In this document: piece after piece, positions 1 to 64,000 of the stretch
Numbering within the stretch: the first letter of the stretch is position 1
How the letters are laid out: every line of letters begins with the position of its first letter
Assembly (NCBI GenBank): GCA_964631565.1
Contig: CAZVYJ010000001.1
Coordinates: forward strand, 12,705-76,704
Direction: 5' to 3'
Length of the DNA stretch: 64,000 nt
Source of the DNA: an uncultured Planctomycetaceae bacterium
GTDB lineage: Bacteria > Planctomycetota > Phycisphaerae > SM23-33
Notes under the pieces: generated by a model
What the model saw: only the letters and a program-made list of their open reading frames with translations
The model's database searches: none
Told to the model about the DNA's origin: nothing
Made by a program: the position numbers and the translations under genes

Positions 1-270
1 CGCGGTGCGGTCGTCGATTTCGCGTGTGACTACGGCCGATGCGCTGAACGCCGCGATGAGCAGCCCCGACACGAGCAGCGTGCTCAGGCCGAGGCTTATG
101 AGCATCTGCTGGTCGACTTTCGTGAACTCGCCGGAGGTGGACATGGTCCAGCCTGCCAGCGGCACGGAAAGAACCAGCACGCCCAGCGTCACGAGTATGA
201 GCACGCCGACGATCGGCTGGCGTATGGTCTGAACGAAAGTATTTCCGGCTATCGTTATGAAGCGAATCAT
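1..270 (-). CDS. ABC-2 type transporter permease, N-terminal part (gene runs off window start)
   Basis: Reverse translation from rc-ATG at ~268-270 gives MIRFITIAGNTFVQTIRQPIVGVLILVTLGVLVLSVPLAGW..., a hydrophobic polytopic N-terminus. No stop before position 1, so absent from ORF track. Divergent from the 456 operon across an AT-rich spacer. Confidence 0.45.
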   Translation of the reverse strand, partial: MIRFITIAGNTFVQTIRQPIVGVLILVTLGVLVLSVPLAGWTMSTSGEFTKVDQQMLISLGLSTLLVSGLLIAAFSASAVVTREIDDRTA

Positions 271-455
271 AATTGGTCCTGCAAAGATAGTACGTATTAT
301 TATTCAAATACGAAATGTGAAAAACAAAGTCTGAAACAAATTACGGAAATTGCAGAAAATCCGAAAAACCGCGCGGCCGGCCGAATGCACCGACAAGACC
401 GTCGAAAAACGTTCGGCTGCGGGCGGTTGTGCATATTTAACACGAGGTCCATGGC

Positions 456-2756
456 ATGTTGAGTCAAAAACGCGGAAAAAACGTCGCCCTGGCGGGCGGG
501 TTGTTCCAGATGATCTTCACTGCGGTGATGATAGCGGTCTGGCGGTACACCGGGTCGATATCGGCAATGTGCACGGCCTGGCTGCTCGCGGGCGGCGTTC
601 TGCTTTGGCTGATTGTTGCGGTGCTGTTCTACTTCAATGAACTTGCCCGCCGCGAAGAGCTGGAGCTTGAGGAAATCCAGTCCGGGCGGGGCGGGCACGG
701 CCCGACGATTTTCGAGGGCGAAGAAGGCGCCGAGATGCGGCACGCCATCCGCCGGGCCGACTGGATGAACAAGTGGGCCGTCCCGTTCGCCACGCTGCTT
801 CTGGCGTTCTGCCAGGCCGCCATAGCCGTAATCTCCATGCGGTTCCTGTTCACGCAGAGCGCTCCGGTCATTACGGAAATCGGACCGGCATCGCTTTTCC
901 TCGGTCTGACGGCGTTCCTGGCGTTTCTGTTCAGCCGCTACGCCACGGGCATGGGCGGTTCGAGCCAGTGGCGGTTTCTGCGGGCGACCGGCGGATACCT
1001 GCTGGTCTGCGTGATTTTCATCGCCGCCGTCGTGCTGTCGCTGCTGATGGCGGGGCAGGGATACGGCAACGTGGACCTCATCGTCGCATACGCCGTATGC
1101 ATCGTTCAGCTTGTGCTCGCCGTCGAGCTTACGCTTAATTTCGTACTCGACCTCTACCGCCCGCGGATTCCGGGCAAGGAATATCATCCGAGTTTCGAGA
1201 GCCGCGTGTTCAGCATTCTCGCCGAGCCGGACCGCGTCGGGCATTCAATCGCCGACACGCTGAATTACCAGTTCGGCTTCGAGGTTTCGCGAACGTGGTT
1301 TTACAGGCTGGTTTCCAAGGCGTTCGTGCCGCTGCTGATACTGGCCGTCCTGATAATGTTCGCCATGAGCAGCGTTGTGCTGGTCCAGCAGGGCCAGCAA
1401 TGCGTCGTCACCAGCCTGGGCCGTCTCCAGGAGCCGGCGCTGGGGCCCGGCCTGCACTTCAAGCTGCCCTGGCCTTTCGCCACGGAGAAACGATTCAACA
1501 CCGATGAGATTCACGAAATCATACTCGGCGTCGGCGAGGCCCGCGAGCCGACGATAATCAAGGGCCGCGAGCTTTACCTCTGGACCGAGGAGCACGGCAG
1601 CAGGCAGGAGCGTGATTTCCTTGTCGCCATCCAGCCGCCAAAGGACTGGAGCGAGCCTGGCGAAAACGCCAATGCCGACAAGGTGAAAACCCCGCCGGTG
1701 GCCATGATCAAGCTGGTTGTGGTCGTGTATTACAAAATCGCTGATGTGCGGGATTACGGCTACAACTACAAGGATTCACATTCGGTTCTCGAGTCCCTGG
1801 CGTATCGCGAAATGACGCGCTACTACGCCAGCGCCACGCTGATGGACCCTATTCGCGACAAGACGTCCGGCGGCAAGGACAGGCCTGAGGCGATAATGAC
1901 GTTCGGCCGCCAGAAAGCCGCGGACAATCTCCGCAGGCTTATTCAGGCCAGGGCCGATGACATGAAGCTTGGCGTAACCATAACGCACGTCGGGATAATT
2001 TCGTCGCATCCGCCCGCCAAGGCTGCGCCGGCCTTCGAAAATGTCGCCAAGGCCGAGCGCGCCCGCGATTCAAAACGTTACGAAGCCGAGGCCGAGGCGA
2101 GCTACATGCTCGCCGGCGTCGCCGGCGACGTGGGCGAGGCGCTGCGGCTGGCCCAGGAGATAACAAAGCTCGAACAGCTTACCGACCTCTCGCGTGCCGA
2201 CGCAGCCGATGTGGGTGCGCTGGTCGATAAATACATCGCGCAGACGCAGGAGGATATAGGCCTGCTCGACAAGGAAATCGAGCGCGAGCGTATTTTGGGG
2301 CGGACCGCATCAAGCAAGATATGGCAGGACAACCAGGCCCTGCGCAAAAAGTCGGTCGCGTACCTGGATGTCCTGAAGCAGATAAAGGCGAACCCAGCCG
2401 GCTTCAACTTCACAGCCGCCGTCGAGGAGTCACAAAAGCACGCCGAGGACATGCTTGACCGCGCACGCGGTGAGCCGGCGAAACTCATCGCTGAGGCCGA
2501 GGCGGAACGCTGGCAGAAAGAACTCGGCGAGCGGGCACGGGCAGAAACGTTCTCCAGGCACCTGCTGGCGTACCGGGCCAGCCCGGACATGTACATTCTC
2601 GACCGCTGGCTCGATACATGGGACGAAGTGCTCAAAAGAGCCGCCAGCAAGCAGGTCATCGCAGTCGATCCCAACAAGGTCGAGCTCTGGCTGGACTGGA
2701 AATGGAAATCCGACCTGATGCAGGGCGTCACTTTCGAGAAAGAAAAGAAGGAATAA
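456..2756 (+). CDS. SPFH/band-7 (HflK/HflC-like) domain protein fused to an N-terminal ~8-TM domain and a long C-terminal coiled-coil region
   Basis: ATG at 456 after gaggtcc. Residues 1-290 are multi-TM. Central VVTSLGRLQEPALGPGLHFKLPWPFATEK...IHEI is the HflK/HflC SPFH signature. The C-terminus is charged and helix-rich. Confidence 0.7.
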   Translation: MLSQKRGKNVALAGGLFQMIFTAVMIAVWRYTGSISAMCTAWLLAGGVLLWLIVAVLFYFNELARREELELEEIQSGRGGHGPTIFEGEEGAEMRHAIRRADWMNKWAVPFATLLLAFCQAAIAVISMRFLFTQSAPVITEIGPASLFLGLTAFLAFLFSRYATGMGGSSQWRFLRATGGYLLVCVIFIAAVVLSLLMAGQGYGNVDLIVAYAVCIVQLVLAVELTLNFVLDLYRPRIPGKEYHPSFESRVFSILAEPDRVGHSIADTLNYQFGFEVSRTWFYRLVSKAFVPLLILAVLIMFAMSSVVLVQQGQQCVVTSLGRLQEPALGPGLHFKLPWPFATEKRFNTDEIHEIILGVGEAREPTIIKGRELYLWTEEHGSRQERDFLVAIQPPKDWSEPGENANADKVKTPPVAMIKLVVVVYYKIADVRDYGYNYKDSHSVLESLAYREMTRYYASATLMDPIRDKTSGGKDRPEAIMTFGRQKAADNLRRLIQARADDMKLGVTITHVGIISSHPPAKAAPAFENVAKAERARDSKRYEAEAEASYMLAGVAGDVGEALRLAQEITKLEQLTDLSRADAADVGALVDKYIAQTQEDIGLLDKEIERERILGRTASSKIWQDNQALRKKSVAYLDVLKQIKANPAGFNFTAAVEESQKHAEDMLDRARGEPAKLIAEAEAERWQKELGERARAETFSRHLLAYRASPDMYILDRWLDTWDEVLKRAASKQVIAVDPNKVELWLDWKWKSDLMQGVTFEKEKKE

Positions 2757-2814
2757 CTGGTAGAAATTCTCAGACATTGGAATCAACAAGGTCTGAATAC
2801 CGAGGAATACGGAC

Positions 2815-3777
2815 ATGAACAAACATATAGGATTGGTGATACTGGCTTCTCTGGTCATGTTGCTGCTGCTGGCTTATACGGTCACGTTCGTGGTCGATCA
2901 GCCCAGCGACATAATAGTGCTGACTACATTCGGGCAGGCCAGCGCAAGCGATGTATACGAGGGTGCGGAGGGGGCCGGCTGGCACTTGAAGTGGCCGTAC
3001 CCGATACAGCGTGCAGTGCGCCTGGAGAAACGCCGCATTCGCGTTTACGACCCCAACGACGCGGTCTACACGTCGGACGGGCAGGAGCTTGTCGTCAGCG
3101 CGTTCTGCATATGGGAAATAGACAAGCCGGTCGACTTCCTCTCCAACATCAAATCGGAAGCCGCCGCGTCTGAGCGCATCAGCAACCTGCTCCGCAGCAG
3201 CAAGAAGGAAATCTTCTCCAGCCGCAGCATGTCGCAGATCGTCAATACCGATCCGGACATGATGAAGCTTGGCGACATTGAGAACGAGATAGCGACCCGG
3301 CTGAAATCCTTCGTTGATGATGAAAAGTACGGCGTCAGGATCGTGCAGGTCGGAATCGAGAGAATGACGCTCACCACGGCGATAACCGAACAGGTTATCG
3401 AAACCATGAAGAAGGAACGCGAGCAGTTCGCCAAGACCTACGAGACCGAAGGCGATGCTGAGGCGACAGCGATAAAATCCCGCGCCGAGAGCGCCCGCAA
3501 GCGGATAATCGCGTTTGCCGAGCGCCACGCCAGGGACATCCGGGCCGAAGGCGAGCGGGCCGCCGCACGCGAATACAGCAAGTTCGAGGAATTCCCGCAG
3601 TTGAGCATGTTCCTGCGATACATAGACACGCTTAAGGCCGGGCTGAAAGACAACACGACGATTTTCCTGGACGGCTCGAAGATAGAGGCGATCGGCTGGT
3701 TCCGGGAAGGGGCGTCGCTGCCAAAAGGCCCGCCGATAAAGCTCGATGAAAAGGCCGGCGCCGGCGACAAGAAGTAG
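2815..3777 (+). CDS. HflC-like SPFH/band-7 membrane protein
   Basis: N-terminal TM anchor. VVDQPSDIIVLTTFGQ... and FLRYIDTLKAGLKDNTTIFL resemble the HflC C-terminal motif. 58-nt gap to the upstream gene, same strand. Confidence 0.7.
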   Translation: MNKHIGLVILASLVMLLLLAYTVTFVVDQPSDIIVLTTFGQASASDVYEGAEGAGWHLKWPYPIQRAVRLEKRRIRVYDPNDAVYTSDGQELVVSAFCIWEIDKPVDFLSNIKSEAAASERISNLLRSSKKEIFSSRSMSQIVNTDPDMMKLGDIENEIATRLKSFVDDEKYGVRIVQVGIERMTLTTAITEQVIETMKKEREQFAKTYETEGDAEATAIKSRAESARKRIIAFAERHARDIRAEGERAAAREYSKFEEFPQLSMFLRYIDTLKAGLKDNTTIFLDGSKIEAIGWFREGASLPKGPPIKLDEKAGAGDKK

Positions 3778-3804
3778 GACCTGGAATATCCGGAGACAGC
3801 TGAC

Positions 3805-5121
3805 ATGGCTGAAAAAATACATAATCATGACAACTGCCCGCACGGCCGCCATCATCGCGACGATGGGTACGAGCCTGTGATTCAGGACGCCGCCTCGCAA
3901 AGCCTCGCCAAGGCGCTGAAAGCGAGCTTCAGGCTGCTTTCGCTGATAATGATTCTCATTATGGCGGCGTTCCTCGCGACCGGCCTGAAGACCATAAAGC
4001 AGAATCAGCGGGGCATAATCAAGATGTTCGGCCGGGTCGTTGGGGAGGTAGGCCCGGGCCTGGCGCACGCCTGGCCGTTCCCGATAGGCGAGATAGACGT
4101 CGTCGATGTAAGCGTGCAGAAGTTTGAGATGGACGATTTCTGGATTAACGAGACGGCCAAGGATCTCGCCACGCCGTGGGAGCAGAGAACGGCCTACAGG
4201 GGCGGGCTTAAGCCCGGCCTGGACGGCATGCTCATTACCGGCGACAGGGCGATACTGCACATGAAACTGGCATGTTCGTACCAGGTGAGTGAGCCGATAA
4301 AGTTCCGCGAAAGCATGGTCGACCCAGAGGCGACCGTCCGGTCGGTGATATGCTCCGCCGCGATCAAGGCCGTCGCGCATCGAACCGCCAGCGCCATAAT
4401 GACCGGCGAGTCGACCGCGCTTGTGAACGAAATCAAGAAAAACGCGAACGACGCCCTCGGCGAAGGCGGCCTGGACTGCGGAATAGTCCTGACGACGCTC
4501 AGTCTGCCGCAGCACAGCCCGACCTGGCCTCTGGGCGCCAAAGCCGCCTTCGACAAGGCGCAGAACGCGACCAACGTTCGTGAAGGCAAAATCAAGGACG
4601 CCTACGGCGAGGCGAAAACCATACTGCAACAGGCTGCCGGCAATGCGTATAAAGAGCTTGTCGGTTCGTTCGAACCTACGGAGGAGAAACCCACGGGGGT
4701 TCCGCTTATAGTGGCCTACGAGAAGGCCCGCGAAAATGGTAACGACGAGGAAGCCGCCATATACCTTGAGAAAATCAACAATATTCTCCTCAGTGGAGAA
4801 ACTGGCGGTGAGGCCAAGAGCATCATCGAGGACGCGAAGGCGTACAGGACGGGCATCGTCCAGGCCGTCCAGGGCCGCGCCGAAAAATTCGAAAAGCTCC
4901 TACCCGAATTCCGCAAATATCCCGACCTGATGGTGCAGAGGCTCTGGGCCGAGACCGTTGAGGAGATACTCAGCTCGCCCACGGTCGAAAAAATCATCAT
5001 CCGCGTCGGCGACCAGGTGATAAATATCCAGGCGAACCAGCCTCCGGCCGTCGCACGAAAAATGCTGGAAGAGGCGATTAAAAAGAGCAAAGAGCAGAAT
5101 AAAAAGGAAGGCGAGAAATAA
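3805..5121 (+). CDS. HflK-like SPFH/band-7 membrane protein
   Basis: RBS ggagacagctgac before ATG. TM anchor followed by IIKMFGRVVGEVGPGLAHAWPFPIGEIDVVDVSVQ (HflK-type SPFH), then a long charged tail. Confidence 0.7.
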   Translation: MAEKIHNHDNCPHGRHHRDDGYEPVIQDAASQSLAKALKASFRLLSLIMILIMAAFLATGLKTIKQNQRGIIKMFGRVVGEVGPGLAHAWPFPIGEIDVVDVSVQKFEMDDFWINETAKDLATPWEQRTAYRGGLKPGLDGMLITGDRAILHMKLACSYQVSEPIKFRESMVDPEATVRSVICSAAIKAVAHRTASAIMTGESTALVNEIKKNANDALGEGGLDCGIVLTTLSLPQHSPTWPLGAKAAFDKAQNATNVREGKIKDAYGEAKTILQQAAGNAYKELVGSFEPTEEKPTGVPLIVAYEKARENGNDEEAAIYLEKINNILLSGETGGEAKSIIEDAKAYRTGIVQAVQGRAEKFEKLLPEFRKYPDLMVQRLWAETVEEILSSPTVEKIIIRVGDQVINIQANQPPAVARKMLEEAIKKSKEQNKKEGEK

Positions 5122-5158
5122 TTCGAAATAACCGTTCGACTCGCCGGAATTCAACGAT

Positions 5159-6364
5159 ATGGCCGAAAGCTATGACAACGTGGTTGTCGTCAAAAGACTG
5201 ACGAAGGTTTTTCGCGACTTCTGGCTGCGCGAGAAGGTGACTGCCGTCGCCGACCTCGACCTGGAAATCCGCTCGAAGGAAGTGTTCGGCCTGCTGGGGC
5301 CTAACGGCTCCGGCAAGAGCACCACGCTGAAGATGGTCCTCGGCCTGCTGTTTCCGACTCGCGGCGTGATATCGGTGTTCGGCAAGCGCCCGACCGACGT
5401 CGGCACGAAGGCCCGCATCGGCTATCTGCCGGAGGAATCGTATCTTTATCCGTTCCTCAACGCCGTCGAGACGCTGGACTTTTACGGGCGCCTGTTTCAC
5501 CAGTCGCGGCACATCCGCAAGGGCAGAATCGAGATGCTCCTGGACATGGTCGGCCTTGCCGCCGTGGCGTACCGCCGCGTAGGCGAGTATTCCAAGGGCA
5601 TGCAGCGGCGCATCGGTCTGGCACAGGCGCTGATAAACGACCCGGACCTGCTCATACTCGACGAGCCGACTGCCGGAATGGACCCCATCGGCACGCGGCA
5701 GATAAAAGACCTCATCGGCGAGCTGGCGAAGCGCGGCAAGACTGTCATTTTGTCCAGCCACCTGCTCGCCGACGTGGAAGACGTGTGCGACCGCGTGTGC
5801 ATTCTTTACGGCGGCCGGCAGCGGCGGCTTGGAAGCATCGACGAACTGCTCGCCCGCCGCACACAGACGCAGATAACCATCGACGACCTTGACCCAGCGA
5901 CGCTCGCCGAAGTTCGGCAGCTGCTTGAAAAGGCCGGCAAGGAAGCCGAAATCACCACGCCTCGCGACAGGCTCGAGTCGCTCTTCCTGCGGATTGTCCG
6001 CGAGGCGAAAGAGAAAAAACTCGCCACCGGCGGTGCTGTGTCCGGCGGGCAGGTCGCGGAATTTCTCCGGGCCGAACCGGCCGAGGGCAGCCGCGTCATT
6101 ACCGAGCTTATCACCCGCGCCGAGCCGGTCCCGGCCAACCAGCCTGCCGAGGAGCCTCAGCTCCCGCCGGCGGAAGAGCAGCCCGCACGTGACGTGCTCG
6201 ACGAACTTACCGCCGGCAAGGAGCCGCCGGCCCCGGCCGCCGAGCCGCAGCCCGAAACTCCGCCTGCTGCCGCGAAAAACGCGACACGGCAGGACGATGC
6301 CGACAGAGGCTTTATCGACGGGCTTATCGGCGGTGCCGACAAATCCAACTCGGAGGATTCATAA
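5159..6364 (+). CDS. ABC transporter ATP-binding protein with Pro/Ala/Glu-rich C-terminal extension
   Basis: Walker A GPNGSGKST, signature YSKGMQRR, Walker B LLILDEPTAGMD, H-loop SSHLL. The ~130-aa low-complexity tail (PAEEPQLPPAEEQPA...) is unusual. Confidence 0.9.
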   Translation: MAESYDNVVVVKRLTKVFRDFWLREKVTAVADLDLEIRSKEVFGLLGPNGSGKSTTLKMVLGLLFPTRGVISVFGKRPTDVGTKARIGYLPEESYLYPFLNAVETLDFYGRLFHQSRHIRKGRIEMLLDMVGLAAVAYRRVGEYSKGMQRRIGLAQALINDPDLLILDEPTAGMDPIGTRQIKDLIGELAKRGKTVILSSHLLADVEDVCDRVCILYGGRQRRLGSIDELLARRTQTQITIDDLDPATLAEVRQLLEKAGKEAEITTPRDRLESLFLRIVREAKEKKLATGGAVSGGQVAEFLRAEPAEGSRVITELITRAEPVPANQPAEEPQLPPAEEQPARDVLDELTAGKEPPAPAAEPQPETPPAAAKNATRQDDADRGFIDGLIGGADKSNSEDS

Positions 6365-6366
6365 CG

Positions 6367-8049
6367 ATGCGCAGTATATGGGCCGTCGCGAGACAGACGC
6401 TCGCTCAGTGCCTGCGCATGAAGGTGGCCGGCGTGTTCATCGTGCTGCTGGCCGTCGTGGTTACGGCGCTGCCTTTCACCCTAAAGGGCGACGGCACGCT
6501 GGCAGGGCAGATCAGGACATTCCTTTCATACAGCGTTTCAATGACGACTGTGTTGCTCACTATCGTCACCATTTTTCTGTCGGTCGGCGTGGTTTCGTCC
6601 GACGTGCAGGACAAGCAGGTGTTCCTGCTGGCCGTCAAGCCGCTGGGGAGAGGCGAATACGTGCTCGGCCGATGGCTGGGCGTGGTGGTGTTCGACGCGA
6701 TACTGATACTGGCTTCCGGCGCGATAATTTACGGACTGGCGCAGCATCTTCGCGGCGGCAAGGTCATGAACGATAACGACCGCCGCGCCGTCGAAATGGA
6801 AATATTCTCATCGCGGGCCAAAGTCAGGCCGGACTCCATCGAGGGAGATATAGAAAAAAACATCCTCGATCGAATCGGCAGGCTGAAGCAGGAAGGCAGA
6901 TACGATGCTTCGCTTGATGCGTATAAGGAGCGAACCGGCGGCGACCGTCAGGCCGCCGAGGTGATGCTGCTGGATGAAATCCGCCAGCAGGTCACTGAGG
7001 ATCTCCAGTCGGTCAAACCGGGCGAAAGCATGACGCTTGTTTTCAGCGGCATCCGGCCGCAGGGCGGCGAGGTGCACGGCAAGGGAACTGTAGGCCAGGT
7101 CGTCGAAGACAATGCGAACAAGCTCGTCTATTTCGAAATGTCGACGTCGCGGCGATTCCTTGGACAGCTCATCGCCGGCTATCCTCTGCGGATCGCGGAC
7201 CGCGACGCATGGGTCAGCGAGCTTCGCAGGGAAACCTTCGTGGGCGTCATGCATGCCGACGACGCCGAACGCATAACTTTGAAAACCGGCGAGGAAATGC
7301 AGCTCACCGCCGAGCCGGTCATACAGATAAGCTACCAGCTGAAGCCTTCACAGACCCCGCCGAACGAGCGCCAGCTTTACGGCGAATGGGAAGTCGCCGG
7401 CGGCGACATAACCAAAAAAAATGAGAATACCGAAAGCAGCGAAAGGTATCTTCCGCTGCCTCGCCGCGACCCCATCCGCGTCCAGACGACGCTCATAGCG
7501 TCGGCCAGGGTGGTCGGCAAGGACGGCAAAATATCGGTCACGTACACCAACAGGCCCGATCCCCAGACCGGCTTCGTAACCGCCGTTACGCTGGACCGCA
7601 ATGACGCCGCGGTTCTCTACCGCATCGGCTCGTTCGAGATGAACTTTGTTCACGGGCTTATGCTGATTCTGTTCCAGATGATGTTCATGGCGGCCGTCGG
7701 CGTGATGGCCGGCACGTTTCTGTCGTTCGCCGTGGGCTGCATACTTTCGTTCGCCGTTCTGCCGTTCAGCCTCGCCCGGGCGTTTCTTTCCGATGCCGTC
7801 AGGCTGAGCGAGAGCAGGGAAAACGACGTGTGGACCGTCGGCGGGCACTACATATATAAAGTGATGGCCGCCGTTCTGCCCGACCTCGGCAGCATATCGG
7901 TGTCGGACTTCCTTGTGGACGGCGTCGCGATATCATGGTCTCTGGTCGGAACCTCGGCCCTGTGGACAATCGGCGTGCGCACGGCGCTGGTGCTCGTTGT
8001 CGCATGCCTGATATTCTACAGGCGCGAGCTTGCGAGAGTTCAGGTGTAG
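6367..8049 (+). CDS. ABC-2 family permease with large (~270 aa) extracytoplasmic loop
   Basis: ATG 2 nt after the upstream stop. Hydrophobic N-terminal helices, a long soluble insert (res ~130-400), then 4-5 C-terminal TM helices. Confidence 0.65.
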   Translation: MRSIWAVARQTLAQCLRMKVAGVFIVLLAVVVTALPFTLKGDGTLAGQIRTFLSYSVSMTTVLLTIVTIFLSVGVVSSDVQDKQVFLLAVKPLGRGEYVLGRWLGVVVFDAILILASGAIIYGLAQHLRGGKVMNDNDRRAVEMEIFSSRAKVRPDSIEGDIEKNILDRIGRLKQEGRYDASLDAYKERTGGDRQAAEVMLLDEIRQQVTEDLQSVKPGESMTLVFSGIRPQGGEVHGKGTVGQVVEDNANKLVYFEMSTSRRFLGQLIAGYPLRIADRDAWVSELRRETFVGVMHADDAERITLKTGEEMQLTAEPVIQISYQLKPSQTPPNERQLYGEWEVAGGDITKKNENTESSERYLPLPRRDPIRVQTTLIASARVVGKDGKISVTYTNRPDPQTGFVTAVTLDRNDAAVLYRIGSFEMNFVHGLMLILFQMMFMAAVGVMAGTFLSFAVGCILSFAVLPFSLARAFLSDAVRLSESRENDVWTVGGHYIYKVMAAVLPDLGSISVSDFLVDGVAISWSLVGTSALWTIGVRTALVLVVACLIFYRRELARVQV

Positions 8050-8055
8050 GAAAGT

Positions 8056-9963
8056 ATGAGTTTGCAGTCGCAGAAAATACGGTGGGTCTGGCTGGCGATT
8101 GCCGCCGCGGGCATCGCCTCGGCCGGCCTCCTGCACGCGCCGCTCGACGAGCTGAGCGAGAAATACGAACTCGAGCCAATCGACAAGGGAACCATCGAGC
8201 GATACCCGCAGCTGGCGCTTCTCCAGACTGCGCCGGGCGGCCTGCGGGCGATTGCCGTCAACTATCTCTGGATACGCTCGCAGGATTTCAAGGAGCAGGG
8301 GCGTTTCTACGATGCCATGCAGCTGGCCACCACGATATGCTACCTCCAGCCGCGATTTGAAGGCGTATGGGCGTTCAACTCGTGGAATATGGCGTGGAAT
8401 ATTTCCGTAGCCACTCACACGCCCGAGGAGCGATGGCAGTGGGTGTACAACGGCGTGAAGCTTCTGCGCGACGACGGAATACCGATGAACCGCCGCTCGC
8501 TGCTGCTGTACAAGGAGCTGGCGTGGATATTCTTCTTCAAGATGGGCCAGTATACCGACGACATGCACATGGTCTACAAGCAGCGGTGGGGCGGCGAAAT
8601 GCAGGATTTGCTGTCTTCACCGCCGTACGGCGGCACGAAGGATGTAATCGACGCCTTCCGCCCGATAGCTGCCGCCCCGCTGGACAAGGACATCAGAAGG
8701 CAGGGTCTCGAAGAGATTCAGCCGGACATGCGCGACCAACTGCTTTCCGATGCGGAACTGGCCGATTACGCCGGTAAGCTGCAGGCCGTCGGCGTCGGCG
8801 TGGACCGCTCGCTGCTCGACGCCTACAACCGCGTCAGCATGGCTCCCGATGCGTATCTGTATCGCCTGGATGTCCCTAAGCAGGAGACCGATGAGGAAAA
8901 AACGCTGTTTGAACTCATAAACGGCAGCGCCTACGCCGCACAGAGAACGAAGCTGCTTGCCTTCGTCAGGGCGCAGATTCTCTGGAACAAATACAAAATG
9001 GACCCGGCCTGGATGCTGGACCTGATGGTCCGACTGGACGCGCCGCTGGACTGGCGTCATGTCTATTCGCATTCGCTGTACTGGGTCACATACGGCATAC
9101 ACGTGTGCGACAGCCTGGGAATGTCGGACATCATCGCGCTGAATACCGACCGCATCGTTCTGAACTCGCTCAAGGAAATGACCTGGACGGGCAGGCTCAT
9201 ACTTACGCGAAATCCGCGCAACCCCGACATGCCGGACCTGCGCTGGCTGGCCGACTTCAGATTTGTCGAGCCGACACAGACGGAATATATGCGAATCATA
9301 AACGCCATAGCGTCAAGCAAGGCTGCCGACGACGAGAAAAACGATTTCGAAAGCGGGCATATAAACTATCTCGCGACCGCCATCGCGGGACTGTACGCCG
9401 ATTACCAGCGGGACGAGGCGCAGAAGTACTTCGACTGGATAAAGAGCTATTACAGGAAAACCGGCGAAGAGTGGGACATGCCGCTGGGCGATTTTGTTGC
9501 TTACCGCCTGAACAAGGAAGGCAGCCCGATTCGCGACATCGCCGACAGCCAGATAACCGCCGCCCTGAGAACGTGGCTGAGGCTCACCGCGGCCAACCAG
9601 CCGGACGAGGCCCGGCAGAGCCTGCAGTATGCCATGATGGTTTACGACATATACGCCAAAAATGTGACCGCCGACCGCATGAAGCAAGCTGAGTTTCTTT
9701 CCATATTAAGCTCCGTGGCGGCCGAGGTGCTCATCAGGCCGGAAACCCTGGGCTTCCATATACCGCTTGCTGACCGATCCAGGGTGTACAGAATGCTCAA
9801 CGAAAACGTCCAGACGCTGATTTACGACAGCATAGACATTTATCTCCGTCCGCTGTGCGATGAGCAGAATTACGATTTCGACAAGGCGTTCCCGATGCCC
9901 GAAAGTCTGAAAAAGTACCGCGAAAAACTCCATGAGAGGATAAAAGTGGAGAAGAATAAGTAA
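8056..9963 (+). CDS. hypothetical membrane-anchored protein (635 aa), operon partner of the ABC/SPFH genes
   Basis: 6-nt gap after the permease. N-terminal signal/anchor WVWLAIAAAGIASAGLL. No recognisable catalytic motif. Trp/Tyr-rich. Confidence 0.55.
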   Translation: MSLQSQKIRWVWLAIAAAGIASAGLLHAPLDELSEKYELEPIDKGTIERYPQLALLQTAPGGLRAIAVNYLWIRSQDFKEQGRFYDAMQLATTICYLQPRFEGVWAFNSWNMAWNISVATHTPEERWQWVYNGVKLLRDDGIPMNRRSLLLYKELAWIFFFKMGQYTDDMHMVYKQRWGGEMQDLLSSPPYGGTKDVIDAFRPIAAAPLDKDIRRQGLEEIQPDMRDQLLSDAELADYAGKLQAVGVGVDRSLLDAYNRVSMAPDAYLYRLDVPKQETDEEKTLFELINGSAYAAQRTKLLAFVRAQILWNKYKMDPAWMLDLMVRLDAPLDWRHVYSHSLYWVTYGIHVCDSLGMSDIIALNTDRIVLNSLKEMTWTGRLILTRNPRNPDMPDLRWLADFRFVEPTQTEYMRIINAIASSKAADDEKNDFESGHINYLATAIAGLYADYQRDEAQKYFDWIKSYYRKTGEEWDMPLGDFVAYRLNKEGSPIRDIADSQITAALRTWLRLTAANQPDEARQSLQYAMMVYDIYAKNVTADRMKQAEFLSILSSVAAEVLIRPETLGFHIPLADRSRVYRMLNENVQTLIYDSIDIYLRPLCDEQNYDFDKAFPMPESLKKYREKLHERIKVEKNK

Positions 9964-10015
9964 CTCAAATCGATCGCCCCCGAAAGGCCGGTCAGGGAAA
10001 AGATTGATTGGTTGG

Positions 10016-10055
10016 CTGGTTGATTTGTTAACCGTTTAACCGGACAATCAACCAG
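10016..10055. repeat. perfect 10-bp inverted repeat (CTGGTTGATT / AATCAACCAG) flanking a 20-nt spacer containing direct repeat TTAACCG-TTTAACCG
   Basis: Read directly: ctggttgatt tgttaaccgtttaaccggac aatcaaccag. Lies 53 nt after the stop of the 8056 gene, in a 358-nt intergenic region. Confidence 0.6.
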
Positions 10056-10321
10056 TCAGCAAATCAGTCAGTTTGGGTAGGTTGATCATCAAATCCGTCT
10101 GGTTCTTTAGATAATTATTACAGGGTTCCGGAACTTCTTCGGCAGTTGTGCGTCTTATATTCGGCTGAGCCTGATACAGGTTACTTACCGACTATAGTAA
10201 GCGTCAAAAGTCTTTTCGCGTTACCGGCAACGCCCGTCCCTGAGGGGCTGGCAAAAAACCTCACCCGGCGGAAAAAACTATTGGCAGGCATTCTAAAACT
10301 CTTGCGAAAGGAGATAATGCA

Positions 10322-11567
10322 CATGAAACTCCGAAACACCATACTGCTTCTTTTGGCCGCTTCCATTCTGGTTTTGCCGGCGGCTGCGACGGCGCGCGTG
10401 AAACTGGCGGCCCTTCCGCAGCGCGAGCGCGTCGAAATCCAGCTCGATAACGGCATGTATACGCTGGTCGAGGAAGAGCGCATCGTTCCGCTGCTCAAGT
10501 CGACGGCCGAGGCCGGAAACAACAAAATCGATTTCAGCTGGTCGAACACCCAGATCGACAAGGATTCGATCCTGTTCCGCCCGATAGCCGTCAGCGAAGA
10601 CGGCAAGTTCCGCCCGGTGAAGACCGACGGCGACAAGCCGGAGGTGAGCGTGATAAACGTCGCCTACCCGCCGGGCGAGAACGCCCTTGTGTGGGAAGTC
10701 TACGCAGCCGAAGCCTGCGCCGTTAAAGTGCGGGTCAGCTACCTCATCAACAACCTGAGCCGCTCGTTCTCGTACCGCGTGCTGGCAAACAAGGACGAGA
10801 CCGTCCTGACCCTGAAAAACTACATCCAGCTCAGCAACTACTCCGGAGAGGAGTTCGGCACATCCGGCGTATGGGCTGGGTTCGGACCGTCGTTCATGAA
10901 GGAAATCGGCTACCAGGAAGACGTCAAGATGCTCATCAGGAGCTTCAAGGACGTGCCCATCGAGAAGACCTACACCTACGACTGGTACGTCAACGGGCCG
11001 CTCAACCCGGACAAGCCGTTCGCTTCCAAGGTGGTCATGCACTACAAGCTCATCAACGATGAGAAGCACAATCTGGGCGAATTCCCGCTGCAGCCCGGCA
11101 AGGCCAGGATATTCATTCAGGACGGCCGCGGCGGAGAGGCGTTCCTCGGAGAGGACTGGGCTTCGCTTACCCCGCTGGACGGCAAGATGAAGCTTTATCT
11201 CGGCGAGGCCCGCGACGTGGTCTGCACGCGGACGATCCAGGATAACAAGCGACACGAAGTCCGCGGCAACCTGTTCAACCAGGAAATCACCATCAAGTAC
11301 GAAATCGAGAACTTCAAGGACAAGCCGGTCACTCTCGACATCATCGAGCGGATGAACAACATCGCCCAGCAGTACGGCAGCGACCCGCACGGCGACGCGG
11401 AGTGGACGGTCGGCGACAACACCTCCAAGAACATCAAGTTCGACTATGAATACGGCGGCGCGACGCCTACGCTGAAGGTCGAGCTGCCGGCCCGGCCGAA
11501 AAACCCGGATGAAAAAGTCCAGAAACTCACGTTCACGTTCCACTTCACCATAAAGAACCTCTGGTAA
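10322..11567 (+). CDS. secreted hypothetical protein, paralog 1 of tandem triplet
   Basis: aaggag RBS 10 nt before ATG at 10322 (ORF-track start 10146 rejected). Signal peptide MKLRNTILLLLAASILVLPAAATA. Shares architecture and motifs (IDFSWSNTQIDKDSILFRP...) with the next two genes at ~35% identity. Confidence 0.65.
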
Positions 11568-11593
11568 GCGGCAGGGAAGAAAGGAGAAATGTC

Positions 11594-12946
11594 ATGAAAC
11601 GCAATGCGATTATGATGACGCTGCTTCTGGCCGCCCTTGCCGCCACGGCGCCGGCCGAGAACGTGGACCTGGTCACGCTGCCCAGCCGCGACACGGTGCA
11701 GCTGACCATCTACAACTCCGAGGACATCACGCTGGTCAAGGAGACACGCAACGTCACGCTGAAAAAAGGCTCCAACAAGATTCAATTTTCGTGGGCAGGC
11801 ACGCTTATCGATCCCACGAGCGTGGAATTCCGCCCGCTGACGCATGTTGATGAAATTGAATTGTCCGACACCGTATTCCCCGGCCAGAAGCCCCAGCACT
11901 TAATCTGGAATATCGACTCCAAGTTTGAGGGCGAAGTGAAGGTCGAGGTCAGCTACTTCACCAGCGGCCTGACATGGACGATGGACTACGTCGCCACCTG
12001 CGACCCGGCCGAGGAGAAGATGCAGCTTCGCGGCTATGTTCGCGTATTCAATAATTCCGGCGAGGAATACGAGAACGCCGAGGTGCATCTGATTGTCGGC
12101 ACGATAAACCTCGTCGAGAAGATAGCCGACCTCGCCCGCCGCCAGGGCATACAAGTACCACAGCGGGGCACGGCAGAGCATGAAAGGTTGAGAAAACAGG
12201 TCACATTGGAGGCTGCGGACAAGGCTGAAGAGGTTGCATTTGCGGCGCCTGCTGCCTCAATGCCGCCGAAGATAGTCAAGGAAGGCCTGAGCGAGTACTT
12301 CATGTTCTCCATAGAAGGCACGGAGACTATTCCCGACGGCTGGTCGAAACGCATGGAAGCCGTAAAGGCCGACGACGCCAAGTTCGAAATACTTTACCGC
12401 ATGCGGGACTTCCAGTACGGTCCGCGGCCGGTGCGATTCTTCATCTGGCGGAACGACGATGAGCACAAGCTCGGCGAGTCGCCGCTGCCTGACGGCCGCG
12501 TGCGCATCTTCCGCGAAAACGGCAAGGACGGCCTGAGTTTCCTCGGTGAGCAGCAGATCCGCTACGTGCCGATAAAGGCTGAGATTGAAGTCAACCTCGG
12601 CGCTGACGACCTTGTCGTCTACGAGACTCGCAAGATGTCCTCAGAGCGGCTGAACTTCCACTTCCACTGGGTTGATAATCACGAGTACGTGGACGGCTGG
12701 GACGAGAAATGCCAGTGGCTGGACACCGTCCGCAACTACCGCACCAAGCCGATAAAGTTCGAGCTTCGCCGCCGCTGGCTTGGCGATGTCGATTACACGT
12801 CTGAAGTCGCGACGACGCTGTTCGACTTCAACACGATAGAGACGACCATCGACATCGGCGCCCGCGACAAGAAAGACTATCCCTGCACGGTAATCACACA
12901 CTACGGCACCAACAAGAAGCAGGAACAGATAAGGATAGGCAAATGA
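11594..12946 (+). CDS. secreted hypothetical protein, paralog 2
   Basis: aaggagaaatgtc ATG. Signal peptide MKRNAIMMTLLLAALAATAPA. ~93% nt identity to paralog 3 apart from a replaced central cassette. Confidence 0.75.
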   Translation: MKRNAIMMTLLLAALAATAPAENVDLVTLPSRDTVQLTIYNSEDITLVKETRNVTLKKGSNKIQFSWAGTLIDPTSVEFRPLTHVDEIELSDTVFPGQKPQHLIWNIDSKFEGEVKVEVSYFTSGLTWTMDYVATCDPAEEKMQLRGYVRVFNNSGEEYENAEVHLIVGTINLVEKIADLARRQGIQVPQRGTAEHERLRKQVTLEAADKAEEVAFAAPAASMPPKIVKEGLSEYFMFSIEGTETIPDGWSKRMEAVKADDAKFEILYRMRDFQYGPRPVRFFIWRNDDEHKLGESPLPDGRVRIFRENGKDGLSFLGEQQIRYVPIKAEIEVNLGADDLVVYETRKMSSERLNFHFHWVDNHEYVDGWDEKCQWLDTVRNYRTKPIKFELRRRWLGDVDYTSEVATTLFDFNTIETTIDIGARDKKDYPCTVITHYGTNKKQEQIRIGK

Positions 12947-14304
12947 AAACGCAGATATGGATTACATCCGTGCTGCTCCTGACCGCCCTCGCCGCAGCGA
13001 CGCATGCCGCGAACGTGGACCTGGTCACGCTGCCCAGCCGCGACACGGTGCAACTGACCATCTACAACTCCGAGGATATTACGCTGGTCAAGGAGACACG
13101 CAATATCACGCTGAAGAAGGGCATGAATAAAATTCAGTTTTCATGGGCAGGCACGCTTATTGACCCGACGAGTGTGGAGTTCCGCCCGCTGACGCATGTT
13201 GATGAAATTGAATTGGCGGATACCGTATTTCCCGGCCAGAAGCCCCAGCACCTGATATGGAACATCGACTCGAAGTTTGAGGGTGAGGTGAAGGTTGAAG
13301 TGAGCTACTTCACCAGCGGCCTGACATGGACGATGGACTACGTCGCCACCTGCGACCCGGCCGAGGAGAAGATGCAGCTTCGCGGCTATGTTCGCGTGTT
13401 CAACAATTCCGGCGAGGAATACGAGAACGCCGAAGTCCGTCTTATTGTCGGCACGATAAATCTCGTCGAGAAGATAGCCGACCTCGCTCGCCGCAAGGGA
13501 ATACCCGTACCTCTTGAAGACAGTAAAGATTATAACGAAATGAAGAGAGGCGCCATAACAAAGAGCATCACCAGGTCAGAACGGGAATTCGATGGCGACA
13601 TGATTGAGGGAAAAAAGCCGCATGGGATAGTCAAGGAAGGCCTGAGCGAGTACTTCATGTTCTCGATAGAGGGCACGGAGACCATCCCCAACGGCTGGTC
13701 GAAACGCATGCAGGCGGTGAAGGCCGACGACGCGAAGTTCGACATACTTTACCGCATGCGTGACTTCCAGTACGGCCCGCGGCCGGTACGTTTCTTCATC
13801 TGGCGCAACGATGAGGAGCACAAGCTCGGCGAGTCGCCTCTGCCTGACGGCCGCGTACGCATCTTCCGCGAAAACGGCAAGGACGGCCTGAGCTTCCTCG
13901 GCGAGCAGCAGATACGCTACGTGCCGATAAAGGCTGAGATTGAAGTCAACCTCGGCGCTGACGACCTTGTCGTCTACGAGACCCGCAAGATGTCCTCTGA
14001 GCGGCTGAACTTCCACTTCCGATGGTCGGGCAGCAGGGAATGCGTGGACGGCTGGGACGAGAAATGCGCCTGGCTGGACACGGTCCGCAACTACCGCACC
14101 AAGCCGATAAGATTCGAGCTTCGCCGCCGCTGGCTTGGCGATGTCGATTACACGTCCGAAGTGACGACGACGCTGTTCGACTTCAACACGATTCAGACGA
14201 CCATCGACATCGGCGCCCGCGACAAGAAGGATTACCCCTGCACGGTGGTCACTCATTATGGAGTCAACAGCAAGCAGAACAGGATAAATCTCAGGAAAGA
14301 TTGA
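12943..14304 (+). CDS. secreted hypothetical protein, paralog 3
   Basis: ATGA overlap with the stop of paralog 2. Signal peptide [22 protein letters not shown]. Near-identical to paralog 2 outside 13494-13628. Confidence 0.75.
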
Positions 14305-14737
14305 TGGCGTCAGGCAGTGTTTCGACGAATGCGCGTATTTCGTCCCTGACGCGGCGGTAACAATTGAGAATCTCTTCTTCACTGTCGGCGGACTCAGCCA
14401 GCTTTGGGGGGTCGTCGAAGCCGACGTGAATCACGCGAACGCTGCCCGGGAAAACCGGGCAGTGCTCGTTTGCATGTCCGCACAATGTCACCACGCAGTC
14501 GAATTTCACGCCGGCCAGCTCGTCGACGTGCTTGGACCGCTGGGCCGATATGTCCACGCCCGCCTCGGCCATCACCTTCACCGCCCGCCCGTTCATGCCG
14601 TGCGTCTCGATGCCGGCCGAGTACGCCTCCAGGCAGTCGCCCTTGAGCTTCCTCGCCCAGCCCTCGGCCATCTGGCTGCGGCAGGAGTTGCCTGTGCAGA
14701 GAAACAGGATTTTCGTTTTTTTCTTACGTTCATTCAT
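14291..14737 (-). CDS. arsC: arsenate reductase, thioredoxin-coupled LMW-PTP family
   Basis: [27 protein letters not shown] (CX5R P-loop) and [15 protein letters not shown] (second/third Cys). ORF-track start at 14800 overlaps arsM, so the internal ATG is used; ATG at 14755 is an alternative. Confidence 0.85.
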
Positions 14738-14756
14738 CAGTTCACCACGAGTCATG

Positions 14757-15518
14757 CTATCGCAATGCCAGCACGGTAATGGAGGCGGCTGCGCCGGCAT
14801 TCGGGGCGGTTATCGGATCATCACAGGAATTGGACGCCTTGTAGGTATGGTCGCTGAGTATTTCCATTTTATCGAAGCCGGCGTCGCGGATAGCCTGCAG
14901 ATACTCATCCCGCAGCATCGCGCCGGCGATGCAGGCGGCGTAGAGGTCGGCGTCATTGTGGGCCGACTCCGGCAGCGGCCGGTTCAGCACGATGTCGCTG
15001 ACGATCATCCGCCCGCCGGGCTTCAGCACGCGGTAGACCTCACGGAATACCTGCGGTTTGTCCGGCGAGAGGTTGATGACGCAGTTGGAGATCACCACGT
15101 CCACGGAGGCGTCATCCACAGGCAGGTGCTCGATATGTCCTTCCCGGAACTCGACGTTGGCCAGACCAGTTGTCGTGAAGAACCTGACGGCATTTTTGCG
15201 GGCCAGTTCAAGCATCTCCGGTGTCATGTCCACGCCAATCGCCCGGCCTTCGTCGCCGACCTTATGGGCGGCCAGGAATACGTCCTTGCCTGCTCCGCTG
15301 CCGAGGTCCAGCACCACGTCGCCCTTGTTGATGTACCCGAACGCCAGCGGATTGCCGCACGACAGGCCCAGCTCCGACTCGGGCACGGGATGGTCGCTCA
15401 CGGTGTAGGCCTTGTCGTCGCAGCAGCAGGAGCTTTTCGAATCGCAGCATGAGGATTGCTTGCGGGCGACTTCGCCGTAAGCCTTCCGGACCAGTTCATG
15501 CGTTTTGTTTTTGGACAT
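14757..15518 (-). CDS. arsM: arsenite S-adenosylmethionine methyltransferase
   Basis: SAM motif [13 protein letters not shown]. Cys-rich N-terminus [23 protein letters not shown]. Typical ArsM length. Confidence 0.85.
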
Positions 15519-15541
15519 ATACGCTTACCTTCACTTTCGGA

Positions 15542-16750
<1,209 letters not shown>

Positions 16751-16834
16751 ATCGCCAACCTTTCCTCTTCAGTGCGTCGGGAGTCGCCGGTGCGGAGAAA
16801 TCGGGATTTTAAACTTATCGCTCATGGTTTTTCC

Positions 16835-17206
16835 TCAGCAGGTTTTGTAATGCCTGCACAGTTCTTTGCGTGTCATCTTCCGGACGCATTTGAGTTTTTT
16901 GGCGTCTTCGCGAACGCGGCTGTCCTTGGCCAAGCATTCAATCGCCGCCGCCAAGATGGCGCGTACGCAAGGCGGGTCCGGTTTCTCGGTCAGGCTATAG
17001 TAAATCCACCGGCCGTCCTTGCGTGTTTCGACCAGGCCCGCCTGGTGCAGAATGGCCATATGCTTCGAGACAGTCGAGGGGGCCAGCTCCAGCAGCTCGA
17101 TGATCTGGCAGACGCACAGCTCACCGCCCGTAAGGGCCATCAAAGCCCGCACGCGGCCTTCGTCCGACAATGCTTTGGTGACAGTCAGAAACTCTCGCAC
17201 TTTCAT
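16835..17206 (-). CDS. arsR: ArsR/SmtB family metalloregulatory repressor
   Basis: wHTH domain with ELCVCQI metal(loid)-binding motif. RBS cggaga. First gene of arsR-acr3-arsM-arsC. Confidence 0.85.
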   Translation of the reverse strand: MKVREFLTVTKALSDEGRVRALMALTGGELCVCQIIELLELAPSTVSKHMAILHQAGLVETRKDGRWIYYSLTEKPDPPCVRAILAAAIECLAKDSRVREDAKKLKCVRKMTRKELCRHYKTC

Positions 17207-17231
17207 TCTCCGTTACTTCGCCATATAACGA

Positions 17232-17259
17232 ATTATAGACGCCCGCAGCCGGACGTCAA
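17232..17259 (-). promoter_or_regulatory. sigma70-like promoter (TTGACG-16 nt-TATAAT) for the arsR-acr3-arsM-arsC operon
   Basis: Minus-strand reading ttgacgtccggctgcgggcgtctataat ends ~25 nt upstream of the arsR ATG. Confidence 0.55.
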
Positions 17260-17333
17260 CGATAATTCATGATTTTTTCAGGACGGTCGCCGCCCGGTCT
17301 TCCGGATGCGGTCTTTCATTTTTTTTGCGTCCG

Positions 17334-18197
17334 CTATCTCAGAGCCGGGATCAGCAGCACCGGCACGGGCGCATGGCGGGCGACGTTGTGGCTGACGCTG
17401 CCCAGGAACACTTCGCCGAAGAAACCGCGTCCCTGGCTGCCCATGACGACCAGAGAGATATCGCCCCGGCGAGTGCGGCGGAGGATTTCCTCTGCGGGCA
17501 GGCCGTATGGCAGCTCGATCTGAACATCCTGCACACCCGTACCGGCCAGTGCTTCTTTCATCCGCTCCAGCCGCTCGCCGTCAATGGCGTTGAACTCTTC
17601 CAGTCGCTCTTTGAGATGGCGGTCGATCTTCGTGCGATCCTGGACGTGCATCAGGACAACCGACTTTACGCCGCCGACCAGCTTCCGGACGGTCTGGAAT
17701 GCATGCTCGGCGTTTTCCGAGAAATCCGTCGGGAACAGTACGCGGTCCGGGGAGGCCAGCGGACATTCTCGCCGACAATCCTTGTCCTCATGGATGCGTG
17801 CAACCAGCAGCGGCAGTCGGCAGCTGTGCAGCACATCTCCAGCCGCGCCGCCCAGGAACACCTCGCCGGCCAGACTGTGTACTCTCGATCCGATGACAAC
17901 AAGGTCGCAGTCTTTGTCCTTGGCGGCGCGGGTCACTTCCACGCGAGGGTCGCCCAGAAGAACTTCAGCGTCGGCCGTATAGCCCTGCGTTTCGAGTATC
18001 TTTCGGCAGCGGTCGAGATCGCCCTTGAGGATGTTTTCGACATTGGCCCGGACGCCTTGAACCTCGTGGAGGCGAAGGCAAAACGCCAGGACGACATGGT
18101 CGACGCCCAGGCTGCGCAGGCCGACCTTGCACTGGAGGAACTTCTCAGACGGCTCGCTGAGGTCCGACACGATCAACGCCTTCTTGAATATGCTCAT
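17334..18197 (-). CDS. tandem universal stress protein (2x UspA domain)
   Basis: Internal start MSIFKKALIVSDLSE (ORF-track 5-prime extension to 19001 overlaps the neighbouring gene and is rejected). Two Usp repeats; VVMGSQGRGFFGEVFLGSVSHNVARHAPVPVLLI is the classic UspA C-terminus. Confidence 0.8.
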   Translation of the reverse strand: MSIFKKALIVSDLSEPSEKFLQCKVGLRSLGVDHVVLAFCLRLHEVQGVRANVENILKGDLDRCRKILETQGYTADAEVLLGDPRVEVTRAAKDKDCDLVVIGSRVHSLAGEVFLGGAAGDVLHSCRLPLLVARIHEDKDCRRECPLASPDRVLFPTDFSENAEHAFQTVRKLVGGVKSVVLMHVQDRTKIDRHLKERLEEFNAIDGERLERMKEALAGTGVQDVQIELPYGLPAEEILRRTRRGDISLVVMGSQGRGFFGEVFLGSVSHNVARHAPVPVLLIPALR

Positions 18198-18217
18198 GCT
18201 CCGCCTCTCTCTCGGAA

Positions 18218-18928
18218 TCACAGCCTCAATCCATAGATGTGCGTCAGCGTGTAGTAGACGCCTACCGCGACGAAGATAATGCCGGTGATCAACCTGAACC
18301 ACCGTTCGATCATGGTCATGGCGCTGAACGCCTTGCCTACGTACTGGCTGGCGAAGGCGATGACCAGGGCGAAGGCGATAACCGGCACGGCTGTACCGAT
18401 GCCGTAGGCCACCGGCGGCAAAACCGTTGAGCCGTGCTCCAGCGAGATCACCAAGGCGCTGAGGAACAGGGCGATCGACGGCGGGCAGAAGGCCAGGGCG
18501 AACAGGATGCCCAGAGGCAAGGCCCAGATTGCGCCGCCCTTGGCGATGCGTTCCTGGAGCTTCGAGCCGCCAACGCCGATGGAGATGTTCAACTCGATCA
18601 GTCCGAGCAGGATCATTCCGATGAACAGCAGGGCCGGCCCCAAGGCCAGGTTCCCGTAATGCTGAAGGCCTCGGGAGGTCGGGCTGGCGTACTCCTTCAG
18701 GCTTCCCGCACCGCCGGTGGCGGCCTGAAACGCCCAGAGCAGCGCCACTCCCAGCCCCACATAGACCAGCGTGCGGCCGAGCGTGTACAGCGCGGCCGAC
18801 AGCAGCACACGCTTGGAGTTGCCGACGTTGCGGCTGAGAAACGAAATCGCCGCGATGTTCGTCGCCAGCGGACACGGGCTGACCGCCGTCAGCAGCCCGA
18901 ACCAGAAGACGCCCGCAAGGACCGCCAT
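18218..18928 (-). CDS. CcdA/DsbD-family transmembrane thiol-disulfide electron transporter (ArsG-like)
   Basis: Six TM helices with the SPCPL motif. GTG at 18937 would give GTGA overlap with the upstream stop; ATG at 18928 is used here. Confidence 0.75.
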   Translation of the reverse strand: MAVLAGVFWFGLLTAVSPCPLATNIAAISFLSRNVGNSKRVLLSAALYTLGRTLVYVGLGVALLWAFQAATGGAGSLKEYASPTSRGLQHYGNLALGPALLFIGMILLGLIELNISIGVGGSKLQERIAKGGAIWALPLGILFALAFCPPSIALFLSALVISLEHGSTVLPPVAYGIGTAVPVIAFALVIAFASQYVGKAFSAMTMIERWFRLITGIIFVAVGVYYTLTHIYGLRL

Positions 18929-18933
18929 GAAAC

Positions 18934-19404
18934 TCACTTGCCGCCTCCTTCCATGGCGGAGCGAATGCCCGTCCGCAGGTAGTCGGTGAGCCGGTCGGCA
19001 TTCGAGGCCAGTTCCATCACCTCATCCAGTCGCACGCGGGAGACCTCCTTGCCGTCCTCGAACCGCACTGCGATGACCATGTTTTCGCCGACGTTGTACT
19101 TGTCGGCCAGCGCTGCGTTCTCAGGCTCCAGGTAGTTCAGAGAGACGAATTCCATCGTGCCGGCGGCGACCGCTTCGGCGAACTCCTCTCGCACCAGTTT
19201 CTCAGCCGTCGTTTCGATGAAGGTGCAGGTTACGCAGGGAATGCCGTGCATGTAGTAGACCACGACTTTATTCTCGCCCGGCGCAACTGCCGGCTCCGGC
19301 GGGGCGGGAGCGTTGCGTAAGGCAATTTCCTTGCCGACGGCCACGCCGATGCTGACCAGCAGAAACGCCGTCAACAACTTGCCGATGATCTTCTTGAGCT
19401 TCAT
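18934..19404 (-). CDS. small exported CxxC protein (CVTC), paralog of 20414-20872; possible ArsF-family
   Basis: aaggag RBS. Signal anchor MKLKKIIGKLLTAFLLVSIGVAVG. VVVYYMHGIPCVTCTFIE motif shared with the paralog (VIVYYMHRTYRCPACREME). Confidence 0.6.
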   Translation of the reverse strand: MKLKKIIGKLLTAFLLVSIGVAVGKEIALRNAPAPPEPAVAPGENKVVVYYMHGIPCVTCTFIETTAEKLVREEFAEAVAAGTMEFVSLNYLEPENAALADKYNVGENMVIAVRFEDGKEVSRVRLDEVMELASNADRLTDYLRTGIRSAMEGGGK

Positions 19405-19413
19405 AGGGACTCC

Positions 19414-20364
19414 TTACTTCACGCCCATTTCCGCCATCTTCTTCTCCAACTCCTCCTGGGGCCAGAAACCGGTGTGGCGGAAAGCCTCCTTGCCGCTCGC
19501 GTCAAAGAAGATTTGCACCGGGATGGACTGGATTCCGTAGCGAGCGGCTAGTATCTGCTCCTCGCGCACGGACACGAAGATGACGTTCGCCTTGCCATCG
19601 TACTTTTTCTTCAGGGTCTCCAGGATGGGCGCCAGCATGTCGCAAGGCCGGCATCCCTTGGAACCGAAGTCCACCAGCGAGGGCTTGCCACTGGCGCGGG
19701 CCTTGTCCACCGGATTGTCCATCGCCAGTTCGGCCTGATGCTTCAGCCAAGGCGCGGCGACCTCAATAGTGACCCGCTGGCCGAGGGTCTGTATGTGCTT
19801 GTCCACGATCTCCTGTTGTTTCTGCTGCCGCAGAAACTTGGCGATGGCGTCCTTGACATCCGCCAGTTTACGGTCCCCAATCATATCTTTATTCTTCTCG
19901 TAGAACTCGGCCACCTCGGCGTCCGTGACCTTTACATCCGCAGTGAGCTTGTCAAAATACGCCTTGAGTAATTCCTGCTCGGAGAGCCCGGAGGTGTCCT
20001 TGCCTTCCTTGGCCGCGGCTGCCTTGGCTTCCGCAGCCAGCAGTTGCCGCGTGGCCATCTGCTCCAGCAGGAAGAAGGCGTTCTTGCGGAGTTGCTCACG
20101 CACGGTTTCCGGGGCCTTGGCGATCTCGGCATCAACGTCTTTCTGTGTAACCTTCAGATCATCGGCTTGCAGCAGGACGCCGTCTGGCAATTCCATCGGC
20201 CGGGCATGGACCAGAGCGGCGGACGCAAGATTAGGATAAACGTCCGACACGGACTTCGACTTCTCATCCTGTGCGGAACTCGGTTGCGTGGTCGCATCTT
20301 GCGCCAAAGCGCACGAAGCCATGAAGCCTATGGCGACTGCAGATATCATCAAACGAATAATCAT
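19414..20364 (-). CDS. periplasmic thioredoxin (CRPC) fused to an N-terminal SurA/PpiD-like chaperone-type domain
   Basis: Internal start MIIRLMISAVAIGFMASCALA (signal peptide). C-terminal LVDFGSKGCRPCDMLAPI is a thioredoxin fold. The N-terminal ~200 aa are helical, Lys/Glu-rich and SurA_N-like. Confidence 0.65.
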   Translation of the reverse strand: MIIRLMISAVAIGFMASCALAQDATTQPSSAQDEKSKSVSDVYPNLASAALVHARPMELPDGVLLQADDLKVTQKDVDAEIAKAPETVREQLRKNAFFLLEQMATRQLLAAEAKAAAAKEGKDTSGLSEQELLKAYFDKLTADVKVTDAEVAEFYEKNKDMIGDRKLADVKDAIAKFLRQQKQQEIVDKHIQTLGQRVTIEVAAPWLKHQAELAMDNPVDKARASGKPSLVDFGSKGCRPCDMLAPILETLKKKYDGKANVIFVSVREEQILAARYGIQSIPVQIFFDASGKEAFRHTGFWPQEELEKKMAEMGVK

Positions 20365-20413
20365 GGTAAAATACTCCCGCCAGCCGGAGGCTGACTTTAT
20401 TAAACTCGGCACG

Positions 20414-20872
20414 TCAGTTTGCTTTATCCAGGCGATCACGAATCGCCCCTGCGACGTACGCCTCAAATTCATCTGGTTTTTTATATAAATTCCATGTCTC
20501 TTCGAGTACTTCGTGCGATACCTCTTTTCCGTCGCGATATGAAACCAGAACCAATGAACTGGTGTTCAGTTCGTATCGCTCGGCTATATCTTCGTGCTCC
20601 TGGTAATTCAGGACTTGCCACTGCACTTTCCCCGAAGCCAACTCGTTGGCGAACTTGTCCTGGACCACGTAGTGGGCCATTTCTTCCATCTCCCGACACG
20701 CGGGGCAGCGGTATGTCCGGTGCATGTAATAAACAATGACACTGTTGGATGGAGCGGCTGCGCCTGAATCGCCGGCCTTGCCGGAATTCCCGGAATCTGA
20801 TGTCTCCGTCGCACAGCTGGTCAGCATCATGCCGAACAGTCCAAAGATCGCCGCCTTAACCAATACTTTCAT
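20414..20872 (-). CDS. small CxxC lipoprotein (CPAC), paralog of 18934-19404
   Basis: Lipobox MKVLVKAAIFGLFGMMLTSC and YYMHRTYRCPACREMEEMAHYV. Confidence 0.6.
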   Translation of the reverse strand: MKVLVKAAIFGLFGMMLTSCATETSDSGNSGKAGDSGAAAPSNSVIVYYMHRTYRCPACREMEEMAHYVVQDKFANELASGKVQWQVLNYQEHEDIAERYELNTSSLVLVSYRDGKEVSHEVLEETWNLYKKPDEFEAYVAGAIRDRLDKAN

Positions 20873-20916
20873 GGTTTGTCTCTTTCTTGTTTGTTAACAA
20901 AGTGTTTACCTGGCGA

Positions 20917-21525
20917 TTACTCGCTGCCTTCGGGTTCCGCGCCGCCGAAGTCGTAGCCAAGTTCTTTCCACTTGGCGAGGATATCCTCTTTGCTCAGGAA
21001 ATTCTCATGCCGCCAGAGTTCCTTGCCGCCGGCGTCAAAGAATATCTGCGTCGGAATCGTCTCGATGTTGTATTTCCTGGCAAGGTCGGCGTTTTCCCGA
21101 AGCCCGACATCGATGAACTCCACGTCGAACTTGCCGGCGTAGTCTTTTTTCAGTTCCTCCAGTATCGGGGCCATCATCTTGCATGGAATGCAAGTCTTGG
21201 AACCGAGGTCAACCAGCTTGGGCAAGCCGTTTGTCTCGGTTGCGGCCTTGCCGTTTGGATTATCTGCCTCACCGCATCCGATTATCTGGGCGCCGACAAT
21301 CACCCCAGTAATGCCGGCCAGAAGCATCGCAATTAGTCCGATTTTACAGAATTTACGCATTTTATTTGTTCCTTCCGCATTCCATGTCGCCTTTGTCCAC
21401 TTGACCGCCTGCCACAGCCCAAATATCAGGGCGAACAACATCAGCCAGCCGAACTGGCCCATTCCGCCGCCCGAGCCGCCGTCACCGCCACCGCTGCACG
21501 GGCATTGTGCCAACAGGCGGATCAT
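20917..21525 (-). CDS. membrane-anchored thioredoxin-family protein (CIPC)
   Basis: ATGA overlap with the upstream stop supports the start at 21525. Two hydrophobic segments, then LVDLGSKTCIPCKMMAPILEEL...IPTQIFFDAGGKE (thioredoxin fold). Confidence 0.7.
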   Translation of the reverse strand: MIRLLAQCPCSGGGDGGSGGGMGQFGWLMLFALIFGLWQAVKWTKATWNAEGTNKMRKFCKIGLIAMLLAGITGVIVGAQIIGCGEADNPNGKAATETNGLPKLVDLGSKTCIPCKMMAPILEELKKDYAGKFDVEFIDVGLRENADLARKYNIETIPTQIFFDAGGKELWRHENFLSKEDILAKWKELGYDFGGAEPEGSE

Positions 21526-21755
21526 GCCAGCATCGCCTTGATGGCCTCGGCGTCGGGCACCTTGCCTACGACCTTCACCACGCCGTCCACGGCCAGCGCG
21601 GGCGTCATCATCACGCCGAACTTCATGATCTCGTTGATGTCCGTGATCTTCTCGATGGCGTATTCGATGCCCAGCGCCTTGGCGGCGGCTTCGGCATTCT
21701 CCGCGAGTTTTTTACACTTGGGGCACCCGGTGCCCAGTATCTGCAACTTCTTCAT
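21522..21755 (-). CDS. small thioredoxin-like redox-active disulfide protein (77 aa, CPKC)
   Basis: MKKLQILGTGCPKCKKL...MMTPALAVDGVVKVVGKVP is the MTH895/TM0996-type small thioredoxin commonly found next to ArsP-type permeases. Confidence 0.8.
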   Translation of the reverse strand: MKKLQILGTGCPKCKKLAENAEAAAKALGIEYAIEKITDINEIMKFGVMMTPALAVDGVVKVVGKVPDAEAIKAMLA

Positions 21756-21758
21756 CTC

Positions 21759-22190
21759 TTACGCTCCAGTTCGTAAATGGTTTAATATTTCCAAAGCCTT
21801 GACGACGACCTTCTGTGCCTGCTCGCTGGTGCAGCGGACACCCTTGATCTTCTCGATGCCGAGGTCGGTTACTCTGACATGTTTATAATTGTTAATTCCG
21901 TGGCGGTCGAATGTCTTTTTCGCGCAGTCCATGGGGCAGCCGTCGATCACCATGTTCACGTCGGCGTCGCGGGCGGTCTGCACCATGCCTTGTATGTCGC
22001 CGCCCAGCCCGGCCAGGCAGAACATCGCGCCTTCGCCGGCGAAGGCCAGCTCTCTCGCAGCCTTGTCGGCAATTTCACCCACATTCGCACTGCCGGAGCA
22101 GGCGTACAAAAGGACAACCTTGCCCGCGTCGCTCCCGCAGCAGCAGGATGCTTCATTGGTCGGTTTCGGGATTCCACAGCAGTCGCTCAT
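21759..22190 (-). CDS. DGC-domain putative zinc-binding protein
   Basis: Cys-rich N-terminus SDCCGIPKPTNEASCCCGS and the diagnostic VIDGCPMDCAKK motif. Confidence 0.7.
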   Translation of the reverse strand: MSDCCGIPKPTNEASCCCGSDAGKVVLLYACSGSANVGEIADKAARELAFAGEGAMFCLAGLGGDIQGMVQTARDADVNMVIDGCPMDCAKKTFDRHGINNYKHVRVTDLGIEKIKGVRCTSEQAQKVVVKALEILNHLRTGA

Positions 22191-22191
22191 A

Positions 22192-23022
22192 TCATTGCTC
22201 CTGTTCTAGGGGTTCTGGTCGGGCCGAGTTCTTGGATGCCGGGCCATTCGTATCTTGAAGGCAGTTCTTATTGACCACATCGCCGCGCCGGCCTCTGTGT
22301 TCGTACGAATCCGGCGTCCAGTGAAAGTCTTTCAGGATGCTGACCGCAAAGCATTCTTCGGGTGGGGCATTCAGCAGACGCCTGGCATAGTCCCATTCCA
22401 TGCGCTGGCAAAGCCGCATCTCCTCCAGCGTGCACCCACCGGAGCGGATCTTCTCTTCCAGGGCGAGCACCTCAGCCGGAAAGACACCGGCCTTCAGCGA
22501 TACTTTGACGGTCTTGCCCGTCGAGAAACGGTGCAGGATGAACTCGTTGCCCAGCGCCGGGTCGATCTTCTGCGTGCCAAACCGGACTCTCCCGCCTGTC
22601 AGGTATGCGGCCACATCCCCATAGCACGGCGAATTGTTCGTGATGCAGCCAGTATCGGTCCGGTCTATAATGCCATCGGGATACAGAGCATTCAGGCCCA
22701 CGGACATGGCACATGCGGCTGTGACTAGGCCGTCGCACGGATGGCCATGCATCTTGACCAGGTCCTTCAGCGTGATTGTCTTCGTTTCGGAGACGTAGGG
22801 GCCGAGGCTGCTCTCCGTGTCCCTGACGTGGAACACCGGCGCGTACTGGCCCCTGGCCATCCAGTCGAAATAGTACCACGTAGGGCTGTTATCCATCGAC
22901 TCCGTCGTCTTCATTGTGCCGCCGGAGCGGTCCGTACAACCGGCAAGGCAAGCTGCTTCCATTGCGAATGCAAGGGTCGCCACAGCCCCCACAACGACAT
23001 GATGTCTGTTGATACAACTCAT
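22192..23022 (-). CDS. FmdE/FwdE-domain lipoprotein
   Basis: Internal start MSCINRHHVVVGAVATLAFAMEAACLAGC (lipobox), with ATGA overlap to the RND stop. HGHPCDGL motif of the FwdE family. ORF-track extension to 23418 rejected. Confidence 0.55.
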   Translation of the reverse strand: MSCINRHHVVVGAVATLAFAMEAACLAGCTDRSGGTMKTTESMDNSPTWYYFDWMARGQYAPVFHVRDTESSLGPYVSETKTITLKDLVKMHGHPCDGLVTAACAMSVGLNALYPDGIIDRTDTGCITNNSPCYGDVAAYLTGGRVRFGTQKIDPALGNEFILHRFSTGKTVKVSLKAGVFPAEVLALEEKIRSGGCTLEEMRLCQRMEWDYARRLLNAPPEECFAVSILKDFHWTPDSYEHRGRRGDVVNKNCLQDTNGPASKNSARPEPLEQEQ

Positions 23023-26000
23023 TCGGCTGTCTCTTTCTGCGGTTGCGGACGCAAACCAAGCAGCCAGCGACCGGTGGCCGCCGCCTTGACGGTCACGGTG
23101 TCCAAGCTCGAGTACACCACCGGGATGACGATCATGGTCAGGAAGGTGCCGACGGCCAGACCGGTGGCTGCCACGATGCCCAGCGGACTCATACGTTCCA
23201 GGCCAACCGCCATCTGGAAGACCAGCGGCGTCAATCCGACGATCGTCGAGACGGTCGTCATCAGGATCGGGCGAATCCTCAGGCGAACGGACTGGAGGAT
23301 CGCCTCGTCCTTGGTCACTCCGGCCTTGCGGGCGTTGAGGACGAAATCCAGCAGCAGGATGCTGTTGTTGACGATGGTTCCGCCCAGGAAGATCATGCCC
23401 ATCGTCGCCGGTTTGCACATCGGTTTGTCGAACAGCAGCAGGCCCCAGAAGGCTCCGGCGATGGCCAGCGGAATGGCGGCCATGATCGTCACGGGATGCG
23501 CGAACGATTTGAACATGGCCACTAGGAGGATGTACAACAGCACGAAGCCGATCATCAGGGCCTTGCCCATTTCGGCACTGCCGGTTTTCATGTCGGCCGT
23601 TGTGCCGGAAACATCGATGGTGTACCCGGCGGGGGGATGGATGGCCTCCAACCGCTTCGTGGCCATGCCCGCAATCTGGCCGATGGTATAGACGCGGTTG
23701 ACGCCTGTAATGTCGATGGTGTTACACAGCCGCTCGCGGGTAATGAAGGGTTGGTTTCGCTGCGGATTCAGCGTCGCCATCGCTCGCACAGGCAAGGGGC
23801 CAAACCGCGTCGAAACATACGCGTCGGAGAGCTGCGCCGGTTCGCTGATGTTCTCGGAGGCGTACTGCACGGTAATAGGAATGTCCAGATAGCCTTTGAG
23901 GCGCATGGGCGAGGCCGGGATGCCCTTTACGATGCCCTTGAGTTCCCAGGCAAGGTCGGCCGGCGTGGTCTGATAGAGTTTCGCCAGAGCAGGATCGACG
24001 TCCACGTGATATTCGGTCTTGTCGAAGTACCAACTCCGGCGAACGTCCATCAAGCCGGATAGTCCCTTAAGCGCGTTTCGGCACTGGTCGGCCAGTTGGC
24101 TGACTACATGAGAATCAGGCCCGCTGACGATGATGTCCAACGGAGCGCGGGTTGTGGAGACCGGTGTGGCCCCGTACTCGGTGATTCGAAAGCTCCGCAC
24201 GCCCGCAATCTGCCGCAACTGCTCTCGCCACTTATCCTGGATTTGCCAGATCGTTTCTGGCCTGTGCTGGCGATCCACCAGGTGAATGATGATCTTGCCC
24301 GACTGGGCGGTGGCGCCGCCTCCGCCGAAGCTGATCTGCCCGGGCTCCGACCCTACGATAGACGAGATGGTTTCCACGCCGGGCTGTTTATAGACGGCCG
24401 TTTCGATCTGGCTGAGCGTTTTCTCGACCTCGGCCGGAGATGCGTCGGTCGGCGCGTCGAACTCCAGATTGACGATGCCCGTGTCCATCGGCGGCATGAG
24501 TTCTCCGCCGATCAAAGGCTTGACCACCTTCATGGTCACGATGAAGAACGCCGCCGCGAGGATCAGCGTGGCCAACCGCCACCGCAGAGCTCTTCGCAGA
24601 ATACTCAGGAAGAACCGCGACAGCAGGCCGACCCCTTTGTCCGTGTTGGCGAATAGACGCTCCAGGAAGTTCCTGTGTTCATGCGGCCGAGCCAACAGAC
24701 GTGATGCCATCAGAGGCACAACCGTCAACGAGACCAGCAAAGAGGCCACCAAGGTAGCCGAGATCATCATGTTCAACGGCCGCATCGTCTGCTGGGAATA
24801 GCCACCGGTGAACATCACGGGAATCAGCACGATGACCGTCGTGAGCATGCCCGCCGTCACGGCCAGGGCGACTTCACTCGTTCCTTGCTTGGCCGCTAGG
24901 GCTGCGTCGGGATGCTTCATCTCGCGGTAGTGCCGGTAGATGTTCTCCAGAACGACGATGGAGGCGTCCACCACCATTCCCACCGAGATGATCAGACCGG
25001 AGAGCGTCACCATGTTCAGCGTGTACGGGCTGAACCACAGCACGACCAGGCCGGCCAGAAACGCCAGCGGGATGCTCACGGAAACAACTACGGCCGCCCG
25101 CATGTCGGCCAAAAAGAAGAAGATCACGAGTACGGTCAGGACCACCGCCTGCCATAGGGAGCTGCGCATGCCGTTGACGTTCAGGTCGATGAGGGGCTGC
25201 TGGTCGTCGGTGATCTGAAAAGCGATGTCAGGGTATTGGGCCTCAAGCTTGGGCAGGAAACTCTTGATGCTCTGGATGGCGCTGACCGTCGGACCGTTAT
25301 CGGGCCGCATGACATTGACGGCGATGGCCGGCTTTCCGTTGCCGTGATAGACGCTGCGCTGCTCCGCTTCGCCCAGGCTGACGTTGGCTACATCCTCTAG
25401 GCGGAGCCAACCCTGGTCGGAGTGCTTGATCGGCAGTTGACGGATCTGCTCAAGGTCAGCGAACTCACCGATTGTCTTGACCAGGTATTCCCGTCGCTCC
25501 GAATAGATCGTGCCGGCCGGGGCCGATACGTTCTGTTTCGCCAGAGAAGCGACCACCTCATTGATCGACAAGCCGTTAGCAGCAAGGCGATCCCGGTCCA
25601 CCCGCACCTTCACTTCAGGCTGATGGCCGCCGAATACGTCCACGTCGGCGACGCCTGGCAGCGTCAGGATCTGGTCCTCGATCTGGTTCTCGGCCAGGAG
25701 GCGAATCTGCGACAGTGTCTTGGTGCTGCCGGGCTTGGGCGACAGGGCCAGTGTCAACAGCGGCCGTGTCGCATCGGTGATTTTGTAGATACGAGGTTCC
25801 AGGATGTCCTTGGGCAGTTGGGCCCGGATTCGGCCGATGGCGTTCTGCACGTCCAGGACCGCCTCGCCGATCGGTTTGCTGTAATCGAACTCGGCGTTTA
25901 CGGAGGATACCTCGTCGCGGCTGGTGCTGGTGACCTTGGCCAGCCCGCCGAGGGTGTTCAGTTCCTTCTCGACGACTTGGGTGATCTTGTCGGCTACATC

Positions 26001-26150
26001 GCCAGCGTCCGCGCCCGGATATACGGTGATGACGACCACCTGGGGCGGAACCGTGTTGGGGAATAAGTCTGTGGGAATCTTAATGAAGGCGAAAAAACCC
26101 AGCGCAACCACCACCAGCACCAGGGCGATGATCACGAACGGATTCCTCAT
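23019..26150 (-). CDS. RND efflux transporter permease subunit (AcrB/CzcA superfamily)
   Basis: Start MRNPFVIIALVLVVVALGFF 17 nt after the MFP stop. 12-TM topology with two large periplasmic loops. Proton-relay motif VGMVVDASIVVLENIY in TM4. Confidence 0.9.
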   Translation of the reverse strand: MRNPFVIIALVLVVVALGFFAFIKIPTDLFPNTVPPQVVVITVYPGADAGDVADKITQVVEKELNTLGGLAKVTSTSRDEVSSVNAEFDYSKPIGEAVLDVQNAIGRIRAQLPKDILEPRIYKITDATRPLLTLALSPKPGSTKTLSQIRLLAENQIEDQILTLPGVADVDVFGGHQPEVKVRVDRDRLAANGLSINEVVASLAKQNVSAPAGTIYSERREYLVKTIGEFADLEQIRQLPIKHSDQGWLRLEDVANVSLGEAEQRSVYHGNGKPAIAVNVMRPDNGPTVSAIQSIKSFLPKLEAQYPDIAFQITDDQQPLIDLNVNGMRSSLWQAVVLTVLVIFFFLADMRAAVVVSVSIPLAFLAGLVVLWFSPYTLNMVTLSGLIISVGMVVDASIVVLENIYRHYREMKHPDAALAAKQGTSEVALAVTAGMLTTVIVLIPVMFTGGYSQQTMRPLNMMISATLVASLLVSLTVVPLMASRLLARPHEHRNFLERLFANTDKGVGLLSRFFLSILRRALRWRLATLILAAAFFIVTMKVVKPLIGGELMPPMDTGIVNLEFDAPTDASPAEVEKTLSQIETAVYKQPGVETISSIVGSEPGQISFGGGGATAQSGKIIIHLVDRQHRPETIWQIQDKWREQLRQIAGVRSFRITEYGATPVSTTRAPLDIIVSGPDSHVVSQLADQCRNALKGLSGLMDVRRSWYFDKTEYHVDVDPALAKLYQTTPADLAWELKGIVKGIPASPMRLKGYLDIPITVQYASENISEPAQLSDAYVSTRFGPLPVRAMATLNPQRNQPFITRERLCNTIDITGVNRVYTIGQIAGMATKRLEAIHPPAGYTIDVSGTTADMKTGSAEMGKALMIGFVLLYILLVAMFKSFAHPVTIMAAIPLAIAGAFWGLLLFDKPMCKPATMGMIFLGGTIVNNSILLLDFVLNARKAGVTKDEAILQSVRLRIRPILMTTVSTIVGLTPLVFQMAVGLERMSPLGIVAATGLAVGTFLTMIVIPVVYSSLDTVTVKAAATGRWLLGLRPQPQKETAE

Positions 26151-26167
26151 GGAAAAGCCGATGAGAT

Positions 26168-27355
26168 TCACTTCATGGCCTCCACCTTGAGTCCCGCCGA
26201 CAGCTGCACCCAACCCAGGAACGTGCTCAGGACGACTTGGTCGCCTTCTCGCACGCCCTCGACGGCCACGTCGTCACCATCCGCGCCCAGAACGCTCACC
26301 GGTCTGGCGCGCAGATGCTCATCGTTGACAATGAACACAAACGTCTTGCAGTCTGGCGATTCGACCACGCTGGAAGATGGGACCAGCGTGACATTCATTC
26401 TGGAACTCAGCACCACCTTCAGGCTCATATAGGCTCCGCAAGACAGGCCCTCCGCTTCGGGACCGTCGAGGTAGACTTCCGCCCGAAGCATGCGCGCGGT
26501 GCTCAGCGAGGGGAACATGTGCGACAGCACTGCCGTCCGGCCCTTGCTGGCAACGGAGAAGCTTACCGGCAGCCCCTCATGAACCTGCGGCAGATCCTGC
26601 TGGGGTACATCGAAGCAGAGCTTGAACTTGCTGCGGTCCTCGACGGTCATCAGGCTCTTGCCGGGGGTCGCCAGATCGCCGGGGTCCACCATGCGATGCG
26701 ACACCAGGCCGTCAAATGGGCTGCGAATCGTGCAGTAGCCCAGCGTCGTCTCCAACTCGGCCTGCTTGCGTTTCAGGGCCTCGATCTGCCGCTCGATGGC
26801 GGCAGACTTCTGGCGAGCGGCGTCCAGTTTGCCTTGGGCCTCATTGGCTTTGTCGGCCGTGCCCTCAGCTTGCGCCCCGGGGATCGCGCCTTTGTCGGCA
26901 AGCTCCTTGTCTCGTTGTCGCTCCCGCTGCCAGTAAGCACTGGTCTTCGCCAATGATTCCACGGTCGCCTGATTGGAGGCCAGGTCGGCCTGGGCCTGCT
27001 CGACTTGCGCCTTGGCGGCAGCAATGCTGTCCTCAATCTGTCGCCCGTCGAGAATCACAAGGATGTCGCCGGCCTTTACTGCCTCGTTTTCGTCGTGCAG
27101 GACCTTCTCAACCGTAGCCGTCAGACGGGCCGAGACATCCGCCAAGCGGATCGGCTCCACCACGCCCAGATAGTCACGCGTTTGTTGCAGATTGCCCTGG
27201 CGAGCCGTCGCAACGCGAACCGGGACTGGCTGCATGCCGTACTTCGGAGCTGCAGCCAACGCCAGCTTCTTGTGCCGGACCAGCAGGAGGCCGCCAACCA
27301 CGATCAGCCCAACCACCGCCAGTACGATTACGATGCGAATGCTTTTCTTGACCAT
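26168..27355 (-). CDS. RND efflux periplasmic adaptor (membrane fusion protein, HlyD family)
   Basis: Internal start MVKKSIRIVIVLAVVGLIVVGG overlapping the OMF stop by 1 nt. Coiled-coil hairpin, lipoyl and beta-barrel segments. ORF-track 5-prime extension rejected. Confidence 0.85.
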   Translation of the reverse strand: MVKKSIRIVIVLAVVGLIVVGGLLLVRHKKLALAAAPKYGMQPVPVRVATARQGNLQQTRDYLGVVEPIRLADVSARLTATVEKVLHDENEAVKAGDILVILDGRQIEDSIAAAKAQVEQAQADLASNQATVESLAKTSAYWQRERQRDKELADKGAIPGAQAEGTADKANEAQGKLDAARQKSAAIERQIEALKRKQAELETTLGYCTIRSPFDGLVSHRMVDPGDLATPGKSLMTVEDRSKFKLCFDVPQQDLPQVHEGLPVSFSVASKGRTAVLSHMFPSLSTARMLRAEVYLDGPEAEGLSCGAYMSLKVVLSSRMNVTLVPSSSVVESPDCKTFVFIVNDEHLRARPVSVLGADGDDVAVEGVREGDQVVLSTFLGWVQLSAGLKVEAMK

Positions 27356-28761
27356 TACTGCCGCGCTCCTATCGCCAGTTTCAACTGGGCCAGGGCGACG
27401 TTGTAGTCGGCCAGCGCCCGGTAGTAGTTGGTCTGCGAGTCCAGCAGGGCCGACTGCGCGTCCAGAACGTCCACGATCGCGCCCTTGCCCAGGTCGTACT
27501 TCTCGCGCTCGATCCGCAGGCTTTCCTTGGCCTGTTCGATAGCTGTTTCCGTGGCCTTGACTCGCTCCCTGGCCGAGCCGACATTCAGCACGGCCGTCTC
27601 CACGTCGAGCTGAATCTGAAGTTCCAATTGCCGCAATCGCTCTTGAGCGGCCATGAGACGGGCCTTCTCTTGGCGAATTCTCGCCTCGATTCGTCCGCCT
27701 TCGAAAATGGGGATATCCACCACGACGCCTACCCGGCCTACGTCGCCAGAACTGTCCGTCCCGGAAGGCCGATCCGTCGTACCGGCGGCCCAACGGCCAC
27801 CGTATGCGCCCTCCAGCGAAACTGTCGGCCACTGCGCCGCCCGTGCGGCGTCCACGGCCTTGGCCTGAGCCTCCAACTCCGCACGGGCCGCAAGGTAGTC
27901 GGATCTGCCGTTGAAAGCCTGACTCAGGGCTTGAGCGGTTTCGGGGATGGCAGCTTCGGCAATCGCCAGTTCGCCGGCGGGGTCAACCGGCTTGTCCGGC
28001 CGATCCAAACCCAGCAGGTTCGTCAGCACGCGGGCCTGGACGGCAAGCACGTTGCGCTCCCGCACAAGCTGCTGGTCCAGGTTGGCCACGCGGACCTCCG
28101 TGCGTAGCTGGTCCACCTTGGCCGCCTTCTGCGCCGCGATCAGGTCCTCGATGCGTTTGAGGTGCTCCTGGAGCGCCTTCTTTGAAAACTCCAGCGATTC
28201 GATGACCTCCCGTTGGGCCAGGATGCCATAGAACACGCTAGAGACGTTGAAGACCAGTTCCTCCTGCGTCCGGGCGAGGCGGTGCTCCGACGCCTTCTGG
28301 AGCAACTCTGCCGCCTTGATCTCACTGGTGATCCGCCCGCCGGTGAACAGGGGCATGGTCACCACCAGATCGCCGGCGAATATGTCCCGGCTGAATGCGC
28401 CCGATTGGTTATTCTCGCTCGCCGCGATCAATCGCTGGCTGTCCAGGTAGTGATTGTATCCGCCAATGGCGTGCAGGCTGGGCAGGCGCTGTCCTGCGGC
28501 AAAGTCGCGCTGCGCCGTCGCCGCGGCCACGTCATACACTGTGGCGGCAACTTCCGGGTTGTTGGCCAAGGCCACGCGAACGGCCTCATTCAAAGTCAGC
28601 GGACCCTGAACCGGTTGGGTGGCTGCGGAATGGGGGCCGCCGAGATAAGGACGCGGGCCTCGCCCCATGCCCGCGTATGGGTCGGTCGGATTGGTCAGCA
28701 CGCACCCCGGAGCTAGAGCCGCAAGGGCGACCAGCCAGAATGTCTTCATCGGGGTATTCAT
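27355..28761 (-). CDS. TolC/OprM-family outer membrane efflux protein
   Basis: Lipoprotein-like signal LAALAPGC. Two tandem repeats with long coiled coils. C-terminal DVLDAQSALLDSQTNYYRALADYNVALAQL is typical of OMF proteins. Confidence 0.85.
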   Translation of the reverse strand: MNTPMKTFWLVALAALAPGCVLTNPTDPYAGMGRGPRPYLGGPHSAATQPVQGPLTLNEAVRVALANNPEVAATVYDVAAATAQRDFAAGQRLPSLHAIGGYNHYLDSQRLIAASENNQSGAFSRDIFAGDLVVTMPLFTGGRITSEIKAAELLQKASEHRLARTQEELVFNVSSVFYGILAQREVIESLEFSKKALQEHLKRIEDLIAAQKAAKVDQLRTEVRVANLDQQLVRERNVLAVQARVLTNLLGLDRPDKPVDPAGELAIAEAAIPETAQALSQAFNGRSDYLAARAELEAQAKAVDAARAAQWPTVSLEGAYGGRWAAGTTDRPSGTDSSGDVGRVGVVVDIPIFEGGRIEARIRQEKARLMAAQERLRQLELQIQLDVETAVLNVGSARERVKATETAIEQAKESLRIEREKYDLGKGAIVDVLDAQSALLDSQTNYYRALADYNVALAQLKLAIGARQ

Positions 28762-28765
28762 AGGC

Positions 28766-30310
28766 TTACAGGAACGCTCCGAAAATCATGCCGGAGATCG
28801 TGGCCATCACGATCACCAGCGAACAGTACACGATGGTCTTCTGCGTGCCCATGATGCTGCGTATGACCAGCATGTTCGGCAGCGACAGCGCAGGCCCCGC
28901 CAGCAGCAGCGCCAGAGCCGGTCCTTTGCCCATGCCCGCGCCGATCAGGCCCTGGAGGATGGGCACCTCGGTCAGTGTGGCGAAATACATGAATGCGCCG
29001 AAGACGCTGGCGAACAAATTTGTCCATATCGGCCAGACGGAACGCACGACGCTCTCGAAGGCGCCGCCGCCCCAGCCGGTCATCTCCAGCATGCGATTGG
29101 GACTGTCGCCGACGAGCGACTCGACGTATCTGCTCGGAATGAAGCCTTCATGGTCCGGTCGACCCAGCAGGAAACCCGCCACCAGCACTCCGAAGAACAG
29201 CAGCGGGAGTATCTGCTTGGCGAAGGTCCACGTGGCGGCGAACCAGTCGCCTCCCTCGCCCTTGTTGGTGCTGAGAATGACCGACAGGCCGACAATCGCG
29301 GCCGAGAACGGAATAAGCACCCACAAATCCTTGTTTATCGGCAAGACAAAAGCCAGGATAGCCGGCGGAATCGCCGCAAGCACGACCTTCCACCAGTGAA
29401 CCTTGAACCAGAAGATCAGGATCAGGGAGAAGGCCGCGGCGAACCCAGCCGTGACCAGCCATTTGTTCCGCCAGATCGAAGTCCATACGCCGGGAAGCGG
29501 GGTTCTTTCCACAATGTCGGCTGAGTTGAGAGTGATTTCCTCGCCCTCATCCGGTCCTTCCAGCAGCTTCACCCGGTAGGCAGCGCCGGCTGCGGCTGCG
29601 TCTTCCGGGGCCTTGGTGATGGCCGCCCTCATCTCTGTGCCGTCATTGAGCTTGAAATACCAATCGTTGGGCGCTCCCCAGTTGGCGAAGACAAGAATGC
29701 CGATCATGACAAAGAAGAACAGGGCGTTGTGCGTCAGCGGCCGCGTTACTTCAGGTTCCGGCATTCCCAGTTGGCCGTTGGCCTTGGCAATCTCCTCCTT
29801 GCGGTAGATGAAGTGCATGATCAGGCCGATTATCACGCTGAACGATATTGCGCCGACCGCGCGAGCTATTCCCAGTTCCAGTCCGAGGATGCGGGCGGTA
29901 AGGATTATCGCCAGCACGTTGATGGCCGGGCCGGAGTACAGGAACGCCGTCGCCGGGCCAAGCCCGGCGCCCATCCGCCAGATGCCCGCGAACAGAGGCA
30001 GCACGGTGCAGGAGCAGACGGCCAGTATCGAACCCGATACGCTCGCCACGCCATACGCCAGCACCTTGTTGGCCTTGGCCCCGAGGTACTTCATCACCGA
30101 CGCCTGGCTGACAAACACGCCGATGGCCCCGGCGATGAAGAACGCCGGCACCAGGCACAACAGCACATGCTCCCGCGCGTACCACTTGGCCAGGTGCAGT
30201 GCCTCCATGACGCCCCAGTTAAATCGGTCCCAGTTCACGGGCAGCCAAAAGAACACTATGAATACAACAAGCATCAACAACGGGGTTTTTATCGTATTTT
30301 TTACGCTCAT
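28766..30310 (-). CDS. DUF318/ArsP-type permease with ~150-aa soluble insertion
   Basis: ATGA overlap with the arsR stop (ATG at 30310; ORF-track start 30319 is GTG). Polytopic protein with the AVCSCTVLPLFAG Cys motif resembling the ArsP TPFcSCS region. Confidence 0.6.
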   Translation of the reverse strand: MSVKNTIKTPLLMLVVFIVFFWLPVNWDRFNWGVMEALHLAKWYAREHVLLCLVPAFFIAGAIGVFVSQASVMKYLGAKANKVLAYGVASVSGSILAVCSCTVLPLFAGIWRMGAGLGPATAFLYSGPAINVLAIILTARILGLELGIARAVGAISFSVIIGLIMHFIYRKEEIAKANGQLGMPEPEVTRPLTHNALFFFVMIGILVFANWGAPNDWYFKLNDGTEMRAAITKAPEDAAAAGAAYRVKLLEGPDEGEEITLNSADIVERTPLPGVWTSIWRNKWLVTAGFAAAFSLILIFWFKVHWWKVVLAAIPPAILAFVLPINKDLWVLIPFSAAIVGLSVILSTNKGEGGDWFAATWTFAKQILPLLFFGVLVAGFLLGRPDHEGFIPSRYVESLVGDSPNRMLEMTGWGGGAFESVVRSVWPIWTNLFASVFGAFMYFATLTEVPILQGLIGAGMGKGPALALLLAGPALSLPNMLVIRSIMGTQKTIVYCSLVIVMATISGMIFGAFL

Positions 30311-30639
30311 TTGCAGCACTCGCTGAGAATGGCTTTTTCACCGTCTATCCGTTCGCGGAGCACGTCGGTCACGCAGTCGAGGAATCGCAGCAGGCAGGCC
30401 GTCCGCAGCGAGTAGAGCATTTTGAGGCCTTCCTTGCGGTAATCGATTACGCCGGCCTTAAGCAGGACGGCCAGGTGACGCGACACGTTGGACCTCTGAG
30501 CGCCGACGTGCGCCGCGATGTCGCAGACGCACTGCTCGCCGTCGCACAGGAATTCGATTATCGCCAGGCGTATCGGGTGGCCGGCCGCCGCGATTATCTC
30601 CGCCTTCAGCTTCAACAGCTTCTTCGTTGCAGAATCCAT
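30307..30639 (-). CDS. arsR: ArsR/SmtB family transcriptional repressor (second copy)
   Basis: IRLAIIEFLCDGEQCVCDIAAHVGAQRSNVSRHLAVLLKAGV (wHTH) with CVCD metalloid-binding pair and C-terminal ECCK. First gene of the 14-gene operon. Confidence 0.85.
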   Translation of the reverse strand: MDSATKKLLKLKAEIIAAAGHPIRLAIIEFLCDGEQCVCDIAAHVGAQRSNVSRHLAVLLKAGVIDYRKEGLKMLYSLRTACLLRFLDCVTDVLRERIDGEKAILSECCK

Positions 30640-30699
30640 TTCAACACCTCAAACACGTTGAACGAAACGACCAGCAAACCCAAAAACAGGCTCCAATAA

Positions 30700-30770
30700 C
30701 TATGTGAGTATTTAGTAACATAGTAACGCATGACAATGGTGTTTTCAAGTTCGAAGGAGATAAAAAAATG
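30700..30770 (-). promoter_or_regulatory. candidate promoter/ArsR operator of the 14-gene operon (direct repeat TAGTAAC-A-TAGTAAC overlapping a -10-like TACTAT)
   Basis: Minus strand reads ttgaaaacaccattgtcatgcgttactatgttactaaatac (TTGAAA-17 nt-TACTAT). The repeat sits on the -10, as expected for a repressor operator. Placement is approximate. Confidence 0.35.
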
Positions 30771-30813
30771 GGATTTTTGCCTTTGAAAAATATATCTGAT
30801 ATTTCTCTGTGTC

Positions 30814-31335
30814 CTCAGCGACCTCAGCGGCTATTCGGAGGATTTTTCCCGTCAACGAATCTGTCGTCGGCGACGCTGCGCGTGGACGTGGCTTTGTCCA
30901 GCCAGCCGCTGCGGGTTACGTTGAAGTTGTCGAATTTCGCTGCGTACGGCTTGATGTCCAGCAGCGGCGTTCCGTCGAGCATGTCGACGTCGGCGATGCG
31001 GAGAATGTTTTTTTCAATACCTTCGACGCCAAGCAGACGGACCGCGGAAATGCCTATCGGGTTAGGTCGCGACGGCGCCCGCGTGGCGAAAAGCCCGCGA
31101 GGCGTGTCGTCCAGAAACGGCTTGACCGTCAGCTTTGCCGGCCCGGCCCGGTCGAACCAGTAAACCAGCCATATCCGCTCGAATCCGTCGAGGTCTTTAG
31201 TTCCTCAGCGTACTGCGGGAATATCTCGACGCTGCCTTCGGCGCCTTTGGCGAGGGCAGGCTGAATCGGCGTGCCGGCGGCTTCCCTGAACGGCGAGTGA
31301 ATCACGCCTATCGGCTTTAGCTCAAATGGTTTCAT
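30814..31335 (-). pseudogene. tsaA: tRNA-Thr(GGU) m6t6A37 methyltransferase TsaA (YaeB family), interrupted by a -1 frameshift
   Basis: ORF 31129-31335 encodes MKPFELKPIGVIHSPFREAAGTPIQPALAKGAEGSVEIFPQYAEELK. The family continues as DLDGFERIWLVYWFDRAGPAKLTVKPF...GTPLLDIKPY only in the -1 frame after an A-run (aaag instead of aaaag) near 31195-31198. Confidence 0.7.
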
Positions 31336-31345
31336 GTGACCAACC

Positions 31346-32023
31346 CTAACCGGCTCGCAGGCCCAGCAGCGGCATCAGGTTATTCAGAACGAAACCGAAC
31401 AACTGGTCTATCGGATCAAGTTGCGCCAGCTGCGGCGCGACGCCGCCCAGCAGCCGCGGCAGGAATATAAGGGCCAGCAGGACAAAACGGCCGTATTGAA
31501 GCTGCCAATGCATGAAAGCCTGCTGCTTATACCAAGGCAGCAGTTCGCGGACTATGTGATGTCCGTCCAGAGGGTACAGCGGAATCAGGTTGAATGTGAA
31601 CAGCATCAGGTTGATGATTATCGTGAACATGAAAACCATCAGGATCGTGTTTTGCCAGTCGGCATTAAGGCTGTGCAGGTGAGGTATGATAAGATGCAGG
31701 ATCATCGCCATGGCAGCCGCCAGGGCCAGGTTGCTCAGCGGCCCGGCCAGCGAGACCATTATGTCTCCCAGCCTTCTGGGGTTGAGATTGGCGGGGTTTA
31801 CCGGCACGGGCTTGGCCCAGCCGAAATGCACGAGGAACAGCGCGATAGTGCCTATCGGGTCGAGGTGCACCAGCGGGTTGAAGCTGCACCGCCCGAGCAG
31901 CCTGGCGGTCGGGTCTCCGAATGCATAGGCCGTCCGCGCGTGCGCAACTTCATGCACGACCAGGCTCATAAGGAGAAACGGAGCCATGAAAATCATCAAT
32001 CTTATTTCTTCCGGATTGAACAT
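31346..32023 (-). CDS. site-2 protease family (M50) zinc metallopeptidase
   Basis: Start MFNPEEIRLMIF. HEVAHA (HExxH) in TM1 and NLIPLYPLDGHHI (LDG motif) in a later TM. Confidence 0.8.
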   Translation of the reverse strand: MFNPEEIRLMIFMAPFLLMSLVVHEVAHARTAYAFGDPTARLLGRCSFNPLVHLDPIGTIALFLVHFGWAKPVPVNPANLNPRRLGDIMVSLAGPLSNLALAAAMAMILHLIIPHLHSLNADWQNTILMVFMFTIIINLMLFTFNLIPLYPLDGHHIVRELLPWYKQQAFMHWQLQYGRFVLLALIFLPRLLGGVAPQLAQLDPIDQLFGFVLNNLMPLLGLRAG

Positions 32024-32148
32024 ATCGCCAGTGTCCCTTTTACTTGACCGCGGGGTCGCCAGCAAGCATAATGCTTCTTTGCCGGTCGGCTTATCTTCCA
32101 GTTTATCCTTATTTAGAGTTTACCCCGGCCGTGCGCGGAAACGAAGCC

Positions 32149-33165
32149 ATGAAAAAGCCCGGTAACAGGCCCAAAGTCGATATTGAGCTTGTCCGCAACG
32201 CTCTGCTTGCAGAGGGGCGTTCGATATCTGCCCTTGCCGACCATATCGGCGATGCCTTCGCCGACGCCGCCCGCCTGATATACGCCTGCAGGGGCCAGGT
32301 TGTTCTGACCGGTATAGGCAAGGCCGGCATCATCGCCCAGAAGATATCCGCCACGCTGGCCTCCACGGGCACGCGGAGCATCTTTCTGCACCCGGTCGAG
32401 GCCCTCCACGGCGACCTGGGCAGGCTGCAGGAAGGCGACGTGGTGGTGGCTCTTTCGGACAGCGGCCAGACAGAGGAACTCGTCCGCCTGCTGGACCACA
32501 TCAAGAAACGCCGGGCTTCGCTGGTTGCCGTCACGGGCGACGGCGAGTCGCCGCTGGCCGCCCACGCGGACATATGCATAAGTTACGGCCGGGTCGAAGA
32601 GGCCTGCCCGCTGGGGCTGGCCCCGACGGTTTCCACAGCCTGCATGCTGGCGATGGGCGACGCGCTGGCGATAGCAGTGATGCGCATGCGGAATTTCACG
32701 CCGGAGGATTTTGCGGCGTTCCATCCGGCCGGGGCGCTGGGGCGGAAGCTGCTGAAGGTCGAAGAGGCCATGACGTTCAGGCAGGGCGAGCAGCTCAGCA
32801 TCGCCGAAGATTCCCTTACGCTCGGCGACGCCCTTGCCGAGGCAGAAAAAGTCAAACGCAGGCATGGCGCCATGCTGCTTGTGGACAAAAAGGGGCGGCT
32901 GACGGGCATTCTGACCGACGCCGACCTGCGGCGTTCGATTGTATCCGGCGGGGCGGCCGTGCTGTCGCGCCCGGTAAGTGAATTCATGACCGCCAATCCC
33001 AAGCGGGTTCAACTGGGCCAGCTTGCCAGCGAGGCGATGGCGATATTCAACCAATACCGAATCGACGAACTGCCGGTCGTAGACCACGACGGCAAACCGG
33101 TCGGCGTGATAGACGTTCAGGACCTTATAGGCATCAAGACGGTGACAAATGGCCGGGAAGATTGA
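32149..33165 (+). CDS. kdsD: KpsF/GutQ-family arabinose-5-phosphate isomerase (SIS + tandem CBS)
   Basis: Start MKKPGNRPK. SIS domain VVLTGIGKAGIIAQKISATLASTG and SDSGQTEEL. C-terminal CBS pair. Followed by kdsC. Confidence 0.85.
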   Translation: MKKPGNRPKVDIELVRNALLAEGRSISALADHIGDAFADAARLIYACRGQVVLTGIGKAGIIAQKISATLASTGTRSIFLHPVEALHGDLGRLQEGDVVVALSDSGQTEELVRLLDHIKKRRASLVAVTGDGESPLAAHADICISYGRVEEACPLGLAPTVSTACMLAMGDALAIAVMRMRNFTPEDFAAFHPAGALGRKLLKVEEAMTFRQGEQLSIAEDSLTLGDALAEAEKVKRRHGAMLLVDKKGRLTGILTDADLRRSIVSGGAAVLSRPVSEFMTANPKRVQLGQLASEAMAIFNQYRIDELPVVDHDGKPVGVIDVQDLIGIKTVTNGRED

Positions 33166-33685
33166 CTACTCCAGAATCGAGCTTCTTGTCCTGGATGTTG
33201 ACGGCGTGCTGACCGACGGCCGCATAATGCTCACGCCGGCCGGCGACGAAATAAAAGTGTTTCACGTCCGGGACGGGGCCGGCATGAAATACTGGCACAG
33301 GGCGGGCGGCAAGCTTGCGATAATAAGCGGCCGCGGAAGCAAGGCCGTCACCGTCCGGGCGAAGGAACTTTCCGTCGATTTCGTGCGTCTGAATGCAAAG
33401 GACAAGCTGCCCGCATTCAGGGAAGCGCTGGCGGAGCTGTGCGTTGCCTCCGACAGGACGGCCGTTATCGGCGACGACCTGACGGACCTGCCGCTTTTCC
33501 GCAACTGCGCGATGCCGGTTGCCGTCTGCGACGCCCCGCAGGAAGTCCGCGACGCGGCGGCGTATGTAACCGCTCTGCCGGGCGGGGCGGGATGCGTGCG
33601 TGAAGTCATCGAACTGATATTGAAAAAATCCGGCAGGTGGGACGGCATTATGGCCCGCTACAAGGCCGGCAAGGACCCTGAGTGA
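33149..33685 (+). CDS. kdsC: 3-deoxy-D-manno-octulosonate 8-phosphate phosphatase (HAD-IIIA)
   Basis: LVLDVDGVLTDGRI (HAD motif I), GRGSKAV and VIGDDLTDLPL (motif III). Overlaps kdsD by 17 nt. Confidence 0.85.
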   Translation: MAGKIDYSRIELLVLDVDGVLTDGRIMLTPAGDEIKVFHVRDGAGMKYWHRAGGKLAIISGRGSKAVTVRAKELSVDFVRLNAKDKLPAFREALAELCVASDRTAVIGDDLTDLPLFRNCAMPVAVCDAPQEVRDAAAYVTALPGGAGCVREVIELILKKSGRWDGIMARYKAGKDPE

Positions 33686-36600
33686 TGAACAGACGCATTA
33701 TACTGCCCGTTGGCGTGTTTGTGGCGATACTGGTTGTCGTGCTGGTGTACTGGAAGATAGCCGGCTCTTCCGACGACTCCGGGGTCAGGACATCGCTGGA
33801 GCACGTGGAGCCTCCCAAGGCGAGTGATACCGCACCGGAAGGCGATGTTGGCGCCAGCGGCGGACTGGGCCTGAACTATGTGCACCGGGACGAACGAGGC
33901 AACCTCGTCGCCAGATGCCAGGCCAAATCGTGGGACAAGCAGTCCAAGACGGTTTTCCTGCTGGATGAGCCGGTTGTGACGTTCTATACGAAAGACGGTA
34001 GGGCTATCTCCCTTAGCGGCAAAAAGGCTGTCGTTCACGGTGAGGAAATCTCCAAGAGCGTGAAGGTGACGCAGGGAACCATCAGCGGTGATGTGCTGTT
34101 GACTGTCGATATGTCCGAGGAAATAACTGCCGTGCCGCTCGAAGAAAGGCCGGAAGACAAGCTCGAGATATATCTCGAAAGCGCGGAATTCGACAACGAC
34201 CTGCTGCAGATAGAATCGGCCGGCTCCGTCACGGTGCTGTCCAAAGATGTGGACATGTACGGGCGCGGGCTTTCGCTGACCTGGAACCAGTCGCCCAGCG
34301 AGTTGAGACTGCTCAGGATAACCGAGGGCGAGAAGGTCATCGTGCGTTCGATGCCGAACCAGCTCAGCGAAGCTGAACAGCAGAGCGAAAAAGCTGAAGA
34401 GGCGACCGTAACAACCGACGAGAAAATCGAAACGGGCGATTCCGTAACGCCGCCGGCCGGCGGCAACGTCGCTTCGGCTAAATCGGGCGAACTGAAGAAA
34501 TCGGATGAGCTTCCGGATTGGACGGCTCCCGGGCCTGATGAATATGCCGACGACATGCAGCAGAATTCCGCATCGACGCAGCCGGCCGCTACCCAGCCGA
34601 CCACTGCGGCGGCCAATAAGCCGGCGACAAAACCGGCGACCCAACCCGCAACCCAGGGCGACACGGAGACGGTCAAGCCTAAGAGACGGAATGTTCTTCG
34701 GGCGGACTTCATAGATACGGTTCACGGAGTGCATGTAGACCAGGGCCCCAATCATCTTCGCGGCGCCGATAAGCTGTCGATAATTTTCCGCCTGAGCGAG
34801 CAGCAGACCTCGCAGAAGCGGGCGAAACCCAGAACTACTGCAGCACCGACCACCGGTCCGGGCAAAATTCCGACGTCCCAGCCGGCCGCCGCACCCGCGA
34901 CGCAGCCGGAAAAGAGTCCCGATGCCCCCATGATAATCACATGGCAGGGGCCGCTGGAGATTCGTTCAATCGGACACGAGGAAAACCCCGACAGCAAGCA
35001 GGTCGCCATAATCGCCGACGGCGAGGAACTGAAGTTCACCGCCGAGGACACCCTCACCACGTGCAGACGGATGATTTTCCGCAGTCCCGAACAGGTCGGC
35101 CGGCTCATGGGAACCGCCGACAAGCCGGTGCAGATGACATCCGCCAACGGACAGAAAATCATCGCCGAAGACGTCCGGCTCGACAGAAAGCAGAAACTGG
35201 TTTACCTGGACGGCAGTGGTTATATCGAAGATGTTTCCAGGCCGACCACCGCGCCGGAAACCGGCGATAAGGAATCAAAGACGGCCGTCACGGTCAAATG
35301 GAGCAAAGGCGCAATCGCTCGAATCAGGGAATATGAAACCGCACAGCCGGACGGCAGCAGCACAACCCGCATGTCATTCGAAGAGGCGAAAATATGCGGC
35401 AAAGTCGAGCTGACCCAGCCGGAAACAGGCGAAGCCGTTCACTGCGAAAATATGCACCTGTTCATGGCTGAGATGGACGGCCGGGAATATCCCACACGGG
35501 TTATTGCGACCGGCGACGTCGTCGCCACGCAGACTGACAGCGACACCATGGCCGACAAGGTCACAGTCTATTTCGCCAAGCCCATGCCGGATGAAAGGGA
35601 CAAGAAAGACAAAGGATGGATTTCGACTGGAATCGACAGGATGATTGCCGAGGGCAATGTCAGATTCTATTCGAAGCAGGAAGACCAGGCTGCCTCGCTC
35701 GAAAACGGCCAGCGCAGACCGAACATGACAGGCGAAAAGGTCACGGTCTATTTCATCGCGTCTTCTCCTGACGACGCGAAAGACAAAACGGGCCGGCGCT
35801 CGCCGAAGGTCGACAGGATGACAGCCGACGGCAGGGGCAGCCTGTTTTTCAGAACAACCAAACAGGCGAGCGGCGAAAAACTTGAAAAGCCCCGCGATGT
35901 AGCCATCAGCTGGTCTAAAGAGATGGATTACAAGGTGGCGGACCTTGAAGCCGCCTTTGAGGGTGACGTTAAACTCGACAGCGCCGGCGAGCATCTCGAA
36001 GGCCAGGAAATGACGGTGAAATTCGAGAAGGGCGAAATCGCTGCTGCGTCTTCGGATGCCTCGAAAACCGCAACCGCCGATGACGGGAAAAAGAAATCTC
36101 GCGGATTCGACGCAAGCCAGTTTGCGTCGATGCAGTTGATCAATGTCACCACCAGCAGGGACGTGAAGGTCGAATCGACTCTCAAGGACGAACAGGACAA
36201 CCTGCTGCGTCGCGTGAATCTGAAGACGGAAACCGGCACGCTTGCATACGACGTCAAGGCCGGCCAGATGACCGTTACAGGGGCAGGGACCTTCGCCGCC
36301 GAAGACTATCGCGCCCCCAGGCTGAAAACGGACAAAGCGAACGAAACCGATGTGCAGAGGCCCAACCAGACTTATCTCAAGTGGGCCAGGATAATGAGAT
36401 ACACGCGAACCAAGGGCGAAGACGGCACATTTGACGGCGGCGGCGAAGTTATCGCCAAGGAAGACGTCGAAATGGTATTCGCCAGCGGCAAGTATCTCGT
36501 CAAGCAGGACAGGCTCAAGCATGTTGACTGGGGCGACCTGACGGAAGGCCGGGTGACCACGCTGGGCTGCGACGACCTGTGGGTGAAGTTCGACGCAGCG

Positions 36601-36921
36601 GAAGAAATACCCGCAGACACTAATAAGAAACTCGTGCCCGGCTCGGAAGACATCACCCTCGGCAAGCTGAAGGAATTCAAGGCCATGGGCAAGGTGCTCG
36701 CCACCGACGGCGTTGAAATCAAACGCAAGATTACCGCCGACACCCTGCACTATACCAGCGACGACCAGCTGCTGCGCATCCTCGGCACAAAGGAAAAACC
36801 GGCTGCGCTGATAGAGACCAATTCGCTTACCGGCACAGTCAGGCCGATGAAAAGCTCCAGGATTCTCTGGTATCGGGCGAACGATAATTTCGTCGTCGAG
36901 GACACCAAGGCCGGCGGGTAA
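33682..36921 (+). CDS. giant membrane-anchored LptC/LptA (OstA)-like repeat protein with Pro/Thr/Ala-rich linker
   Basis: ATGA overlap with kdsC. N-terminal TM RIILPVGVFVAILVVVLVY. Low-complexity QPAATQPTTAAANKPATKPATQPATQ. Repeated OstA-like units, e.g. DKVTVYFAKP...DRMIAEGNVRFYSK and EKVTVYFIAS...DRMTADGRGSLFF. Occupies the lptC-lptA position after kdsD-kdsC. Confidence 0.5.
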   Translation: MMNRRIILPVGVFVAILVVVLVYWKIAGSSDDSGVRTSLEHVEPPKASDTAPEGDVGASGGLGLNYVHRDERGNLVARCQAKSWDKQSKTVFLLDEPVVTFYTKDGRAISLSGKKAVVHGEEISKSVKVTQGTISGDVLLTVDMSEEITAVPLEERPEDKLEIYLESAEFDNDLLQIESAGSVTVLSKDVDMYGRGLSLTWNQSPSELRLLRITEGEKVIVRSMPNQLSEAEQQSEKAEEATVTTDEKIETGDSVTPPAGGNVASAKSGELKKSDELPDWTAPGPDEYADDMQQNSASTQPAATQPTTAAANKPATKPATQPATQGDTETVKPKRRNVLRADFIDTVHGVHVDQGPNHLRGADKLSIIFRLSEQQTSQKRAKPRTTAAPTTGPGKIPTSQPAAAPATQPEKSPDAPMIITWQGPLEIRSIGHEENPDSKQVAIIADGEELKFTAEDTLTTCRRMIFRSPEQVGRLMGTADKPVQMTSANGQKIIAEDVRLDRKQKLVYLDGSGYIEDVSRPTTAPETGDKESKTAVTVKWSKGAIARIREYETAQPDGSSTTRMSFEEAKICGKVELTQPETGEAVHCENMHLFMAEMDGREYPTRVIATGDVVATQTDSDTMADKVTVYFAKPMPDERDKKDKGWISTGIDRMIAEGNVRFYSKQEDQAASLENGQRRPNMTGEKVTVYFIASSPDDAKDKTGRRSPKVDRMTADGRGSLFFRTTKQASGEKLEKPRDVAISWSKEMDYKVADLEAAFEGDVKLDSAGEHLEGQEMTVKFEKGEIAAASSDASKTATADDGKKKSRGFDASQFASMQLINVTTSRDVKVESTLKDEQDNLLRRVNLKTETGTLAYDVKAGQMTVTGAGTFAAEDYRAPRLKTDKANETDVQRPNQTYLKWARIMRYTRTKGEDGTFDGGGEVIAKEDVEMVFASGKYLVKQDRLKHVDWGDLTEGRVTTLGCDDLWVKFDAAEEIPADTNKKLVPGSEDITLGKLKEFKAMGKVLATDGVEIKRKITADTLHYTSDDQLLRILGTKEKPAALIETNSLTGTVRPMKSSRILWYRANDNFVVEDTKAGG

Positions 36922-36925
36922 TTCG

Positions 36926-37106
36926 TATGAAACAGTACCTGTTTCATATGAATTAGAGCAGGAGAACAGTTGAAAGTAGAGAGTAGAGAGCAGAAAAAGC
37001 AGTAGATGCCTATTTGGTGACTTATTTGTTTGTCACTGCCGCGGGTAGTTCTCCTGCGGCTTGCCCCACGTAGTCCCGCAGGGACGAAGACGGGTCTACT
37101 TTCTCC
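36926..37106 (+). repeat. intergenic repeat element copy A: palindromic hairpin + TTAGAGCAGGAGAACAGTTGAAAGTAGAGAGTAGAG core + distal GTTCTCCTGCGG ... TCTACTTTCT
   Basis: Perfect palindrome tatgaaacag-tac-ctgtttcata 5 nt after the stop, then the core. Downstream segments are reverse complements of GCAGGAGAAC and GAAAGTAGA in interleaved (pseudoknot-type) order. A second copy is at 41127-41265. Confidence 0.6.
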
Positions 37107-37119
37107 TTTCTGGTTTTCT

Positions 37120-37935
37120 TTACAGGGTTTCGTTCAGCGAGCCGCTGCGGAAACCTTCGAGGTCGAGCGTCACGTATGAATAGCCGAGCAGTTTGACGGC
37201 CGCGACGATATCGCCCCGCAGTTCGAAGGCCCGGTCTATCTGGTCAGGCGGAACTTCTATTCTCGCAATCTTCCCGTGGTCGCGAAGGCGGCACTGCTGA
37301 AACCCCATGTCGCGCAGAACGGCTTCCGCCTTTTCGATGCGGGCGAGTTTCTCGGGGGTAATCTCGTCGCCGTAGGGCACTCTGCTGGCCAGGCAGGCCG
37401 ACGACGGTTTGTCGGCTGTCTCCAGGCCCAGCATGCGTGAGGCGGCCCGGATGTCCTCCTTGCCGAGACCTGCTTCCAGAAGCGGCCGGCGAATGCCCAA
37501 TTCCTCTTCGGCCCGCAGGCCGGGGCGGTAGTCGCCCGTATCGTCGGCGTTCGCTCCGCTGACGACGACGGCCAGCCCGCGCTCGTCGGCAATCTGCTTC
37601 ATTTGCCCGAATATCGCCAGTTTGCAGTGATAGCACCTGTCGGGCGGATTGGAGGTGAATGTTCTGTCGCTCATTTCGTCCGTTTCGACTTCGAGAAGCT
37701 CGACCCCCAGCTTTTCGGCGATCCGGCGGGCGGTGCGGCGCTCGTGCTCCGGATGAATGGGCGAAACGCCGGTGACTGCAAGGACGTTGTCCGTTCCAAG
37801 CTCTTCTGCGGCGAGCCTGAGCAGCAGCGTGCTGTCCACGCCGCCGGAAAATCCGACAACCGCACTGCCAAGCTTGCGGATGATTTCGCGGCAGGCGGCG
37901 ATGCGATCATTCGGATTATCTTTTTTGTCGGTCAT
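37120..37935 (-). CDS. larE: ATP-dependent sacrificial sulfur transferase LarE (PP-loop ATPase)
   Basis: PP-loop VVGFSGGVDSTLLL, DYRPGLRA, RCYHCK, and C-terminal YVTLDLEGFRSGSLNE matching the LarE family. Confidence 0.8.
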   Translation of the reverse strand: MTDKKDNPNDRIAACREIIRKLGSAVVGFSGGVDSTLLLRLAAEELGTDNVLAVTGVSPIHPEHERRTARRIAEKLGVELLEVETDEMSDRTFTSNPPDRCYHCKLAIFGQMKQIADERGLAVVVSGANADDTGDYRPGLRAEEELGIRRPLLEAGLGKEDIRAASRMLGLETADKPSSACLASRVPYGDEITPEKLARIEKAEAVLRDMGFQQCRLRDHGKIARIEVPPDQIDRAFELRGDIVAAVKLLGYSYVTLDLEGFRSGSLNETL

Positions 37936-38068
37936 CGCTGAATTGTAGGCCCGACGCCATAAAACAGCAATGTCAACCGCGGAATTTGCTGCCGCTTCAG
38001 GCCGCTGTCGCCAGATTCACATTGCCGCAGCAGGCATGTCCGGTTAAGCTCTTGGGTCTGCATCTTGA

Positions 38069-39211
38069 GTGTGTCAGGCTTATAATATGATACGGAAATC
38101 GACCGTGAAGAAGAAAAGCATTTACAAACGTCGCCGGGAAGTCGCCTTGCGTAAGGCGGCGGCCGGCCGGCTCCAGTGCCTGCTTATTACACGCCCTGAA
38201 GATGTCAGCTATCTGACCGGCTTCGGTGGGGAAGACAGCGCACTGCTGCTGGCACGCGGCAAGGCCTGTTTGCTGACGGACGGACGCTACAGGGAATGGG
38301 CCGAACGCGACTGCGGCGATATAGAAATCGACGCGACCGGCGGCTTCACGCCTCAGACGGTGCTGAAACATCTAAAGGGCGGCATGAGGCGCATCGGCAT
38401 CCAGGCCGGCTATATGACCGTTTCCGGCAGCGACGCACTACTCGACGCTCTCGGCTCCAAATCGCGAAAACTCGTGCCGGCAGACGAAATCATCGGCAAT
38501 CTCAGGCTTATAAAGGACAAAACCGAAATTCGCGCCATCCGCAGGGCGATTGCGATAGCCGAGAAGGCCATGAAGCAGCTTACCGCCCGCGGCGCCGGGT
38601 GGTTCATCGGCAAAACCGAGCGGCAGATTGCCGGTGAGCTGGATTACCTCGTGAGGCTGGCCGGGGCGGACGGCACTCCGTTCGAGACCATCGTGGCAGC
38701 CGGGCCAAACGGCGCCATGCCGCATTACCGTCCCGGCAACCGCAGGGTTCGCAGGGGCGAACCGCTTCTCGTGGACTGGGGCGCGCTGGTCGGCGGCTAC
38801 TGCAGCGACTTGACGCGTGTGTACTTCACCGGTAAAATTCCGCCGAAATTGGCTGAAATTTATGAAGTTGTGCGCCGGGCACAGGATGCGGCGATAAGGG
38901 CCATAGGCCCCGGCAAAACGGGCAAATCGGCCGACAGGGCGGCTAGGTCGCTTATAGCCGCCTCAGGGTACGAAAAGCAGTTTACCCACGGCCTGGGCCA
39001 TGGAATAGGACGCCAGGTGCACGAGGCGCCGGGCGTAAGCGGCAGGACCAAGGTGAGGTTCAGGCCCGGAATGGTTGTCACCGTTGAGCCGGGCATATAT
39101 CTGCCGGGGATCGGCGGAGTAAGAATAGAAGACGACGTGCTTGTGACATCCGACGGGCGGAGGCGATTGAGTTCGCTGCCCAGGAATATCGAGGCTGTGA
39201 TTCTGCGATAG
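38069..39211 (+). CDS. M24 family Xaa-Pro aminopeptidase/dipeptidase
   Basis: Pita-bread metal ligands DWGALVGGYCSDLTR, HGLGHGIGRQVHE and VTVEPGIYLPGIGGVRIEDDVLVT. Start may be the ATG at 38087. Confidence 0.8.
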   Translation: MCQAYNMIRKSTVKKKSIYKRRREVALRKAAAGRLQCLLITRPEDVSYLTGFGGEDSALLLARGKACLLTDGRYREWAERDCGDIEIDATGGFTPQTVLKHLKGGMRRIGIQAGYMTVSGSDALLDALGSKSRKLVPADEIIGNLRLIKDKTEIRAIRRAIAIAEKAMKQLTARGAGWFIGKTERQIAGELDYLVRLAGADGTPFETIVAAGPNGAMPHYRPGNRRVRRGEPLLVDWGALVGGYCSDLTRVYFTGKIPPKLAEIYEVVRRAQDAAIRAIGPGKTGKSADRAARSLIAASGYEKQFTHGLGHGIGRQVHEAPGVSGRTKVRFRPGMVVTVEPGIYLPGIGGVRIEDDVLVTSDGRRRLSSLPRNIEAVILR

Positions 39212-39290
39212 TTTTTCGTGTTCGCAGCATATGCCGCAGAAACGCCACAGAACGTCGCCGTCAGGCGGCGGCATGGAAGGCAGGAAATCG

Positions 39291-39752
39291 ATGGAAATCA
39301 AGGAAATAAAGCATCTGATAAAGCTTATGGTCGATAACGACCTGACCGAGCTTAACGTTGTCGACGGCGACAAGCGAGTTCTGCTGAAGCGAGGCCCAGG
39401 CGACGTGCCTTATGTCGTTTCTCCTGCACCGGTCCAGGCGGCGGTAGCGGCGCCCCAAGTGGCTGCGGCACCCGCAGCCGAAGCGGCCCCGGCTGCCAAG
39501 GCACCGGCCGAAAACCTCCTCGAAATCAAAAGCCCGATGGTGGGCACCTTCTATGCGGCTCCAAGCCCCGACAGCGCCCCGTTTGTCCAGGTTGGATCCA
39601 CCGTTAACAGCGAAACAGTAGTCTGTATCGTCGAAGCGATGAAGGTAATGAATGAGATCAAGGCTGAATGCGCCGGCACGATTGCTGAAATCTGCGTCAA
39701 GAACACCCAGCCGGTCGAATTCGGCCAGGTTCTTTTCCGGGTCAGACCGTAG
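39291..39752 (+). CDS. accB: acetyl-CoA carboxylase biotin carboxyl carrier protein
   Basis: Start MEIKEIKHLIKLM after a ggaagg RBS. Ala/Pro linker, then biotinyl-lysine motif IVEAMKVMNEI. Confidence 0.9.
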   Translation: MEIKEIKHLIKLMVDNDLTELNVVDGDKRVLLKRGPGDVPYVVSPAPVQAAVAAPQVAAAPAAEAAPAAKAPAENLLEIKSPMVGTFYAAPSPDSAPFVQVGSTVNSETVVCIVEAMKVMNEIKAECAGTIAEICVKNTQPVEFGQVLFRVRP

Positions 39753-39779
39753 CCAAGGCCTTCGCCAGGGAGCCAAAGT

Positions 39780-41126
39780 ATGTTTTCACGTATTCTGGTC
39801 GCCAACAGGGGCGAAGTGGCCCTTCGAATCATCCGGGCATGCAAAGAGCTCGGCGTCGAGACCGTCGCGGTGTTTTCCGAGGCGGACCGCGGCGCCAGCT
39901 ATCTGCACCTGGCCGACGACCGCGTCTGCATCGGGCCGGGCGCATCTTCGGAAAGCTATCTGAACATTCCGAGAATCATAGCCGCCGCCGAAATCGCCGA
40001 CGTCGAGGCGATTCATCCCGGCTACGGCTTTCTCGCCGAGAATGCGCATTTTGCGGAAGTCTGCCGCGAATGCAAAATCGAGTTTATCGGCCCCAGCGCC
40101 GAGAGCATGAAGGCCCTCGGCGACAAGATTCAGGCCAAGGCCCTCGCCAAGAGAGCCAACGTTCCGACGGCGCCCGACAGCAACGGCGCGGTCGAGACGG
40201 TGGCCGACGCGGTCCGCATCGCCAACCAGATAGGCTATCCCGTGGCCCTGAAGGCGGCGGCGGGCGGCGGCGGGCGGGGCATTCGTTTCGCCCATAACGA
40301 AGCCACGCTGAAGAGCGTCTTCAAGCAGGCCCAGGCCGAGGCGGAGATAGCGTTCAACGACGGCCGGCTGTACATGGAAAAGTGCATCGAGAACTTTCGC
40401 CACATCGAGGTGCAGATTCTCGGCGACTCGACCGGAAAGGTCGTCCACCTGTTCGAACGTGAATGCTCCGTGCAGCGCCGCCGGCAGAAGGTTATCGAAG
40501 AAACCCCGGCTCCGGGACTTTGCCCTGACCTGCGGAATGAAATCTGCGCGTCGGCTGTCCGCCTGGCGAAGGAAGTCGGCTACCAGAACGCCGGCACCGT
40601 CGAATTCATGCTGGATTCGCACAACAGGTTCTACTTCCTGGAGGTGAACACCAGAATCCAGGTCGAGCACCCGATTACCGAAATGGTCACCGGCATCGAC
40701 CTGGTCAAGTGGCAGATTCGCATCGCATCCGGCGAGACGCTGGACTTCGACCAGCAGGACATAAAGCAGACCGGTTCGAGCATCGAGTGCCGCATCAACG
40801 CCGAAGACCCGGCGCATAATTTCCGTCCTTCGCCGGGCAGGGTTGACGCCTTTGTTGCCCCGGGCGGACCGGGCGTGCGGTGGGACTCGCACGTCTATCA
40901 GGGCTACGAGATTCCGCCGACCTACGACAGCCTCATCGGAAAGCTTATCGTACACCGCGCGACGCGGACTGACGCCATCGCCACCACGAAAAGGGCGCTG
41001 GACGAATTCGTCATATTCCCGACCAAGACCACCATCCCGCTCTGCAAGGAAATTCTCACGCACGACAAATTCATCAGCGGCAAGTGGGACACGATGTATA
41101 TCGAACGGGAGATGCTTGGCAGCTAA
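39780..41126 (+). CDS. accC: acetyl-CoA carboxylase biotin carboxylase subunit
   Basis: [28 protein letters not shown]-grasp [25 protein letters not shown]. Confidence 0.95.
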
Positions 41127-41265
41127 GCTGACAGCAACAGTTTCTGTTGCTGACAGCTTAGAGCAGGAGAGAGTTGAAAGTAGAGAGTAGAAAATACTCC
41201 GGATGCACAATTTGGCGAATTGCTTTGGTTTGGAATACTTCGTTCTCCTGCGGTCTACTTTCTAC
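41127..41265 (+). repeat. intergenic repeat element copy B (same family as 36926-37106)
   Basis: Hairpin gctgacagcaacag-ttt-ctgttgctgacagc directly after the accC stop. Core ttagagcaggagagagttgaaagtagagagtaga, then gttctcctgcgg-tctactttct. Lies in the 5-prime leader of the PFK gene. Confidence 0.6.
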
Positions 41266-41348
41266 TATCTATAATTGCGATGTTGCGTGTATCGAATGTT
41301 GTTGTGAGCAAATTCTTGTTGAGATTTCAGAACTACGTAGAAACGGAG

Positions 41349-42578
41349 ATGCCAGAAATGCCGGATTCAGCAAAAGGCAATGCGGTTATAGGACAGTCAG
41401 GCGGCCCGACGGCGGTCATCAACCAGTCGCTCGTCGGCGTCATTGAAGCCGTTCAGAAGAGCAGCCGGATAGACAGACTTCTGGGCGCTCGCAACGGCGT
41501 GCGAGGAATAGTCGAGGAACGCTTCACCGACCTCAAGGGCCTCGGCGCCGACCTGCTTGAGAAGGTCGCGCAGACGCCAGCGGCGGCGCTTGGCTCCAGC
41601 CGCGACAAGCCGGACGAAGCATACTGCGAGAAAATCCTCAAGGTTTTCGAGAAGAACAACGTCCGTTATTTCTTCTATATCGGCGGCAACGACTCGGCCG
41701 ACACGGCCCGCATCGTGAACGAGATGGCCAACCGGAGCGGCTACGAGCTTCGGACGTTCCACATTCCCAAGACGATCGACAACGACCTGCGCGTTACCGA
41801 CCACTGCCCGGGCTATGGCTCGGCGGCGAAATTCGTCGCGTCGGCGTTCATGGGCGACGACCGCGACTCGGCCTCGCTGCCCGGAATCAAGATTAACATC
41901 GTCATGGGCCGCCACGCAGGCTGGCTCACTGCGGCTGCAACGCTCGGGCGCTGCGACGAAACCGACGGTCCTCATCTGGTTTACGTGCCGGAGAAGCCGT
42001 TTGTGACATCGAAATTCCTTGAAGACGTCAAGGAAGTCTACGGCCGCCTCGGCCGCTGCCAGATTGCCGTCTCCGAAGGCGTCGAGGACGAGACAGGCAT
42101 TTCGGTCGCCGCGTCGCTGGCTGAGCGGCTCGGCCACCGCGTCGAGCGCGACAGCCACGGCAACGTCCAGCTTTCGGGTTCGGGCATGCTGGGCGACTTC
42201 CTGGCCGACTACCTCAAGAAGGAAATGAAGCAGAGCTACAAGTCGCTTCGCGTCCGGGCCGATACGTTCGGCTATCTCCAGAGGAGTTTCGCCGGGTACG
42301 CATCATCGGTTGACCAGGCCGAGGCTCGCCTTGCCGGCCGCACCGCCGTCAAGTACGCCACTTCCGGCGATATCGACGGCTCGGTGGCCTTCAGGCGGAC
42401 GGGCGAGGGCGACAAGTACGGCATCGAGTGTTTCCGGGCAGAACTGAAAGACGTCGCCCGCGAGACCAAGCACCTGCCGGCCGAGTTCATAAACAAGGAT
42501 CACAACGGCATAACCGAGGCGTTCCGCAAATACGCCATGCCGCTGGTCGGCGGCCTGCCGGTTATCGGCAAACTGTAA
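41349..42578 (+). CDS. pfp: 6-phosphofructokinase, PPi-dependent-type signatures (PKTIDND)
   Basis: Start MPEMPDSAKGNAVIGQSGGPTAVIN (ORF-track start 41220 lies inside the repeat element). FYIGGNDSADTA replaces GGDGS. HIPKTIDNDL has the Lys typical of PPi-PFKs. MGRHAGWL. Confidence 0.75.
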   Translation: MPEMPDSAKGNAVIGQSGGPTAVINQSLVGVIEAVQKSSRIDRLLGARNGVRGIVEERFTDLKGLGADLLEKVAQTPAAALGSSRDKPDEAYCEKILKVFEKNNVRYFFYIGGNDSADTARIVNEMANRSGYELRTFHIPKTIDNDLRVTDHCPGYGSAAKFVASAFMGDDRDSASLPGIKINIVMGRHAGWLTAAATLGRCDETDGPHLVYVPEKPFVTSKFLEDVKEVYGRLGRCQIAVSEGVEDETGISVAASLAERLGHRVERDSHGNVQLSGSGMLGDFLADYLKKEMKQSYKSLRVRADTFGYLQRSFAGYASSVDQAEARLAGRTAVKYATSGDIDGSVAFRRTGEGDKYGIECFRAELKDVARETKHLPAEFINKDHNGITEAFRKYAMPLVGGLPVIGKL

Positions 42579-42754
42579 GCCGCACCTGACAAATTGAGAT
42601 TTTGTGAAATAAACGCCAGGCGACGGGTAGTAATGCCGGTCGCCTGGCTGTTTGCATGAAAGGAAGTGATGCACGACAGTACACGAGAATGAAAACGACC
42701 CGGAATCGGTTCCCGGGCGTGATTTATAAATATCTCTTTAATGGAGATTGCAGC

Positions 42755-44737
42755 ATGGGGAAGTTTGCAAAGTACGAAGAACTGCCTATTGTATCCATAA
42801 GCCCCGAGGGCTGGATTCGATGTTACCTTGAGAAGCAGCGTGACGGCTTGACCGGCCATCTCGAAGCCGGCGGGCATCCGTTCAACACTCGCGGGTGGGC
42901 GGCCAGGAGAACCATGCACGTTGACGGCGGCGCATGGTGGCCTTATGAACAGACCGGCTACTGGATTGACGGGATGATCCGATGCGGGCACCTGCTGGGC
43001 GACGAGTTTCTTTTGGCGAGGGCGCGCGAAAGTACGAATTATGTCCTGCGGCACGCCGACCGCGACGGCTACCTCGGGCCGCAGTTCCTCAAGAAGGAAG
43101 TGGACATTCCTCGGGCCAAGCTGCGCTGGGCGCACGCGGTGTTCTTCCGCGCGATGATGGCCGATTACAGCGCAACCGGCGACAGGAAAATTCCGCTGGC
43201 ACTGACAAAACATTATCTCGGCGACAAGTACACCTACAGCGACGAGCGCGACGCCGTCAACATCGAGCCGATGTGCTGGGTGTACTCGGTTACGGGCGAC
43301 AGGAGACTGCTGAAACGGGCCGAGCGGGCATACGAGCTGATGAACGCCCGCTACCCGAACGAGGACTGGTCGGTCAAAACCATGCTCAGCAGTCGGCGCG
43401 GCAGCGAACACGGCGTGACATACCTGGAAATCTGCAAGCTGGGCGTGATTCTCTATCTCGCCGGCGGCAACCGCAAGTATCTGGACGCCGGCGTCAACGC
43501 GTTCCGCAAACTCGATAAATACCACATGCTCATCGACGGCGTGCCTAGCTCCAACGAATTTCTGAGCGGCAGGGATCCGATGGACAGCCACGAGACATGC
43601 GATATCGCCGATTACACATGGTCGGCCGGCTATCTGCTGCTGGCCACCGGCGACGCGACCTGGGCCGACAAAATCGAGCGTGCCTGCTTCAACGCAGCCC
43701 CCGGTGCAGTCAAGAGCGACTTCAAGGCCCTGCAATATTTCTCGTGCCCCAACCAGATTGTCGCGACCGGGACGTCCAACCATAATCCATTCATCCGCGG
43801 CTCGAAGGCCATGAGCTTCCGCCTGCACCACGGCGCGATGTGCTGCCCTGGCGAGGTCAACCGGATAATGCCGAACTATGCCGCCCGCATGTGGCTGAGC
43901 GACGGGGCCGGCGGACTGACAGCCGCCCTCTACGGGCCAAGCCGGATTACCGCGAAGGTCGGTGCCGGCAGGGGCAGGGAAGTAACCATTGTCGAGGAAA
44001 CTTCATATCCGTTCTCGGATCGCATCGATTTCGATATTCGCACGGACAGGCCGGTCAAGTTCCCGCTGTCGCTGCGGATTCCGGCATGGTGCCGCGGCGC
44101 GAAGGTGCTGTTAAACGGCAAGCCGCTGAAAATAAGGACGAAACCGGGCAGCTTCGTAAAAATCGGCCGCACGTTCAACCGCAACGACCGCATAACGCTC
44201 GTGCTGCCGATGAAGCTGAAGCTCAGCCGCTGGCCGGGCGGGGGCGTCGGCATCGAGCGCGGGCCGCTGGTCTACTCGCTAGGCATCGCGGAGGACTGGC
44301 GCGTCGACAAGGCCGACAAGGACTCGACGAAGGATATGCCCGCGTGGGACCTTTTTCCGGCCAGTGAGTGGAACTACGCACTTGCCCTGGACGCCGGAAC
44401 GCTGGACCGCGACGTCGAAGTAATTCATCGCGAATATTCGCCCGATCCTTGGTCACTGGAAGCGGCCCCGATTGTTCTGCGCGTTCCGGCCAGGAAGGTT
44501 CGCGGCTGGAAAATGAAACCGACGAAAACCGTCATGCGGGCCGGTTTCGACCCCGACGGCAAGCCGAACTGGACCAAGGCAACCGCGGAAGGCAACGGTA
44601 TGTTCTATCTCACGCCTCCGCTGCCTGATGAAAAATCGCTGAAGAAGCGGCTTTCGAAAAAAGTGGAAACCATAACGCTCGTGCCTTACGGCTGCACGCA
44701 CCTGCGGATTACCATTTTCCCGCAGTGCGGAAAGTAA
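42755..44737 (+). CDS. glycoside hydrolase family 127 (DUF1680, beta-L-arabinofuranosidase-like)
   Basis: ggag RBS then MGKFAKYEEL. HHGAMCCPGE contains the Cys-Cys/Glu zinc cluster of the HypBA1 family. ~660 aa. Confidence 0.6.
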   Translation: MGKFAKYEELPIVSISPEGWIRCYLEKQRDGLTGHLEAGGHPFNTRGWAARRTMHVDGGAWWPYEQTGYWIDGMIRCGHLLGDEFLLARARESTNYVLRHADRDGYLGPQFLKKEVDIPRAKLRWAHAVFFRAMMADYSATGDRKIPLALTKHYLGDKYTYSDERDAVNIEPMCWVYSVTGDRRLLKRAERAYELMNARYPNEDWSVKTMLSSRRGSEHGVTYLEICKLGVILYLAGGNRKYLDAGVNAFRKLDKYHMLIDGVPSSNEFLSGRDPMDSHETCDIADYTWSAGYLLLATGDATWADKIERACFNAAPGAVKSDFKALQYFSCPNQIVATGTSNHNPFIRGSKAMSFRLHHGAMCCPGEVNRIMPNYAARMWLSDGAGGLTAALYGPSRITAKVGAGRGREVTIVEETSYPFSDRIDFDIRTDRPVKFPLSLRIPAWCRGAKVLLNGKPLKIRTKPGSFVKIGRTFNRNDRITLVLPMKLKLSRWPGGGVGIERGPLVYSLGIAEDWRVDKADKDSTKDMPAWDLFPASEWNYALALDAGTLDRDVEVIHREYSPDPWSLEAAPIVLRVPARKVRGWKMKPTKTVMRAGFDPDGKPNWTKATAEGNGMFYLTPPLPDEKSLKKRLSKKVETITLVPYGCTHLRITIFPQCGK

Positions 44738-44740
44738 AAA

Positions 44741-44771
44741 TAAACGCGGCCGGTACGGACCGCGTTTATTT
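44741..44771. terminator. bidirectional intrinsic terminator between convergent genes
   Basis: aaaataAACGCGGccggtacggaCCGCGTTTatttttg: 8-bp GC stem, A-tract 5-prime, T-tract 3-prime. Loop contains CCGTACGG-like palindrome. Confidence 0.75.
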
Positions 44772-44847
44772 TTGTTTGACGGGTGGCGAGTACGGGTTGC
44801 TTTTCAGCGAACACGGATTGACAAGCAAGCCGTGCCGCCCGATGGTT

Positions 44848-46062
44848 TTACGCGCCGAATTTTTCCAGCTTTTCGGCGTGAGCCATGGCGAGCGGCAGCA
44901 GTTCCTTTGCGGGGATCGTGCCGATCTGGCCGCTGCGGCAGTGCACTTCGTCGAACGGCGCGCCGTCGCCGCCGCGGAGGTGTGGGGCCTTCATCAGCAC
45001 CGGCACCGGGTGCCAGCTGTGCGCCTTCAGGCTCGGCGGGGTCGAATGGTCGCCGGTGACGATAAGTACATCCGGCTTGCCGGCCAGCAGCGTCGGCAGG
45101 GCGGCGTCCATTTCCTCGATGCGTTTGATCTTGCCTGCCAGGTCGCCGTCTTCGCCGGTCTTGTCGGTGTACTTGAAGTGCGCGAAGACGAACGTATGGT
45201 CGGCCATCGCCTTGACAGTCTCCTTGCAGACGTCGGCTGCGGTTGTCGGCTGCGAAACCACCGGCATGCCGAGCAGCCTGGCCACGCCGCGATACATCGG
45301 ATAGCCGGCGACGGCTGCGGGCTTGAGCTTGTAGCGGGCGGCGAACGTCGGCCACTTCGGAAACTCGGCGAACCCGCGGGCGAGAATCATGTTCGCTTTC
45401 GGTTCGTCGGCAAGAATCTTTTTCACCTGCTCGATTATGTTCGCGACCATGGCGGCCGTCTTCGACTTGTCGTGAGGCGGGCGGACGGGCGAAAGCGGCG
45501 GGATGCCGGTTTTCTGCGGGTCGGTGTCGCCGATATTCTCATCAAGTCCGTCGCCGCGTATGACCATTACGGCGCGATGCTCCGCCTCGGTCTCGAAAAA
45601 CACCTCAACGCCGGCGGGAGCTTTTAACTTTTCACGAATCATCTTCAAAATACGCCTGTTGTCTTCGTCGGGAATTCGTCCAGCCCGGCGGTCGGTCACG
45701 TTGCCGGCCTTGTCTATCGTGCAGAAATTCAGCCTGGCTGCAACGTCTCGGGACTCCAGCGGAAACTCGACGCCCAGCGCGCTAAGCACGCCTCGGCCGA
45801 CCTGGTAGATAATCGGATCGTAGCCGAACAGTCCGAGATGCCCCGGTCCGCTGCCCGGAGTGATGGCCGTGGCTACCGGCACTGAGAGGCCCAGTGCGCT
45901 TGTCTTGGCCAGCGCATCGAAGTTGGGTTTCCTGGCCAGATGCAGGGCCGTCCCTTTGCCGTCGTTATCGCAGTCGCCCAGGCCGTCCATCACCAGCAGA
46001 ACGATGCGTTTGTCGTTTGCCGTGGCGAGCGAACTTATGAGATTGCCGTATGTGTCTTCCAT
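44848..46062 (-). CDS. apgM: cofactor-independent phosphoglycerate mutase, archaeal type
   Basis: ~400 aa, RIVLLVMDGLGD metal-binding N-terminus, VIVTGDHSTPP, HSWHPVP: the ApgM family pattern. Confidence 0.8.
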   Translation of the reverse strand: MEDTYGNLISSLATANDKRIVLLVMDGLGDCDNDGKGTALHLARKPNFDALAKTSALGLSVPVATAITPGSGPGHLGLFGYDPIIYQVGRGVLSALGVEFPLESRDVAARLNFCTIDKAGNVTDRRAGRIPDEDNRRILKMIREKLKAPAGVEVFFETEAEHRAVMVIRGDGLDENIGDTDPQKTGIPPLSPVRPPHDKSKTAAMVANIIEQVKKILADEPKANMILARGFAEFPKWPTFAARYKLKPAAVAGYPMYRGVARLLGMPVVSQPTTAADVCKETVKAMADHTFVFAHFKYTDKTGEDGDLAGKIKRIEEMDAALPTLLAGKPDVLIVTGDHSTPPSLKAHSWHPVPVLMKAPHLRGGDGAPFDEVHCRSGQIGTIPAKELLPLAMAHAEKLEKFGA

Positions 46063-46183
46063 CTTGATAAATCCTTCTCAACTGAAATTGCGGATTTTTA
46101 AACACAGAACTCAGAACTCTGAACTCGGAACTATTAAAATAACAGGCGGTAAGTTTATCACCACTGCGGGCGGGCGTCCACGG

Positions 46184-48253
46184 TCATTGCTTCGGCAGGT
46201 GCCGGCTGGGGTTGCTGATATCCATTTCGGCCTCCTGAAGGTGCCTTGCCGCCTCCGTATAGCCGGGATTGATCTCCAGTGCCTTGCTGAATGCGTCGCG
46301 TGCGGCTTTGAAATCCCTGACGTGGCCGGGGTCTTTCACGCAAACCTTGATGATTCCGCGTTTGGCCAGGCAGACACCCAGCATGTTCCACGCCCTGTAC
46401 GATTCGGGGTCTTCCTTGACGGCGGCTTCGAAAACTTCCACGGCGGCCGTCAGCCAGCCAAGGCGGTCCAGCGTAAGCCCGCAGCTGTACAGCGCGTGGG
46501 CCGGCACGGGGTCTGTCGTCCTGAGATGGTCGATAAGCTTGGCGGTCTTGAGATTGGCCTCGGTTATTTCGCACTCGTCGATGAGGCCATCGTTCTGCCC
46601 GCCGCGGCGCAGGAACAGCACGTGCATGCCGTCGATGTAAACGACCGCCCATTTGCTGTCCCGGCTTAGCTCCTCGACGAGCTTTATTGTTCCGCGGCCG
46701 ACGCGAAGTGCGGCTATTTCCAGCGAGTATTTTTTAACGGCTTCGTCAAACGGGCGCACCGCGTAGTCGAAGTCCATCATTTCCTTCATGACGCTCGGCG
46801 GATAGGCCCATATGTTCGTCAGAGCGGGCACGTCCGGCCGGGGCGAGGTGAAGTAATGCACACTGCACGAGGCGTCCCAGTCGGCCCATATCCGGCCTTT
46901 GGGCTTGTGCTCGGTCAGCCACTGCGTCATGTCGAGCGGCAGGTTCAGCCGCGAGAACCCGGTTCCGAAGCGGTAGGGCGATTGCTCTTCGTAATAGAAT
47001 CGCTGGTCGACGACCGACAGCGTGAACCAGCCGCACACTGCGGCCAGCACCAGGCCGGCGGCTGCGATGGCGGCGTTTCGCATACGGAATTGCGTCTGGC
47101 CGATGACCGGGGCCAGGAACTGCCAGCTTGCCGCAAGCGCCAGCGGCGTTATGACTATCGCGGCTACCCCGATGTTACGGCGCATGGAGAGCGAGACAGC
47201 CGTCATGGCTGCGATTATCAACGCGAAGGCGAAACGTTTTTTCAGCAGCGAGAGAACAAATCCCAGCGCCGCCGCCGCGAGCAGTATGCGGTATGCCTGT
47301 GTGGATTTGAACTCCAGGAACGCTCCGGGCGCGAACGGACGGTACATTTCGCCGATGTACGACCACGGGTGCGTCGCCGTAGCCGGGTCGCCCGCGATAT
47401 GGTGCTTCTGCATGAACAGCAGCGTGTCAACCGGCAGCATCGCCAGCCGCCACGTCCATGGATTGATGAAGCATACGACAATCTGCGCGACGAGAACAAA
47501 GGCGAGCATGTTTGCCTGCCGACGATAATCGGGAGCTTCCGCGGCCGGGACATTTTTCTTCGGCCATATCGCCATCACGACGCGGTCGATGAACGCCGCA
47601 CCGGTGAGCACCAGCCCCAGCAGGAAGTAGCTGTGCAGGTTCACCAGCAGCAGCTGCAGCACGACCATCGCCGCTGCGACGCGCCATCGCAATTTCGCCA
47701 CGACAAGCAGGTACAGCTGCGCCGCCAGCACAGTGTATCCGAACATCTCCGGGCGGAGGTTGAAGCGGTCGTAGGCCGTCATCGCGGCCAGCAGAACTCC
47801 CGCCCCGGCCAGCAGCGGGGGAACGCCGAGCTTCAGCATTATCACCGTTATCAGCAGGAACACCGCCAGCACCATCGCCGCCTGCAGCACCGACAGGCCC
47901 ACAGGCCCGAACCAGCGGTGCACGGCGGCCATGATTACCTGGCTGAGCCAGTTGGCGTTCGGAAAACGGTAGTGACCTTCCCTGTCGTACCAGCTGCCGG
48001 GGCTGAGATTCCGCCTGTCGGCCAGCGTCGGGTCAGGCAGCGTGTAGATGAAATCGTTGTGATCCACGATCCTGCCGTGATCGAGAAACTCCTCGCCGTA
48101 CGCCAGGTGATAGCCGATGTCCGGGCTGGATATGGTTCTTACCCCGAGCACAGCAGCCAGCAGCACCGCGACGCACATGGCGAAAATGGCGACCAATCGC
48201 GGCGCCAAAGGCGTGCGGACGGGCGGAGTTGTCGCGGGCAAGTTGTTTTCCAT
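46184..48253 (-). CDS. polytopic membrane protein with C-terminal TPR repeats (GT-C glycosyltransferase-like)
   Basis: ~11 TM helices, then soluble region ending in TPR-like AWNMLGVCLAKRG...INPGYTEAARHLQEAE. Start set to the internal ATG (MENNLPATT) because the ORF-track start at 48328 falls on the 3-prime end of tRNA-Glu. Confidence 0.45.
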   Translation of the reverse strand: MENNLPATTPPVRTPLAPRLVAIFAMCVAVLLAAVLGVRTISSPDIGYHLAYGEEFLDHGRIVDHNDFIYTLPDPTLADRRNLSPGSWYDREGHYRFPNANWLSQVIMAAVHRWFGPVGLSVLQAAMVLAVFLLITVIMLKLGVPPLLAGAGVLLAAMTAYDRFNLRPEMFGYTVLAAQLYLLVVAKLRWRVAAAMVVLQLLLVNLHSYFLLGLVLTGAAFIDRVVMAIWPKKNVPAAEAPDYRRQANMLAFVLVAQIVVCFINPWTWRLAMLPVDTLLFMQKHHIAGDPATATHPWSYIGEMYRPFAPGAFLEFKSTQAYRILLAAAALGFVLSLLKKRFAFALIIAAMTAVSLSMRRNIGVAAIVITPLALAASWQFLAPVIGQTQFRMRNAAIAAAGLVLAAVCGWFTLSVVDQRFYYEEQSPYRFGTGFSRLNLPLDMTQWLTEHKPKGRIWADWDASCSVHYFTSPRPDVPALTNIWAYPPSVMKEMMDFDYAVRPFDEAVKKYSLEIAALRVGRGTIKLVEELSRDSKWAVVYIDGMHVLFLRRGGQNDGLIDECEITEANLKTAKLIDHLRTTDPVPAHALYSCGLTLDRLGWLTAAVEVFEAAVKEDPESYRAWNMLGVCLAKRGIIKVCVKDPGHVRDFKAARDAFSKALEINPGYTEAARHLQEAEMDISNPSRHLPKQ

Positions 48254-48327
48254 GGCAGGGGGATTGTAACTGACTTTCGGCGCAAAAGAAACGGCGGCCT
48301 GCATTCGTTCATGAATACAGGCCGCCA

Positions 48328-48400
48328 TGACCCCAAGGGGAATCGAACCCCTGTTACCGGGATGAAAACCCGATGTCCTAGTCCGCTAGACGATGGGGCC
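48328..48400 (-). tRNA. tRNA-Glu (anticodon UUC)
   Basis: Minus strand reads GGCCCCATCGTCTAGCGGACTAGGACATCGGGTTTTCATCCCGGTAACAGGGGTTCGATTCCCCTTGGGGTCA: 7-bp acceptor stem, D-arm, anticodon loop TTTTCAT, T-arm GGTTCGATTCC. No encoded CCA. Confidence 0.85.
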
Positions 48401-48687
48401 GAACAATTACTGCCGAAAAAGGCCCCAGCCGGAATGCACCGGCTGTCCCGTGAGAATAACCCGACGGGGACGAGTATGTTACAAGATTCTCGGCATTCGT
48501 CAATGCTCGAATTGAGGAAAACAGTGGTTTATTCCTGCCGCAGATATTCGATTTGCCGAAGCATCTGTAATCAGTGCGGCTTGTCGTATAACTGTCCACC
48601 GGGCTGTAAATCACATTGCACTGATGGTATAACGTGGGCACATATGATCGCGGCTTACTCTTTCGCAGGCGCTAAAAGGCATCAAAG

Positions 48688-50106
48688 ATGAAGATAGTTA
48701 TCTTTCAAATGAATTTTCCGGATGCGATTTCCCAGGCGATGCCGATTATCGATACGCTGCACAACGGCGGGGCCAAGGTGGTCTTCGTCAATTACTGGTG
48801 CACGGATTATTATCCGGCAAAGGAGCTCAGTGAGGCGGCCGGGCGGTACAAATATATGACACTGTCCGATGGCGGTTTTGCCGGAATTAAACAACTCACC
48901 CGCCGGAAATACCTCAGGAAATGCGGCGACGATATCGATTTTCCAAGGTGCCTGGCCCAGGTTTATATAACCGCCGACTACCCGACAGACAGGGAGCACG
49001 TGTACTCGGATTCCGGCATGTTCAGGCATTATTACGGATTCGCATGGCGTGCGGAACGGCTGCTGAAGAAACTCAAACCCGATTATGCCATTGTTGCACA
49101 CGGCAGCGAGCCGATTTCGAAAATTCTCTACGCCAAAGCCCGCAAGCTGAATATTCCGACGTGCCTGTGGGAAACGAGCTTCTTCAAGGGCAAGATGCTC
49201 GTCGATGACCGCGGGATGCATTTCTTCAGCGGCTTCAATCGTGTGGATTACAACTGGCCGACCGTCAAATCGCGAAAGTTGACTCCGCAGCAGGCGGGGC
49301 GGCTTGAAGATTTCATCTCCGGATGGAAGGCCGGAATCGAGTCCAAGTATTCGCAATCGACTTCCGAGGAAGAAAGGGCCGCGCTGGATGAATTTATTAA
49401 ACCGGGCGAAAAGATACTGTTTTTCCCGGGTCAGCTTTCGCACGACGCGAATGTAATAACCGGCCTGCACGTATTTGACGACTACGCCCAGATGTTGCCA
49501 TTCATTCGCGAGAATCTTCCAGCCGGCTGGAAACTGGTCCATAAGGTTCATCCCAAGGACGAGACGAGCAATTTGCCGCCCGGTGAACTCGATGAAAAAA
49601 CGTTCATCGTACGAAACTTCAGTATTCATGAACTCATATCGAGGAGCAAAGCGGTTTTTGTGCATTCTTCCAACGTCGGGCTGGAAGCGTTGATGTATGG
49701 CAAGGCCGTGATATGCTCCGGCCGGCCTCACTATTCCGGCAAAGGGCTGACTCTTGATTTGCTGAAGCGTGAAGATTTCCGTTCTCTGCTCCGGCAGGCC
49801 TGCGATTTCTCGCCCGATGGCGGCAAGCTCGCGAGCTATCTTTATCACATTATCTTCGAATATCTCATCGATGAGGGTGATTTTTCAGCCCTGAAAAAGC
49901 GCCTTCAGGACGCTGCATGCAACCAGCCCGCAACGGACATATCCGCTCCGTTCTGCGAGAACTATTCGTGGGTGGTGTGCGAGCATCTGGAATTTGTCAG
50001 GCAGTACAATGCGATTGGAGAAACATCCGACAGCCACGACCAGATACTTGCGAATCTGACGGAATCCGTGGCGAGACTGATGCGGGCGAAAGCCGGCAAT
50101 TCGTAA
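48688..50106 (+). CDS. capsule polysaccharide biosynthesis protein, KpsS/KpsC (beta-Kdo transferase)-like
   Basis: ~470 aa. ILFFPGQLSHDANV, VHKVHPKDE and SSNVGLEALMYGKAVICSG resemble the Capsule_synth (KpsS/KpsC/LipA/LipB) family. Assignment by eye only. Confidence 0.45.
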   Translation: MKIVIFQMNFPDAISQAMPIIDTLHNGGAKVVFVNYWCTDYYPAKELSEAAGRYKYMTLSDGGFAGIKQLTRRKYLRKCGDDIDFPRCLAQVYITADYPTDREHVYSDSGMFRHYYGFAWRAERLLKKLKPDYAIVAHGSEPISKILYAKARKLNIPTCLWETSFFKGKMLVDDRGMHFFSGFNRVDYNWPTVKSRKLTPQQAGRLEDFISGWKAGIESKYSQSTSEEERAALDEFIKPGEKILFFPGQLSHDANVITGLHVFDDYAQMLPFIRENLPAGWKLVHKVHPKDETSNLPPGELDEKTFIVRNFSIHELISRSKAVFVHSSNVGLEALMYGKAVICSGRPHYSGKGLTLDLLKREDFRSLLRQACDFSPDGGKLASYLYHIIFEYLIDEGDFSALKKRLQDAACNQPATDISAPFCENYSWVVCEHLEFVRQYNAIGETSDSHDQILANLTESVARLMRAKAGNS

Positions 50107-50132
50107 ATTGGAATTCGGGAAACCTGTTAATT

Positions 50133-59686: not shown

Positions 59687-61315
59687 ATGGCAAAGAAAAA
59701 GATCGTATTCGATACTGAAGCCCGCGAGGCCATTCGTCGCGGCGTCAAGCAGCTCGCGCGGGCGGTCAAGGTGACTCTCGGCCCGACGGGCCGCGTCGTC
59801 GTGCTCGAAAAATCGTACGGCGCGCCGACCGTCACCAAGGACGGCGTCTCCGTCGCGAAGGAAATCGAACTGGAAGACCCCAATGAGAACATGGGCGCCC
59901 AGATGGTGAAGGAAGTTGCGTCGAAGACATCCAACATTGCCGGCGACGGCACGACCACGGCGACCATTTATGCCGAAGCCATCTTCGAAGAAGGCCTCAA
60001 GAACGTCGCGGCCGGCGCCAAGGCGATGCAGCTGAAGCGGGGCATCGACAAGGCCGTTGAGGCAGTCGTGGCCGAGCTGGCGAAGATGTCCAAGCCCATC
60101 AGGAGTTCCAGGGAAATCGCCCAGGTCGGCACCTGTGCAGCCAACCAGGACGCGACCATCGGCAAGCAGATTGCCGACGCCATGGACAAGGTCGGCAAGG
60201 ACGGCGTAATCACCGTTGAAGAGGGCAAGGGCCTGGAGACGAACGTTGACCTGGTCGAAGGCATGCAGTTCGACAAGGGCTACATTTCGCCTCACTTCAT
60301 CAACAAGATCGAAACGATGGAGGTGGATTTCGAAAAGCCGTTCATCCTCGTTCACGAAAAGAAAATTTCCGCCATCAAGGACCTTGTTCCGCTGCTGGAG
60401 AAGATCGCCCAGTCTGGCCGGCCGCTCGTTATCGTGGCCGAGGACGTCGAAGGCGAAGCGCTGGCGACCCTTGTGGTCAACAAGCTTCGCGGCACGCTGC
60501 AGTGCTGTGCGGTAAAGGCGCCGGGCTTTGGCGACCGCCGCAAGGAAATGATGCGCGACATCGCGGTTCTCACCGGCGGCAAGGCGATCATGGAAGACAT
60601 GGGCCTTTCGCTCGAGAACATCCAGATATCCGACCTCGGCTCGGCCAAGAGAGTCCGCATCGACAAGGAAAACACGACCATTATCGAAGGCGCCGGCAGC
60701 AATGCTGAAATCAAGGCCCGCATCGAGCAGATAAAGACCGAGATCGAAGCCACCACCAGCGATTACGACAAGGAAAAGCTCCAGGAACGCCTGGCGAAAC
60801 TTTCCGGCGGCGTGGCCCAGATTAACGTCGGGGCGGCCACCGAAGTCGAAATGAAGGAAAAGAAGGCCCGCGTCGAGGACGCTCTGCACGCCTGCCGCGC
60901 AGCCGTGGAAGAGGGCATACTGCCGGGCGGCGGTGTGGCTCCGCTGCGTGCATTGAAAGCTCTCGACAAGCTCAAAGGCGCAACAGAAGACGAATCGACC
61001 GGTATCGACATCATCCGCCGGGCGCTGGTCGCGCCTATAAAGCAGATTGCCGAGAACTCCGGTCTGGACGGCAGCATCGTCGCCGCCAAGGTCATGGAAA
61101 GCGACGATGTGAATTTCGGCTACGATGCACTGGCCGCAAAGTATTGCGACATGATCGAGGCCGGCGTAATCGTACCGACAAAAGTCGAACGCACCGCGCT
61201 GCAGAACGCGGCCTCCGTTGCCGGCCTGCTGCTGACCACCGATGCGATGGTCAGCGAGATTCCGGAAAAAAAGCCCGCAGCCCCCGCAGGCGCCGGAATG
61301 GACGACATGTATTAA
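59687..61315 (+). CDS. groEL: chaperonin GroEL
   Basis: [20 protein letters not shown]...[17 protein letters not shown]...C-terminal AGMDDMY. Confidence 0.97.
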
Positions 61316-61497
61316 AAGCAGGGAGTAGGGAATAGGGAGCAGGCAGCAGCATTTGGAGTGTTCCGCTTCTGACTAACCGCAAGCGTGAGCGAGCGGGTAA
61401 ATTACAGGAAGCGGACAGCAGGGCTTGTCACGCCGGCTTGTCTCGCCGTAGCTTCAGCGCAGGCGGAAGTCTTGGCGAAGGCGGGAACAGTAAAAAC

Positions 61498-61525
61498 AAA
61501 GCGGGGTCCGTACGGGCCCCGCTTT
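61498..61525 (+). terminator. intrinsic terminator ~180 nt downstream of groEL
   Basis: aaaGCGGGGtccgtacgggCCCCGCtttgtt: 6-9 bp GC stem, then T-tract. Confidence 0.6.
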
Positions 61526-61683
61526 GTTATGCGCCGGCGATGGGTGGCCCGTACGGGTTCACTCATTCCGTGTATGGACTGCGTTTTTATACGCAAAACG
61601 CAACCGGGCGTTTTTTGATTGTTGCAGCAGGCAGCGGGCTGATATTCTTACAACCGCACTTTCATGAATAAAGGGGCACATGC

Positions 61684-62490
61684 ATGATAGCTGAATGGCA
61701 ATGGCAGAAATGGGCGGTCTTTTCGGTTCCGTTTGTTTTGATCGTACTGGGCGTTCTCTCGTGGCTGCTGCTGCGAAGAACAATCCGTTCGCGGGTGCGT
61801 GTCGAAAGGCAGCTTCGTGACGATCCGGATATCAACGACTGGCTGGTCGTGTTCAACTGGAGCCGCAAGGTGCTTTACGTGCCGACCATCATCGCGTCGA
61901 TTGTCGCCGCAATTATCATGTTCATCCGCCCGACCGGCGACCATGCCGGGATAGTCGGCGGGATATGGCTGGCCATTTTCTTCGTCAACTTCCTAGTCGA
62001 CGAATACGAGATGAGCGTCAAGCTGCTGCTTATCGTGCTGCTGTGCCTGATTGTCCTGTTCCTGTGGCTGTCGTTCATGGACTGGCTGGGCGATTTTCTG
62101 GGCATGTTCAAAAAACTCTCGGTCACCATCAACGGTCTCGGCTACCTGATTATCGCTCTCATATTCCTGCTTGCCATCGGTGTGTCATGGCTGCGGGGAC
62201 TGTTCTACTACGTGGCGATTACGCCGAACTACCTCAACATCCAGACCGGGCCGACCGAGACCGGCGAGCAGATTTCACGCGAGGAATACAGCACGCGGGT
62301 GGACACGGGCGACTTCCTCGAGCGGCTGCTTGGATTCGGACGGATTATCATAACCTTCGACGACCACCGACGCCTGCCTATGATGCTGCTCGTCTGGCGC
62401 ATAGGCAAAAGCGCCGCACGGCTCGAATCCATTCGCGGCAAGATATCCGTCGACTTCCATCAGACAGACCGCGGCGAGACGAACAGTTAG
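61684..62490 (+). CDS. hypothetical integral membrane protein (4-5 TM)
   Basis: ATG after aaaggggcacatgc. Hydrophobic helices FSVPFVLIVLGVLSWLLL, IIASIVAAIIMFI, LLLIVLLCLIVLFLWLSF, LGYLIIALIFLLAIGV. No recognisable family. Confidence 0.5.
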   Translation: MIAEWQWQKWAVFSVPFVLIVLGVLSWLLLRRTIRSRVRVERQLRDDPDINDWLVVFNWSRKVLYVPTIIASIVAAIIMFIRPTGDHAGIVGGIWLAIFFVNFLVDEYEMSVKLLLIVLLCLIVLFLWLSFMDWLGDFLGMFKKLSVTINGLGYLIIALIFLLAIGVSWLRGLFYYVAITPNYLNIQTGPTETGEQISREEYSTRVDTGDFLERLLGFGRIIITFDDHRRLPMMLLVWRIGKSAARLESIRGKISVDFHQTDRGETNS

Positions 62491-62569
62491 TTGGTCGGCG
62501 ATAAGACTTTGCTATCAAAATAGTTATATTCAACTACGGCATTAACCTTATTTTTTTTGTGTAACACAC

Positions 62570-62598
62570 TTGCAGAGAACGATTTCTGTGGGATAATC
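62570..62598 (+). promoter_or_regulatory. sigma70-like promoter (TTGCAG-17 nt-ATAATC) upstream of the PEP-CTERM gene
   Basis: cacTTGCAGagaacgatttctgtgggATAATCtt in an AT-rich 224-nt intergenic region. Followed by a 7-bp-stem leader hairpin ctctcgt...acgagag and a ggagg RBS. Confidence 0.5.
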
Positions 62599-62714
62599 TT
62601 CTGACTGTTTCTCTCGTGCTCGGCTCAACATTCCAACGAAACGAGAGCGATCAAGCGGCAGTGTCCGCGTAAAGAGAGTTTTTAGTAAAATTTTTTTACA
62701 ATGGAGGCAATCTC

Positions 62715-63557
62715 ATGACGAGATGGTTTGTTATTTTTGCTGCGGTTCTGGTATGCGCTGCAGGCTCCGCACAGGCAAAGGTGTTTGATAACTACATCGA
62801 GATGTATGCGGCGAAGTATCTTACTTCGGATGGTATTGGCTATCAGGGCGGCTTCACTGTCAATATAGAGGGCCTCAATAGCTCCGACCTTACCATTGAA
62901 GGTGTCGGCATCATGAATTCCGAATGGGGCGGCCCTGAAGAAATGAACAACGATTCCAGCGGCGAATATTATCTTGATTCCGATGAAGACATGGCATTTG
63001 AGGACCTGACGATAAACGGCACATGGTATATCGACGTAGTCACCAGTGACGGCACAGGAATGTATGACAGTATTTACAGCTGGACAATCAGCGGCGTAAC
63101 GCCTGACACGTGGAACGCCATTCCGTCAATCACCAGCCCGGAAGACATGGACGTGACAACGAATCTGCGGCCGACGTTCACATGGACCGTCGACAGTATA
63201 AATGACGGAGCCAGGCTGTTTGTCAAAATCACTCAGGACGGTGAGGATGACACATTTAAGTACCAGGAAGAACTCGATCCCAACACGCAGCTTGAATGGA
63301 TGCCCGATTTTGATTTGTCGCCCGGGACACTTGACTTCACGGTATTTTACGCAATACCTCTCAGCCTGCAGGTGAGCTACGACGCGGAAGCCAGTGCCTA
63401 TCAGGGCACGCCAGGCGGCGACATCGTAGCATGGGCTGATGCGGAAGCATATTTTGTCGCGGCCGACAGCGTTGAAATCGAAATAGTCCCCGAACCGGCC
63501 ACGATTTCACTGCTTGGCCTCGGCGCACTGGCTATAATTAGAAGGAAAAGGAGTTAA
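62715..63557 (+). CDS. PEP-CTERM sorting domain-containing secreted protein
   Basis: Signal peptide MTRWFVIFAAVLVCAAGSAQA. C-terminus VPEPATISLLGLGALAIIRRKRS (PEP motif + TM + basic tail). Confidence 0.85.
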   Translation: MTRWFVIFAAVLVCAAGSAQAKVFDNYIEMYAAKYLTSDGIGYQGGFTVNIEGLNSSDLTIEGVGIMNSEWGGPEEMNNDSSGEYYLDSDEDMAFEDLTINGTWYIDVVTSDGTGMYDSIYSWTISGVTPDTWNAIPSITSPEDMDVTTNLRPTFTWTVDSINDGARLFVKITQDGEDDTFKYQEELDPNTQLEWMPDFDLSPGTLDFTVFYAIPLSLQVSYDAEASAYQGTPGGDIVAWADAEAYFVAADSVEIEIVPEPATISLLGLGALAIIRRKRS

Positions 63558-63605
63558 TTCTGAGGAGACGTGGTCGTTAGCTCGACGACGTAGAATTAAC
63601 TTTCA

Positions 63606-63645
63606 ACCGGGTCGCTGTTGATTCAGCGGCCCGGTTTCTTTTTAA
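63606..63645 (+). terminator. intrinsic terminator after the PEP-CTERM gene
   Basis: aaCCGGGTCGCTGttgattCAGCGGCCCGGtttctttttaat: 11-bp stem (1 mismatch) plus T-tract. Confidence 0.7.
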
Positions 63646-63646
63646 T

Positions 63647-64000
63647 ATGGTTGTGAACACCGCAACCTCACAATTCGACGTCAAGACGCACCGCCGCGAC
63701 GAAATGATCGACATAACGCCGCAGGTGCAGCATGCGATAGACTCATCCGGCGTGGCCGACGGCGTGGTTACCATTTATGTCCCGCACACGACAGCCGGCG
63801 TGACGATTAACGAAAACGCCGACCCGGACGTCATTCACGATATTCTGGCAGCGCTAGATACGGCCGTTCCGTGGCGGCAGAGTTTTTACCGGCACGGCGA
63901 GGGCAACTCAGCCGCCCACGTCAAAAGCTCCATGGTCGGCTGCTCGGCCCATGTACCGGTTTCAGGCGGGCGAATGACGCTCGGCACGTGGCAGTCGGTG
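63647..64000 (+). CDS. YjbQ/UPF0047 family protein (secondary thiamine-phosphate synthase-like), 3-prime partial
   Basis: ATG at 63647. MVVNTATSQFDVKTHRRDEMIDITPQV...GVVTIYVPHTTAGVTINENADPDV...HGEGNSAAHVKSSMVGCS matches YjbQ. Runs off the window end, so not in the ORF track. Confidence 0.7.
   Translation, partial: MVVNTATSQFDVKTHRRDEMIDITPQVQHAIDSSGVADGVVTIYVPHTTAGVTINENADPDVIHDILAALDTAVPWRQSFYRHGEGNSAAHVKSSMVGCSAHVPVSGGRMTLGTWQSV

What the first reader, a model, noticed from the sequence alone, without database searches (positions are those of the whole stretch)
456..9963. Operon coupling three SPFH/band-7 paralogs to an ABC exporter and a 635-aa unknown protein, with no FtsH partner
Three consecutive SPFH genes (HflK-like, HflC-like, and a 766-aa version fused to an ~8-TM N-terminal domain with a coiled-coil tail) are followed, with gaps of 2-58 nt, by an ABC ATPase, an ABC-2 permease and an uncharacterised 635-aa membrane-anchored protein. 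The ATPase carries a ~130-aa Pro/Ala/Glu-rich C-terminal tail, and the permease a ~270-aa extracytoplasmic loop. A second ABC-2 permease is divergently transcribed upstream. HflK/C cages are known around the FtsH protease; here the arrangement suggests an SPFH cage or microdomain organised around an ABC transporter instead.
Basis: inference. Interest (0 to 1): 0.65.

Follow-up and report, generated by a model that had tools for sequence, protein, structure and literature searches.

The report
SPFH trio wired to ABC transporter
A seven-gene module conserved across Phycisphaerae (Planctomycetota) joins three HflK/HflC-like membrane-scaffold proteins to an ABC transporter and a helical-repeat partner, which suggests but does not prove that a scaffold known for caging a protease here serves a transporter.

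Summary
Six co-directional genes (gaps 58, 27, 37, 2 and 6 nt) encode three SPFH proteins, an ABC ATPase, an ABC-2-like permease and a 635-aa unknown. A second ABC-2 permease is transcribed divergently upstream.

Corrections: the 766-aa gene comes first, it has 7 TM helices rather than 8, and the ATPase tail is about 100 aa.

The layout is not unique. It recurs in the same order in all 30 species-level Planctomycetota genomes with enough sequence, at 30-50% protein identity and with varying downstream flanks.

New findings:
- The 766-aa and 438-aa proteins are HflK-type and the 320-aa protein is HflC-type.
- The 766-aa protein carries a six-helix domain whose predicted fold matches only CDF/ZnT metal transporters, but it lacks their metal site.
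- The 635-aa protein is a TPR-like solenoid.
- The ATPase tail holds 1-3 copies of a conserved amphipathic motif. The motif is present wherever the SPFH genes are, and absent in the one clade that keeps the transporter and solenoid genes but has no SPFH genes.
- A P1B metal ATPase neighbour and a His-rich HflK-like N-terminus hint at metals.

Genetic coupling is strong. A physical cage is untested, and missing ftsH adjacency is uninformative. I rate it a new variant of a known kind, interest about 0.6.

The parts
1..270 (-). G: first 90 codons of a divergently transcribed ABC-2 permease. It runs off the window start; the full length is 539 aa in L061.
   Evidence: Start codon at 268-270. The full protein from L061 scores ABC2_membrane_2 31.3 bits against GA 27.2. 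It is a paralog of E (hhalign probability 99%). In the SPFH-less loci it sits directly upstream of D on the same strand.
271..455 (.). Divergent intergenic region between G and A, AT-rich at 285-370; presumed shared promoter region.
   Evidence: Sequence. One weak sigma-70-like match on the minus strand at 323-296. In 23 of 33 orthologous regions an ATTGTA hexamer sits 60-130 nt (mostly 81-93 nt) from the G start; it is absent in this window.
456..2756 (+). A: 766-aa HflK-type SPFH protein with an N-terminal polytopic domain.
   Evidence: Band_7 52.5 bits over residues 310-548. TIGR01933 hflK 83.9 bits, below the 159.4 cutoff. The family profile hits E. coli HflK at E 8.7e-22. More than 875 homologs, all named ones from Phycisphaerae or Planctomycetota.
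456..1157 (+). A residues 1-234: six-TM bundle with a CDF/ZnT-like predicted fold.
1158..1373 (+). A residues 235-306: the most conserved stretch of A. It comprises a cytoplasmic amphipathic segment (invariant YQFGF..S..WFY) plus TM7, the SPFH anchor.
   Evidence: Conservation 0.58-0.68. Invariant columns. Helices 250-273 and 279-306 in the model. The positive-inside pattern places residues 233-280 in the cytoplasm and the SPFH domain in the periplasm.
2100..2753 (+). A residues 549-766: long helical, charged C-terminal region. Its last part is homologous to the HflK C-terminal region.
   Evidence: Residues 656-730 align to HflK 265-339 (E 7.4e-6) and to C residues 335-398. The composition is 53-58% A/E/L/K/R/Q with few P or G. 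Coiled-coil character was not predicted formally.
2815..3777 (+). B: 320-aa HflC-type SPFH protein with one N-terminal TM helix.
   Evidence: Band_7 77.6 bits. TIGR01932 hflC 98.8 bits over residues 8-284, below the 134.4 cutoff. Best PDB match is HflC at E 1.4e-14. TM at residues 1-29.
3805..5121 (+). C: 438-aa HflK-type SPFH protein. It has a cytoplasmic N-terminus of about 42 aa, then one TM helix.
   Evidence: Band_7 50.2 bits. TIGR01933 hflK 124.7 bits, below the 159.4 cutoff. Best PDB match is HflK at E 3.5e-21. A conserved SLAxALRxSFRLL motif lies just before the TM helix.
3805..3864 (+). C residues 1-20: His/Cys-rich cytoplasmic N-terminus (MAEKIHNHDNCPHGRHHRDD).
   Evidence: 19 of 41 orthologs have at least 4 His in this segment, and up to 13. 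L063 reads MTHDHEHHDHDHAHDHEHEHHHNHDHD.
5159..6364 (+). D: 401-aa ABC ATPase of the DrrA/GldA/NodI-like group.
   Evidence: ABC_tran 102 bits. All named NCBIfam subfamilies score below their cutoffs. Walker A at 47, signature at 144, Walker B at 164 and H-loop at 199. This is the most conserved gene of the cluster, at 60-72% identity.
6059..6361 (+). D residues 301-401: P/A/E-rich acidic tail with three copies of an amphipathic motif (VITELI at about 313, VLDELT at about 346, DRGFIDGLI at 382-390 = nt 6302-6328).
   Evidence: One search gives the sequence and composition. The motif is found in 40 of 45 orthologs by a strict pattern, and 3 more (L001, L015, L017) show a variant of it by eye in the printed tail ends. 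With a looser pattern it is in 31 of 31 tails that could be delimited, against 0.008 copies per tail in shuffles. It is present in L062 and L063. In the SPFH-less loci L058 and L060 the tail is only 23-31 aa and has no motif.
6367..8049 (+). E: 560-aa ABC-2-like permease with 6 TM helices and a loop of about 300 aa (residues 125-427 = nt 6739-7647) between TM3 and TM4, predicted periplasmic.
   Evidence: ABC2_membrane_2 20.3 bits, below GA. hhalign to G gives 99% probability. The L060 ortholog scores 31.4 bits. Topology. The loop is poorly conserved at 0.16-0.32 identity, while the C-terminal RRELARVQV is conserved even in L055.
8056..9963 (+). F: 635-aa membrane-anchored (or secreted) all-helical TPR-like solenoid, predicted periplasmic.

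Best explanation
This is a conserved envelope module of Phycisphaerae made of two sub-modules that work together.

Sub-module 1 is an ABC-2 machine. It comprises ATPase D, two paralogous permeases G and E (a likely heterodimeric membrane domain, with E carrying a periplasmic loop of about 300 aa), and the periplasmic TPR-like solenoid F.

Sub-module 2 is an HflK/HflC-type SPFH assembly built from one C-type subunit (B) and two K-type subunits (C and A). All three SPFH domains face the periplasm. A adds a six-helix CDF-like membrane domain.

Shown:
- The gene order and its conservation.
- The family and fold assignments.
- The predicted topologies.
- The ABC sub-module (G-D-E-F) exists on its own in one clade.
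- The ATPase carries a long acidic tail with 1-3 copies of a conserved amphipathic motif only where the SPFH genes are present.

Inferred: the SPFH proteins form an HflK/C-like hetero-oligomeric ring or cage on the periplasmic face that holds or confines the ABC machine. The periplasmic loops of E and G and protein F would lie on the same side as the SPFH domains. The ATPase tail motifs would tether the transporter from the cytoplasmic side to conserved cytoplasmic segments of the SPFH subunits, namely A residues 233-280 or the pre-TM motif of C.

The cargo is unknown. An ABC-2 machine with a large periplasmic loop and a solenoid partner fits export, or ATP-driven handling, of an envelope component better than solute uptake.

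Rough confidences: one functional unit about 0.8; direct SPFH-ABC physical complex about 0.45; literal enclosure in a cage about 0.3.
For: - Synteny. G|A-B-C-D-E-F is found in 30 of 30 species-level genome loci with enough sequence. It is also in metagenome loci L001-L006, a 7.4-Mb complete genome (L056), a 2.76-Mb MAG contig (L057), L059, and partly in L063. Protein identities are only 29-52% (D 60-72%), and the downstream neighbours differ (BPL_LplA, UvrC, DUF4272, FAA_hydrolase, radical SAM, DUF4139).
- Tight spacing. C to D is 37 nt here and 4-49 nt elsewhere. D to E is 2 nt and E to F is 6 nt.
- HflK/HflC typing.
- Same-side topology.
- Modularity. L058 and L060 have G-D-E-F and no SPFH gene.
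- Tail motif co-occurrence. It is present in every SPFH-linked D examined, enriched about 180-fold over shuffles, and absent with a truncated tail in the SPFH-less loci.
- E and G are paralogs.
Against: - No physical evidence exists and no complex model could be run.
- The tail/SPFH co-occurrence rests on one SPFH-less clade, so it is effectively a single evolutionary event.
- That clade shows the ABC machine can work without SPFH genes nearby.
- B and C lie close to true HflC and HflK (98.8 and 124.7 bits). They could be this lineage's ordinary FtsH modulators, and I could not test whether another hflKC pair exists in these genomes.
- The disordered tail could equally be an FtsH initiation site.
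- The substrate is unknown.
Confidence: 0.45

Rival explanations
1. B and C (with A) are simply this lineage's HflC and HflK. They cage FtsH, which is encoded elsewhere, as in E. coli. The ABC machine is either a dedicated FtsH client, with the long disordered tail of D acting as the protease's initiation or recognition site, or is merely co-regulated.
For: - The best solved-structure and NCBIfam matches of B and C are HflC and HflK over almost their full length.
- Canonical hflKC operons also lack ftsH (PMC13086221), so the absence of ftsH here means nothing.
- From established knowledge, FtsH starts degrading membrane proteins from flexible cytoplasmic tails of about 20 aa or more. D has a tail of about 100 aa only where SPFH genes are present.
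Against: - All three proteins score below the curated HflK/HflC equivalog cutoffs.
- A third, polytopic K-type subunit has no counterpart in the FtsH system.
- A degradation tag would not need 1-3 copies of a strictly conserved amphipathic motif.
- Strict operon conservation with an ABC machine is not seen for canonical hflKC.
Confidence: 0.3
2. The module is a metal-handling system. The CDF-like domain of A conducts or senses a divalent cation, the His-rich tail of C binds it, the neighbouring P1B ATPase exports it, and the NosY-like ABC-2 machine with F delivers or inserts metal into a periplasmic target. This can coexist with the main explanation.
For: - The fold of A residues 1-234 matches only CDF/ZnT transporters by two methods.
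- A P1B heavy-metal ATPase (TIGR01525 548.7 bits, CPC motif) lies tail-to-tail with G in 28 of the fetched loci (several are duplicate assemblies) at 64-77% identity, including the distant L059.
- The C N-terminus is His-rich in 19 of 41 orthologs.
- E and G belong to ABC2_membrane_2, the family that includes NosY (the NosY link is from established knowledge).
Against: - The canonical CDF metal site (D/H-xxx-D in TM2 and TM5) and the cytoplasmic CDF domain are absent, and there is no Cation_efflux HMM hit.
- The ATPase neighbour is missing in L056, L057, L058 and L060.
- The His-rich tail is absent in about half of the orthologs.
- No metal-responsive regulator or operator was found.
Confidence: 0.15
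3. The adjacency is inherited synteny without a functional link: two unrelated membrane systems that happen to sit together in one class.
For: All occurrences are within one phylum. The ABC sub-module occurs alone in one clade.
Against: - The order is kept at 30-50% identity while the downstream flanks are scrambled.
- The intergenic gaps are operon-like.
- The SPFH trio is inserted between two genes of the same transporter, G and D.
- The tail motif tracks SPFH presence.
Confidence: 0.05

Closest known systems
E. coli HflK/HflC-FtsH complex (PDB 7VHP, 7WI3, 9CZ1)
   Same: - An adjacent K-type and C-type SPFH gene pair, each protein with an N-terminal TM anchor and periplasmic SPFH domain.
- A homologous C-terminal region.
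- These are the best sequence matches in the PDB.
   Different: - Scores fall below the equivalog cutoffs.
- There is a third subunit with a six-TM CDF-like domain.
- The genes sit inside an ABC transporter operon.
- The client is unknown and FtsH involvement is untested.
Stomatin/flotillin-NfeD operons (QmcA-YbbJ, YuaG-YuaF, PH1511-PH1510)
   Same: An SPFH scaffold is encoded together with its membrane partner in one operon (PMC2636767). QmcA is a weak PDB match of the TM/SPFH start of A (E 1.1e-5).
   Different: No NfeD gene was found in any locus. The partner genes here are an ABC ATPase, two permeases and a solenoid.
P. aeruginosa PaFlo5-PaFlo6-PaFlo7 operon
   Same: Three SPFH paralogs in one predicted operon (PMC13086221).
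   Different: It is patchily distributed and thought to be horizontally acquired, and that paper mentions no ABC transporter. Here the trio is vertically conserved across a class and coupled to an ABC machine. Sequence relatedness to the PaFlo proteins was not tested.
ABC-2 machines with a periplasmic partner (NosFY-NosD, GldA-GldF-GldG)
   Same: A DrrA/GldA-like ATPase with ABC2_membrane_2-type permeases and a dedicated periplasmic protein encoded in the operon. That these systems work by moving a partner rather than a solute is from established knowledge.
   Different: - D is far below the GldA cutoff (178.8 against 402.6).
- No GldF, GldG, NosY or NosD model is hit.
- The partner F is a TPR-like solenoid, not a beta-helix.
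- There are two different permeases.
- The module includes an SPFH trio.
Cation diffusion facilitators (YiiP, ZnT/SLC30)
   Different: - No sequence similarity.
- No TM2/TM5 metal site.
- No cytoplasmic C-terminal domain.
- The domain is fused to TM7 plus an SPFH domain.
Eukaryotic stomatin-family regulators of channels and transporters (stomatin-ASIC/GLUT1, MEC-2-MEC-4, podocin-TRPC6)
   Same: Concept only: an SPFH oligomer that binds and tunes a transport protein (established knowledge, not tested here).
   Different: They are monotopic hairpin proteins on the cytoplasmic face and are not genetically linked to their clients.

Membership tests
SPFH / Band 7 superfamily (PF01145) | Pfam Band_7 score above the gathering threshold | tested here: met
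   A scores 52.5, B 77.6 and C 50.2 bits against 23.6.
HflK / HflC (FtsH modulators) | Score above the curated equivalog cutoff of TIGR01933 (hflK) or TIGR01932 (hflC) | tested here: not met
   C scores 124.7 and A 83.9 against 159.4. B scores 98.8 against 134.4.
HflK / HflC (FtsH modulators) | Adjacent K-type and C-type paralogs whose closest solved relatives are HflK and HflC | tested here: met
   C matches HflK at E 3.5e-21. B matches HflC at 1.4e-14. The A family profile matches HflK at 8.7e-22.
HflK / HflC (FtsH modulators) | Single N-terminal TM helix with the SPFH domain in the periplasm | tested here: met
   B and C have one TM helix with the N-terminus inside. A reaches the same orientation after 7 TM helices, which is an architectural difference. 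This is prediction only.
HflK / HflC (FtsH modulators) | Physical and functional association with FtsH | not testable with these tools
   No ftsH was found in the window or in about 1.0 Mb of related loci. Canonical hflKC operons are not next to ftsH either (PMC13086221).
SPFH-NfeD operon | NfeD gene adjacent to the SPFH gene | tested here: not met
   No NfeD family appears among the cluster genes in the window or the loci.
ABC transporter, ABC-2 type | Nucleotide-binding domain with Walker A, signature, Walker B and H-loop | tested here: met
   ABC_tran 102.1 bits. The motifs are at residues 47, 144, 164 and 199.
ABC transporter, ABC-2 type | ABC-2 membrane domain above the Pfam threshold | tested here: inconclusive
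   G passes at 31.3 against 27.2. E in the window fails at 20.3, but E is homologous to G (hhalign 99%) and its L060 ortholog passes at 31.4.
Named ABC-2 subfamilies (GldA, DrrA, NodI, LptB, RbbA) | Score above the curated NCBIfam cutoff | tested here: not met
   RbbA scores 248.8 against 1050, DrrA 195.3 against 312, GldA 178.8 against 402.6, NodI 167 against 521 and LptB 129.8 against 240.
Cation diffusion facilitator (CDF) | Six-TM CDF membrane fold | tested here: met
Cation diffusion facilitator (CDF) | Cation_efflux HMM match, and the D/H-xxx-D metal site in TM2 and TM5 | tested here: not met
   No Pfam hit at E <= 0.01. TM2 and TM5 contain no conserved D or H. The definition of the site is from established knowledge of YiiP.
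Cation diffusion facilitator (CDF) | Cytoplasmic C-terminal metal-binding domain | tested here: not met
   TM6 is followed by an amphipathic segment, TM7 and the SPFH domain.
TPR / helical-repeat proteins | TPR-like alpha-solenoid fold | tested here: met
TPR / helical-repeat proteins | TPR sequence motif (Pfam TPR models) | tested here: not met
   No Pfam hit for F. Only 2 of the 120 homologs listed carry PF13428.
Known anti-phage defence systems (PADLOC) | Match to a defence-system model | tested here: not met
   Only generic ABC-ATPase matches for D, and none for the other six proteins.

The most novel reading that the evidence does not exclude
The three SPFH proteins form a periplasm-facing cage whose wall incorporates CDF-like ion pathways, contributed by subunit A. 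Inside it an ABC-2 machine and its solenoid partner work, with the transporter held in place from the cytoplasm by multivalent tail motifs on its ATPase. That would be a bacterial SPFH 'reaction chamber' dedicated to a transporter, possibly a metal-dependent envelope process, rather than to a protease.
Probability: 0.12. Interest if true: 0.85.

Novelty: new variant of a known kind. Interest (0 to 1): 0.6.

Why it matters
SPFH proteins (HflK/C, prohibitins, stomatins, flotillins, erlins) are now known to build large cages. For bacteria, however, the only structurally defined client is the FtsH protease, and what the cages do for their clients is still debated.

A module in which the client is written into the operon would be a genetically defined second case. 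Here that client would be an ABC machine with a periplasmic partner and an ATPase tail that looks like a tether. The module also has a natural control: one clade keeps the transporter and lacks the SPFH genes and the tail. It would allow a direct test of whether SPFH cages are general confinement devices for membrane machines.

The work also assigns a fold and a context to a protein family of about 2,900 clusters (F) and to a CDF-like/SPFH fusion. I found neither described in the literature I could search. Finally, it adds a conserved, unexplored envelope system to Phycisphaerae, a group whose envelope biology is poorly known.

Tried and rejected
- The N-terminal domain of A as an ABC-2 permease fused to SPFH. 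hhalign against E and G rejected this, with probability below 1%.
- The weak Caveolin Pfam hit in A (residues 254-308; E 0.006, 17 bits against 25). It is below threshold and I treat it as chance.
- A defence system. PADLOC found none.
- FtsH nearby. None was found in the window or in about 1.0 Mb of loci. I judged this uninformative.
- Terminators and promoters inside the cluster. The scans did not exceed the shuffled expectation in a meaningful way.
- A metal-regulator operator in the G-A intergenic region. K-mer search found only an ATTGTA element at a fixed distance, which is more likely a promoter element, and it is absent from this window.
- Literature. No paper links SPFH with Phycisphaerae, an ABC operon or CDF.
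- The afdb50 fold library was unavailable.
- The organism behind CP087563.1 could not be identified.
- A mirror-tree co-evolution analysis was considered and not run, because shared phylogeny would dominate and no good control gene set was available.
- The long antisense ORFs (for example 2770-4629 on the minus strand, 619 aa) are treated as artefacts of high G+C, because they overlap conserved genes on the + strand.

Full report
**1. What is in the sequence**

The + strand of window 456-9963 holds six long ORFs: A at 456-2756 (766 aa), B at 2815-3777 (320), C at 3805-5121 (438), D at 5159-6364 (401), E at 6367-8049 (560) and F at 8056-9963 (635). The gaps between them are 58, 27, 37, 2 and 6 nt.

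A seventh gene, G, starts at about nt 270 on the minus strand and runs off the window. Another assembly of the same DNA (L061) gives its full 539-aa product. The next gene upstream there is a 659-aa P-type ATPase.

The 766-aa gene comes first. It has 7 TM helices rather than about 8. The ATPase tail is about 100 aa. The permease loop is about 300 aa.

**2. Family assignments**

- **SPFH proteins.** A, B and C all pass Pfam Band_7. NCBIfam and PDB sequence searches type B as HflC-like (98.8 bits; HflC E 1.4e-14). They type C as HflK-like (124.7 bits; HflK E 3.5e-21) and A as HflK-like (83.9 bits; family profile against HflK E 8.7e-22). All three are below the curated equivalog cutoffs. A and C share the HflK-specific C-terminal segment.
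- **ATPase.** D is a complete ABC ATPase of the DrrA/GldA/NodI-like group, but it belongs to no named subfamily.
- **Permeases.** G passes ABC2_membrane_2. E misses the threshold in this genome, but it is a paralog of G (hhalign 99%) and an ortholog passes. The transporter therefore most likely has a heterodimeric G+E membrane domain.
- **Protein F.** F matches nothing by sequence.

**3. Structures**

The CDF hallmarks are missing, however. There is no Cation_efflux HMM hit, no D/H-xxx-D in TM2 or TM5, and no cytoplasmic domain. The conserved membrane-embedded polar residues are instead Q18, Q218, the invariant E224, N228 and D232. I therefore call the domain CDF-like in fold, not a CDF.

**4. 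Topology**

The positive-inside pattern of A is clean. The loops predicted to be cytoplasmic hold 3, 7, 2 and 6 Lys+Arg, and the three short loops predicted to be periplasmic hold none. This puts the N-terminus inside and the SPFH domain in the periplasm, as for B and C and for E. coli HflK/C. The large loop of E and almost all of F are predicted to be periplasmic too. The tail of D is cytoplasmic. All of this is prediction only.

**5. Conservation**

F has hundreds of homologs and 2915 cluster representatives. Every named one is from Phycisphaerae or Planctomycetota and is annotated as hypothetical.

A scan of one genome per species returned 49 loci. In all 30 with enough upstream DNA, tblastn finds G, A, B, C, D, E and F in the same order, and the truncated contigs show every gene their length allows. 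G is on the opposite strand in all but two of them (L047, L052).

Gene calls with Pfam tags confirm the layout in metagenome loci. They also confirm it in a 7.4-Mb complete genome, a 2.76-Mb contig and a distant Planctomycetes MAG.

Identities are 29-52% for A, B, C, E and F and 60-72% for D. The downstream neighbours differ from locus to locus.

**6. Modularity**

In one marine clade (L058, L060, and L055 of the genome scan), the locus reads G-D-E-F on one strand with no SPFH gene in 12-17 kb. The ABC sub-module with F is thus a unit of its own. Elsewhere the SPFH trio sits between two genes of that unit.

**7. A tail motif that tracks the SPFH genes**

The ATPase is conserved up to about residue 300 (...VAEFL). 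Beyond that lies an acidic tail of 80-190 aa (mostly 80-130) that is moderately rich in P, A and E (29-55%), with low identity but conserved presence.

Within the tail, about 10-25 residues from the C-terminus, nearly every ortholog has D-R-x-V-I-D-x-L-L; in this window it reads DRGFIDGLI at residues 382-390. A strict pattern finds it in 40 of 45 orthologs. Three more (L001, L015, L017) show a variant by eye in the printed tail ends.

With a looser pattern, 31 of 31 tails that could be delimited have at least one copy and 12 have two or more. The window has three. Composition-preserving shuffles give 0.008 copies per tail. L062 and L063 have three copies each.

The two SPFH-less loci have tails of 23-31 aa without the motif. 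This is what a tethered short linear motif for a partner supplied by the SPFH genes would look like. Candidate docking sites are the two most conserved cytoplasmic pieces of the SPFH proteins. One is A residues 233-280, with the invariant YQFGF..S..WFY. The other is the SLAxALRxSFRLL motif just before the TM helix of C.

The caveat is that the contrast rests on one clade.

**8. Metal hints**

The P-type ATPase next to G is a P1B heavy-metal pump (TIGR01525 548.7 bits; CPC and DKTGT motifs). It is kept tail-to-tail with G in 28 of the fetched loci (several are duplicate assemblies) at 64-77% identity, but it is missing in L056, L057, L058 and L060.

The cytoplasmic N-terminus of C is His-rich, and sometimes Cys-rich, in 19 of 41 orthologs. 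Together with the CDF-like fold of A, this makes a metal-related role a reasonable secondary hypothesis. No defining feature of a metal site was met.

**9. FtsH**

No FtsH-like sequence occurs in the window or in about 1.0 Mb of related loci. Canonical hflK-hflC operons do not include ftsH either (PMC13086221). Absence of adjacency therefore says nothing about partnership.

**10. Literature**

Full-text searches found no description of this cluster. They also found no SPFH-ABC operon, no SPFH-CDF fusion and nothing on SPFH proteins in Phycisphaerae.

The 2009 survey of prokaryotic SPFH operons mentions no ABC partner (PMC2636767). A three-SPFH operon exists in P. aeruginosa (PaFlo5-7), and that paper mentions no ABC transporter.

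**11. Verdict**

The genetic coupling of an HflK/C-type SPFH trio to an ABC-2 machine is real, ancient within Phycisphaerae and apparently undescribed.

Physical coupling is plausible. It is supported by the same-side topology and by the tail motif that tracks the SPFH genes, but it is unproven. The 'cage around a transporter instead of FtsH' reading competes with 'ordinary HflK/C plus FtsH, with the ABC machine as client'.

I rate it a new variant of a known kind, with interest about 0.6.

Noticed in passing
L061 120-2099 (same organism, just upstream of the window start); also the upstream ends of L001-L012, L014, L016, L017, L021, L024, L025, L034, L036, L037, L040-L042, L044, L047 and L059: A 659-aa P1B heavy-metal P-type ATPase (CPC motif; by its length it has no N-terminal HMA domain; it has an HLAHGHMHMDE stretch). 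It is conserved tail-to-tail with permease G in 28 of the fetched loci (several are duplicate assemblies) at 64-77% identity, and is absent in L056, L057, L058 and L060.
   Followed up: partly
window 3805-3864 (C residues 1-20) and orthologs: The cytoplasmic N-terminus of the HflK-like protein is His-rich, and sometimes Cys-rich, in 19 of 41 orthologs, with up to 13 His. It looks like a metal-binding tail.
   Followed up: partly
L058 and L060 (also L055): A marine clade, including Tara Oceans sequences, keeps G-D-E-F on one strand and lacks the three SPFH genes and the ATPase tail. In one subgroup F is shortened to about 422 aa.
   Followed up: partly
G-A intergenic regions of 33 loci; window 271-455 lacks the element: An ATTGTA hexamer (TACAAT on the G strand) lies 60-130 nt, mostly 81-93 nt, from the G start in 23 of 33 orthologous divergent regions. 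It is probably a conserved promoter element.
   Followed up: partly
window 10146-14304, + strand: Three consecutive paralogous genes of 473, 450 and 453 aa follow the cluster after 182 nt. Two match DUF4139 (one above the Pfam threshold, one just below it) and the third matches it only faintly. This neighbourhood is not conserved in other loci.
   Followed up: no
L059 14046-20805: In one distant locus the cluster is followed by hopanoid-type genes: squalene-hopene cyclase, polyprenyl synthase and radical SAM. SPFH microdomains are often linked to polyisoprenoid lipids. This is seen in a single locus only.
   Followed up: no
window 52381-55086, + strand: A 901-aa fusion of 4Fe-4S ferredoxin and F420-hydrogenase beta-like (FrhB) domains with a polysaccharide pyruvyl transferase. 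It lies near a capsule-synthesis-like gene at 48688-50106.
   Followed up: no
window 23019-27832, - strand; window 33682-36921, + strand: An RND efflux pair (AcrB-like 1064 aa plus HlyD-like 554 aa), and a 1079-aa protein whose only Pfam match is an LptD_N/LptA-like domain.
   Followed up: no
window 2770-4629, - strand (also 300-1244, - strand): Long antisense ORFs (619 and 314 aa) overlap the conserved + strand genes. They are typical high-G+C artefacts, not genes.
   Followed up: yes
window 8020-8046 (E C-terminus) and orthologs: The extreme C-terminus of permease E (RRELARVQV) is conserved even in the most distant SPFH-less homolog (L055). It may be a cytoplasmic contact point with the ATPase.
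   Followed up: no

Follow-up and report, generated by a model that had tools for sequence, protein, structure and literature searches.

Architecture of the Locus

How can two adjacent genes encode secreted proteins that are nearly identical over most of their length while the centres of the two proteins are unrelated in sequence? This question is raised by three consecutive ORFs (Table 1) in the window, which is the whole 64-kb stretch of DNA analysed here. An earlier note on this DNA had described them as a tandem triplication of a secreted protein, in which the two youngest copies differ by an exchanged cassette or by a surface loop under strong diversifying selection. The explanation we favour, and hold to be reasonably probable, is that the locus is a tandem array of type-B genes behind one type-A gene, the B scaffold being homogenised by gene conversion while its centre escapes conversion and drifts.

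The three genes were found as ORFs on the same strand, as the note had stated, and each encodes a Sec-type signal peptide. The start at 10322 previously assigned to copy 1 lies one base out of frame, and the ORF begins at 10317 or 10323. The stop codon of copy 2 is overlapped by the start codon of copy 3 (ATGA). Upstream of copy 1, the spacer at 9964-10316 has a GC content of 0.47 and carries a hairpin that probably separates the transcription units of the upstream operon and the A-B-B array. Copy 3 is identical to a protein already in the database (P0001), and the nearest available relative of the window genome is only 73-75% identical.

Table 1. Positions of the genes, variable segments and other features of the A-B-B array in the window.
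Feature	Positions	Strand	Description
Copy 1, type-A gene	10317 (alternative ATG 10323)..11567	+	416 aa, signal peptide; without the type-B helical insert
Copy 2, type-B gene 1	11594..12946	+	450 aa; secreted multi-beta-sandwich protein
Copy 3, type-B gene 2	12943..14304	+	453 aa
Variable centre, copy 2	12146..12273	+	aa ~186-226; random-level identity to the copy-3 block
Variable centre, copy 3	13498..13631	+	aa ~187-228; same structural element as in copy 2, unrelated sequence
Second variable patch, copy 2 (HWVDNHEY)	12665..12688	+	~24 nt
Second variable patch, copy 3 (RWSGSREC)	14020..14043	+	
95-nt run, copy 2	11951..12045	+	100% identity with copy 3 at 13303-13397
Imperfect 24-nt inverted repeat (hairpin)	10002..10069	.	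AT-rich spacer between upstream operon and A-B-B array

The Type-A Gene and the A-B(n) Module

The description as a triplication does not hold, as copy 1 is a separate type-A gene that lacks the insert and has its own orthologues at 62-75% identity, located immediately upstream of B genes in at least 20 loci. Its ancient divergence from the B genes stands, while the identity of ~35% attributed to it is slightly too high: BLASTP gives 26% between copies 1 and 2 over its main alignment, and the best local segments reach 31-37%. Type-A proteins are gapped at B residues ~166-229 (alignment A1).

A single A gene followed by 1-6 or more B genes was observed in at least 20 loci from Pirellulaceae, Planctomycetaceae, Phycisphaerae, and Tepidisphaeraceae; conservation of the A-B(n) module extends throughout Planctomycetota. 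The genes adjoining the arrays are not conserved between genomes, and synteny of the upstream SPFH, ABC, and 635-aa genes with the array was sought in other genomes and not found. Relatives of the type-B protein number at least 8000, mainly from Planctomycetota MAGs. The A-B(n) locus is a very widespread, strongly conserved, and uncharacterised secreted module, for which an anatomy and an evolutionary mechanism can now be given.

Divergence Between the Two Type-B Genes

Outside the ~130-nt centre and the ~24-nt second patch, copies 2 and 3 are 91.9% identical at the nucleotide level, not much lower than the ~93% estimated earlier. The amino acid identity of these flanks is 0.96, compared to 0.79-0.80 with the nearest other genome. 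The copies are nevertheless not young, as the label of "two youngest copies" would have it: because flank dS is 0.37 (dN 0.02, dN/dS 0.05), their high identity is mostly the product of purifying selection and homogenisation. Strong selection is accordingly one part of their near-identity, and copying between the genes is probably the other.

The dissimilar central segment was recovered with ~37-42% nucleotide identity, and conserved motifs mark its sharp boundaries. Local alignment of the two blocks scores lower on either strand than shuffled sequences do on average, so the block is not an inversion; a frameshift is also ruled out as its origin, since no alternative frame restores similarity. 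Among 108 aligned centre nucleotides, 64 differ (59%), against 29% expected from flank dS (binomial P = 7e-11). Such divergence far exceeds what the age of the flanks allows, and the centre predates them.

The second patch was confirmed as a further difference between the copies. In the AlphaFold model of copy 2, it lies where a long beta-hairpin (E341-360 / E363-381) turns, and the region is variable, with indels, across the family. In the related arrays X and Y described below, patch alleles are shuffled independently of centre type, and the hairpin turn behaves as a second, small segment that is independently exchanged.

Direct evidence for conversion within the window itself is modest, and the strongest evidence comes from other lineages. 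Among the available genomes, no positional orthologue of either window centre was found. The 95-nt identical run (Table 1) is a candidate recent conversion tract. Silent differences between copies 2 and 3 are patchy by window variance (P = 0.016), and the longest identical run is 28 codons (P = 0.10). In the signal peptide, copy 2 is nearer to the first B copy of locus L001 than to copy 3, a weak signal over 21 codons. An orthology of copy 3 with the "last" copies of other arrays, to which signal-peptide resemblance had pointed, failed on measurement.

Structure, Composition, and Evolutionary Rate of the Centre

The AlphaFold models of copies 2 and 3 (pLDDT 79.7 and 82.8, respectively) present the centre as a helix followed by a low-confidence loop. 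In copy 2, an amphipathic helix (H194-216) leads into an A/P-rich linker, with residues of pLDDT <50 after the helix, and the copy-3 helix spans H195-220. Family-wide, column entropy in the centre exceeds 3 bits except along a helical stripe (L199, R200, A/V203, A/S207, F208, A211, and A214), and column conservation shows helical periodicity. According to the models, the element is inserted between beta regions, and its second helix is predicted to pack on the body through this stripe of conserved small and hydrophobic residues, with the opposite face and the linker predicted to point outward. The prediction agrees with the earlier suggestion of a surface element, in the form of an exposed or flexible helix and loop. 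The linker after the helix is variable in length and rich in A, G, and P across the family.

The copy-3 block is AT-richer, as had been noted, with a GC content of 0.455 compared to 0.57 in copy 2 and 0.56 for the whole copy-3 gene. Low GC3 is, however, a property of both centres. It is 0.52-0.55 in the copy-2 centre versus 0.77-0.80 in the flanks, and 0.49-0.50 in the copy-3 centre, which places the latter in the lowest 0.6% of 40-codon windows among the genes of the window; together the two centres (0.49-0.55) fall within the lowest 0.6-2% of gene windows. Clean intergenic DNA has a GC content of 0.43-0.47, and a milder dip of centre GC3 occurs family-wide (P = 6e-6). The low GC of the centre is explained by sites under weak constraint whose composition resembles that of intergenic DNA.

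When true orthologues are compared, the centre is seen to evolve at roughly the neutral rate, with a pooled omega of 0.88 that does not differ from 1 (P = 0.59), compared to 0.065 in the flanks (Fisher P = 6e-28 for centre versus flank). In one lineage the centre is under purifying selection (omega 0.11), and in several comparisons omega is 1.4-2.7. As about a quarter of the centre positions are conserved, omega at the remaining positions must lie somewhat above the pooled value. The proposal of strong diversifying selection is not borne out by the pooled estimate or by the constrained lineage.

The Same Pattern in Other Genomes

Three loci of other genomes independently show the same combination of nearly identical scaffolds and unrelated centres. 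The flank amino acid identity, centre identity, and flank dS of these pairs are 0.98, 0.24, and 0.10 in L006, where the centre is unalignable; 0.96, 0.21, and 0.21 in L022; and 0.91, 0.31, and 0.80 in L005. In all three, the flanks are much closer within the pair than to the copies of other genomes (~0.8). Homogenisation extends to the signal peptide and upstream DNA in L006 and L022/L025, and silent differences are clustered by permutation in L006 (P = 0.0135) and L022 (P <= 0.001), and not significantly in L005. In the examined loci, all 31 within-array pairs have different centres, which are at most 0.39 identical. At flank identity >=0.95, centre identity is bimodal, being either 0.56-1.0 or at the background of 0.2-0.4.

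Arrays X and Y separate the histories of the two parts of the protein. The centre of X-gamma matches that of Y-gamma' at 0.81 nucleotide identity, while the other centre types are mostly 0.36-0.50 identical, with delta related to gamma at ~0.64. The flanks behave in the opposite way: same-array paralogs are more alike than positional orthologues in both the N region (0.963 vs 0.904) and the C region (0.956 vs 0.887). Centres thus group by array position and flanks by array or genome. Centre and flank dS are about the same in orthologous pairs, while the same-array paralogs gamma' and delta have a centre dS of 0.41 and a flank dS of 0.13-0.21. Centre types are stably inherited by array position in related arrays, which argues against rapid switching, and the scaffold is both near-identical between array members and younger than the centre. 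Concerted evolution is evident in all three of its marks, namely paralogs that are more alike than orthologues, segments with discordant histories, and clustered silent differences. The discordance in arrays X and Y is what gene conversion halting at the centre would leave behind.

Origin of the Conserved Scaffold and the Divergent Centre

In the explanation we favour, very strong purifying selection acts on the B proteins, which are exported by the Sec route and consist mostly of beta-sandwiches. Their scaffold is probably homogenised by recurrent intra-array gene conversion, with whole units presumably gained and lost by unequal crossing-over. Conversion tracts would stop at the centre, either because homology is gone there or because overwriting of the centre is disfavoured. 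As a centre that changes at the neutral rate becomes saturated over time, it comes to resemble a swapped cassette.

The alternative that fares best, which we regard as possible but rather doubtful, is that the arrays are adaptive repertoires, in which the exposed helix face and the linker form a recognition, specificity, decoy, or bait surface and the distinct centres are kept apart by diversifying selection on a uniform scaffold. The lack of shared centres in the 31 pairs, even at a flank dS of 0.10 with upstream DNA homogenised, is in line with this alternative, as are the arrays of 4-6 or more copies in which every centre is different (L013 and L023) and the comparisons or non-conserved positions with elevated omega. 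Because neutrality with occasional whole-gene conversion predicts some shared centres, selection for non-redundancy may also act. On the other hand, heterology alone is enough to block conversion, and recombination readily removes identical tandem duplicates; selection is not needed to account for the absence of shared centres. The pooled omega and the lineage at 0.11 also stand against a repertoire; the low GC3, the intergenic-like composition, and the length-variable, poorly modelled linker point to weak constraint, and a search with PADLOC gave no hits that would link the genes to defence systems. The more specific proposal, that each array is a selected set of one to six or more distinct helix-linker "heads" on an invariant secreted scaffold, that gene conversion keeps this scaffold uniform, and that selection removes the events making heads alike, is more doubtful still. 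If a repertoire were maintained, the arrays would be a bacterial envelope analogue of variable-region gene families, acting as baits, decoys, or partner-recognition elements.

The replacement of one centre, most likely that of copy 3, by a segment from a silent donor or a lower-GC planctomycete after a recent duplication is unlikely. At two positions that are nearly invariant in the family, the copy-3 centre carries another residue (A211 to S and K225 to H), and since it also has the lowest GC, an import keeps a small probability; it has no recognisable relative, and the sharp block boundaries at conserved motifs would suit an exchange. However, the GC3 dip is shared by copy 2 and by the family, the composition is that of local intergenic DNA, and the centres of related arrays are inherited by position and have roughly the dS of their flanks. 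Neither a further copy of either centre nor a partial family member or silent truncated donor cassette was found within the 64-kb window, and degenerate DNA scans of 11-12 residue cores, which detect near-identical centres only, returned 0 matches in metagenome and viral collections. All array members are complete genes, each encoding a signal peptide. As for dedicated machinery, an invertible or shufflon-type switch was rejected because no inverted repeats were found flanking either block and the blocks are not mutual reverse complements; a DGR target was rejected because the window holds no second copy of either block that could serve as a template repeat and because the differences between the variants include their length and involve all four bases. 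The cassette exchange put forward in the earlier note is not supported by these searches or by the position-stable centres of related arrays. Despite their appearance, copies 2 and 3 probably do not form an active system of cassette swapping, and it should be borne in mind that the "swapped cassette" look in this case is no sign of active variation.

A simple recent duplication followed by point mutation of an unconstrained loop in place, with no gene conversion, would suit the near-neutral rate of the centre between orthologues and the signal-peptide dS between copies 2 and 3, which at ~0.45 resembles that of the flanks, but it is very improbable given that the centre has diverged twice as far as neutrality predicts from the age of the flanks, that the L006 centres are unalignable at a flank dS of only 0.10, and that flank and centre phylogenies conflict in arrays X and Y. 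The least credible origin is an assembly artefact in the form of a chimeric or wrongly joined repeat: the source is probably a MAG, like its relatives, and near-identical tandem repeats are hard to assemble from short reads, but neither ORF is broken or out of frame, copy 3 is recorded in an NCBI contig of 119 kb, and dozens of independent assemblies share the architecture, including a 6.87-Mb chromosome-level Tepidisphaeraceae assembly (L022/L025).

Gene conversion with an escaping centre is therefore retained as the preferred explanation. The B arrays, with their sharply bounded escaping segment, can be used to study the limits of bacterial conversion tracts, and the helix-linker is the part to mutate in future functional work.

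Comparison With Known Protein Families and Variable Gene Systems

The A and B proteins may be distant relatives of the DUF4139/MuiA proteins. Scores against Pfam DUF4139 (PF13598; gathering cutoff 31.8 bits) are 32.8, 29.5, and 17.2 bits for copies 2, 3, and 1, respectively, and the match covers only profile positions 1-117 of 205. The corresponding scores against TIGR02231 (MuiA family) are 31.8, 26.5, and 11.5 bits, below the cutoff of 112.6. Among the relatives listed, about half have a precomputed match to PF13598, and structural matches are to generic beta-sandwich proteins and to giant-virus proteins, including one annotated as DUF4139. The papers found to mention DUF4139 are unrelated to these proteins. 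MuiA is a periplasmic protein induced by envelope stress (PMC10418997). No function is carried over from it to the proteins described here. The resemblance consists of a weak match over beta-rich regions and of export; the proteins described here are shorter than the MuiA-family model (length 524), and neither the tandem A-B(n) module nor the hypervariable helix-linker has been described for that family. The strict co-occurrence of A and B genes is the one indication of role, and makes a periplasmic or envelope scaffold, with A and B isoforms acting together, the most likely one.

The bait region of alpha-2-macroglobulin and other thioester proteins may be considered a functional analogy only, as the B protein has just 450 aa and neither a thioester motif nor a macroglobulin domain series was detected in it. 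Cassette-based antigenic variation, as in Borrelia vlsE/vls, Anaplasma msp2, and Neisseria pilE/pilS, likewise places a wholly different segment within a conserved framework, with boundaries at conserved motifs. Unlike these systems, the B arrays have no single expression site with silent truncated donors, none having been found in the searches made; every B copy spans the full length and has both a start codon and a signal peptide, and the centres are position-stable.

Parallels are also offered by Neisseria opa (HV1/HV2) and Helicobacter babA/babB, in which concerted evolution is accompanied by variable regions that escape homogenisation. As in the B arrays, paralogs within a genome are closer than orthologues, segments have discordant histories, copy number varies, and short hypervariable segments lie within a homogenised framework. 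The B genes differ in being complete, co-oriented tandem genes of environmental Planctomycetota rather than dispersed loci of host-adapted pathogens; no phase-variation repeats were seen, the centre is approximately neutral instead of under demonstrated immune selection, and the products are soluble beta-sandwich proteins rather than outer-membrane barrels or adhesins of known function. What is new in the A-B(n) locus is a clean example of an evolutionary pattern already known from these systems, that of homogenised paralogs with an escaping segment.

Organization of the Array

Nucleotide alignment of the two type-B genes, copies 2 and 3, confirmed a near-identical pair with a dissimilar central segment: the flanks are 91.9% identical, whereas the central blocks show only random-level identity, scoring under the mean of shuffled sequences on either strand. 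An inversion is thereby excluded, as is a frameshift, because no other reading frame recovers similarity. As the earlier note had observed, the copy-3 block is AT-richer (GC 0.455 versus 0.57 in copy 2) and a second short patch differs between the copies. The alignment also shows divergent signal peptides and a divergent stretch over the final ~12 residues. In the centre, 64 of 108 aligned nucleotides differ, compared with 29% expected for neutral sites of flank age (P = 7e-11); this divergence is exceptional relative to the flanks, and the centre is therefore older than the flanks or has been replaced. With a flank omega of 0.05 (dN 0.02, dS 0.37), the pair is not of very recent origin, and its high flank identity largely reflects purifying selection.

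Features of the array and its surroundings (window coordinates)
Feature	Position	Strand	Description
Upstream cluster	456-9963	+	Three SPFH/Band-7 proteins, ABC ATPase, ABC-2-like permease, 635-aa protein
Hairpin	10002-10069		Lies in the 350-nt AT-rich spacer between upstream operon and array
Copy 1 (type A)	10317/10323-11567	+	ORF, 416 aa
Copy 2 (type B)	11594-12946	+	ORF, 450 aa
Central block, copy 2	12146-12273	+	GC3 compared over 12149-12271
Patch 2, copy 2	12665-12688	+
C-terminal tail, copy 2	12917-12946	+	..KQEQIRIGK
Copy 3 (type B)	12943-14304	+	ORF, 453 aa; ATG overlaps copy-2 stop codon
Central block, copy 3	13498-13631	+	GC3 compared over 13501-13626
Patch 2, copy 3	14020-14043	+
3' overlap	14291-14304		14 nt; copy-3 stop codon at 14302-14304
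arsC-like (LMWPc) gene	14291-14800	-	Convergent with copy 3
Arsenic-resistance cluster	14291-17206	-	LMWPc-type ArsC, ArsM-like SAM methyltransferase, Acr3/SBF-family permease, small ORF

All three ORFs are co-oriented, and each starts with a Sec-type signal peptide as read from the sequences. Copy 3 matches database protein P0001 exactly. Whereas copy 3 retains the family consensus at its C-terminus (..KQSRINLK), the copy-2 tail deviates from it precisely where it overlaps the AAGGA Shine-Dalgarno-like motif and ATGA start of copy 3. This coincidence suggests that the stretch is constrained both as coding sequence and by translation coupling. The arsenic-resistance cluster downstream is convergent with the array, and its small ORF resembles an ArsR-type regulator, judging from the sequence; no terminator-like site separates copy 3 from the arsC-like gene. 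The 635-aa protein upstream had no Pfam, NCBIfam or PADLOC match.

A Copy-Number-Variable Module

Copy 1 is ancient, as proposed earlier, although its identity to copy 2 is 26% rather than ~35%, and the entire helical insert, corresponding to B residues ~166-229, is missing from it. Relatives with 67-75% identity number at least 8000 in a database search and come from Planctomycetota MAGs wherever the source was named. The same arrangement holds at 25 genomic loci: one type-A gene, a copy-1 orthologue (62-75% identical), is followed by type-B genes. Across Planctomycetota (loci L001-L036), the B-gene count ranges from one to at least six (e.g., L023:323-10440 and L013:6003-13084): one in L002, L008, and L021; two in the window, L005, L009, L010, and L022; three in L014 and L016; four in L013; and six in L023, which carries an additional truncated B-like ORF at 2004-3191. 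No neighbor gene is conserved among the loci compared, and the SPFH, ABC, and 635-aa genes upstream in the window do not adjoin the array in other genomes. Given this constant arrangement without other conserved neighbors, the locus is not a triplication but one A-B-B representative of a conserved module whose copy number varies, and of which no description was found in the literature searched.

All three proteins match the DUF4139 and MuiA models weakly and appear to be, at best, distant DUF4139 relatives; with MuiA scores under the curated cutoff, they do not belong to the MuiA family. MuiA is known only as an envelope-stress-induced periplasmic protein (PMC10418997), and thus no function can be transferred to the array proteins. 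For the copy-2 model, the best PDB matches by E-value in Foldseek are OST1/ribophorin-I, luminal beta-sandwich subunits of oligosaccharyltransferase (7.5e-5 to 8e-4, TM ≤ 0.18), with PIG-T of GPI transamidase ranking lower, and matches to giant-virus proteins (Tupanvirus, Pithovirus, and Pandoravirus) have E-values of 2e-17 to 1e-9. These matches may point to a deep fold relationship for DUF4139-like proteins.

Anatomy of the Variable Block

Among 160 family members the block proves hypervariable, with an entropy of about 2.8-3.6 bits versus about 0.5 in the flanks. A loose pattern is nevertheless retained: GIPVP, a helix with conserved positions, a variable-length A/G/P-rich spacer, and P-K-x-IVKEGLSE. 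The conserved positions (L199, R200, A/V203, A/S207, F208, A211, and A214) form a helical stripe, with A211 conserved in 148 of the 160 sequences. The AlphaFold models of copy 2 (pLDDT 79.7) and copy 3 (pLDDT 82.8) place a helix at residues 194-216 and 195-220, respectively, followed by low-confidence residues. These matching predictions indicate that both putative cassettes would be one structural element, differing in the exposed helix face and the linker. Patch 2 corresponds to the turn in a long beta-hairpin.

Homogenized Flanks and Discordant Centres

The same contrast recurs in other genomes.

Divergence within four type-B pairs
Pair	Flank aa identity	Centre aa identity	Flank dS
Window	0.96	0.10	0.37
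L006	0.98	0.24	0.10
L022	0.96	0.21	0.21
L005	0.91	0.31	0.80

In these pairs the flanks are far closer to each other than to copies in other genomes (about 0.8), whereas the copies in L009, L010, L012, and L013 pair across genomes by array position and are not homogenized. Among all pairs with flank identity ≥ 0.95, centre identity is bimodal, at 0.56-1.0 or at a background of 0.2-0.4. Homogenization in L006 and L022/L025 extends to the signal peptide and to DNA upstream. L025 (7273-10350) is a second, distant B locus on the same Tepidisphaeraceae chromosome (OY969783.1) as the main array (L022:7272-10371); it holds an intact B gene with broken B fragments ahead of it, and no A-type ORF was found in the 9 kb upstream (L025:1-9000). 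Flank aa identity between this locus and the main array is 94%, and the upstream sequence is nearly the same as well over ~40 codons, so homogenization reaches dispersed copies and non-coding DNA.

Several arrays on contigs of one tight lineage were compared, with B units labelled by centre type: X (A-alpha-beta-gamma), Y (...beta'-delta-epsilon-gamma'), and L030 (A-alpha'-epsilon''...). Unit order and content vary even between these closely related arrays, a sign that entire units have been gained and lost. The gamma and gamma' centres share 0.81 nucleotide identity, whereas other centre types mostly share 0.36-0.50 (delta versus gamma about 0.64). In the flanks, paralogs within an array resemble each other more than positional orthologues do, both in the N region (Y-gamma'/Y-delta 0.963 versus Y-gamma'/X-gamma 0.904) and in the C region (Y-epsilon/Y-delta 0.956 versus X-gamma/Y-gamma' 0.887). 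Neither of the two patch-2 alleles (RRSGVREYV and NR--HNHV) tracks centre type in X/Y-lineage arrays. Centre and flank dS are about equal in orthologous pairs (0.32/0.32, 0.26/0.32, 0.34/0.32, and 0.53/0.45), whereas the same-array paralogs gamma' and delta have centre dS 0.41 versus flank dS of only 0.13-0.21. Silent differences are patchy in L022 (P ≤ 0.001), L006 (P = 0.0135), and the window pair (P = 0.016). Discordant centres and flanks together with patchy silent sites are standard signatures of conversion and unequal crossing-over with a refractory centre; intra-array gene conversion and unequal crossing-over would thus homogenize the scaffold while the centre escapes. The direct signal is weaker in the window pair than in other arrays because no close relative is available for comparison. 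The copy-2 signal region, of only 21 codons, is closer to the first B copy of L001 (78% nucleotide identity) than to copy 3 (63%), the opposite of the flanks.

Drift, Selection, and Base Composition

The earlier note's observation is real, but its interpretation was only partly right. Strong diversifying selection is not borne out: in five independent orthologous centre pairs, pooled, centre omega is 0.88 (P = 0.59 against 1; dS 0.316), compared with 0.065 in the flanks (dS 0.343; Fisher P = 6e-28). In the L005-type lineage, the first-B centre is constrained (omega 0.11, P = 3e-4). No centre is shared by any of the 31 within-array pairs in the loci compared, which speaks against pure neutrality and makes some selection for non-redundancy plausible.

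At 0.49-0.55, the GC3 of the window centres falls within the lowest 0.6-2% of 40-codon stretches from genes of the window, for which the median is 0.78, and lies near clean intergenic GC (0.43-0.47). A milder dip occurs family-wide (L001-L025; mean 0.65 versus 0.72 in flanks, Wilcoxon P = 6e-6), and the largest dips include those of homogenized-array copies (window, L022 second copy) but also of L003 and the L010 first copy. This composition fits weak constraint in place, which explains the AT-richer appearance without a foreign origin. From general knowledge, the dip might arise from weaker codon selection at unconstrained residues or from absent GC-biased gene conversion in a non-recombining segment.

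Cassette exchange fared no better, as no donor or silent cassettes occur in the 64-kb window and no near-identical centres were found in the metagenome or viral collections scanned. A diversity-generating retroelement (DGR) was rejected (no template in the window), as was an invertible switch (no inverted repeats flanking the blocks), and no link to known defence systems was found. The same architecture in many assemblies, one of them chromosome-level, argues against an assembly artefact.

Comparison with Known Systems

The most fitting view of the locus is as a new and well-resolved case of a known evolutionary phenomenon in a very widespread planctomycete protein family; it would be of greater interest if the centres turned out to be a selected repertoire. 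Unlike cassette-type antigenic variation, DGRs, and invertible switches, whose defining features it lacks, the array behaves like bacterial multigene families in which a homogenized framework surrounds short variable regions that escape.

Follow-up and report, generated by a model that had tools for sequence, protein, structure and literature searches.

Two adjacent genes for secreted proteins of one family, located in the 64,000-nt stretch of DNA analyzed here (the window), encode protein cores that are 96.7% identical (92% for the DNA overall) and enclose a short internal block in which the two proteins have 2 of 37 residues in common. We found that the variability of this block extends throughout the family, that in many genomes the block has become uncoupled from the flanking sequence, and that in related genomes it yields trees incongruent with those of the core. 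The combination of a homogenized core and an escaped block is probably best explained by segmental concerted evolution of the tandem copies.

The two genes belong to a series of three paralogs arranged in tandem on the (+) strand. Copy 1 (10317–11567) was classified as an A-type paralog on the basis of the list of open reading frames, a three-way alignment, and a weak match to PF13598; it is a DUF4139-like, secreted protein ~32% identical to copies 2 and 3. Copy 2 (11594–12946; 450 aa, comprising a signal peptide and an all-beta body) and copy 3 (12943–14304; 453 aa) are both B-type paralogs, and the two genes overlap in the sequence ATGA, in which the start codon of copy 3 shares bases with the stop codon of copy 2. 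Signal peptides are present in all three proteins, and the database protein P0001 is identical to copy 3.

All three copies match DUF4139/MuiA weakly at the sequence level. Specifically, the whole-protein scores against PF13598 (DUF4139) were 32.8, 29.5, and 17.2 bits for copies 2, 3, and 1, respectively (gathering cutoff, 31.8 bits), with the match covering only profile positions 1 to 117 of 205, and the scores of the three copies against TIGR02231 (MuiA) were 31.8, 26.5, and 11.5 bits, none of which reaches the cutoff of 112.6 bits. Since only copy 2 attains the Pfam cutoff and the TIGR02231 scores lie far below theirs, the planctomycete A+B module looks, by these profile comparisons, like a subfamily distinct from DUF4139/MuiA. 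MuiA of Pseudomonas aeruginosa is known only as an envelope-stress-induced protein (PMC10418997), and our search of the literature on DUF4139 returned no paper on function.

Approximately 8,000 homologues of copy 2 were recovered at E ≤ 0.001, and those carrying a name belong to Planctomycetota. In related Planctomycetota loci, the module is laid out as one divergent A gene followed by one to four tandem B genes; of 80 related genome loci, 76 have an A-type gene in front of their B genes, and the neighborhood of the module varies between genomes. The genes lying upstream of the three paralogs (three SPFH genes, an ABC ATPase gene, an ABC-2 permease gene, and a gene for a 635-aa protein) were considered as parts of the module and rejected, as they are unlinked to A and B in other loci. 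A defense-system or phage origin of A and B was likewise discarded, since neither matched a defense family in PADLOC or a phage family in PHROGs. A search of Rfam gave no credible match in the region.

When copies 2 and 3 were compared in sliding 30-nt segments, identity was 87 to 100% in the flanks and 33 to 53% across a stretch of ~120 nt, a contrast well outside what chance would give. Delimited to exact codons, the variable block occupies positions 12161–12271 (+) of copy 2 (12152–12271 if the residues QVP are included), and its counterpart in copy 3 occupies 13513–13626 (+). The first-pass annotation had placed a hypervariable cassette at 12144–12270, which is the right region, but the interval is one base off the reading frame at each end and takes in the conserved QGIQVP. 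The peptide it reported and both conserved flanks are present in copies 2 and 3, and its assignment of the two segments to the same length class with preserved frame agrees with our measurements: the blocks span 40 codons in copy 2 and 41 codons in copy 3, so the reading frame is kept.

The base composition of the two blocks was described as GC-rich in copy 2 and AT-rich in copy 3, a contrast that holds on the copy 3 side only. The copy 2 block is indeed Ala-rich (9 of 40 residues), but its GC content of 58.3% is close to that of the rest of the gene (57.0%) and of the window (58.4%). In comparison, the copy 3 block is Lys/Glu/Asp-rich, in line with the Lys/Glu-rich, AT-rich segment originally described, and has a GC content of 47.2% (versus 56.8%) and a GC3 of 0.51 (versus 0.78 for the gene). 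The two segments, whose alignability the annotation had put forward as the decisive point, align significantly neither as DNA nor as protein. In DNA, the best local score on either strand was 8, compared with a shuffle mean of 8.4 (p = 0.74), while alignment of the strictly variable parts of the two proteins gave a local p of 0.93 and a global z of 1.6 (p = 0.07). An origin of one block from the other through a frameshift or an inversion was rejected, given this lack of DNA similarity in either orientation.

Substitution rates, estimated by the method of Nei and Gojobori, differ between the two parts of the gene. The core of copies 2 and 3 (362 codons) has a dS of 0.345 and a dN of 0.019, and the block has a dS of ~1.2 and a dN of ~1.06 (threefold the core dS), both block values being saturated and derived from short, noisy alignments. 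Identity between the two copies also falls in three segments beyond the block, all of them absent from the first-pass annotation: the signal peptide (11594–11656 in copy 2 versus 12943–13008 in copy 3; dN of 0.52 and dS of 0.45), a 27-nt patch encoding HWVDNHEYV in copy 2 and RWSGSRECV in copy 3 (12665–12691 versus 14020–14046; dN of 0.61), and the C-terminal tail within the last ~40 nt (12908–12943 versus 14263–14301; dN of 0.41 and dS of 1.26), all on the (+) strand. Together with the block, these make four divergent segments, and it is the same four that vary within the family at large.

The block lies between two anchors on the (+) strand. The left anchor (12104–12160) comprises a strongly conserved first helix and a GIxVP turn, as judged from the invariant columns I171–G185 in an alignment of 40 sequences and from helix 173–183 in a structural model; the right anchor (12272–12319) consists of 16 residues, identical in both copies, in which the beta strands resume according to the alignments and the model. 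An AlphaFold2 prediction for copy 2 based on 40 close homologues reached a pLDDT of 54 and was set aside in favor of one based on 109 sequences, including a Pirellulales clade, which reached a pLDDT of 86 and a pTM of 0.74 and is almost wholly beta. In this model, a helical insertion is located between strands 159–170 and 228–230 and consists of helix 173–183, the GIxVP turn, helix 194–216, and a low-confidence segment at 217–227. The variable block is predicted to correspond to the second half of this insertion, namely, the amphipathic helix (residues 194–216 of copy 2; 12173–12241, +) and an Ala/Pro-rich disordered tail (residues 217–226; 12242–12271, +). The insertion is specific to the B paralogs; the three-way alignment revealed that the whole helix insertion bearing the block is absent from copy 1.

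In the model, strands 341–360 and 363–381 form an extended beta hairpin, with the nine-residue variable patch (residues 358–366) at its tip. Fold searches returned generic beta-sandwich domain matches only, and a profile search of PDB sequences returned no match. The predicted secondary structure, the pLDDT, and the pattern of conservation together suggest that the second helix is exposed; our guess is that it packs via one hydrophobic stripe and exposes a copy-specific face and the tail.

Across the family, the alignment of 40 sequences contained no invariant column between G185 and I227, with invariant anchors on either side, and the length of the block ranged from ~34 to 55 residues. A profile of the block built from 164 B genes of other genomes (consensus ...EEYRELRREAAKEAFDRAEAAAEGAAAAAAPK...) matched copies 2 and 3 with scores of 25.4 and 16.5 bits, respectively, the maxima among 500 shuffles being 11 and 5 bits. 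Both versions also keep a hydrophobic stripe (H/Y, L/M, V/A, L/I, A/I, and F). The profile matches and the kept stripe identify them as two very diverged versions of one helix-linker rather than a foreign insert, and the blocks of copies 2 and 3 are thus homologous instances of a single element found throughout the family. Low GC3 in the block is likewise common to the family (92% of 166 B genes; Wilcoxon p = 4.5e-25) and is therefore no mark of foreign origin. The word cassette, in the sense of an exchangeable, foreign, mobile, or actively diversified module, does not suit such an element, since both versions match the family profile and the window contains neither extra copies of the block nor inverted repeats flanking it. 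Nor does the word hypervariable: orthologues keep their block type, with a pooled dN/dS of 0.33 (range, 0.02 to 1.0; ~0.05 for the core), so that the block is better described as fast-evolving than as hypervariable on short time scales.

These observations bear on whether the block could be the product of programmed diversification, i.e., of a DGR, of gene conversion from silent cassettes, or of an invertible or shufflon element. A short variable stretch within a conserved secreted protein is indeed common to the B genes, to DGRs, and to pilE/pilS, vlsE, and msp2, but the picture of a discrete block between conserved flanks is only superficially alike, and we consider programmed diversification extremely improbable. 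In contrast to those systems, the B blocks have no template or donor copy in the 64-kb window, and their types are stable between related genomes. Specifically, blastn-short and tblastn searches of the window found no second copy of either block beyond the blocks themselves, no DGR template repeat (~80 to 95% identical, with differences at adenines), and no silent, promoterless partial copies with alternative blocks, and no inverted repeats bracket positions 12143–12271 or 13495–13626. Because the two blocks are unrelated in DNA, neither can be the template repeat of the other, and the adenine-specific pattern of a DGR is impossible between blocks that do not align. The absence of defense and phage family matches for A and B also argues against such a system.

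The tandem pair could, in principle, be an artifact in which two strain alleles of one gene were stitched together during assembly, given that the source looks like a metagenome-assembled genome and that near-identical repeats are hard to assemble. This explanation is scarcely credible, however, in view of the 83 scattered positions at which the cores of copies 2 and 3 differ (~67 synonymous and 16 non-synonymous), the distinct signal peptides and tails of the two copies, and the unique ATGA junction between them. Moreover, the A-B-B layout is found again and again in independent NCBI, JGI, and ENA assemblies, dozens in all.

The first-pass annotation had described a discrete segment with sharp boundaries and a history decoupled from that of the rest of the gene, and the comparison with other genomes bears this out. 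At least two B copies are carried by 35 of 116 loci, and among the within-genome pairs whose cores are >93% identical, block identity falls below 50% in 24 of 29. Ten additional pairs, assigned to a common contig from the equal lengths of their longest contigs and in one case (L131) confirmed as adjacent genes, display core identities of 86 to 98% and block identities of 13 to 29%; L131, located on an independent contig from ENA, repeats this anatomy. In L079, the flanks of the two copies are nucleotide-identical over 465 nt before the block and ~727 nt after it (one difference), while the two copies bear no relation to each other in the signal peptide, the ~150-nt block, or the final codons, with the caveat that the comparison loci are nearly all metagenome assemblies and that, where flanks are identical as they are here, mis-assembly could have joined a block to the wrong copy. 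Identical flanks around an unalignable block constitute a pattern that point mutation cannot produce.

Incongruence between core and block was evident in genomes related closely enough for their B copies to be matched. By their blocks, L020#1 groups with L018#4 (71 to 74% block identity) and L020#2 groups with L018#3 (61 to 67%), while the cores are more alike within a genome, with a core dS of 0.24 within L020 and of 0.31 to 0.42 between L020 and L018. For the triplet L020#2, L020#1, and L018#3, bootstrapping supported the same-genome pair in the core (P = 0.999) and the cross-genome pair in the block (P = 0.96); for the triplet L018#3, L018#2, and L020#2, the core and block supports were both 1.0. 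The block types of L018 and L020 are thus older than the cores that carry them. In total, 20 of 45 triplets, from 8 genomes, were incongruent. A similar comparison of L031, L064, and L046 gave pairwise-aligned blocks that are 50 to 53% identical across genomes (50% for L031#2/L064#1), a grouping that bootstrapping of alignment columns backs in one triplet and one direction only; the core dS of L031 and L064 is 0.5 to 0.7 within genomes and ~1.0 between them.

Two further regularities emerged from the comparison of loci. Within-genome core dS clusters at 0.2 to 0.4 in six to nine unrelated genomes, which looks more like an equilibrium between mutation and conversion than like duplications that happen to be of one age. 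At matched core identity, blocks are less similar in within-genome pairs than in between-genome pairs. Homogenization of the core is not universal, as L038, L054, and L057 contain four old orthologous B types whose cores lack it; conversion would therefore depend on the lineage. In a few cases (L100 and #2/#3 of L045), the copies have identical blocks, as expected from a recent duplication or from a conversion tract that spans the block.

For the pair in the window, scans of the genome_contigs and metagenome_contigs collections found no genome closer than ~73 to 75% protein identity, so the orthology test used for L018 and L020 is not applicable, and the argument for this pair draws on rates and on weak block similarity across genomes, which is weakest for copy 3. 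The core dS is 0.35 within the genome and 1.1 to 1.3 to the nearest relatives, a between-genome comparison made irrespective of orthology. The helix of copy 2 matches that of P0046 at 48% identity and that of P0044 at 43%, proteins whose cores are 77 to 79% identical to copy 2, and the helix of copy 3 matches that of P0041 at 36%; the helices of copies 2 and 3 have 1 of 23 residues in common (4%). Each block therefore resembles blocks from distant genomes more than it does the one next door. A perfectly identical tract of 95 nt (11951–12045, corresponding to 13303–13397; +) is a candidate for a recent conversion tract, as it contains 31 identical codons compared with a permutation mean of 15.4 (p = 0.003). 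This identical-run test, which compares two sequences, was significant in the N-terminal core only and not in the other core segments.

Could the same data reflect ordinary divergence after a recent tandem duplication, with an unconstrained or positively selected surface element in a core under purifying selection? Block dN/dS values of up to ~1.0 between orthologues (L020#1/L018#4 and L084#1/L082#1) are compatible with it, as is the poorer fit of copy 3 to the block profile (16.5 versus 25.4 bits), as if it were the derived version, and aligning the two blocks globally in register gives a weak positive score (z = 1.6). A core dS of 0.35 is not small and hence leaves room for a duplication of some age in which the block evolved fast. 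Nevertheless, purifying selection cannot explain a core dS that is low relative to other genomes (0.35 versus >1.1), and a block dN of ~1.06 would demand a dN/dS of ~3 over 40 codons. Ordinary divergence is also at odds with the essentially zero synonymous differences in the L079 flanks around an unalignable block and with the presence of both block types in L018 as well as L020. Taken together, we regard it as quite unlikely.

Block replacement is also unlikely; in this scenario, a single homologous recombination event, with the conserved flanks as its arms, would have exchanged the block of one copy for that of a diverged allele from a different strain or lineage, either following a duplication or within a pair that already existed. 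The scenario would account for sharp boundaries on both sides that coincide with conserved anchors and for a copy 3 block whose composition is unusual for the genome (47% GC; GC3 of 0.51 versus 0.78), and identical flanks such as those of L079 are also expected after a very recent swap. Yet the low GC3 of the block extends to 92% of the 166 B genes, our searches turned up no block resembling a near-identical donor (the best helix matches being 36 to 48% identical), and the three or four separate segments that differ would each need a replacement of their own. We therefore infer that conversion, rather than block replacement, lies behind the pattern of the window pair.

According to the model of segmental concerted evolution that we favor, gene conversion and/or unequal crossing-over between the tandem copies would repeatedly homogenize the constrained core, synonymous sites included, while the helix-linker block evolves ~6 to 10 times faster at the protein level and also accumulates insertions and deletions. 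With substitutions at every codon position and indels besides, the block would be the first part of the gene to lose the identity that conversion requires, and, once too diverged for conversion tracts to run through, it would persist in each copy as an old, copy-specific version. Tracts would then end at the heterology, the two blocks in the window would be old, and the signal peptide, the hairpin tip, and the C-terminal tail would behave like the block. Escape from conversion by local divergence is reportedly treated in the theory of Walsh from 1987 and of Teshima and Innan from 2004. The blocks may be held apart by heterology, by selection for distinct variants, or by both.

The mechanism is not new, as segmental concerted evolution is already known; the B genes place it in a new family. 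Among known cases, the closest analogue is provided by the Helicobacter pylori paralogs babA/babB, homA/homB, and sabA/sabB, in which RecA-dependent intragenomic gene conversion keeps one segment more similar within a strain than between strains while another stays gene- or allele-specific (PMC3960876, citing Pride & Blaser 2002). The planctomycete B copies appear to follow the same mosaic logic as babA/babB and homA/homB, with several differences. The H. pylori bab and hom genes are dispersed loci, whereas the B copies are directly in tandem and probably co-transcribed, and in the B genes the homogenized sequence lies on both sides of a short (~40 aa) internal block. In addition, the Planctomycetota concerned are free-living and lack host immune pressure, and no chimeras or switching were observed.

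Flagellin- and pilin-type duplicates, such as flaA/flaB of Campylobacter, are also arranged in tandem and combine conserved, homogenized ends with an exposed variable center. The likeness of the B genes to flaA/flaB concerns conserved ends and a variable middle alone and implies neither a filament nor surface exposure for the B proteins; the predicted all-beta, multi-sandwich fold of the latter is unrelated, and their variable part is a helix plus linker rather than a domain.

Several implications follow for the family. The mosaic pattern is a textbook one that has been documented mostly in host-associated pathogens, and here it extends across dozens of free-living Planctomycetota. Phylogenies and orthology assignments of B genes will be misleading if core and block are not analyzed separately, and loci of the L079 type offer a natural gauge of the limits of conversion tracts in Planctomycetota. 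The block and the hairpin tip mark the part of the protein surface in which copies are able, or are driven, to diverge, which makes them an obvious place to look for partner specificity.

The content of charged residues differs more between the blocks of same-genome paralogs than in reshuffled sets (0.124 versus 0.106; p = 0.005, ignoring relatedness). It is conceivable, if doubtful, that selection as well as heterology keeps the blocks different and that the block acts as a specificity determinant, governing the choice of partner or ligand or the chemistry of a tether. If so, each planctomycete would possess a genetically fixed set of one to four B variants built on a shared scaffold that is homogenized continually, and genomes would tend to carry a charged block, rich in Lys and Glu, alongside one rich in Ala, Pro, and Gly. 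The B genes would then represent a bacterial counterpart of gene clusters that set a variable module on a constant body, residing in a near-universal envelope module of the Planctomycetota.

The cleanest example of decoupling between the variable block (the helix-linker segment of B-type genes) and its flanks is locus L079, as assembled, in which two putative tandem B genes (5494-6867 and 7001-8359) have nucleotide-identical flanks of 465 nt and about 727 nt, with one difference, surrounding blocks of ~150 nt that are unalignable. We also found tandem B copies that share their blocks. Specifically, the copies at 4986-7719 in L100 were fully identical, block included, while in the tandem array at 6926-9874 in L045 the second and third copies had identical blocks and a core dS of 0.08. 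This block identity between copies indicates that blocks, too, can be duplicated or converted.

Analysis of 166 B genes from related loci (L001-L128) revealed that third-position GC content (GC3) in the variable block was below that of the core in 92% of genes, with means of 0.73 and 0.83, respectively (Wilcoxon p = 4.5e-25). In the window, GC3 was 0.55 in the copy 2 block (12161-12271) and 0.51 in the copy 3 block (13513-13626), compared with 0.78 in the core. Weaker codon selection in the block is a possible cause of its lowered GC3, as is a lack of GC-biased conversion.

The stop codon (TGA) of copy 2 is overlapped by the start codon (ATG) of copy 3 in an ATGA at 12943-12946, and copy 2 is separated by just 26 nt from copy 1, the A-type gene; this arrangement suggests a single transcript with translational coupling. 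The 350-nt gap 5′ of copy 1 contains an imperfect hairpin (10002-10069; 24-nt arms, 83% complementary, 20-nt loop), for which an Rfam search returned chance-level miRNA models and no other match. Further upstream, a cluster of genes on the same strand as the module (456-9963) codes for three SPFH/Band 7 proteins, an ABC ATPase, an ABC-2-like membrane protein and a 635-aa protein without a family match; in other genomes, this cluster shows no linkage to the A/B module. Directly 3′ of the module, on the (−) strand, lies an arsenic-resistance-like operon (14291-17206) encoding an ArsR-type regulator (HTH_5), an SBF/ACR3-type transporter, a SAM methyltransferase and a low-molecular-weight phosphatase (ArsC-like).

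Across loci L001-L131, modules carry 1 to 4 B copies but a single A gene, and paralogs of one genome tend to combine a charged block, rich in Lys/Glu, with one rich in Ala/Pro/Gly (permutation p = 0.005, uncorrected for relatedness). A second short variable patch on the (+) strand, HWVDNHEYV in copy 2 (12665-12691) versus RWSGSRECV in copy 3 (14020-14046), is predicted from modeling to form the tip of a long beta hairpin. Family-wide, this patch occurs in two forms, "long" (RRxxxREYVDGW) and "short" (xRxNxVxGW), and paralogs within one genome differ in which form they carry.

Follow-up and report, generated by a model that had tools for sequence, protein, structure and literature searches.

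An ArsR-headed operon combining a tripartite RND pump with a candidate thiol relay beside a classical ars operon

The region 14291-30639 of the window (the whole stretch of DNA analysed, 64,000 nucleotides) is filled by 18 minus-strand genes organised into two ArsR-headed operons. Operon 2 (14 genes, 13.3 kb, 17334-30639, minus strand) encodes in its first half ArsR2, an ArsP_1 permease, an outer-membrane factor (OMF), a periplasmic adaptor (MFP), an RND pump, an FmdE-like lipoprotein and a DGC protein, and in its second half a Thioredoxin_3 protein, a membrane-anchored thioredoxin, an ArsF-type protein, a SurA-like-thioredoxin protein, a second ArsF-type protein, a DsbD_2 (ArsG) protein and a tandem Usp. 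Operon 1 (arsR1, acr3, arsM and arsC) adjoins it directly downstream. The reading that we favour, tentatively and with slightly more doubt than belief, is that operon 2, under repression by ArsR, encodes a system that spans the cell envelope, exports a thiol-reactive metalloid (most likely trivalent arsenicals) and protects thiols. Organic As(III) species, methylated or other, are the strongest candidate substrates, beside inorganic As(III). The link to arsenic is drawn because the ars operon is adjacent, ars genes occur in 28% of related loci, the cut-offs for ArsE, ArsF and ArsG are passed, the permease belongs to the ArsP_1 family and ArsR2 carries a CVC motif.

Operon 2 would work alongside the classical arsR-acr3-arsM-arsC operon. 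ArsR2 would sit on a 12-2-12 operator over the -10 element and be released when the metalloid occupies its cysteines. The ArsP_1-type permease, with its invariant CSC motif, would by analogy with its family transport the substrate from the cytoplasm to the periplasm, and the HAE-1-like RND/MFP/OMF pump would expel it across the outer membrane. Electrons would flow from the Thioredoxin_3 (ArsE-like) protein through the ArsG cysteines to the two ArsF proteins, the CIPC thioredoxin and the CRPC thioredoxin, so that cysteines in the periplasm would stay reduced and clear of metalloid adducts. More speculatively, the relay might mainly serve or partner the FmdE-fold lipoprotein, whose H-x-H-x-C...C...C site might bind, hand over or transform the metalloid in the periplasm, and the Cys-rich DGC protein might buffer or chaperone the metalloid in the cytoplasm.

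Table 1. Coordinates of genes and promoters in and beside the two ArsR-headed operons.
Feature	Position	Strand	Match
arsC, thioredoxin-coupled LMW-PTP-type arsenate reductase	14291..14737	-	Pfam LMWPc 69 bits
arsM, arsenite S-adenosylmethionine methyltransferase	14757..15518	-	NF008823 300 bits vs cut-off 263
acr3, arsenite efflux permease	15542..16750	-	TIGR00832 382 bits vs cut-off 283
arsR1, ArsR/SmtB repressor, ELCVCQ motif	16835..17206	-	HTH_5, NF033788 above cut-offs
Promoter of arsR1-acr3-arsM-arsC, TTGACG-16-TATAAT	17232..17259	-	11/12 consensus positions
Tandem universal stress protein, last gene of operon 2	17334..18197	-	Pfam Usp, two stretches, 124.7 bits
ArsG-family DsbD_2 membrane protein	18218..18937	-	DsbD_2 53.6 bits; NF040495 225.6 bits vs cut-off 200
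ArsF-family thioredoxin-fold protein (CVTC), N-terminal membrane anchor, periplasmic	18934..19404	-	NF040494 71 bits vs cut-off 60
Secreted SurA-N-like helical + thioredoxin-domain protein (CRPC)	19414..20364	-	Pfam Thioredoxin, residues 225-311
ArsF-family thioredoxin-fold lipoprotein (CPAC)	20414..20872	-	NF040494 95 bits vs cut-off 60
Membrane-anchored periplasmic thioredoxin (CIPC)	20917..21525	-	Pfam Thioredoxin
Thioredoxin_3 / MTH895-ArsE family protein (CPKC), 77 aa, cytoplasmic	21522..21755	-	PF13192 94 bits
DGC-domain protein, cytoplasmic	21759..22190	-	PF08859 107 bits
FmdE-fold lipoprotein, core of recurrent cassette	22192..23022	-	PF02663 55 bits
RND inner-membrane pump, HAE-1-like	23019..26171	-	ACR_tran 652 bits
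Periplasmic adaptor (MFP)	26168..27355	-	HlyD_D23, HlyD_3; TIGR01730 157 bits vs cut-off 95
Outer-membrane factor, TolC-like lipoprotein	27355..28761	-	OEP, two stretches, 228 bits
ArsP_1-family permease, 514 aa	28766..30310	-	PF03773 213 bits
arsR2, ArsR/SmtB repressor, CVCD motif + C82/C89	30307..30639	-	HTH_5, NF033788 above cut-offs
Promoter TTGAAA-17-TACTAT + 12-2-12 inverted repeat	30699..30748	-	
Frameshifted TrmO/TsaA-like gene	31335 to ~30830	-	TrmO_N 108 bits
M50 peptidase gene	31346-32065	-	

The family assignments of the first-pass annotation (two ArsR proteins, Acr3, ArsM, LMW-PTP ArsC, ArsP_1, OEP/MFP/RND, FmdE, DGC, three thioredoxins, a DsbD-type protein and Usp) were all confirmed by HMM or fold searches, with profile matches to the Trx, DGC and FmdE families, and its CxxC sites (CPKC, CIPC, CRPC, CVTC and CPAC) and its placement of all 18 genes on the minus strand were borne out (Table 1). 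The sequence of ArsC shows the CTGNSCRS motif and the TLC/EHC cysteines and scores 160 bits against TIGR02691, slightly under the cut-off of 174, and ArsM also matches Pfam Methyltransf_31. The promoter previously noted before arsR1 was found again at 17259-17232; it outranks every other site in the 18 kb scanned and is flanked by inverted-repeat arms at 17225-17236 and 17262-17273.

The start of the RND gene was set at the GTG at 26171, after the 1050-aa database version (P0135) and homologues of 1050-1052 aa. With this start, six of the 13 junctions in operon 2 are overlaps (five of 4 nt and one of 1 nt), and the other seven are gaps, of 1-4 nt at three junctions and of 9-49 nt at four. The earlier statement that nearly all junctions are 1-4-nt overlaps was thus overstated. 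No internal promoter or terminator above background was predicted within operon 2. The tight spacing and the single promoter/operator before arsR2 fit one transcription unit, as had been suggested. An inverted repeat at 30699-30724, ACTATGTTACTA-AA-TACTCACATAGT, overlaps the -10 element of the promoter that arsR2 has of its own, and is a putative ArsR2 operator. The operator motif is kept across loci of the ArsR2 clade, with ACTATGTGAGTA recurring upstream of the clade's genes in loci L012, L016, L029, L032, L072 and L097. The CVC motif is conserved in 74-81% of the clade. CVC(D) occurs also in CadC-type Cd/Pb/Zn sensors, so that the CVCD site noted in the first pass is present but is not specific to arsenic; C82 and C89 are the best-conserved cysteines of the clade (91-93%) and to our knowledge correspond to no described arsenic site.

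The PF03773 match of the permease spans residues 37-511 for a profile of 294 positions, with an insertion of about 190 aa. All homologues (100%) keep its CSC motif (C99/C101), and 96% keep H48/C52. The closest solved chain to the RND pump is MdtB (E 5e-99), and the pump has more than 100 homologues at 67-89% identity. Because the pump is nearer to MdtB than to the heavy-metal types CusA or CzcA, an amphiphilic organic substrate is favoured over a bare cation. Of nine contexts sampled for this RND clade, seven, across four phyla, hold cassette genes.

A cassette centred on the FmdE-like lipoprotein was found at 61 independent loci, in PVC bacteria and in other phyla. Among the 61 loci, same-strand neighbours within 8 kb of the FmdE-like gene encode Thioredoxin_3 (84%), ArsR (57%), Trx (51%), DGC (48%), ArsP_1 (44%, with 12 loci more if a second ArsP_1 clade is counted), ArsF (38%) and an RND pump (15%); MacB-type pumps are found in 6 loci. 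Only five loci have the RND gene directly upstream of the lipoprotein gene as here, and the RND subfamilies beside it differ (23-87% identity). The full architecture is nearly identical in L029 and L037, and in L041 up to the contig end. At least one of acr3, arsC and arsM lies on the same strand within 8 kb of the FmdE-like gene in 28% of loci; the other 72%, many of them on short contigs, have no ars gene within 8 kb, which counts against the arsenical reading. Dozens of unrelated contigs carry this gene set, again on a single strand, so that on the evidence of synteny its arrangement is no chance juxtaposition, and operon 2 is by the same comparison one variant of a widespread cassette and not a one-off. 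A search of the available literature found no paper describing this architecture, so the earlier claim of novelty stands to that extent; however, the ArsE, ArsF and ArsG parts already have names and the cassette is widespread.

Arsenicals are favoured over other substrates, but relatives of the operon also point to mercury, because they carry Trx-TRASH-MerB-like fusions and, in two loci (L069 and L075), hgcAB on the same strand. According to this alternative, Hg(II), methylmercury or Cd/Cu(I)/Ag(I) would be bound on reduced periplasmic thiols and exported, the ars genes being mere neighbours. The fusion, found in nine loci (15%), is a C-terminal extension of orthologues of the window's CIPC thioredoxin and comprises two TRASH-like motifs, with seven of eight cysteines invariant and the eighth present in 9 of 10 sequences, and a MerB-like domain. 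With 59.9 bits this domain passes its Pfam cut-off of 27, but against the MerB models it reaches 26.7 bits, far under their cut-offs (200). CDF and P-type ATPase genes are present in some loci, and ArsR2 resembles the CadC-type CVCD sensors. However, the window itself holds no MerB-like, TRASH or hgc gene, the commonest functional neighbours are the ars genes, and the pump is of the HAE-1-like and not of the CusA/CzcA type. A mercury or soft-metal system is hence possible but rather unlikely.

The anatomy of the candidate thiol relay was described in the first pass and holds, because ArsF has a thioredoxin fold, ArsG keeps two invariant membrane cysteines and a CcdA-type gene stands in its place in 23 related loci; part of the relay, however, already had names. 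The 77-aa thioredoxin, which we propose as the electron donor, scores 106 bits against TIGR00412 (cut-off 62), and together with the small paralogue pair and the supposed CcdA it passes the NCBI thresholds for the ArsE, ArsF and ArsG families. The CxxC motifs are invariant in all thioredoxin-fold proteins of operon 2. The thioredoxin fold suggested for the CVTC/CPAC pair is confirmed by an AF2 model of the CPAC protein (pLDDT >90 in the domain), for which Foldseek gave 69 PDB hits at E <= 1e-3, all 50 of those listed being thioredoxin-fold; its sequence contains an LTSC lipobox, and the CVTC protein conserves an H-x3-CxxC motif. The CRPC protein has a signal peptide, as read from its sequence, and matches PDB thioredoxins with E-values down to 2e-17. 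The CIPC thioredoxin carries an N-terminal QCPCSG motif, with CxxC in 100% and CPC in 69% of homologues. Thioredoxin_3 and DGC have no signal sequence, and the ArsF, Trx and FmdE-like proteins carry lipoboxes, signal peptides or anchors; the predicted topology fits a relay.

ArsG is proposed to be a transmembrane thiol:disulfide electron transporter. Twelve homologues all keep its Cys22 and Cys151, both Pro-flanked membrane cysteines. In 23 of the 61 loci the cassette includes a CcdA-type DsbD_TM gene where others carry ArsG; in L004, L006 and L007, whose coordinates were checked, this gene comes immediately after one for a periplasmic Trx or ArsF. This exchange looks like analogous gene displacement. 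Against the arsenical relay count the weak likeness between ArsG and the DsbD_TM protein (hhalign probability 6.6%) and the lack of any solved homologue of ArsG detectable by sequence. The published role of ArsEFG, which also counts against a relay, is that of a nitroreductase plus efflux (Chen, Zhang and Rosen 2019, Environ Sci Technol 53:6182), and Shewanella arsEFG (roxarsone/nitarsone) is annotated as nitroreductase and efflux permease, not as an electron relay. Operon 2 could accordingly be an expanded ArsEFG system, in which ArsE and ArsF reduce the nitro group of trivalent roxarsone/nitarsone, ArsG exports aromatic amino-arsenicals and the RND pump completes the route, and the scores for ArsE, both ArsF proteins and ArsG favour this. 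It is nevertheless improbable: for each ArsF protein the prediction is a thioredoxin fold in the periplasm with no flavin or metal cofactor domain, ArsG keeps the two cysteines of an electron transporter and is replaced by CcdA-type genes, synthetic nitroaromatic arsenicals are unlikely to be the main selective agent in the sediments and lakes from which the host lineages derive, and the FmdE-like, DGC, extra Trx and pump proteins find no place in the model.

The AF2 model of the FmdE-like protein (pLDDT 81) has 3d00, 2gvi and 2glz as top Foldseek hits. H92, H94, C96 and C133 are invariant and C205 is kept in 94%; only 198 clusters (50% identity) match the protein at E <= 1e-3 in the whole sequence library. 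The FmdE fold has no biochemical function on record, which counts against the arsenical reading. The DGC protein, for which no solved homologue was found, keeps C18, C31, C58, C85 and C89 in 100% of homologues. In L021, Usp likewise follows ArsG.

A general system that counters thiol stress in the envelope, or reactive sulfur/selenium species, with the relay repairing oxidised or persulfidated periplasmic cysteines, ArsR2 acting as a BigR/SqrR-like sensor and the permease and RND pump exporting sulfur/selenium species or organic thiol-reactive toxins, is as doubtful as an expanded ArsEFG system. TauE-family exporters in 17 loci, an RND-clade context (L034) among DsrE, TusA, rhodanese and TsoX genes, the conserved C82/C89 pair of ArsR2 and weak matches of the permease to the SaoE and SO_0444 models are consistent with it. 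However, the weak BigR match of ArsR2 (37 bits) is far under the cut-off of 155, the dominant identifiable neighbours are ars genes, and CVC is kept in most of the ArsR2 clade. That two ArsR genes merely happen to enclose a multidrug RND pump and a CcdA/Trx set for cytochrome c maturation is very improbable and largely refuted by synteny: the HAE-1 type of the pump and the four 9-49-nt gaps, which could hide internal starts, would suit it, but this combination is found repeatedly on a single strand across many phyla, its order is near-identical in L029 and L037 and, up to the contig end, in L041, varied RND subfamilies or MacB-type pumps accompany the FmdE-like gene, and cytochrome c maturation genes are absent from the window region.

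At the left border, the convergent overlap reported earlier is real, a DUF4139 ORF (12943-14304, plus strand) overlapping arsC by 14 nt. The further suggestion that the region was acquired as a block is unsupported: in GC and GC3 it does not differ from its flanks, so that base composition gives no sign of recent acquisition, and no integrase, IS element or tRNA lies at its borders. Beyond 30639 the minus-strand run continues with a tsaA/TrmO-like pseudogene and then the M50 peptidase gene. The frameshift in the former, noted in the first pass, was seen as two tblastn segments in different frames that switch at about 31195-31205; the gene is not a neutral border, however, because its family recurs in these cassettes. 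The two segments share 59-61% identity with cassette-linked TsaA-like proteins, and the gene is probably a decayed or mis-sequenced cassette accessory. The family is present in 5 FmdE-seeded loci, and in L100 its gene sits between the DGC and Trx_3 genes.

The island comprises 18 successive minus-strand genes, as found by ORF listing and inspection of start sites, and Pfam and NCBIfam scans have confirmed all the families that the first-pass annotation named in it. Operon 1 (arsR1-acr3-arsM-arsC) is a standard ars operon and an ordinary member of its class. Acr3 (TIGR00832, 382.5 bits, cut-off 282.8) and ArsM (NF008823, 300.3 bits, cut-off 263) are above their family cut-offs, and the conserved cysteines of ArsM are visible in the sequence. 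ArsC is of the LMW-PTP type, matches Pfam LMWPc and carries the catalytic cysteine pattern as read by eye. The strong sigma-70-type promoter of this operon matches 11 of 12 consensus positions and is the top site of the 18 kb scanned. Together with its CVC-type ArsR, these features make operon 1 like classical arsR-acr3-arsM-arsC operons, with no notable difference beyond an ArsC score slightly below the equivalog cut-off (TIGR02691, 160.1 bits against 174.3).

Operon 2 begins with arsR2, followed by genes for a 514-aa ArsP_1 permease, OMF, MFP and RND, an FmdE-domain lipoprotein, a DGC protein, a 77-aa Thioredoxin_3 (CPKC), a membrane-anchored thioredoxin (CIPC), a CPAC lipoprotein, a secreted SurA-like plus thioredoxin protein (CRPC), a membrane-anchored CVTC paralogue, a DsbD_2 membrane protein and tandem Usp. 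The start of the RND gene was taken to be the GTG used in the 1050-aa database version of the same protein. The 13 junctions measure -4, +4, -1, -4, -4, +1, +3, -4, +44, +49, +9, -4 and +20 nt. The tight spacing reported earlier therefore stands, with nine of 13 junctions within 4 nt, but the claim that nearly all of them overlap was overstated, because only six do. The GC and GC3 contents dip locally to 0.514 and 0.595 in the CPAC gene and to 0.553 and 0.690 in the CIPC gene, compared with island means of 0.603 and 0.779, and this stretch of operon 2 may have a separate history. A search for Rfam RNAs yielded two distant tRNAs and nothing else.

Positions of the features discussed, in the window and in related loci from other contigs (L numbers)
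Feature	Coordinates	Strand	Remarks
Left-flank block	456-14304	+	
DUF4139 ORF	12943-14304	+	left border; 14-nt overlap with arsC
Island	14291-30639	-	operons 1 and 2
arsR1	16835-17206	-	operon 1; CVC-type ArsR
Operon 1 promoter, TTGACG-16-TATAAT	17259-17232		
Operon 2	17334-30639	-	arsR2 to tandem Usp
GC dip (CPAC and CIPC genes)	20414-21525	-	
CIPC thioredoxin gene	20917-21525	-	QCPCSGGG within residues 1-20
RND gene	23019-26171	-	GTG start at 26171; C919 in 1050-aa form
ArsP_1 permease gene	28766-30310	-	insertion at about residues 180-370
12-2-12 inverted repeat, ACTATGTTACTA-AA-TACTCACATAGT	30724-30699	-	overlaps -10 element of arsR2 promoter
Promoter-like site, TTGAAA-17-TACTAT	30748-30720	-	upstream of arsR2
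TrmO/TsaA-like gene, frameshifted	30830-31335	-	right border, on the island's strand; two frames, switch near 31195-31205
Trx-2xTRASH-MerB-like fusion gene	L029:12887-14170		also in L019, L021, L023, L041, L048, L058, L063, L075, L093
FMN_red/WrbA-like flavoprotein gene	L029:16904-17602		
HgcA-like genes	L069:2707-4121; L075:18058-19257		on strand of FmdE-like cassette
Multihaem cytochrome c and/or Alginate_exp-type barrel genes	L031:846-3302; L098:1029-5074; L033:13706-14911		

The first-pass annotation regarded the thiol relay of operon 2 as undescribed. Part of it already lies in named families, because the CPKC protein passes the cut-off of the MTH895/ArsE family (TIGR00412, 106.3 bits against 62), both small paralogues, CPAC and CVTC, pass that of ArsF (NF040494, 95.1 and 71.4 bits against 60), and the DsbD_2 protein passes that of ArsG (NF040495, 225.6 bits against 200). 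The reading of the anatomy as a relay holds, although the names imply another mechanism. They come from the roxarsone/nitarsone system of Shewanella putrefaciens 200 (Chen, Zhang and Rosen 2019), in which, according to papers citing that work, ArsG is an efflux transporter, and ArsE and ArsF act in organoarsenical resistance. As that system is portrayed there, the island shares with it the three families, each above the curated cut-off, the ars context and an ArsR regulator. However, the three genes of the island are non-contiguous, ArsF is doubled, and they are embedded with DGC, the FmdE-like lipoprotein, two more periplasmic thioredoxins, the ArsP_1 permease and a tripartite RND pump. With its predicted periplasmic thioredoxin-fold ArsF and an ArsG that alternates with CcdA-type genes, the anatomy of the island argues for an electron relay over a nitroreductase plus permease.

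The AlphaFold (AF2) model of the CPAC ArsF, predicted from a two-sequence alignment, has pLDDT above 90 over the domain, with the order beta-alpha-beta-alpha-beta-beta-alpha. Foldseek matched this model to 69 PDB entries at E <= 1e-3, and a thioredoxin fold was present in all 50 of those listed. A homologue search with the CPAC ArsF returned the query alone; the family alignment was assembled from cassette loci, and profile searches with ArsF gave weak support for the thioredoxin fold. The CIPC and CRPC proteins match Pfam Thioredoxin. As read from the sequence, a lipobox, signal peptide or anchor is present on both ArsF proteins, both larger thioredoxins and the FmdE-like protein, and none is seen on Thioredoxin_3 or DGC. 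The CIPC thioredoxin opens, before its membrane segment, with a QCPCSGGG motif on the cytoplasmic side, which is kept in 69% of homologues. This conservation supports the long start of the protein with its ATGA overlap, and suggests a second thiol site that would face the cytoplasm.

ArsG matches Pfam DsbD_2 (53.6 bits, cut-off 24.9), and its two proline-flanked cysteines, C22 (SPCPLA) and C151 (FCPPS), are invariant among 12 sequences. Its alignment with a DsbD_TM protein is colinear and weak, and a sequence search of the PDB found no solved homologue. In 23 of the 61 related loci the cassette, that is, the recurrent gene set around the FmdE-like gene, has a CcdA-type DsbD_TM gene where others have ArsG, and in L004, L006 and L007 this gene lies directly 3' of a periplasmic thioredoxin or ArsF gene. 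This alternation is the strongest argument for ArsG as an electron transporter here, and together with the anatomy it leads us to infer electron transfer from the cytoplasm to the periplasm. The island resembles relays such as CcdA-ResA, DsbD-DsbC/CcmG and ScsB-ScsC (Cho et al. 2012, PMC3322552), of which the last belongs to a metal (copper) tolerance locus. Like them, it encodes a putative electron donor of thioredoxin type in the cytoplasm, a membrane protein in which two transmembrane segments carry a conserved cysteine each, and putative acceptors in the periplasm that have a thioredoxin fold and CxxC. It differs in using DsbD_2 (ArsG) rather than DsbD_TM, in having four putative acceptors and a proposed FmdE-fold lipoprotein client, and in being ArsR-regulated and tied to efflux genes.

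The FmdE-like protein matches PF02663 (55.1 bits, cut-off 22.9) but differs from the FmdE/FwdE family in being a lipoprotein and in lacking a zinc ribbon. The structural matches of its model are confined to functionally uncharacterised FmdE-like proteins from structural genomics (3d00, 2gvi and 2glz, Foldseek E values from 4e-5 to 8e-4), and PDB sequence searches gave nothing useful for it or for DGC. The protein has hundreds of homologues at 55-80% identity, in a narrow subfamily of 198 clusters (50% identity) at E <= 1e-3 among 1.8 billion representatives.

The arrangement recurs across genomes, as comparison of gene neighbourhoods around the FmdE-like gene has borne out. After de-duplication, the genome and metagenome collections scanned yielded 61 loci that are 4 kb or longer and belong to Kiritimatiellota, Lentisphaerota, Verrucomicrobiota, Planctomycetota, Hydrogenedentota, Armatimonadota and Omnitrophota. 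The nearest homologues carry the label Planctomycetota/Phycisphaerae. Within 8 kb of the FmdE-like gene and on its strand, these 61 loci encode Thioredoxin_3 (84%), ArsR (57%), periplasmic thioredoxin (51%), DGC (48%), long ArsP_1 (44%), ArsF (38%), acr3, arsC or arsM (28%), ArsG (20%) and an RND pump (15%); DsbD_TM occurs in 23 loci, TauE in 17, a second ArsP_1 clade and an F420_oxidored-like protein in 12 each, a MacB-type pump in six and TrmO_N in five. L029 and L037 have the order of the window nearly gene for gene, with identities of 87% for RND, 79% for the permease and 93% for Thioredoxin_3, and L041 keeps that order for OMF, MFP, RND, FmdE-like, DGC and Thioredoxin_3 up to the contig limit. 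A literature search found no description of the cassette and nothing tying FmdE, DGC or RND pumps to ars operons. The cassette is a new, recurrent combination of known module types with two orphan families at its core. In 16% of loci (L029 and nine others) its last gene encodes an FMN_red/WrbA-like flavoprotein, where the window has Usp; the N-terminus of the L029 flavoprotein resembles a twin-arginine signal (RRAFLAAAGG) as read by eye. Genes for large multihaem cytochromes c and/or Alginate_exp-type outer-membrane barrels adjoin DsbD, DGC or thioredoxin genes within other cassettes and hint at an additional envelope redox module.

The tripartite pump is complete. The RND protein matches ACR_tran (651.7 bits), the adaptor HlyD_D23 and TIGR01730, and the outer-membrane component OEP (227.7 bits), and their genes lie side by side (junctions -1 and -4 nt). 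Because its closest solved chain is MdtB (E 5e-99) and a multidrug-type model scores 598.6 bits against 340 for CusA/CzcA (TIGR00914), the RND protein is HAE-1-like; a Cus/Czc heavy-metal identity was rejected, since the TIGR00914 cut-off is 701 bits. The island follows the logic of CusCFBA, in which a metal-regulated tripartite pump is encoded alongside a small periplasmic protein whose Cys/His/Met site could pass substrate to the pump. However, its RND protein is not of the heavy-metal type, the periplasmic protein has an FmdE fold and not that of CusF, and the regulator is ArsR instead of CusRS.

The RND clade is tight, with more than 100 proteins at 67-89% identity, and spans Planctomycetota, Desulfobacterota, Kiritimatiellota and Alphaproteobacteria. 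Cassette genes are present in seven of nine sampled contexts of this clade (the window, L029, L041, L033, L035, L098 and L100) and absent from L034 and L099. The isolate Desulfosarcina sp. BuS5 (L033) has ArsR, two FmdE genes, TauE, OEP-MFP-RND and DUF1805; L035 has ArsP_1-OEP-MFP-RND-Thioredoxin_3; L098 has thioredoxin, DsbD_TM, DGC and OEP-MFP-RND; and L100 has ArsP_1-OEP-MFP-RND-DGC-TrmO-Thioredoxin_3-Trx-ArsF-like-DsbD_2. RND lies directly upstream of the FmdE-like gene in L006, L017, L029, L041 and L042, and partially in L023, and in other loci different RND subfamilies or MacB-type pumps adjoin the FmdE-like gene. Because pumps recur beside the cassette, its coupling to an envelope-spanning pump is a repeated one and is probably functional. 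C919 of the RND protein is the sole invariant cysteine in 118 clade sequences (at least 67% identity). The PMCKP motif that contains it is part of the C-terminal membrane domain, and conserved methionines lie on either side. An invariant cysteine flanked by methionines is unusual in HAE-1 pumps.

The permease matches PF03773 (213.4 bits), the family of the ArsP organoarsenical permease of Campylobacter jejuni, with which it shares a transmembrane cysteine pair (C99 and C101, kept in 100% of homologues) and ArsR control. Its NCBIfam matches are only weak, to Cu/Zn (SO_0444) and SaoE exporters. The 514-aa island protein differs from ArsP in an insertion of about 190 aa, which adds extra hydrophobic segments and a soluble stretch to the 294-position Pfam model and is kept in cassette homologues of 513-515 aa.

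The half-site ACTATGTGAGTA of the inverted repeat at the arsR2 promoter also occurs in six other loci, again upstream of a gene of the ArsR2 clade, and ArsR clades further removed have palindromes of their own in the equivalent position. Palindromes at matching places upstream of arsR genes fit an autoregulated repressor. Within the ArsR2 clade (n=43), conservation is 74-81% for the CVC cysteines and 91-93% for C82 and C89, and a C-terminal CC pair is almost unique to the window protein (2%). To our knowledge, the C82/C89 pair matches no described sensing site of the ArsR family. Because no intrinsic terminator or terminator-like structure is seen in the gap between usp and arsR1, read-through from operon 2 into operon 1 is possible.

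Most likely, at slightly less than an even chance, operon 2 serves, under the control of an ArsR, to move thiol-reactive (organo)arsenicals out through both membranes, and a cytoplasm-to-periplasm thiol relay would support this export by serving the FmdE-fold lipoprotein. Arsenic is the favoured substrate because a classical ars operon adjoins operon 2, ars genes occur in more than a quarter of the loci, the ArsE, ArsF, ArsG and ArsP_1 families are represented, ArsR2 has a CVC motif, and an HAE-1-type pump suits amphiphilic organoarsenicals such as MAs(III), which ArsM itself makes. Arsenic resistance is usually described at the cytoplasmic membrane. The cassette, found in at least 61 independent loci of mostly uncultured PVC-group and other bacteria, would extend it by an exit of its own through the outer membrane and by a reducing system in the periplasm. 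If so, it would reveal how anaerobic diderms shield their periplasm from thiol-reactive metalloids. The FmdE-fold lipoproteins and the DGC proteins, both orphan families, would then gain their first functional context, and the published ArsEFG mechanism, as represented in the citing papers, would probably need to be re-read.

Two observations urge caution and point to mercury instead of arsenic. In nine to ten loci a Trx-2xTRASH-MerB-like fusion, orthologous to the CIPC thioredoxin of the window, replaces or accompanies it, and hgcAB is on the cassette strand in two loci; however, the window has no mer genes, MerB included, and no hgc genes. The C-terminal extension of the fusion, absent from the window copy, consists of two TRASH-like CxxC-x21-CxxxC motifs, in which seven of eight cysteines are invariant in 10 sequences and only one of these lacks the eighth, and a MerB-like domain. 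A genuine MerB was rejected for this domain (NF033555, 26.7 bits against a cut-off of 200), although Pfam MerB was passed (59.9 bits). The HgcA-like genes of L069 and L075 encode a CdhD domain with the NVWCAAGK cap-helix motif, and each has a methyltransferase gene upstream; in L069, which also has ArsR, an HgcB-like ferredoxin gene follows. Such occasional linkage to MerB-like domains and hgcAB also connects the cassette with mercury cycling in these organisms. A role in reactive sulfur or selenium is possible, given the TauE exporters in 17 loci and one sulfur-trafficking context of the RND clade (L034).

A bolder and rather improbable reading is that the FmdE-fold lipoprotein and its dedicated CcdA/ArsG-type relay form an unrecognised periplasmic thiol-driven machine of anaerobic diderms, which would transform organometal(loid)s, for example by O2-independent cleavage or rearrangement of C-As or C-Hg bonds, and pass the products to the envelope-spanning pump. 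The sets of the relatives also include TRASH/MerB-like, TrmO-like and putatively Tat-exported flavoprotein accessories. Were this true, the ArsEFG families would generally be electron relays, not a nitroreductase plus permease.

The earlier view that the island was acquired as a block is not supported by the window. Its GC and GC3 contents (0.603 and 0.779) are like those of the flanks (0.591 and 0.757), its tetranucleotide distance is unremarkable, and the flanks contain housekeeping genes (accC, pfk, kpsF and lptD). They lack an integrase gene and IS elements, and no tRNA lies next to the island. These features likewise give no support to a recent horizontal acquisition. The high cross-phylum identity of the RND clade suggests that the cassette spread horizontally long ago.

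At the right border, the frame split of the gene first annotated as tsaA is confirmed, but the gene is probably not a neutral border marker, because the same family recurs inside related cassettes. It is 59-61% identical to cassette-encoded TrmO-like proteins of L014, L019, L020, L062 and L091, and L100 has a TrmO family gene between those for DGC and Thioredoxin_3. The window copy is therefore more likely a decayed or mis-sequenced member of the cassette. The SAM-dependent TrmO-fold protein may be a genuine accessory of the system that is inactivated in the window, with a sequencing error as a possible source of the frameshift. The left flank is a one-strand block that comprises three genes for SPFH/Band-7 proteins and one for an ABC ATPase, three ORFs that have no Pfam hit, and a pair of DUF4139 paralogues; the final gene of the block overlaps arsC convergently.

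Follow-up and report, generated by a model that had tools for sequence, protein, structure and literature searches.

A putative transmembrane cysteine-pair relay encoded by arsE, arsF and arsG in the ars island of a Phycisphaerae-type planctomycete

Introduction

What do the proteins named ArsE, ArsF and ArsG do for the bacteria that encode them? The names describe a nitroreductase and an efflux permease for aromatic arsenicals: in a 2019 Environ Sci Technol study of Shewanella putrefaciens 200, Chen, Zhang and Rosen reportedly found that ArsEF reduces the nitro group and that ArsG exports aromatic amino-arsenicals. The locus analyzed here, from an uncultured planctomycete, is of interest because its anatomy does not match these names: cytoplasmic and periplasmic partners are separated by a membrane protein with two cysteines, and some of these components are naturally fused to one another in relatives. 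The stretch of DNA examined, hereafter the window, comprises 64,000 nucleotides (assembly GCA_964631565.1, contig CAZVYJ010000001.1, positions 12,705 to 76,704 of the forward strand).

Results

Organization of the ars island

The ars island comprises 18 genes on the minus strand (14291-30639; Table 1), and the ArsE-ArsF-ArsG module makes up the downstream portion of one operon within it, which ArsR controls. This transcription unit probably begins with arsR2, which is preceded by promoter-like sites (30748-30707), and probably ends with the tandem universal stress protein gene. Genes for a tripartite RND pump lie within the operon and are translationally coupled to the rest of it; the start sites of the pump's membrane-fusion protein (Met) and permease were set by translation, and the permease stop overlaps the start of the FmdE-domain lipoprotein by 4 nt. 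The second unit, of classical inorganic-arsenic genes, has a promoter-like site scoring 11/12 before it (17259-17232) and encodes Acr3 (382.5 bits, cutoff 282.8), ArsM (300.3 bits, cutoff 263), ArsC (160.1 bits, slightly below the cutoff of 174.3) and ArsR (88.9 bits). An HMM scan of all ORFs in the window identified exactly two ArsF proteins, one ArsG and two thioredoxin domains of the module type, and inspection of the ORFs in the island and near ArsG revealed no ccsBA/resBC or ccm genes.

Table 1. Features of the ars island, with positions in the window.
Feature	Position	Strand	Evidence
Second unit, arsR-acr3-arsM-arsC	14291..17206	-	classical inorganic-arsenic genes, giving ars context
Tandem universal stress protein	17334..18197	-	Pfam Usp 124.7 bits, two domains
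ArsG, 6-TM DsbD_2 membrane protein	18218..18937	-	NF040495 225.6 bits, cutoff 200; Pfam DsbD_2
ArsF paralog 1, signal-anchored, CVTC	18934..19404	-	NF040494 71.4 bits, cutoff 60
Chaperone-like domain plus thioredoxin (CRPC), periplasmic lipoprotein	19414..20364	-	Pfam PF00085 E 1.2e-12
ArsF paralog 2, lipoprotein, CPAC	20414..20872	-	NF040494 95.1 bits, cutoff 60
CIPC thioredoxin, membrane-anchored, periplasmic	20917..21525	-	Pfam Thioredoxin E 1.6e-13
ArsE, 77-aa thioredoxin-like, CPKC	21522..21755	-	TIGR00412 MTH895/ArsE 106.3 bits, cutoff 62; Pfam Thioredoxin_3
DGC-domain protein, Cys-rich, cytoplasmic	21759..22190	-	Pfam DGC 106.9 bits
FmdE-domain lipoprotein, lipobox LAGC	22192..23022	-	Pfam FmdE E 9.8e-15; 276-aa call on identical contig
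RND inner-membrane permease	23019..26150	-	Pfam ACR_tran 655.8 bits
RND membrane-fusion (periplasmic adaptor) protein	26168..27355	-	TIGR01730 156.8 bits, cutoff 94.9
TolC-like outer-membrane factor, lipoprotein	27355..28761	-	NCBIfam TolC family E 2e-48, below cutoff
ArsP_1-family permease (PF03773)	28766..30319	-	Pfam ArsP_1 213.4 bits
arsR2, ArsR/SmtB repressor	30307..30639	-	Pfam HTH_5 E 5e-17; NCBIfam metalloregulator 79.6 bits, cutoff 55

ArsG, a membrane protein with two invariant Cys-Pro motifs

The original prediction described a CcdA/DsbD-like SPCPL protein overlapping an exported CVTC protein and linked such a pair to the NCBIfam names ArsG and ArsF. The genes are arranged as described, arsF lying directly upstream of arsG and being translationally coupled to it by a 4-nt overlap of stop and start (GTGA), and the names proved correct, as ArsG and both ArsF proteins exceed the curated cutoffs of these models, so that the resemblance is not fortuitous.

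ArsG (239 aa; GTG start, with the Shine-Dalgarno sequence GGAAGGAGG ahead of it) matches the equivalog model NF040495 with E 5.1e-67, the alignment spanning positions 5-224 of the 225 in the profile. In the helices of a predicted model, its two Cys-Pro motifs lie in a 3+3 repeat: SPCPL (residues 19-23, C21) in TM1 and FCPP (residues 149-152, C150) in TM4. SPCPL and FCP are invariant in two alignments (n = 22 and n = 10) extending from Planctomycetota to Bacteroidota. Loops 1, 3 and 5 are rich in K/R, from which both termini are predicted to lie outside.

PF13386 (DsbD_2) is the only Pfam match of ArsG; neither PF02683 (DsbD) nor a CcdA model was matched in the Pfam and NCBIfam scans. When the PDB was searched by fold, CcdA (5vkv) ranked first (probability 0.90, TM 0.47-0.49), although the match had E 0.44 and the query model was of low confidence (pLDDT 66.7); the next matches had probabilities of at most 0.10. 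The sequence profile of ArsG matched nothing in the PDB at E ≤1. Among NCBIfam models, there was also a weak match to the Ni/Co efflux protein RcnA (E 1e-4). DsbD_2 also borders true transporters, and some ArsG relatives carry the name CcdA at JGI.

ArsF and ArsE, thioredoxin-like proteins on opposite sides of the membrane

The second ArsF gene starts 1468 bp upstream of the first, in agreement with the CPAC lipoprotein paralog anticipated 1.5 kb upstream. With 35% identity (E 7e-21), the two proteins are, as judged from sequence, true paralogs: one (156 aa) has a hydrophobic N-terminal anchor, the other (152 aa) a lipobox (LTSC, Cys20), and each has its cysteines at C56/C59. NF040494 is a subfamily-level model, and no Pfam family matches ArsF. 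The AF2 model of paralog 1 (pLDDT >94 over residues 40-150) has the order beta-alpha-beta-alpha-beta-beta-alpha, with CxxC at the N-terminus of helix 1, and all 50 of its top 50 fold matches in the PDB are thioredoxins. The prediction for ArsF is thus an extracytoplasmic thioredoxin-fold domain, preceded by an N-terminal membrane anchor or lipobox. In the ArsF alignment, a conserved G-x-N replaces the cis-Pro that characterizes oxidoreductases with this fold, so that ArsF may not be a classical reductase.

ArsE, which went unnoticed in the original prediction along with the CIPC thioredoxin, has its CPKC motif near the N-terminus (residues 11-14) and no signal peptide, and is thus predicted to be cytoplasmic. 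A hydrophobic N-terminal segment precedes the domain in 54/54 ArsF ORFs with a recognized motif, and 56 of 69 ArsE ORFs begin directly at the CxxC domain, which argues that ArsE and ArsF reside on opposite sides of the membrane. The Pfam scan of both proteins and the ArsF model revealed no flavin, nitroreductase or flavodoxin-like FMN-binding domain.

Two additional periplasmic thioredoxins

The CIPC thioredoxin has two TM helices, a canonical cis-Pro (‘IPTQ’) and a conserved N-terminal motif, QCPCSGGG, that is kept in five loci (L001, L010, L013, L017, L033). Relatives join thioredoxins of this type to a Cys-rich MerB/NosL-like domain.

For the CRPC protein, the longest ORF spans 19414-20472, but the likely start is an internal Met at 20364, which was also selected by the gene caller on an identical Logan contig and which yields 316 aa with a lipobox-like FMASC; with this start, the apparent overlap with the CPAC gene disappears. 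The original prediction of a periplasmic thioredoxin fused to a SurA_N-like chaperone domain is borne out in its thioredoxin half, the C-terminal half being canonical with cis-Pro ‘IPVQ’. Its chaperone half is weakly but consistently supported: the N-terminal half matches NCBIfam PrsA (E 2.4e-6; 27 bits, far below the cutoff of 303), and a 5-sequence profile of it matches the chaperone domains of PEB4/Cbf2 (3rfw, E 8.7e-4) and HP0175 (E 1.7e-3), while Pfam SurA_N gave no match. No parvulin domain was found in the protein, the match to Rotamase_2 being confined to a 30-residue edge (E 0.011); the thioredoxin domain sits at the parvulin's C-terminal position. Orthologs occupy the same slot in three loci (L008, L010, L017), and another is nearby and divergently encoded in L026.

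Distribution of the operon

The ArsR-ArsP_1-ArsE-ArsF-ArsG operon, in which the ArsP_1 permease is usually the first structural gene, is present in at least 593 species-level genomes from many phyla. These organisms are largely anaerobic, and their habitats are largely anoxic sediments, springs and the deep subsurface. Of 87 loci, 82 encode ArsF within 6 kb of ArsG, 75 ArsE, 64 ArsP_1 and 61 ArsR; DGC proteins are found near ArsG in 25/87. Linkage of ArsG to ArsR, ArsP_1, ArsE, Acr3 and ArsC is conserved across phyla. A Usp gene again adjoins ArsG in L008, L019, L023, L037 and L052, other envelope pumps flank the module in L001, L012, L020 and L045, and loci of the PVC group insert a canonical periplasmic thioredoxin. 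Natural fusions join ArsF to ArsG (P0204) and ArsF to CIPC-type thioredoxins in either order (Trx-ArsF in P0279, ArsF-Trx in P0329 and L040). ArsF sequences form 3812 clusters at 50% identity. The family assignments are themselves ordinary: relatives with up to 97% identity are proteins of Planctomycetota/Phycisphaerae MAGs to which NCBI has already given the name ArsG or ArsF.

Discussion

The analysis shows, for the module, family membership, predicted folds, cysteine conservation, signal-based sidedness, gene order and fusions. From them we infer the direction of transfer, the nature of the cargo and the physiological substrate, and we favor, as the probable reading, a CcdA/DsbD-type trans-membrane relay of Cys pairs that runs from cytoplasm to periplasm and serves resistance to trivalent arsenicals. 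ArsE would act inside through its CPKC; ArsG would act within the membrane through its TM1 and TM4 Cys-Pro motifs; outside, the acceptors would be the two membrane-tethered ArsF proteins and the two canonical periplasmic thioredoxins. The cargo would most likely be reducing equivalents, delivered from the cytoplasm to periplasmic dithiols; less certainly, it could be the thiophilic As(III) moiety itself, moved by dithiol ligand exchange. ArsP_1 and Acr3 would expel trivalent (organo)arsenicals into the periplasm, the relay would allow the envelope to cope with them, and the embedded RND/TolC pump would clear the periplasm. The canonical periplasmic thioredoxin inserted by PVC-group loci lends support to the relay, since such a thioredoxin requires a source of reductant and the operon encodes no DsbD-type protein other than ArsG. 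Weighing against the relay are the low confidence of the ArsG model and of its CcdA match, the lack of a PDB sequence match to the ArsG profile at E ≤1, the closeness of DsbD_2 to true transporters together with the weak RcnA match, the missing cis-Pro of ArsF, and the activities reported for Shewanella.

If the names were literal, ArsE and ArsF would jointly act on trivalent roxarsone or nitarsone, reducing its nitro group, and ArsG would export the resulting aromatic amino-arsenicals, so that the island would target aromatic organoarsenicals, as the original prediction proposed. We consider this improbable, although all three proteins pass NCBIfam models built around the Shewanella work, PGAP gives relatives the same names, and the weak RcnA match would fit the DsbD_2/LysE-type superfamily, which includes genuine exporters. 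A cytoplasmic ArsE and an extracytoplasmic ArsF could not form a soluble two-subunit enzyme, and both are thioredoxin folds in which a flavin or nitroreductase domain is absent. The two invariant intramembrane Cys-Pro motifs are a hallmark of thiol relays, and a separate ArsP_1 permease is nearly always co-encoded. Synthetic nitro-aromatic arsenicals are also implausible as the selective agent in so many genomes from mostly anoxic habitats: the five-gene operon is canonical in hundreds of sediment and subsurface lineages, largely anaerobes, to which roxarsone can never have been available. The proposed target is thus not established, as it derives only from family names given after one heterologous Shewanella study; a native role specific for roxarsone or nitarsone is unlikely, and the names ‘nitroreductase plus efflux pump’ suit the gene anatomy poorly. 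The original prediction had offered a dedicated periplasmic reducing pathway as the alternative should the ArsF/ArsG assignment fail; both descriptions apply to the same genes, and it is the either/or framing that does not hold.

A housekeeping pair of CcdA and a ResA/CcsX-type protein, active in cytochrome c maturation or periplasmic disulfide isomerization and located beside ars genes by chance, is very improbable. It would account for the Pfam description of DsbD_2 (‘cytochrome C biogenesis protein transmembrane region’) and for the JGI name of some relatives, but ArsG passes the ArsG equivalog cutoff without matching PF02683 or CcdA models, ccsBA/resBC genes are lacking nearby, and the linkage to ars genes is kept across phyla; the grouping with housekeeping CcdA that the original prediction had weighed against itself was accordingly not found. 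More compatible with the locus, yet still unlikely in our estimation, is an outward hand-over resembling the Mer system, a sub-variant of the Cys-pair relay with an arsenical instead of electrons as cargo and metallochaperones on both sides. By dithiol ligand exchange, a trivalent arsenical would pass from ArsE to the Cys pair of ArsG, on to ArsF and the Cys-rich proteins of the periplasm, and from there to the RND pump. Such a route would reconcile the reported efflux permease with the Cys architecture, and it is consistent with the missing redox-type cis-Pro of ArsF, the extra conserved periplasmic CPC motif on the CIPC thioredoxin, the fusion of thioredoxin to a MerB/NosL-like domain in relatives, and the embedded, translationally coupled RND pump with its counterparts at other loci. 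Against it, both additional thioredoxins have the canonical CxPC and cis-Pro and resemble reductases, and CcdA-type proteins are known as carriers of electrons and not of metals.

A relay of the CcdA/DsbD type, if correct, would mean that the function label on thousands of database entries is misleading, and would alter the interpretation of ars genes in metagenomes from anoxic environments rich in arsenic. More tentatively, and with nearly as much inclination to believe it as to doubt it, we suggest that the whole ArsEFG family is an ancient, widespread, arsenic-dedicated CcdA-type relay, for reducing power or for the arsenical, which the PVC group extended into a periplasmic arsenical-handling network. 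The extension would consist of extra thioredoxins, fusions to chaperone or MerB/NosL-like domains and an envelope-spanning pump, and would represent a so far undescribed periplasmic branch of arsenic resistance.

Comparison with known systems

ArsEFG of S. putrefaciens 200 resembles the module closely: ArsE, ArsF and ArsG are above the cutoffs of the same families (TIGR00412, NF040494, NF040495), and arsF and arsG are likewise adjacent and coupled, with arsE upstream, in an ArsR-controlled ars operon. The window differs in its planctomycete host, its two ArsF paralogs, its two extra periplasmic thioredoxins (one chaperone-fused), and the DGC, FmdE and tripartite RND pump genes between those for the ArsP_1 permease and ArsE. 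The activities published for Shewanella, nitro-reduction and efflux of amino-aryl arsenicals, agree poorly with the folds and the sidedness predicted here.

With CcdA/DsbD, ArsG shares six TM helices, an internal repeat with Cys-Pro motifs in TM1 and TM4, and the predicted outside location of both termini. The chain from cytoplasmic thioredoxin through CcdA to ResA, CcsX, CcmG or DsbC has, like the module, a thioredoxin-like donor in the cytoplasm and thioredoxin-fold acceptors tethered to the membrane on the periplasmic side, and in DsbD the acceptor is fused to the membrane domain, as in the ArsF-ArsG fusion. In contrast, ArsG belongs to Pfam DsbD_2 rather than DsbD, its similarity to the sequence of the solved CcdA is undetectable, its ArsF acceptor has no cis-Pro, and the module is dedicated to an ars operon instead of cytochrome c maturation.

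In MerP-MerT-MerA, Cys pairs in periplasm, membrane and cytoplasm pass a thiophilic ion by ligand exchange. This succession of Cys pairs across three compartments recalls the module; the ion travels the other way, being imported for reduction, the element is different, and the folds are unrelated, MerP being ferredoxin-like and MerT having 3 TM helices. In ScsB-ScsC of Salmonella, Proteus and Caulobacter, a copper-stress DsbD-type membrane reductase feeds a metal-binding periplasmic thioredoxin-fold protein. The families differ, copper takes the place of arsenic, and a gene for a dedicated cytoplasmic thioredoxin is missing beside them, but the shared plan is a metal-stress-specific DsbD-type membrane reductase with a periplasmic thioredoxin-fold partner, and the relay proposed here would be a comparable dedicated periplasmic thiol system for arsenic stress.

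Gene content of the module

A CcdA-like gene overlapping the gene for a small CVTC protein, a CPAC paralog of the latter and a CRPC thioredoxin encoded between them, the arrangement put forward in the original prediction, were all found on the minus strand, together with two genes additional to that list, encoding a small ArsE-type protein and a membrane-anchored CIPC thioredoxin (CIPC-Trx). The GTG start of the CcdA-like gene (ArsG) and the stop of the CVTC gene (ArsF1) overlap by 4 nt, and the CPAC protein (ArsF2) is a true paralog of ArsF1 (35% identity, E 7e-21). The CRPC protein (chaperone-Trx) most likely starts at an internal methionine, and a gene caller picked the identical start on the identical public contig; the longest open reading frame would begin at 20472, giving a 59-nt overlap with ArsF2, and that start was set aside. 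An internal start for CIPC-Trx that would create a lipobox (IIGC) was dropped, the segment ahead of it being kept in relatives.

Genes and sites of the arsenic island and its border, in window positions
Feature	Position	Strand	Remarks
ArsG	18218-18937	minus	239 aa; strong Shine-Dalgarno sequence ahead of start; SPCPL at residues 19-23, FCPP at 149-152
ArsF1	18934-19404	minus	156 aa; CVTC
Chaperone-Trx	19414-20364	minus	316 aa; CRPC; start Met most likely 20364
ArsF2	20414-20872	minus	152 aa; CPAC; lipobox LTSC
CIPC-Trx	20917-21525	minus	N-terminal 55 aa at 21360-21525
ArsE	21522-21755	minus	77 aa; CPKC
DGC-domain protein	21759-22190		Cys-rich
FmdE-domain lipoprotein	22192-23022		lipobox LAGC; HGHPCDG motif
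Tripartite efflux system	23019-28761		TolC-like OMF, MFP, RND; complete
Tandem universal-stress-protein (Usp) gene	17334-18197
ArsC, longest ORF	14291-14800		likely start a later Met near 14740
ars island	14291-30639		18 genes on one strand
DUF4139-like protein	11594-12946	plus	exported
DUF4139-like protein	12943-14304	plus	exported
Promoter-like site	17259-17232		11/12 positions matched

All three proteins named in the original prediction scored above the cutoffs of the corresponding NCBIfam models: ArsG reached 225.6 bits against the equivalog model NF040495 (cutoff 200), and ArsF1 and ArsF2 reached 71.4 and 95.1 bits, respectively, against NF040494 (cutoff 60). ArsE scored 106.3 bits against TIGR00412 (MTH895/ArsE; cutoff 62). 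Pfam places ArsG in DsbD_2, ArsE in Thioredoxin_3, and the CIPC and CRPC proteins in Thioredoxin; the Pfam search matched no family to ArsF. HMMs built in this analysis, run over the whole window, recovered two ArsF proteins, a single ArsG and a pair of thioredoxins of this type, and no others. The nearest relatives are proteins from Planctomycetota/Phycisphaerae metagenome-assembled genomes (MAGs; identity up to 97%), several of which NCBI already names ArsG or ArsF family, and PGAP annotates clusters of ArsR, thioredoxin, ArsF, ArsG and permease on Bacteroidota plasmids. With scores above cutoff and relatives already so named, the family assignment is an ordinary one, and a housekeeping CcdA reading was rejected on family scores and gene context. 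The prediction of an ArsG/ArsF module directed at aromatic arsenicals was thus correct as to family, while its aromatic substrate was left unproven.

The island around the module

Unit 1 of the island comprises arsR2, an ArsP_1 permease, the TolC-like OMF, MFP and RND genes, the FmdE lipoprotein, the DGC protein, ArsE, CIPC-Trx, ArsF2, chaperone-Trx, ArsF1, ArsG and the tandem Usp gene, with overlaps of 1-4 nt at several junctions; unit 2 comprises arsR, acr3, arsM and arsC. Promoter-like sites lie 5' of both arsR genes, the only sensible positions in a promoter and terminator scan whose counts did not exceed shuffled expectation. ArsC scored 160.1 bits, just below its NCBIfam cutoff (174.3); its longest open reading frame carries an N-terminal extension overlapping arsM by 44 nt.

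The RND stop and FmdE start overlap by 4 nt. Among related loci surrounding ArsG in other genomes (L-numbers), MFP and MacB-type ABC pumps follow ArsG in L001, in place of the tripartite system, an MFP-like gene follows it in L012 and L020, and L045 has MFP-RND. Tandem Usp genes also lie beside ArsG or the module in the unrelated loci L008, L019, L023, L037 and L052. In L037 (3-305; an 'Anaerolineales' bin), the Usp gene follows an ArsG fragment 95% identical to that of the window, likely reflecting mis-binning or recent transfer. Adjoining the island and convergent with arsC are two paralogous genes in tandem, whose exported products match DUF4139 weakly and begin with a common sequence.

Distribution and conserved gene order

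A pattern scan, taking one genome per species, found ArsG relatives in at least 593 genomes, among them Planctomycetota, Lentisphaerota, Kiritimatiellia, Verrucomicrobiota, Cloacimonadota, Acidobacteriota, Zixibacteria, Ignavibacteria, Chlorobi, Nitrospirales, Spirochaetota, Bacillota and others, many from anoxic sediments, springs or the deep subsurface; at 50% identity, the ArsF profile gathered 3812 clusters. In 87 loci drawn from the best (the window's own contig included), we counted, no farther than 6 kb from ArsG, ArsF in 82, ArsE in 75, the ArsP_1 permease in 64, ArsR in 61, Acr3 in 30, ArsC in 27 and DGC in 25. The canonical operon is ArsR, ArsP_1, ArsE, ArsF, ArsG. FmdE is near ArsG in 3 of these 87 loci. 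Directly after ArsG, one Planctomycetota MAG (L003, 8788-10943) has MtrA-like, CdhD-like (corrinoid protein) and ferredoxin genes, then Acr3, which hints at corrinoid-dependent methyl transfer tied to arsenic.

A periplasmic thioredoxin is inserted before ArsF in genomes of the PVC group, one Cloacimonadota and one 'Tharpella' MAG; it stands by itself, carries a fused Cys-rich MerB-like domain, or takes the chaperone-Trx form of the window. A Kiritimatiellia MAG (L010) and a Phycisphaerae MAG (L017) share the window's order ArsE, CIPC-Trx, chaperone-Trx, ArsF, ArsG. Natural fusions join ArsF to ArsG (P0204, 395 aa), ArsF to ArsF in tandem, thioredoxin to ArsF (P0279) and ArsF to thioredoxin (P0329, L040).

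Protein features

ArsG keeps SPCPL and FCP unchanged in sequences ranging from Planctomycetota to Bacteroidota. Basic residues are concentrated in its loops 1, 3 and 5, which predicts both termini to be outside. Its AlphaFold2 model (pLDDT 66.7) has some six helices, and both cysteines fall where a proline interrupts a helix. When this model was compared with the PDB, the membrane electron transporter CcdA was the sole standout (probability 0.90, TM 0.47-0.49, E 0.44), all other matches having probabilities of at most 0.10; given the low confidence of the model, the likeness in fold is only suggestive. The ArsG profile matched no PDB sequence at E ≤1.

An alignment of 38 ArsF relatives, made, like the model, from ArsF1 homologs (the ArsF2 search returned ArsF2 alone), shows invariant VYY, CxxC, A99 and Y141, preceded by a hydrophobic N-terminal helix. 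The AlphaFold model (pLDDT >94 over residues 40-150) has the strand and helix order of a thioredoxin, helix 1 opening with CxxC; thioredoxins make up all of its top 50 PDB matches, as well as the sub-threshold sequence matches. Where redox-active thioredoxins have a cis-proline, ArsF has a conserved G-x-N.

Both added thioredoxins are canonical (CxPC, cis-Pro). The N-terminus of CIPC-Trx consists of a conserved QCPCSGGG, a first transmembrane helix, a basic KWTKxTW loop and a second helix, a pattern shared with L001, L010, L013, L017 and L033; by the positive-inside rule, its CPC motif would be periplasmic, beside the thioredoxin domain. The N-terminal half of chaperone-Trx weakly matches PEB4 (E 8.7e-4), HP0175 (E 1.7e-3) and PrsA (E 2.4e-6), and the Pfam search did not find SurA_N; this chaperone-like domain suggests possible protein clients in the envelope. 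In related planctomycete loci (L001 5749-7020, L004 5562-6836, also L011, L013, L023, L029, L033), the same slot holds an exported protein of 400-475 aa in which a thioredoxin is joined to a highly Cys-rich domain; this domain matches Pfam MerB (organomercurial lyase/NosL-like) and contains CxxC and GCCxHC motifs, several in all. Such a periplasmic MerB-like domain in an ars operon might act as a metal(loid) chaperone, or conceivably as an analogue of a C-As lyase.

A candidate trans-membrane thiol relay

Among the fetched loci, a hydrophobic segment precedes the domain in all 54 ArsF reading frames with a recognisable motif and, by inspection, in the remaining full-length ones (L049 is a fragment with no visible N-terminus), whereas 56 of 69 ArsE reading frames open with the CxxC domain itself. 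The membrane therefore separates ArsE from ArsF, and the sole candidate link between them is ArsG. The best-supported reading of the module is a CcdA-type relay of cysteine pairs, in which cytoplasmic ArsE would form the inner end, the cysteine pair of ArsG would carry the relay across the membrane, and ArsF and the thioredoxins would receive on the periplasmic side. The published assignment, reportedly based on Shewanella putrefaciens genes in E. coli, has ArsEF reducing nitro groups and ArsG exporting amino-aryl arsenicals. Against such an enzyme and pump stand the opposite sidedness of ArsE and ArsF, their thioredoxin folds, which lack a flavin domain, a separate permease that constantly accompanies them, and the wide ecological range of the operon; these points make the assignment less likely but do not disprove it.

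As to what such a relay might carry, electron transfer through ArsG to the periplasmic thioredoxins is favoured, because the two canonical thioredoxins must be reduced by some partner, and no DsbD-type protein other than ArsG is encoded alongside. Less certainly, the relay may instead pass the arsenical outward by dithiol exchange, in a reversal of Mer logic; the missing cis-proline of ArsF, the conserved, putatively periplasmic QCPCSGGG motif of CIPC-Trx, the Cys-rich fusions of relatives and the RND/TolC pump embedded in the operon all leave room for this reading.

The main value of the module lies in a testable proposal: ArsEFG proteins as a family may form a trans-membrane thiol relay dedicated to arsenic, as opposed to a roxarsone-specific pair of enzyme and pump. 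To the canonical operon, the window adds a second ArsF, a tripartite pump embedded in it, and two periplasmic thioredoxins, one of which is fused to a chaperone-like domain.
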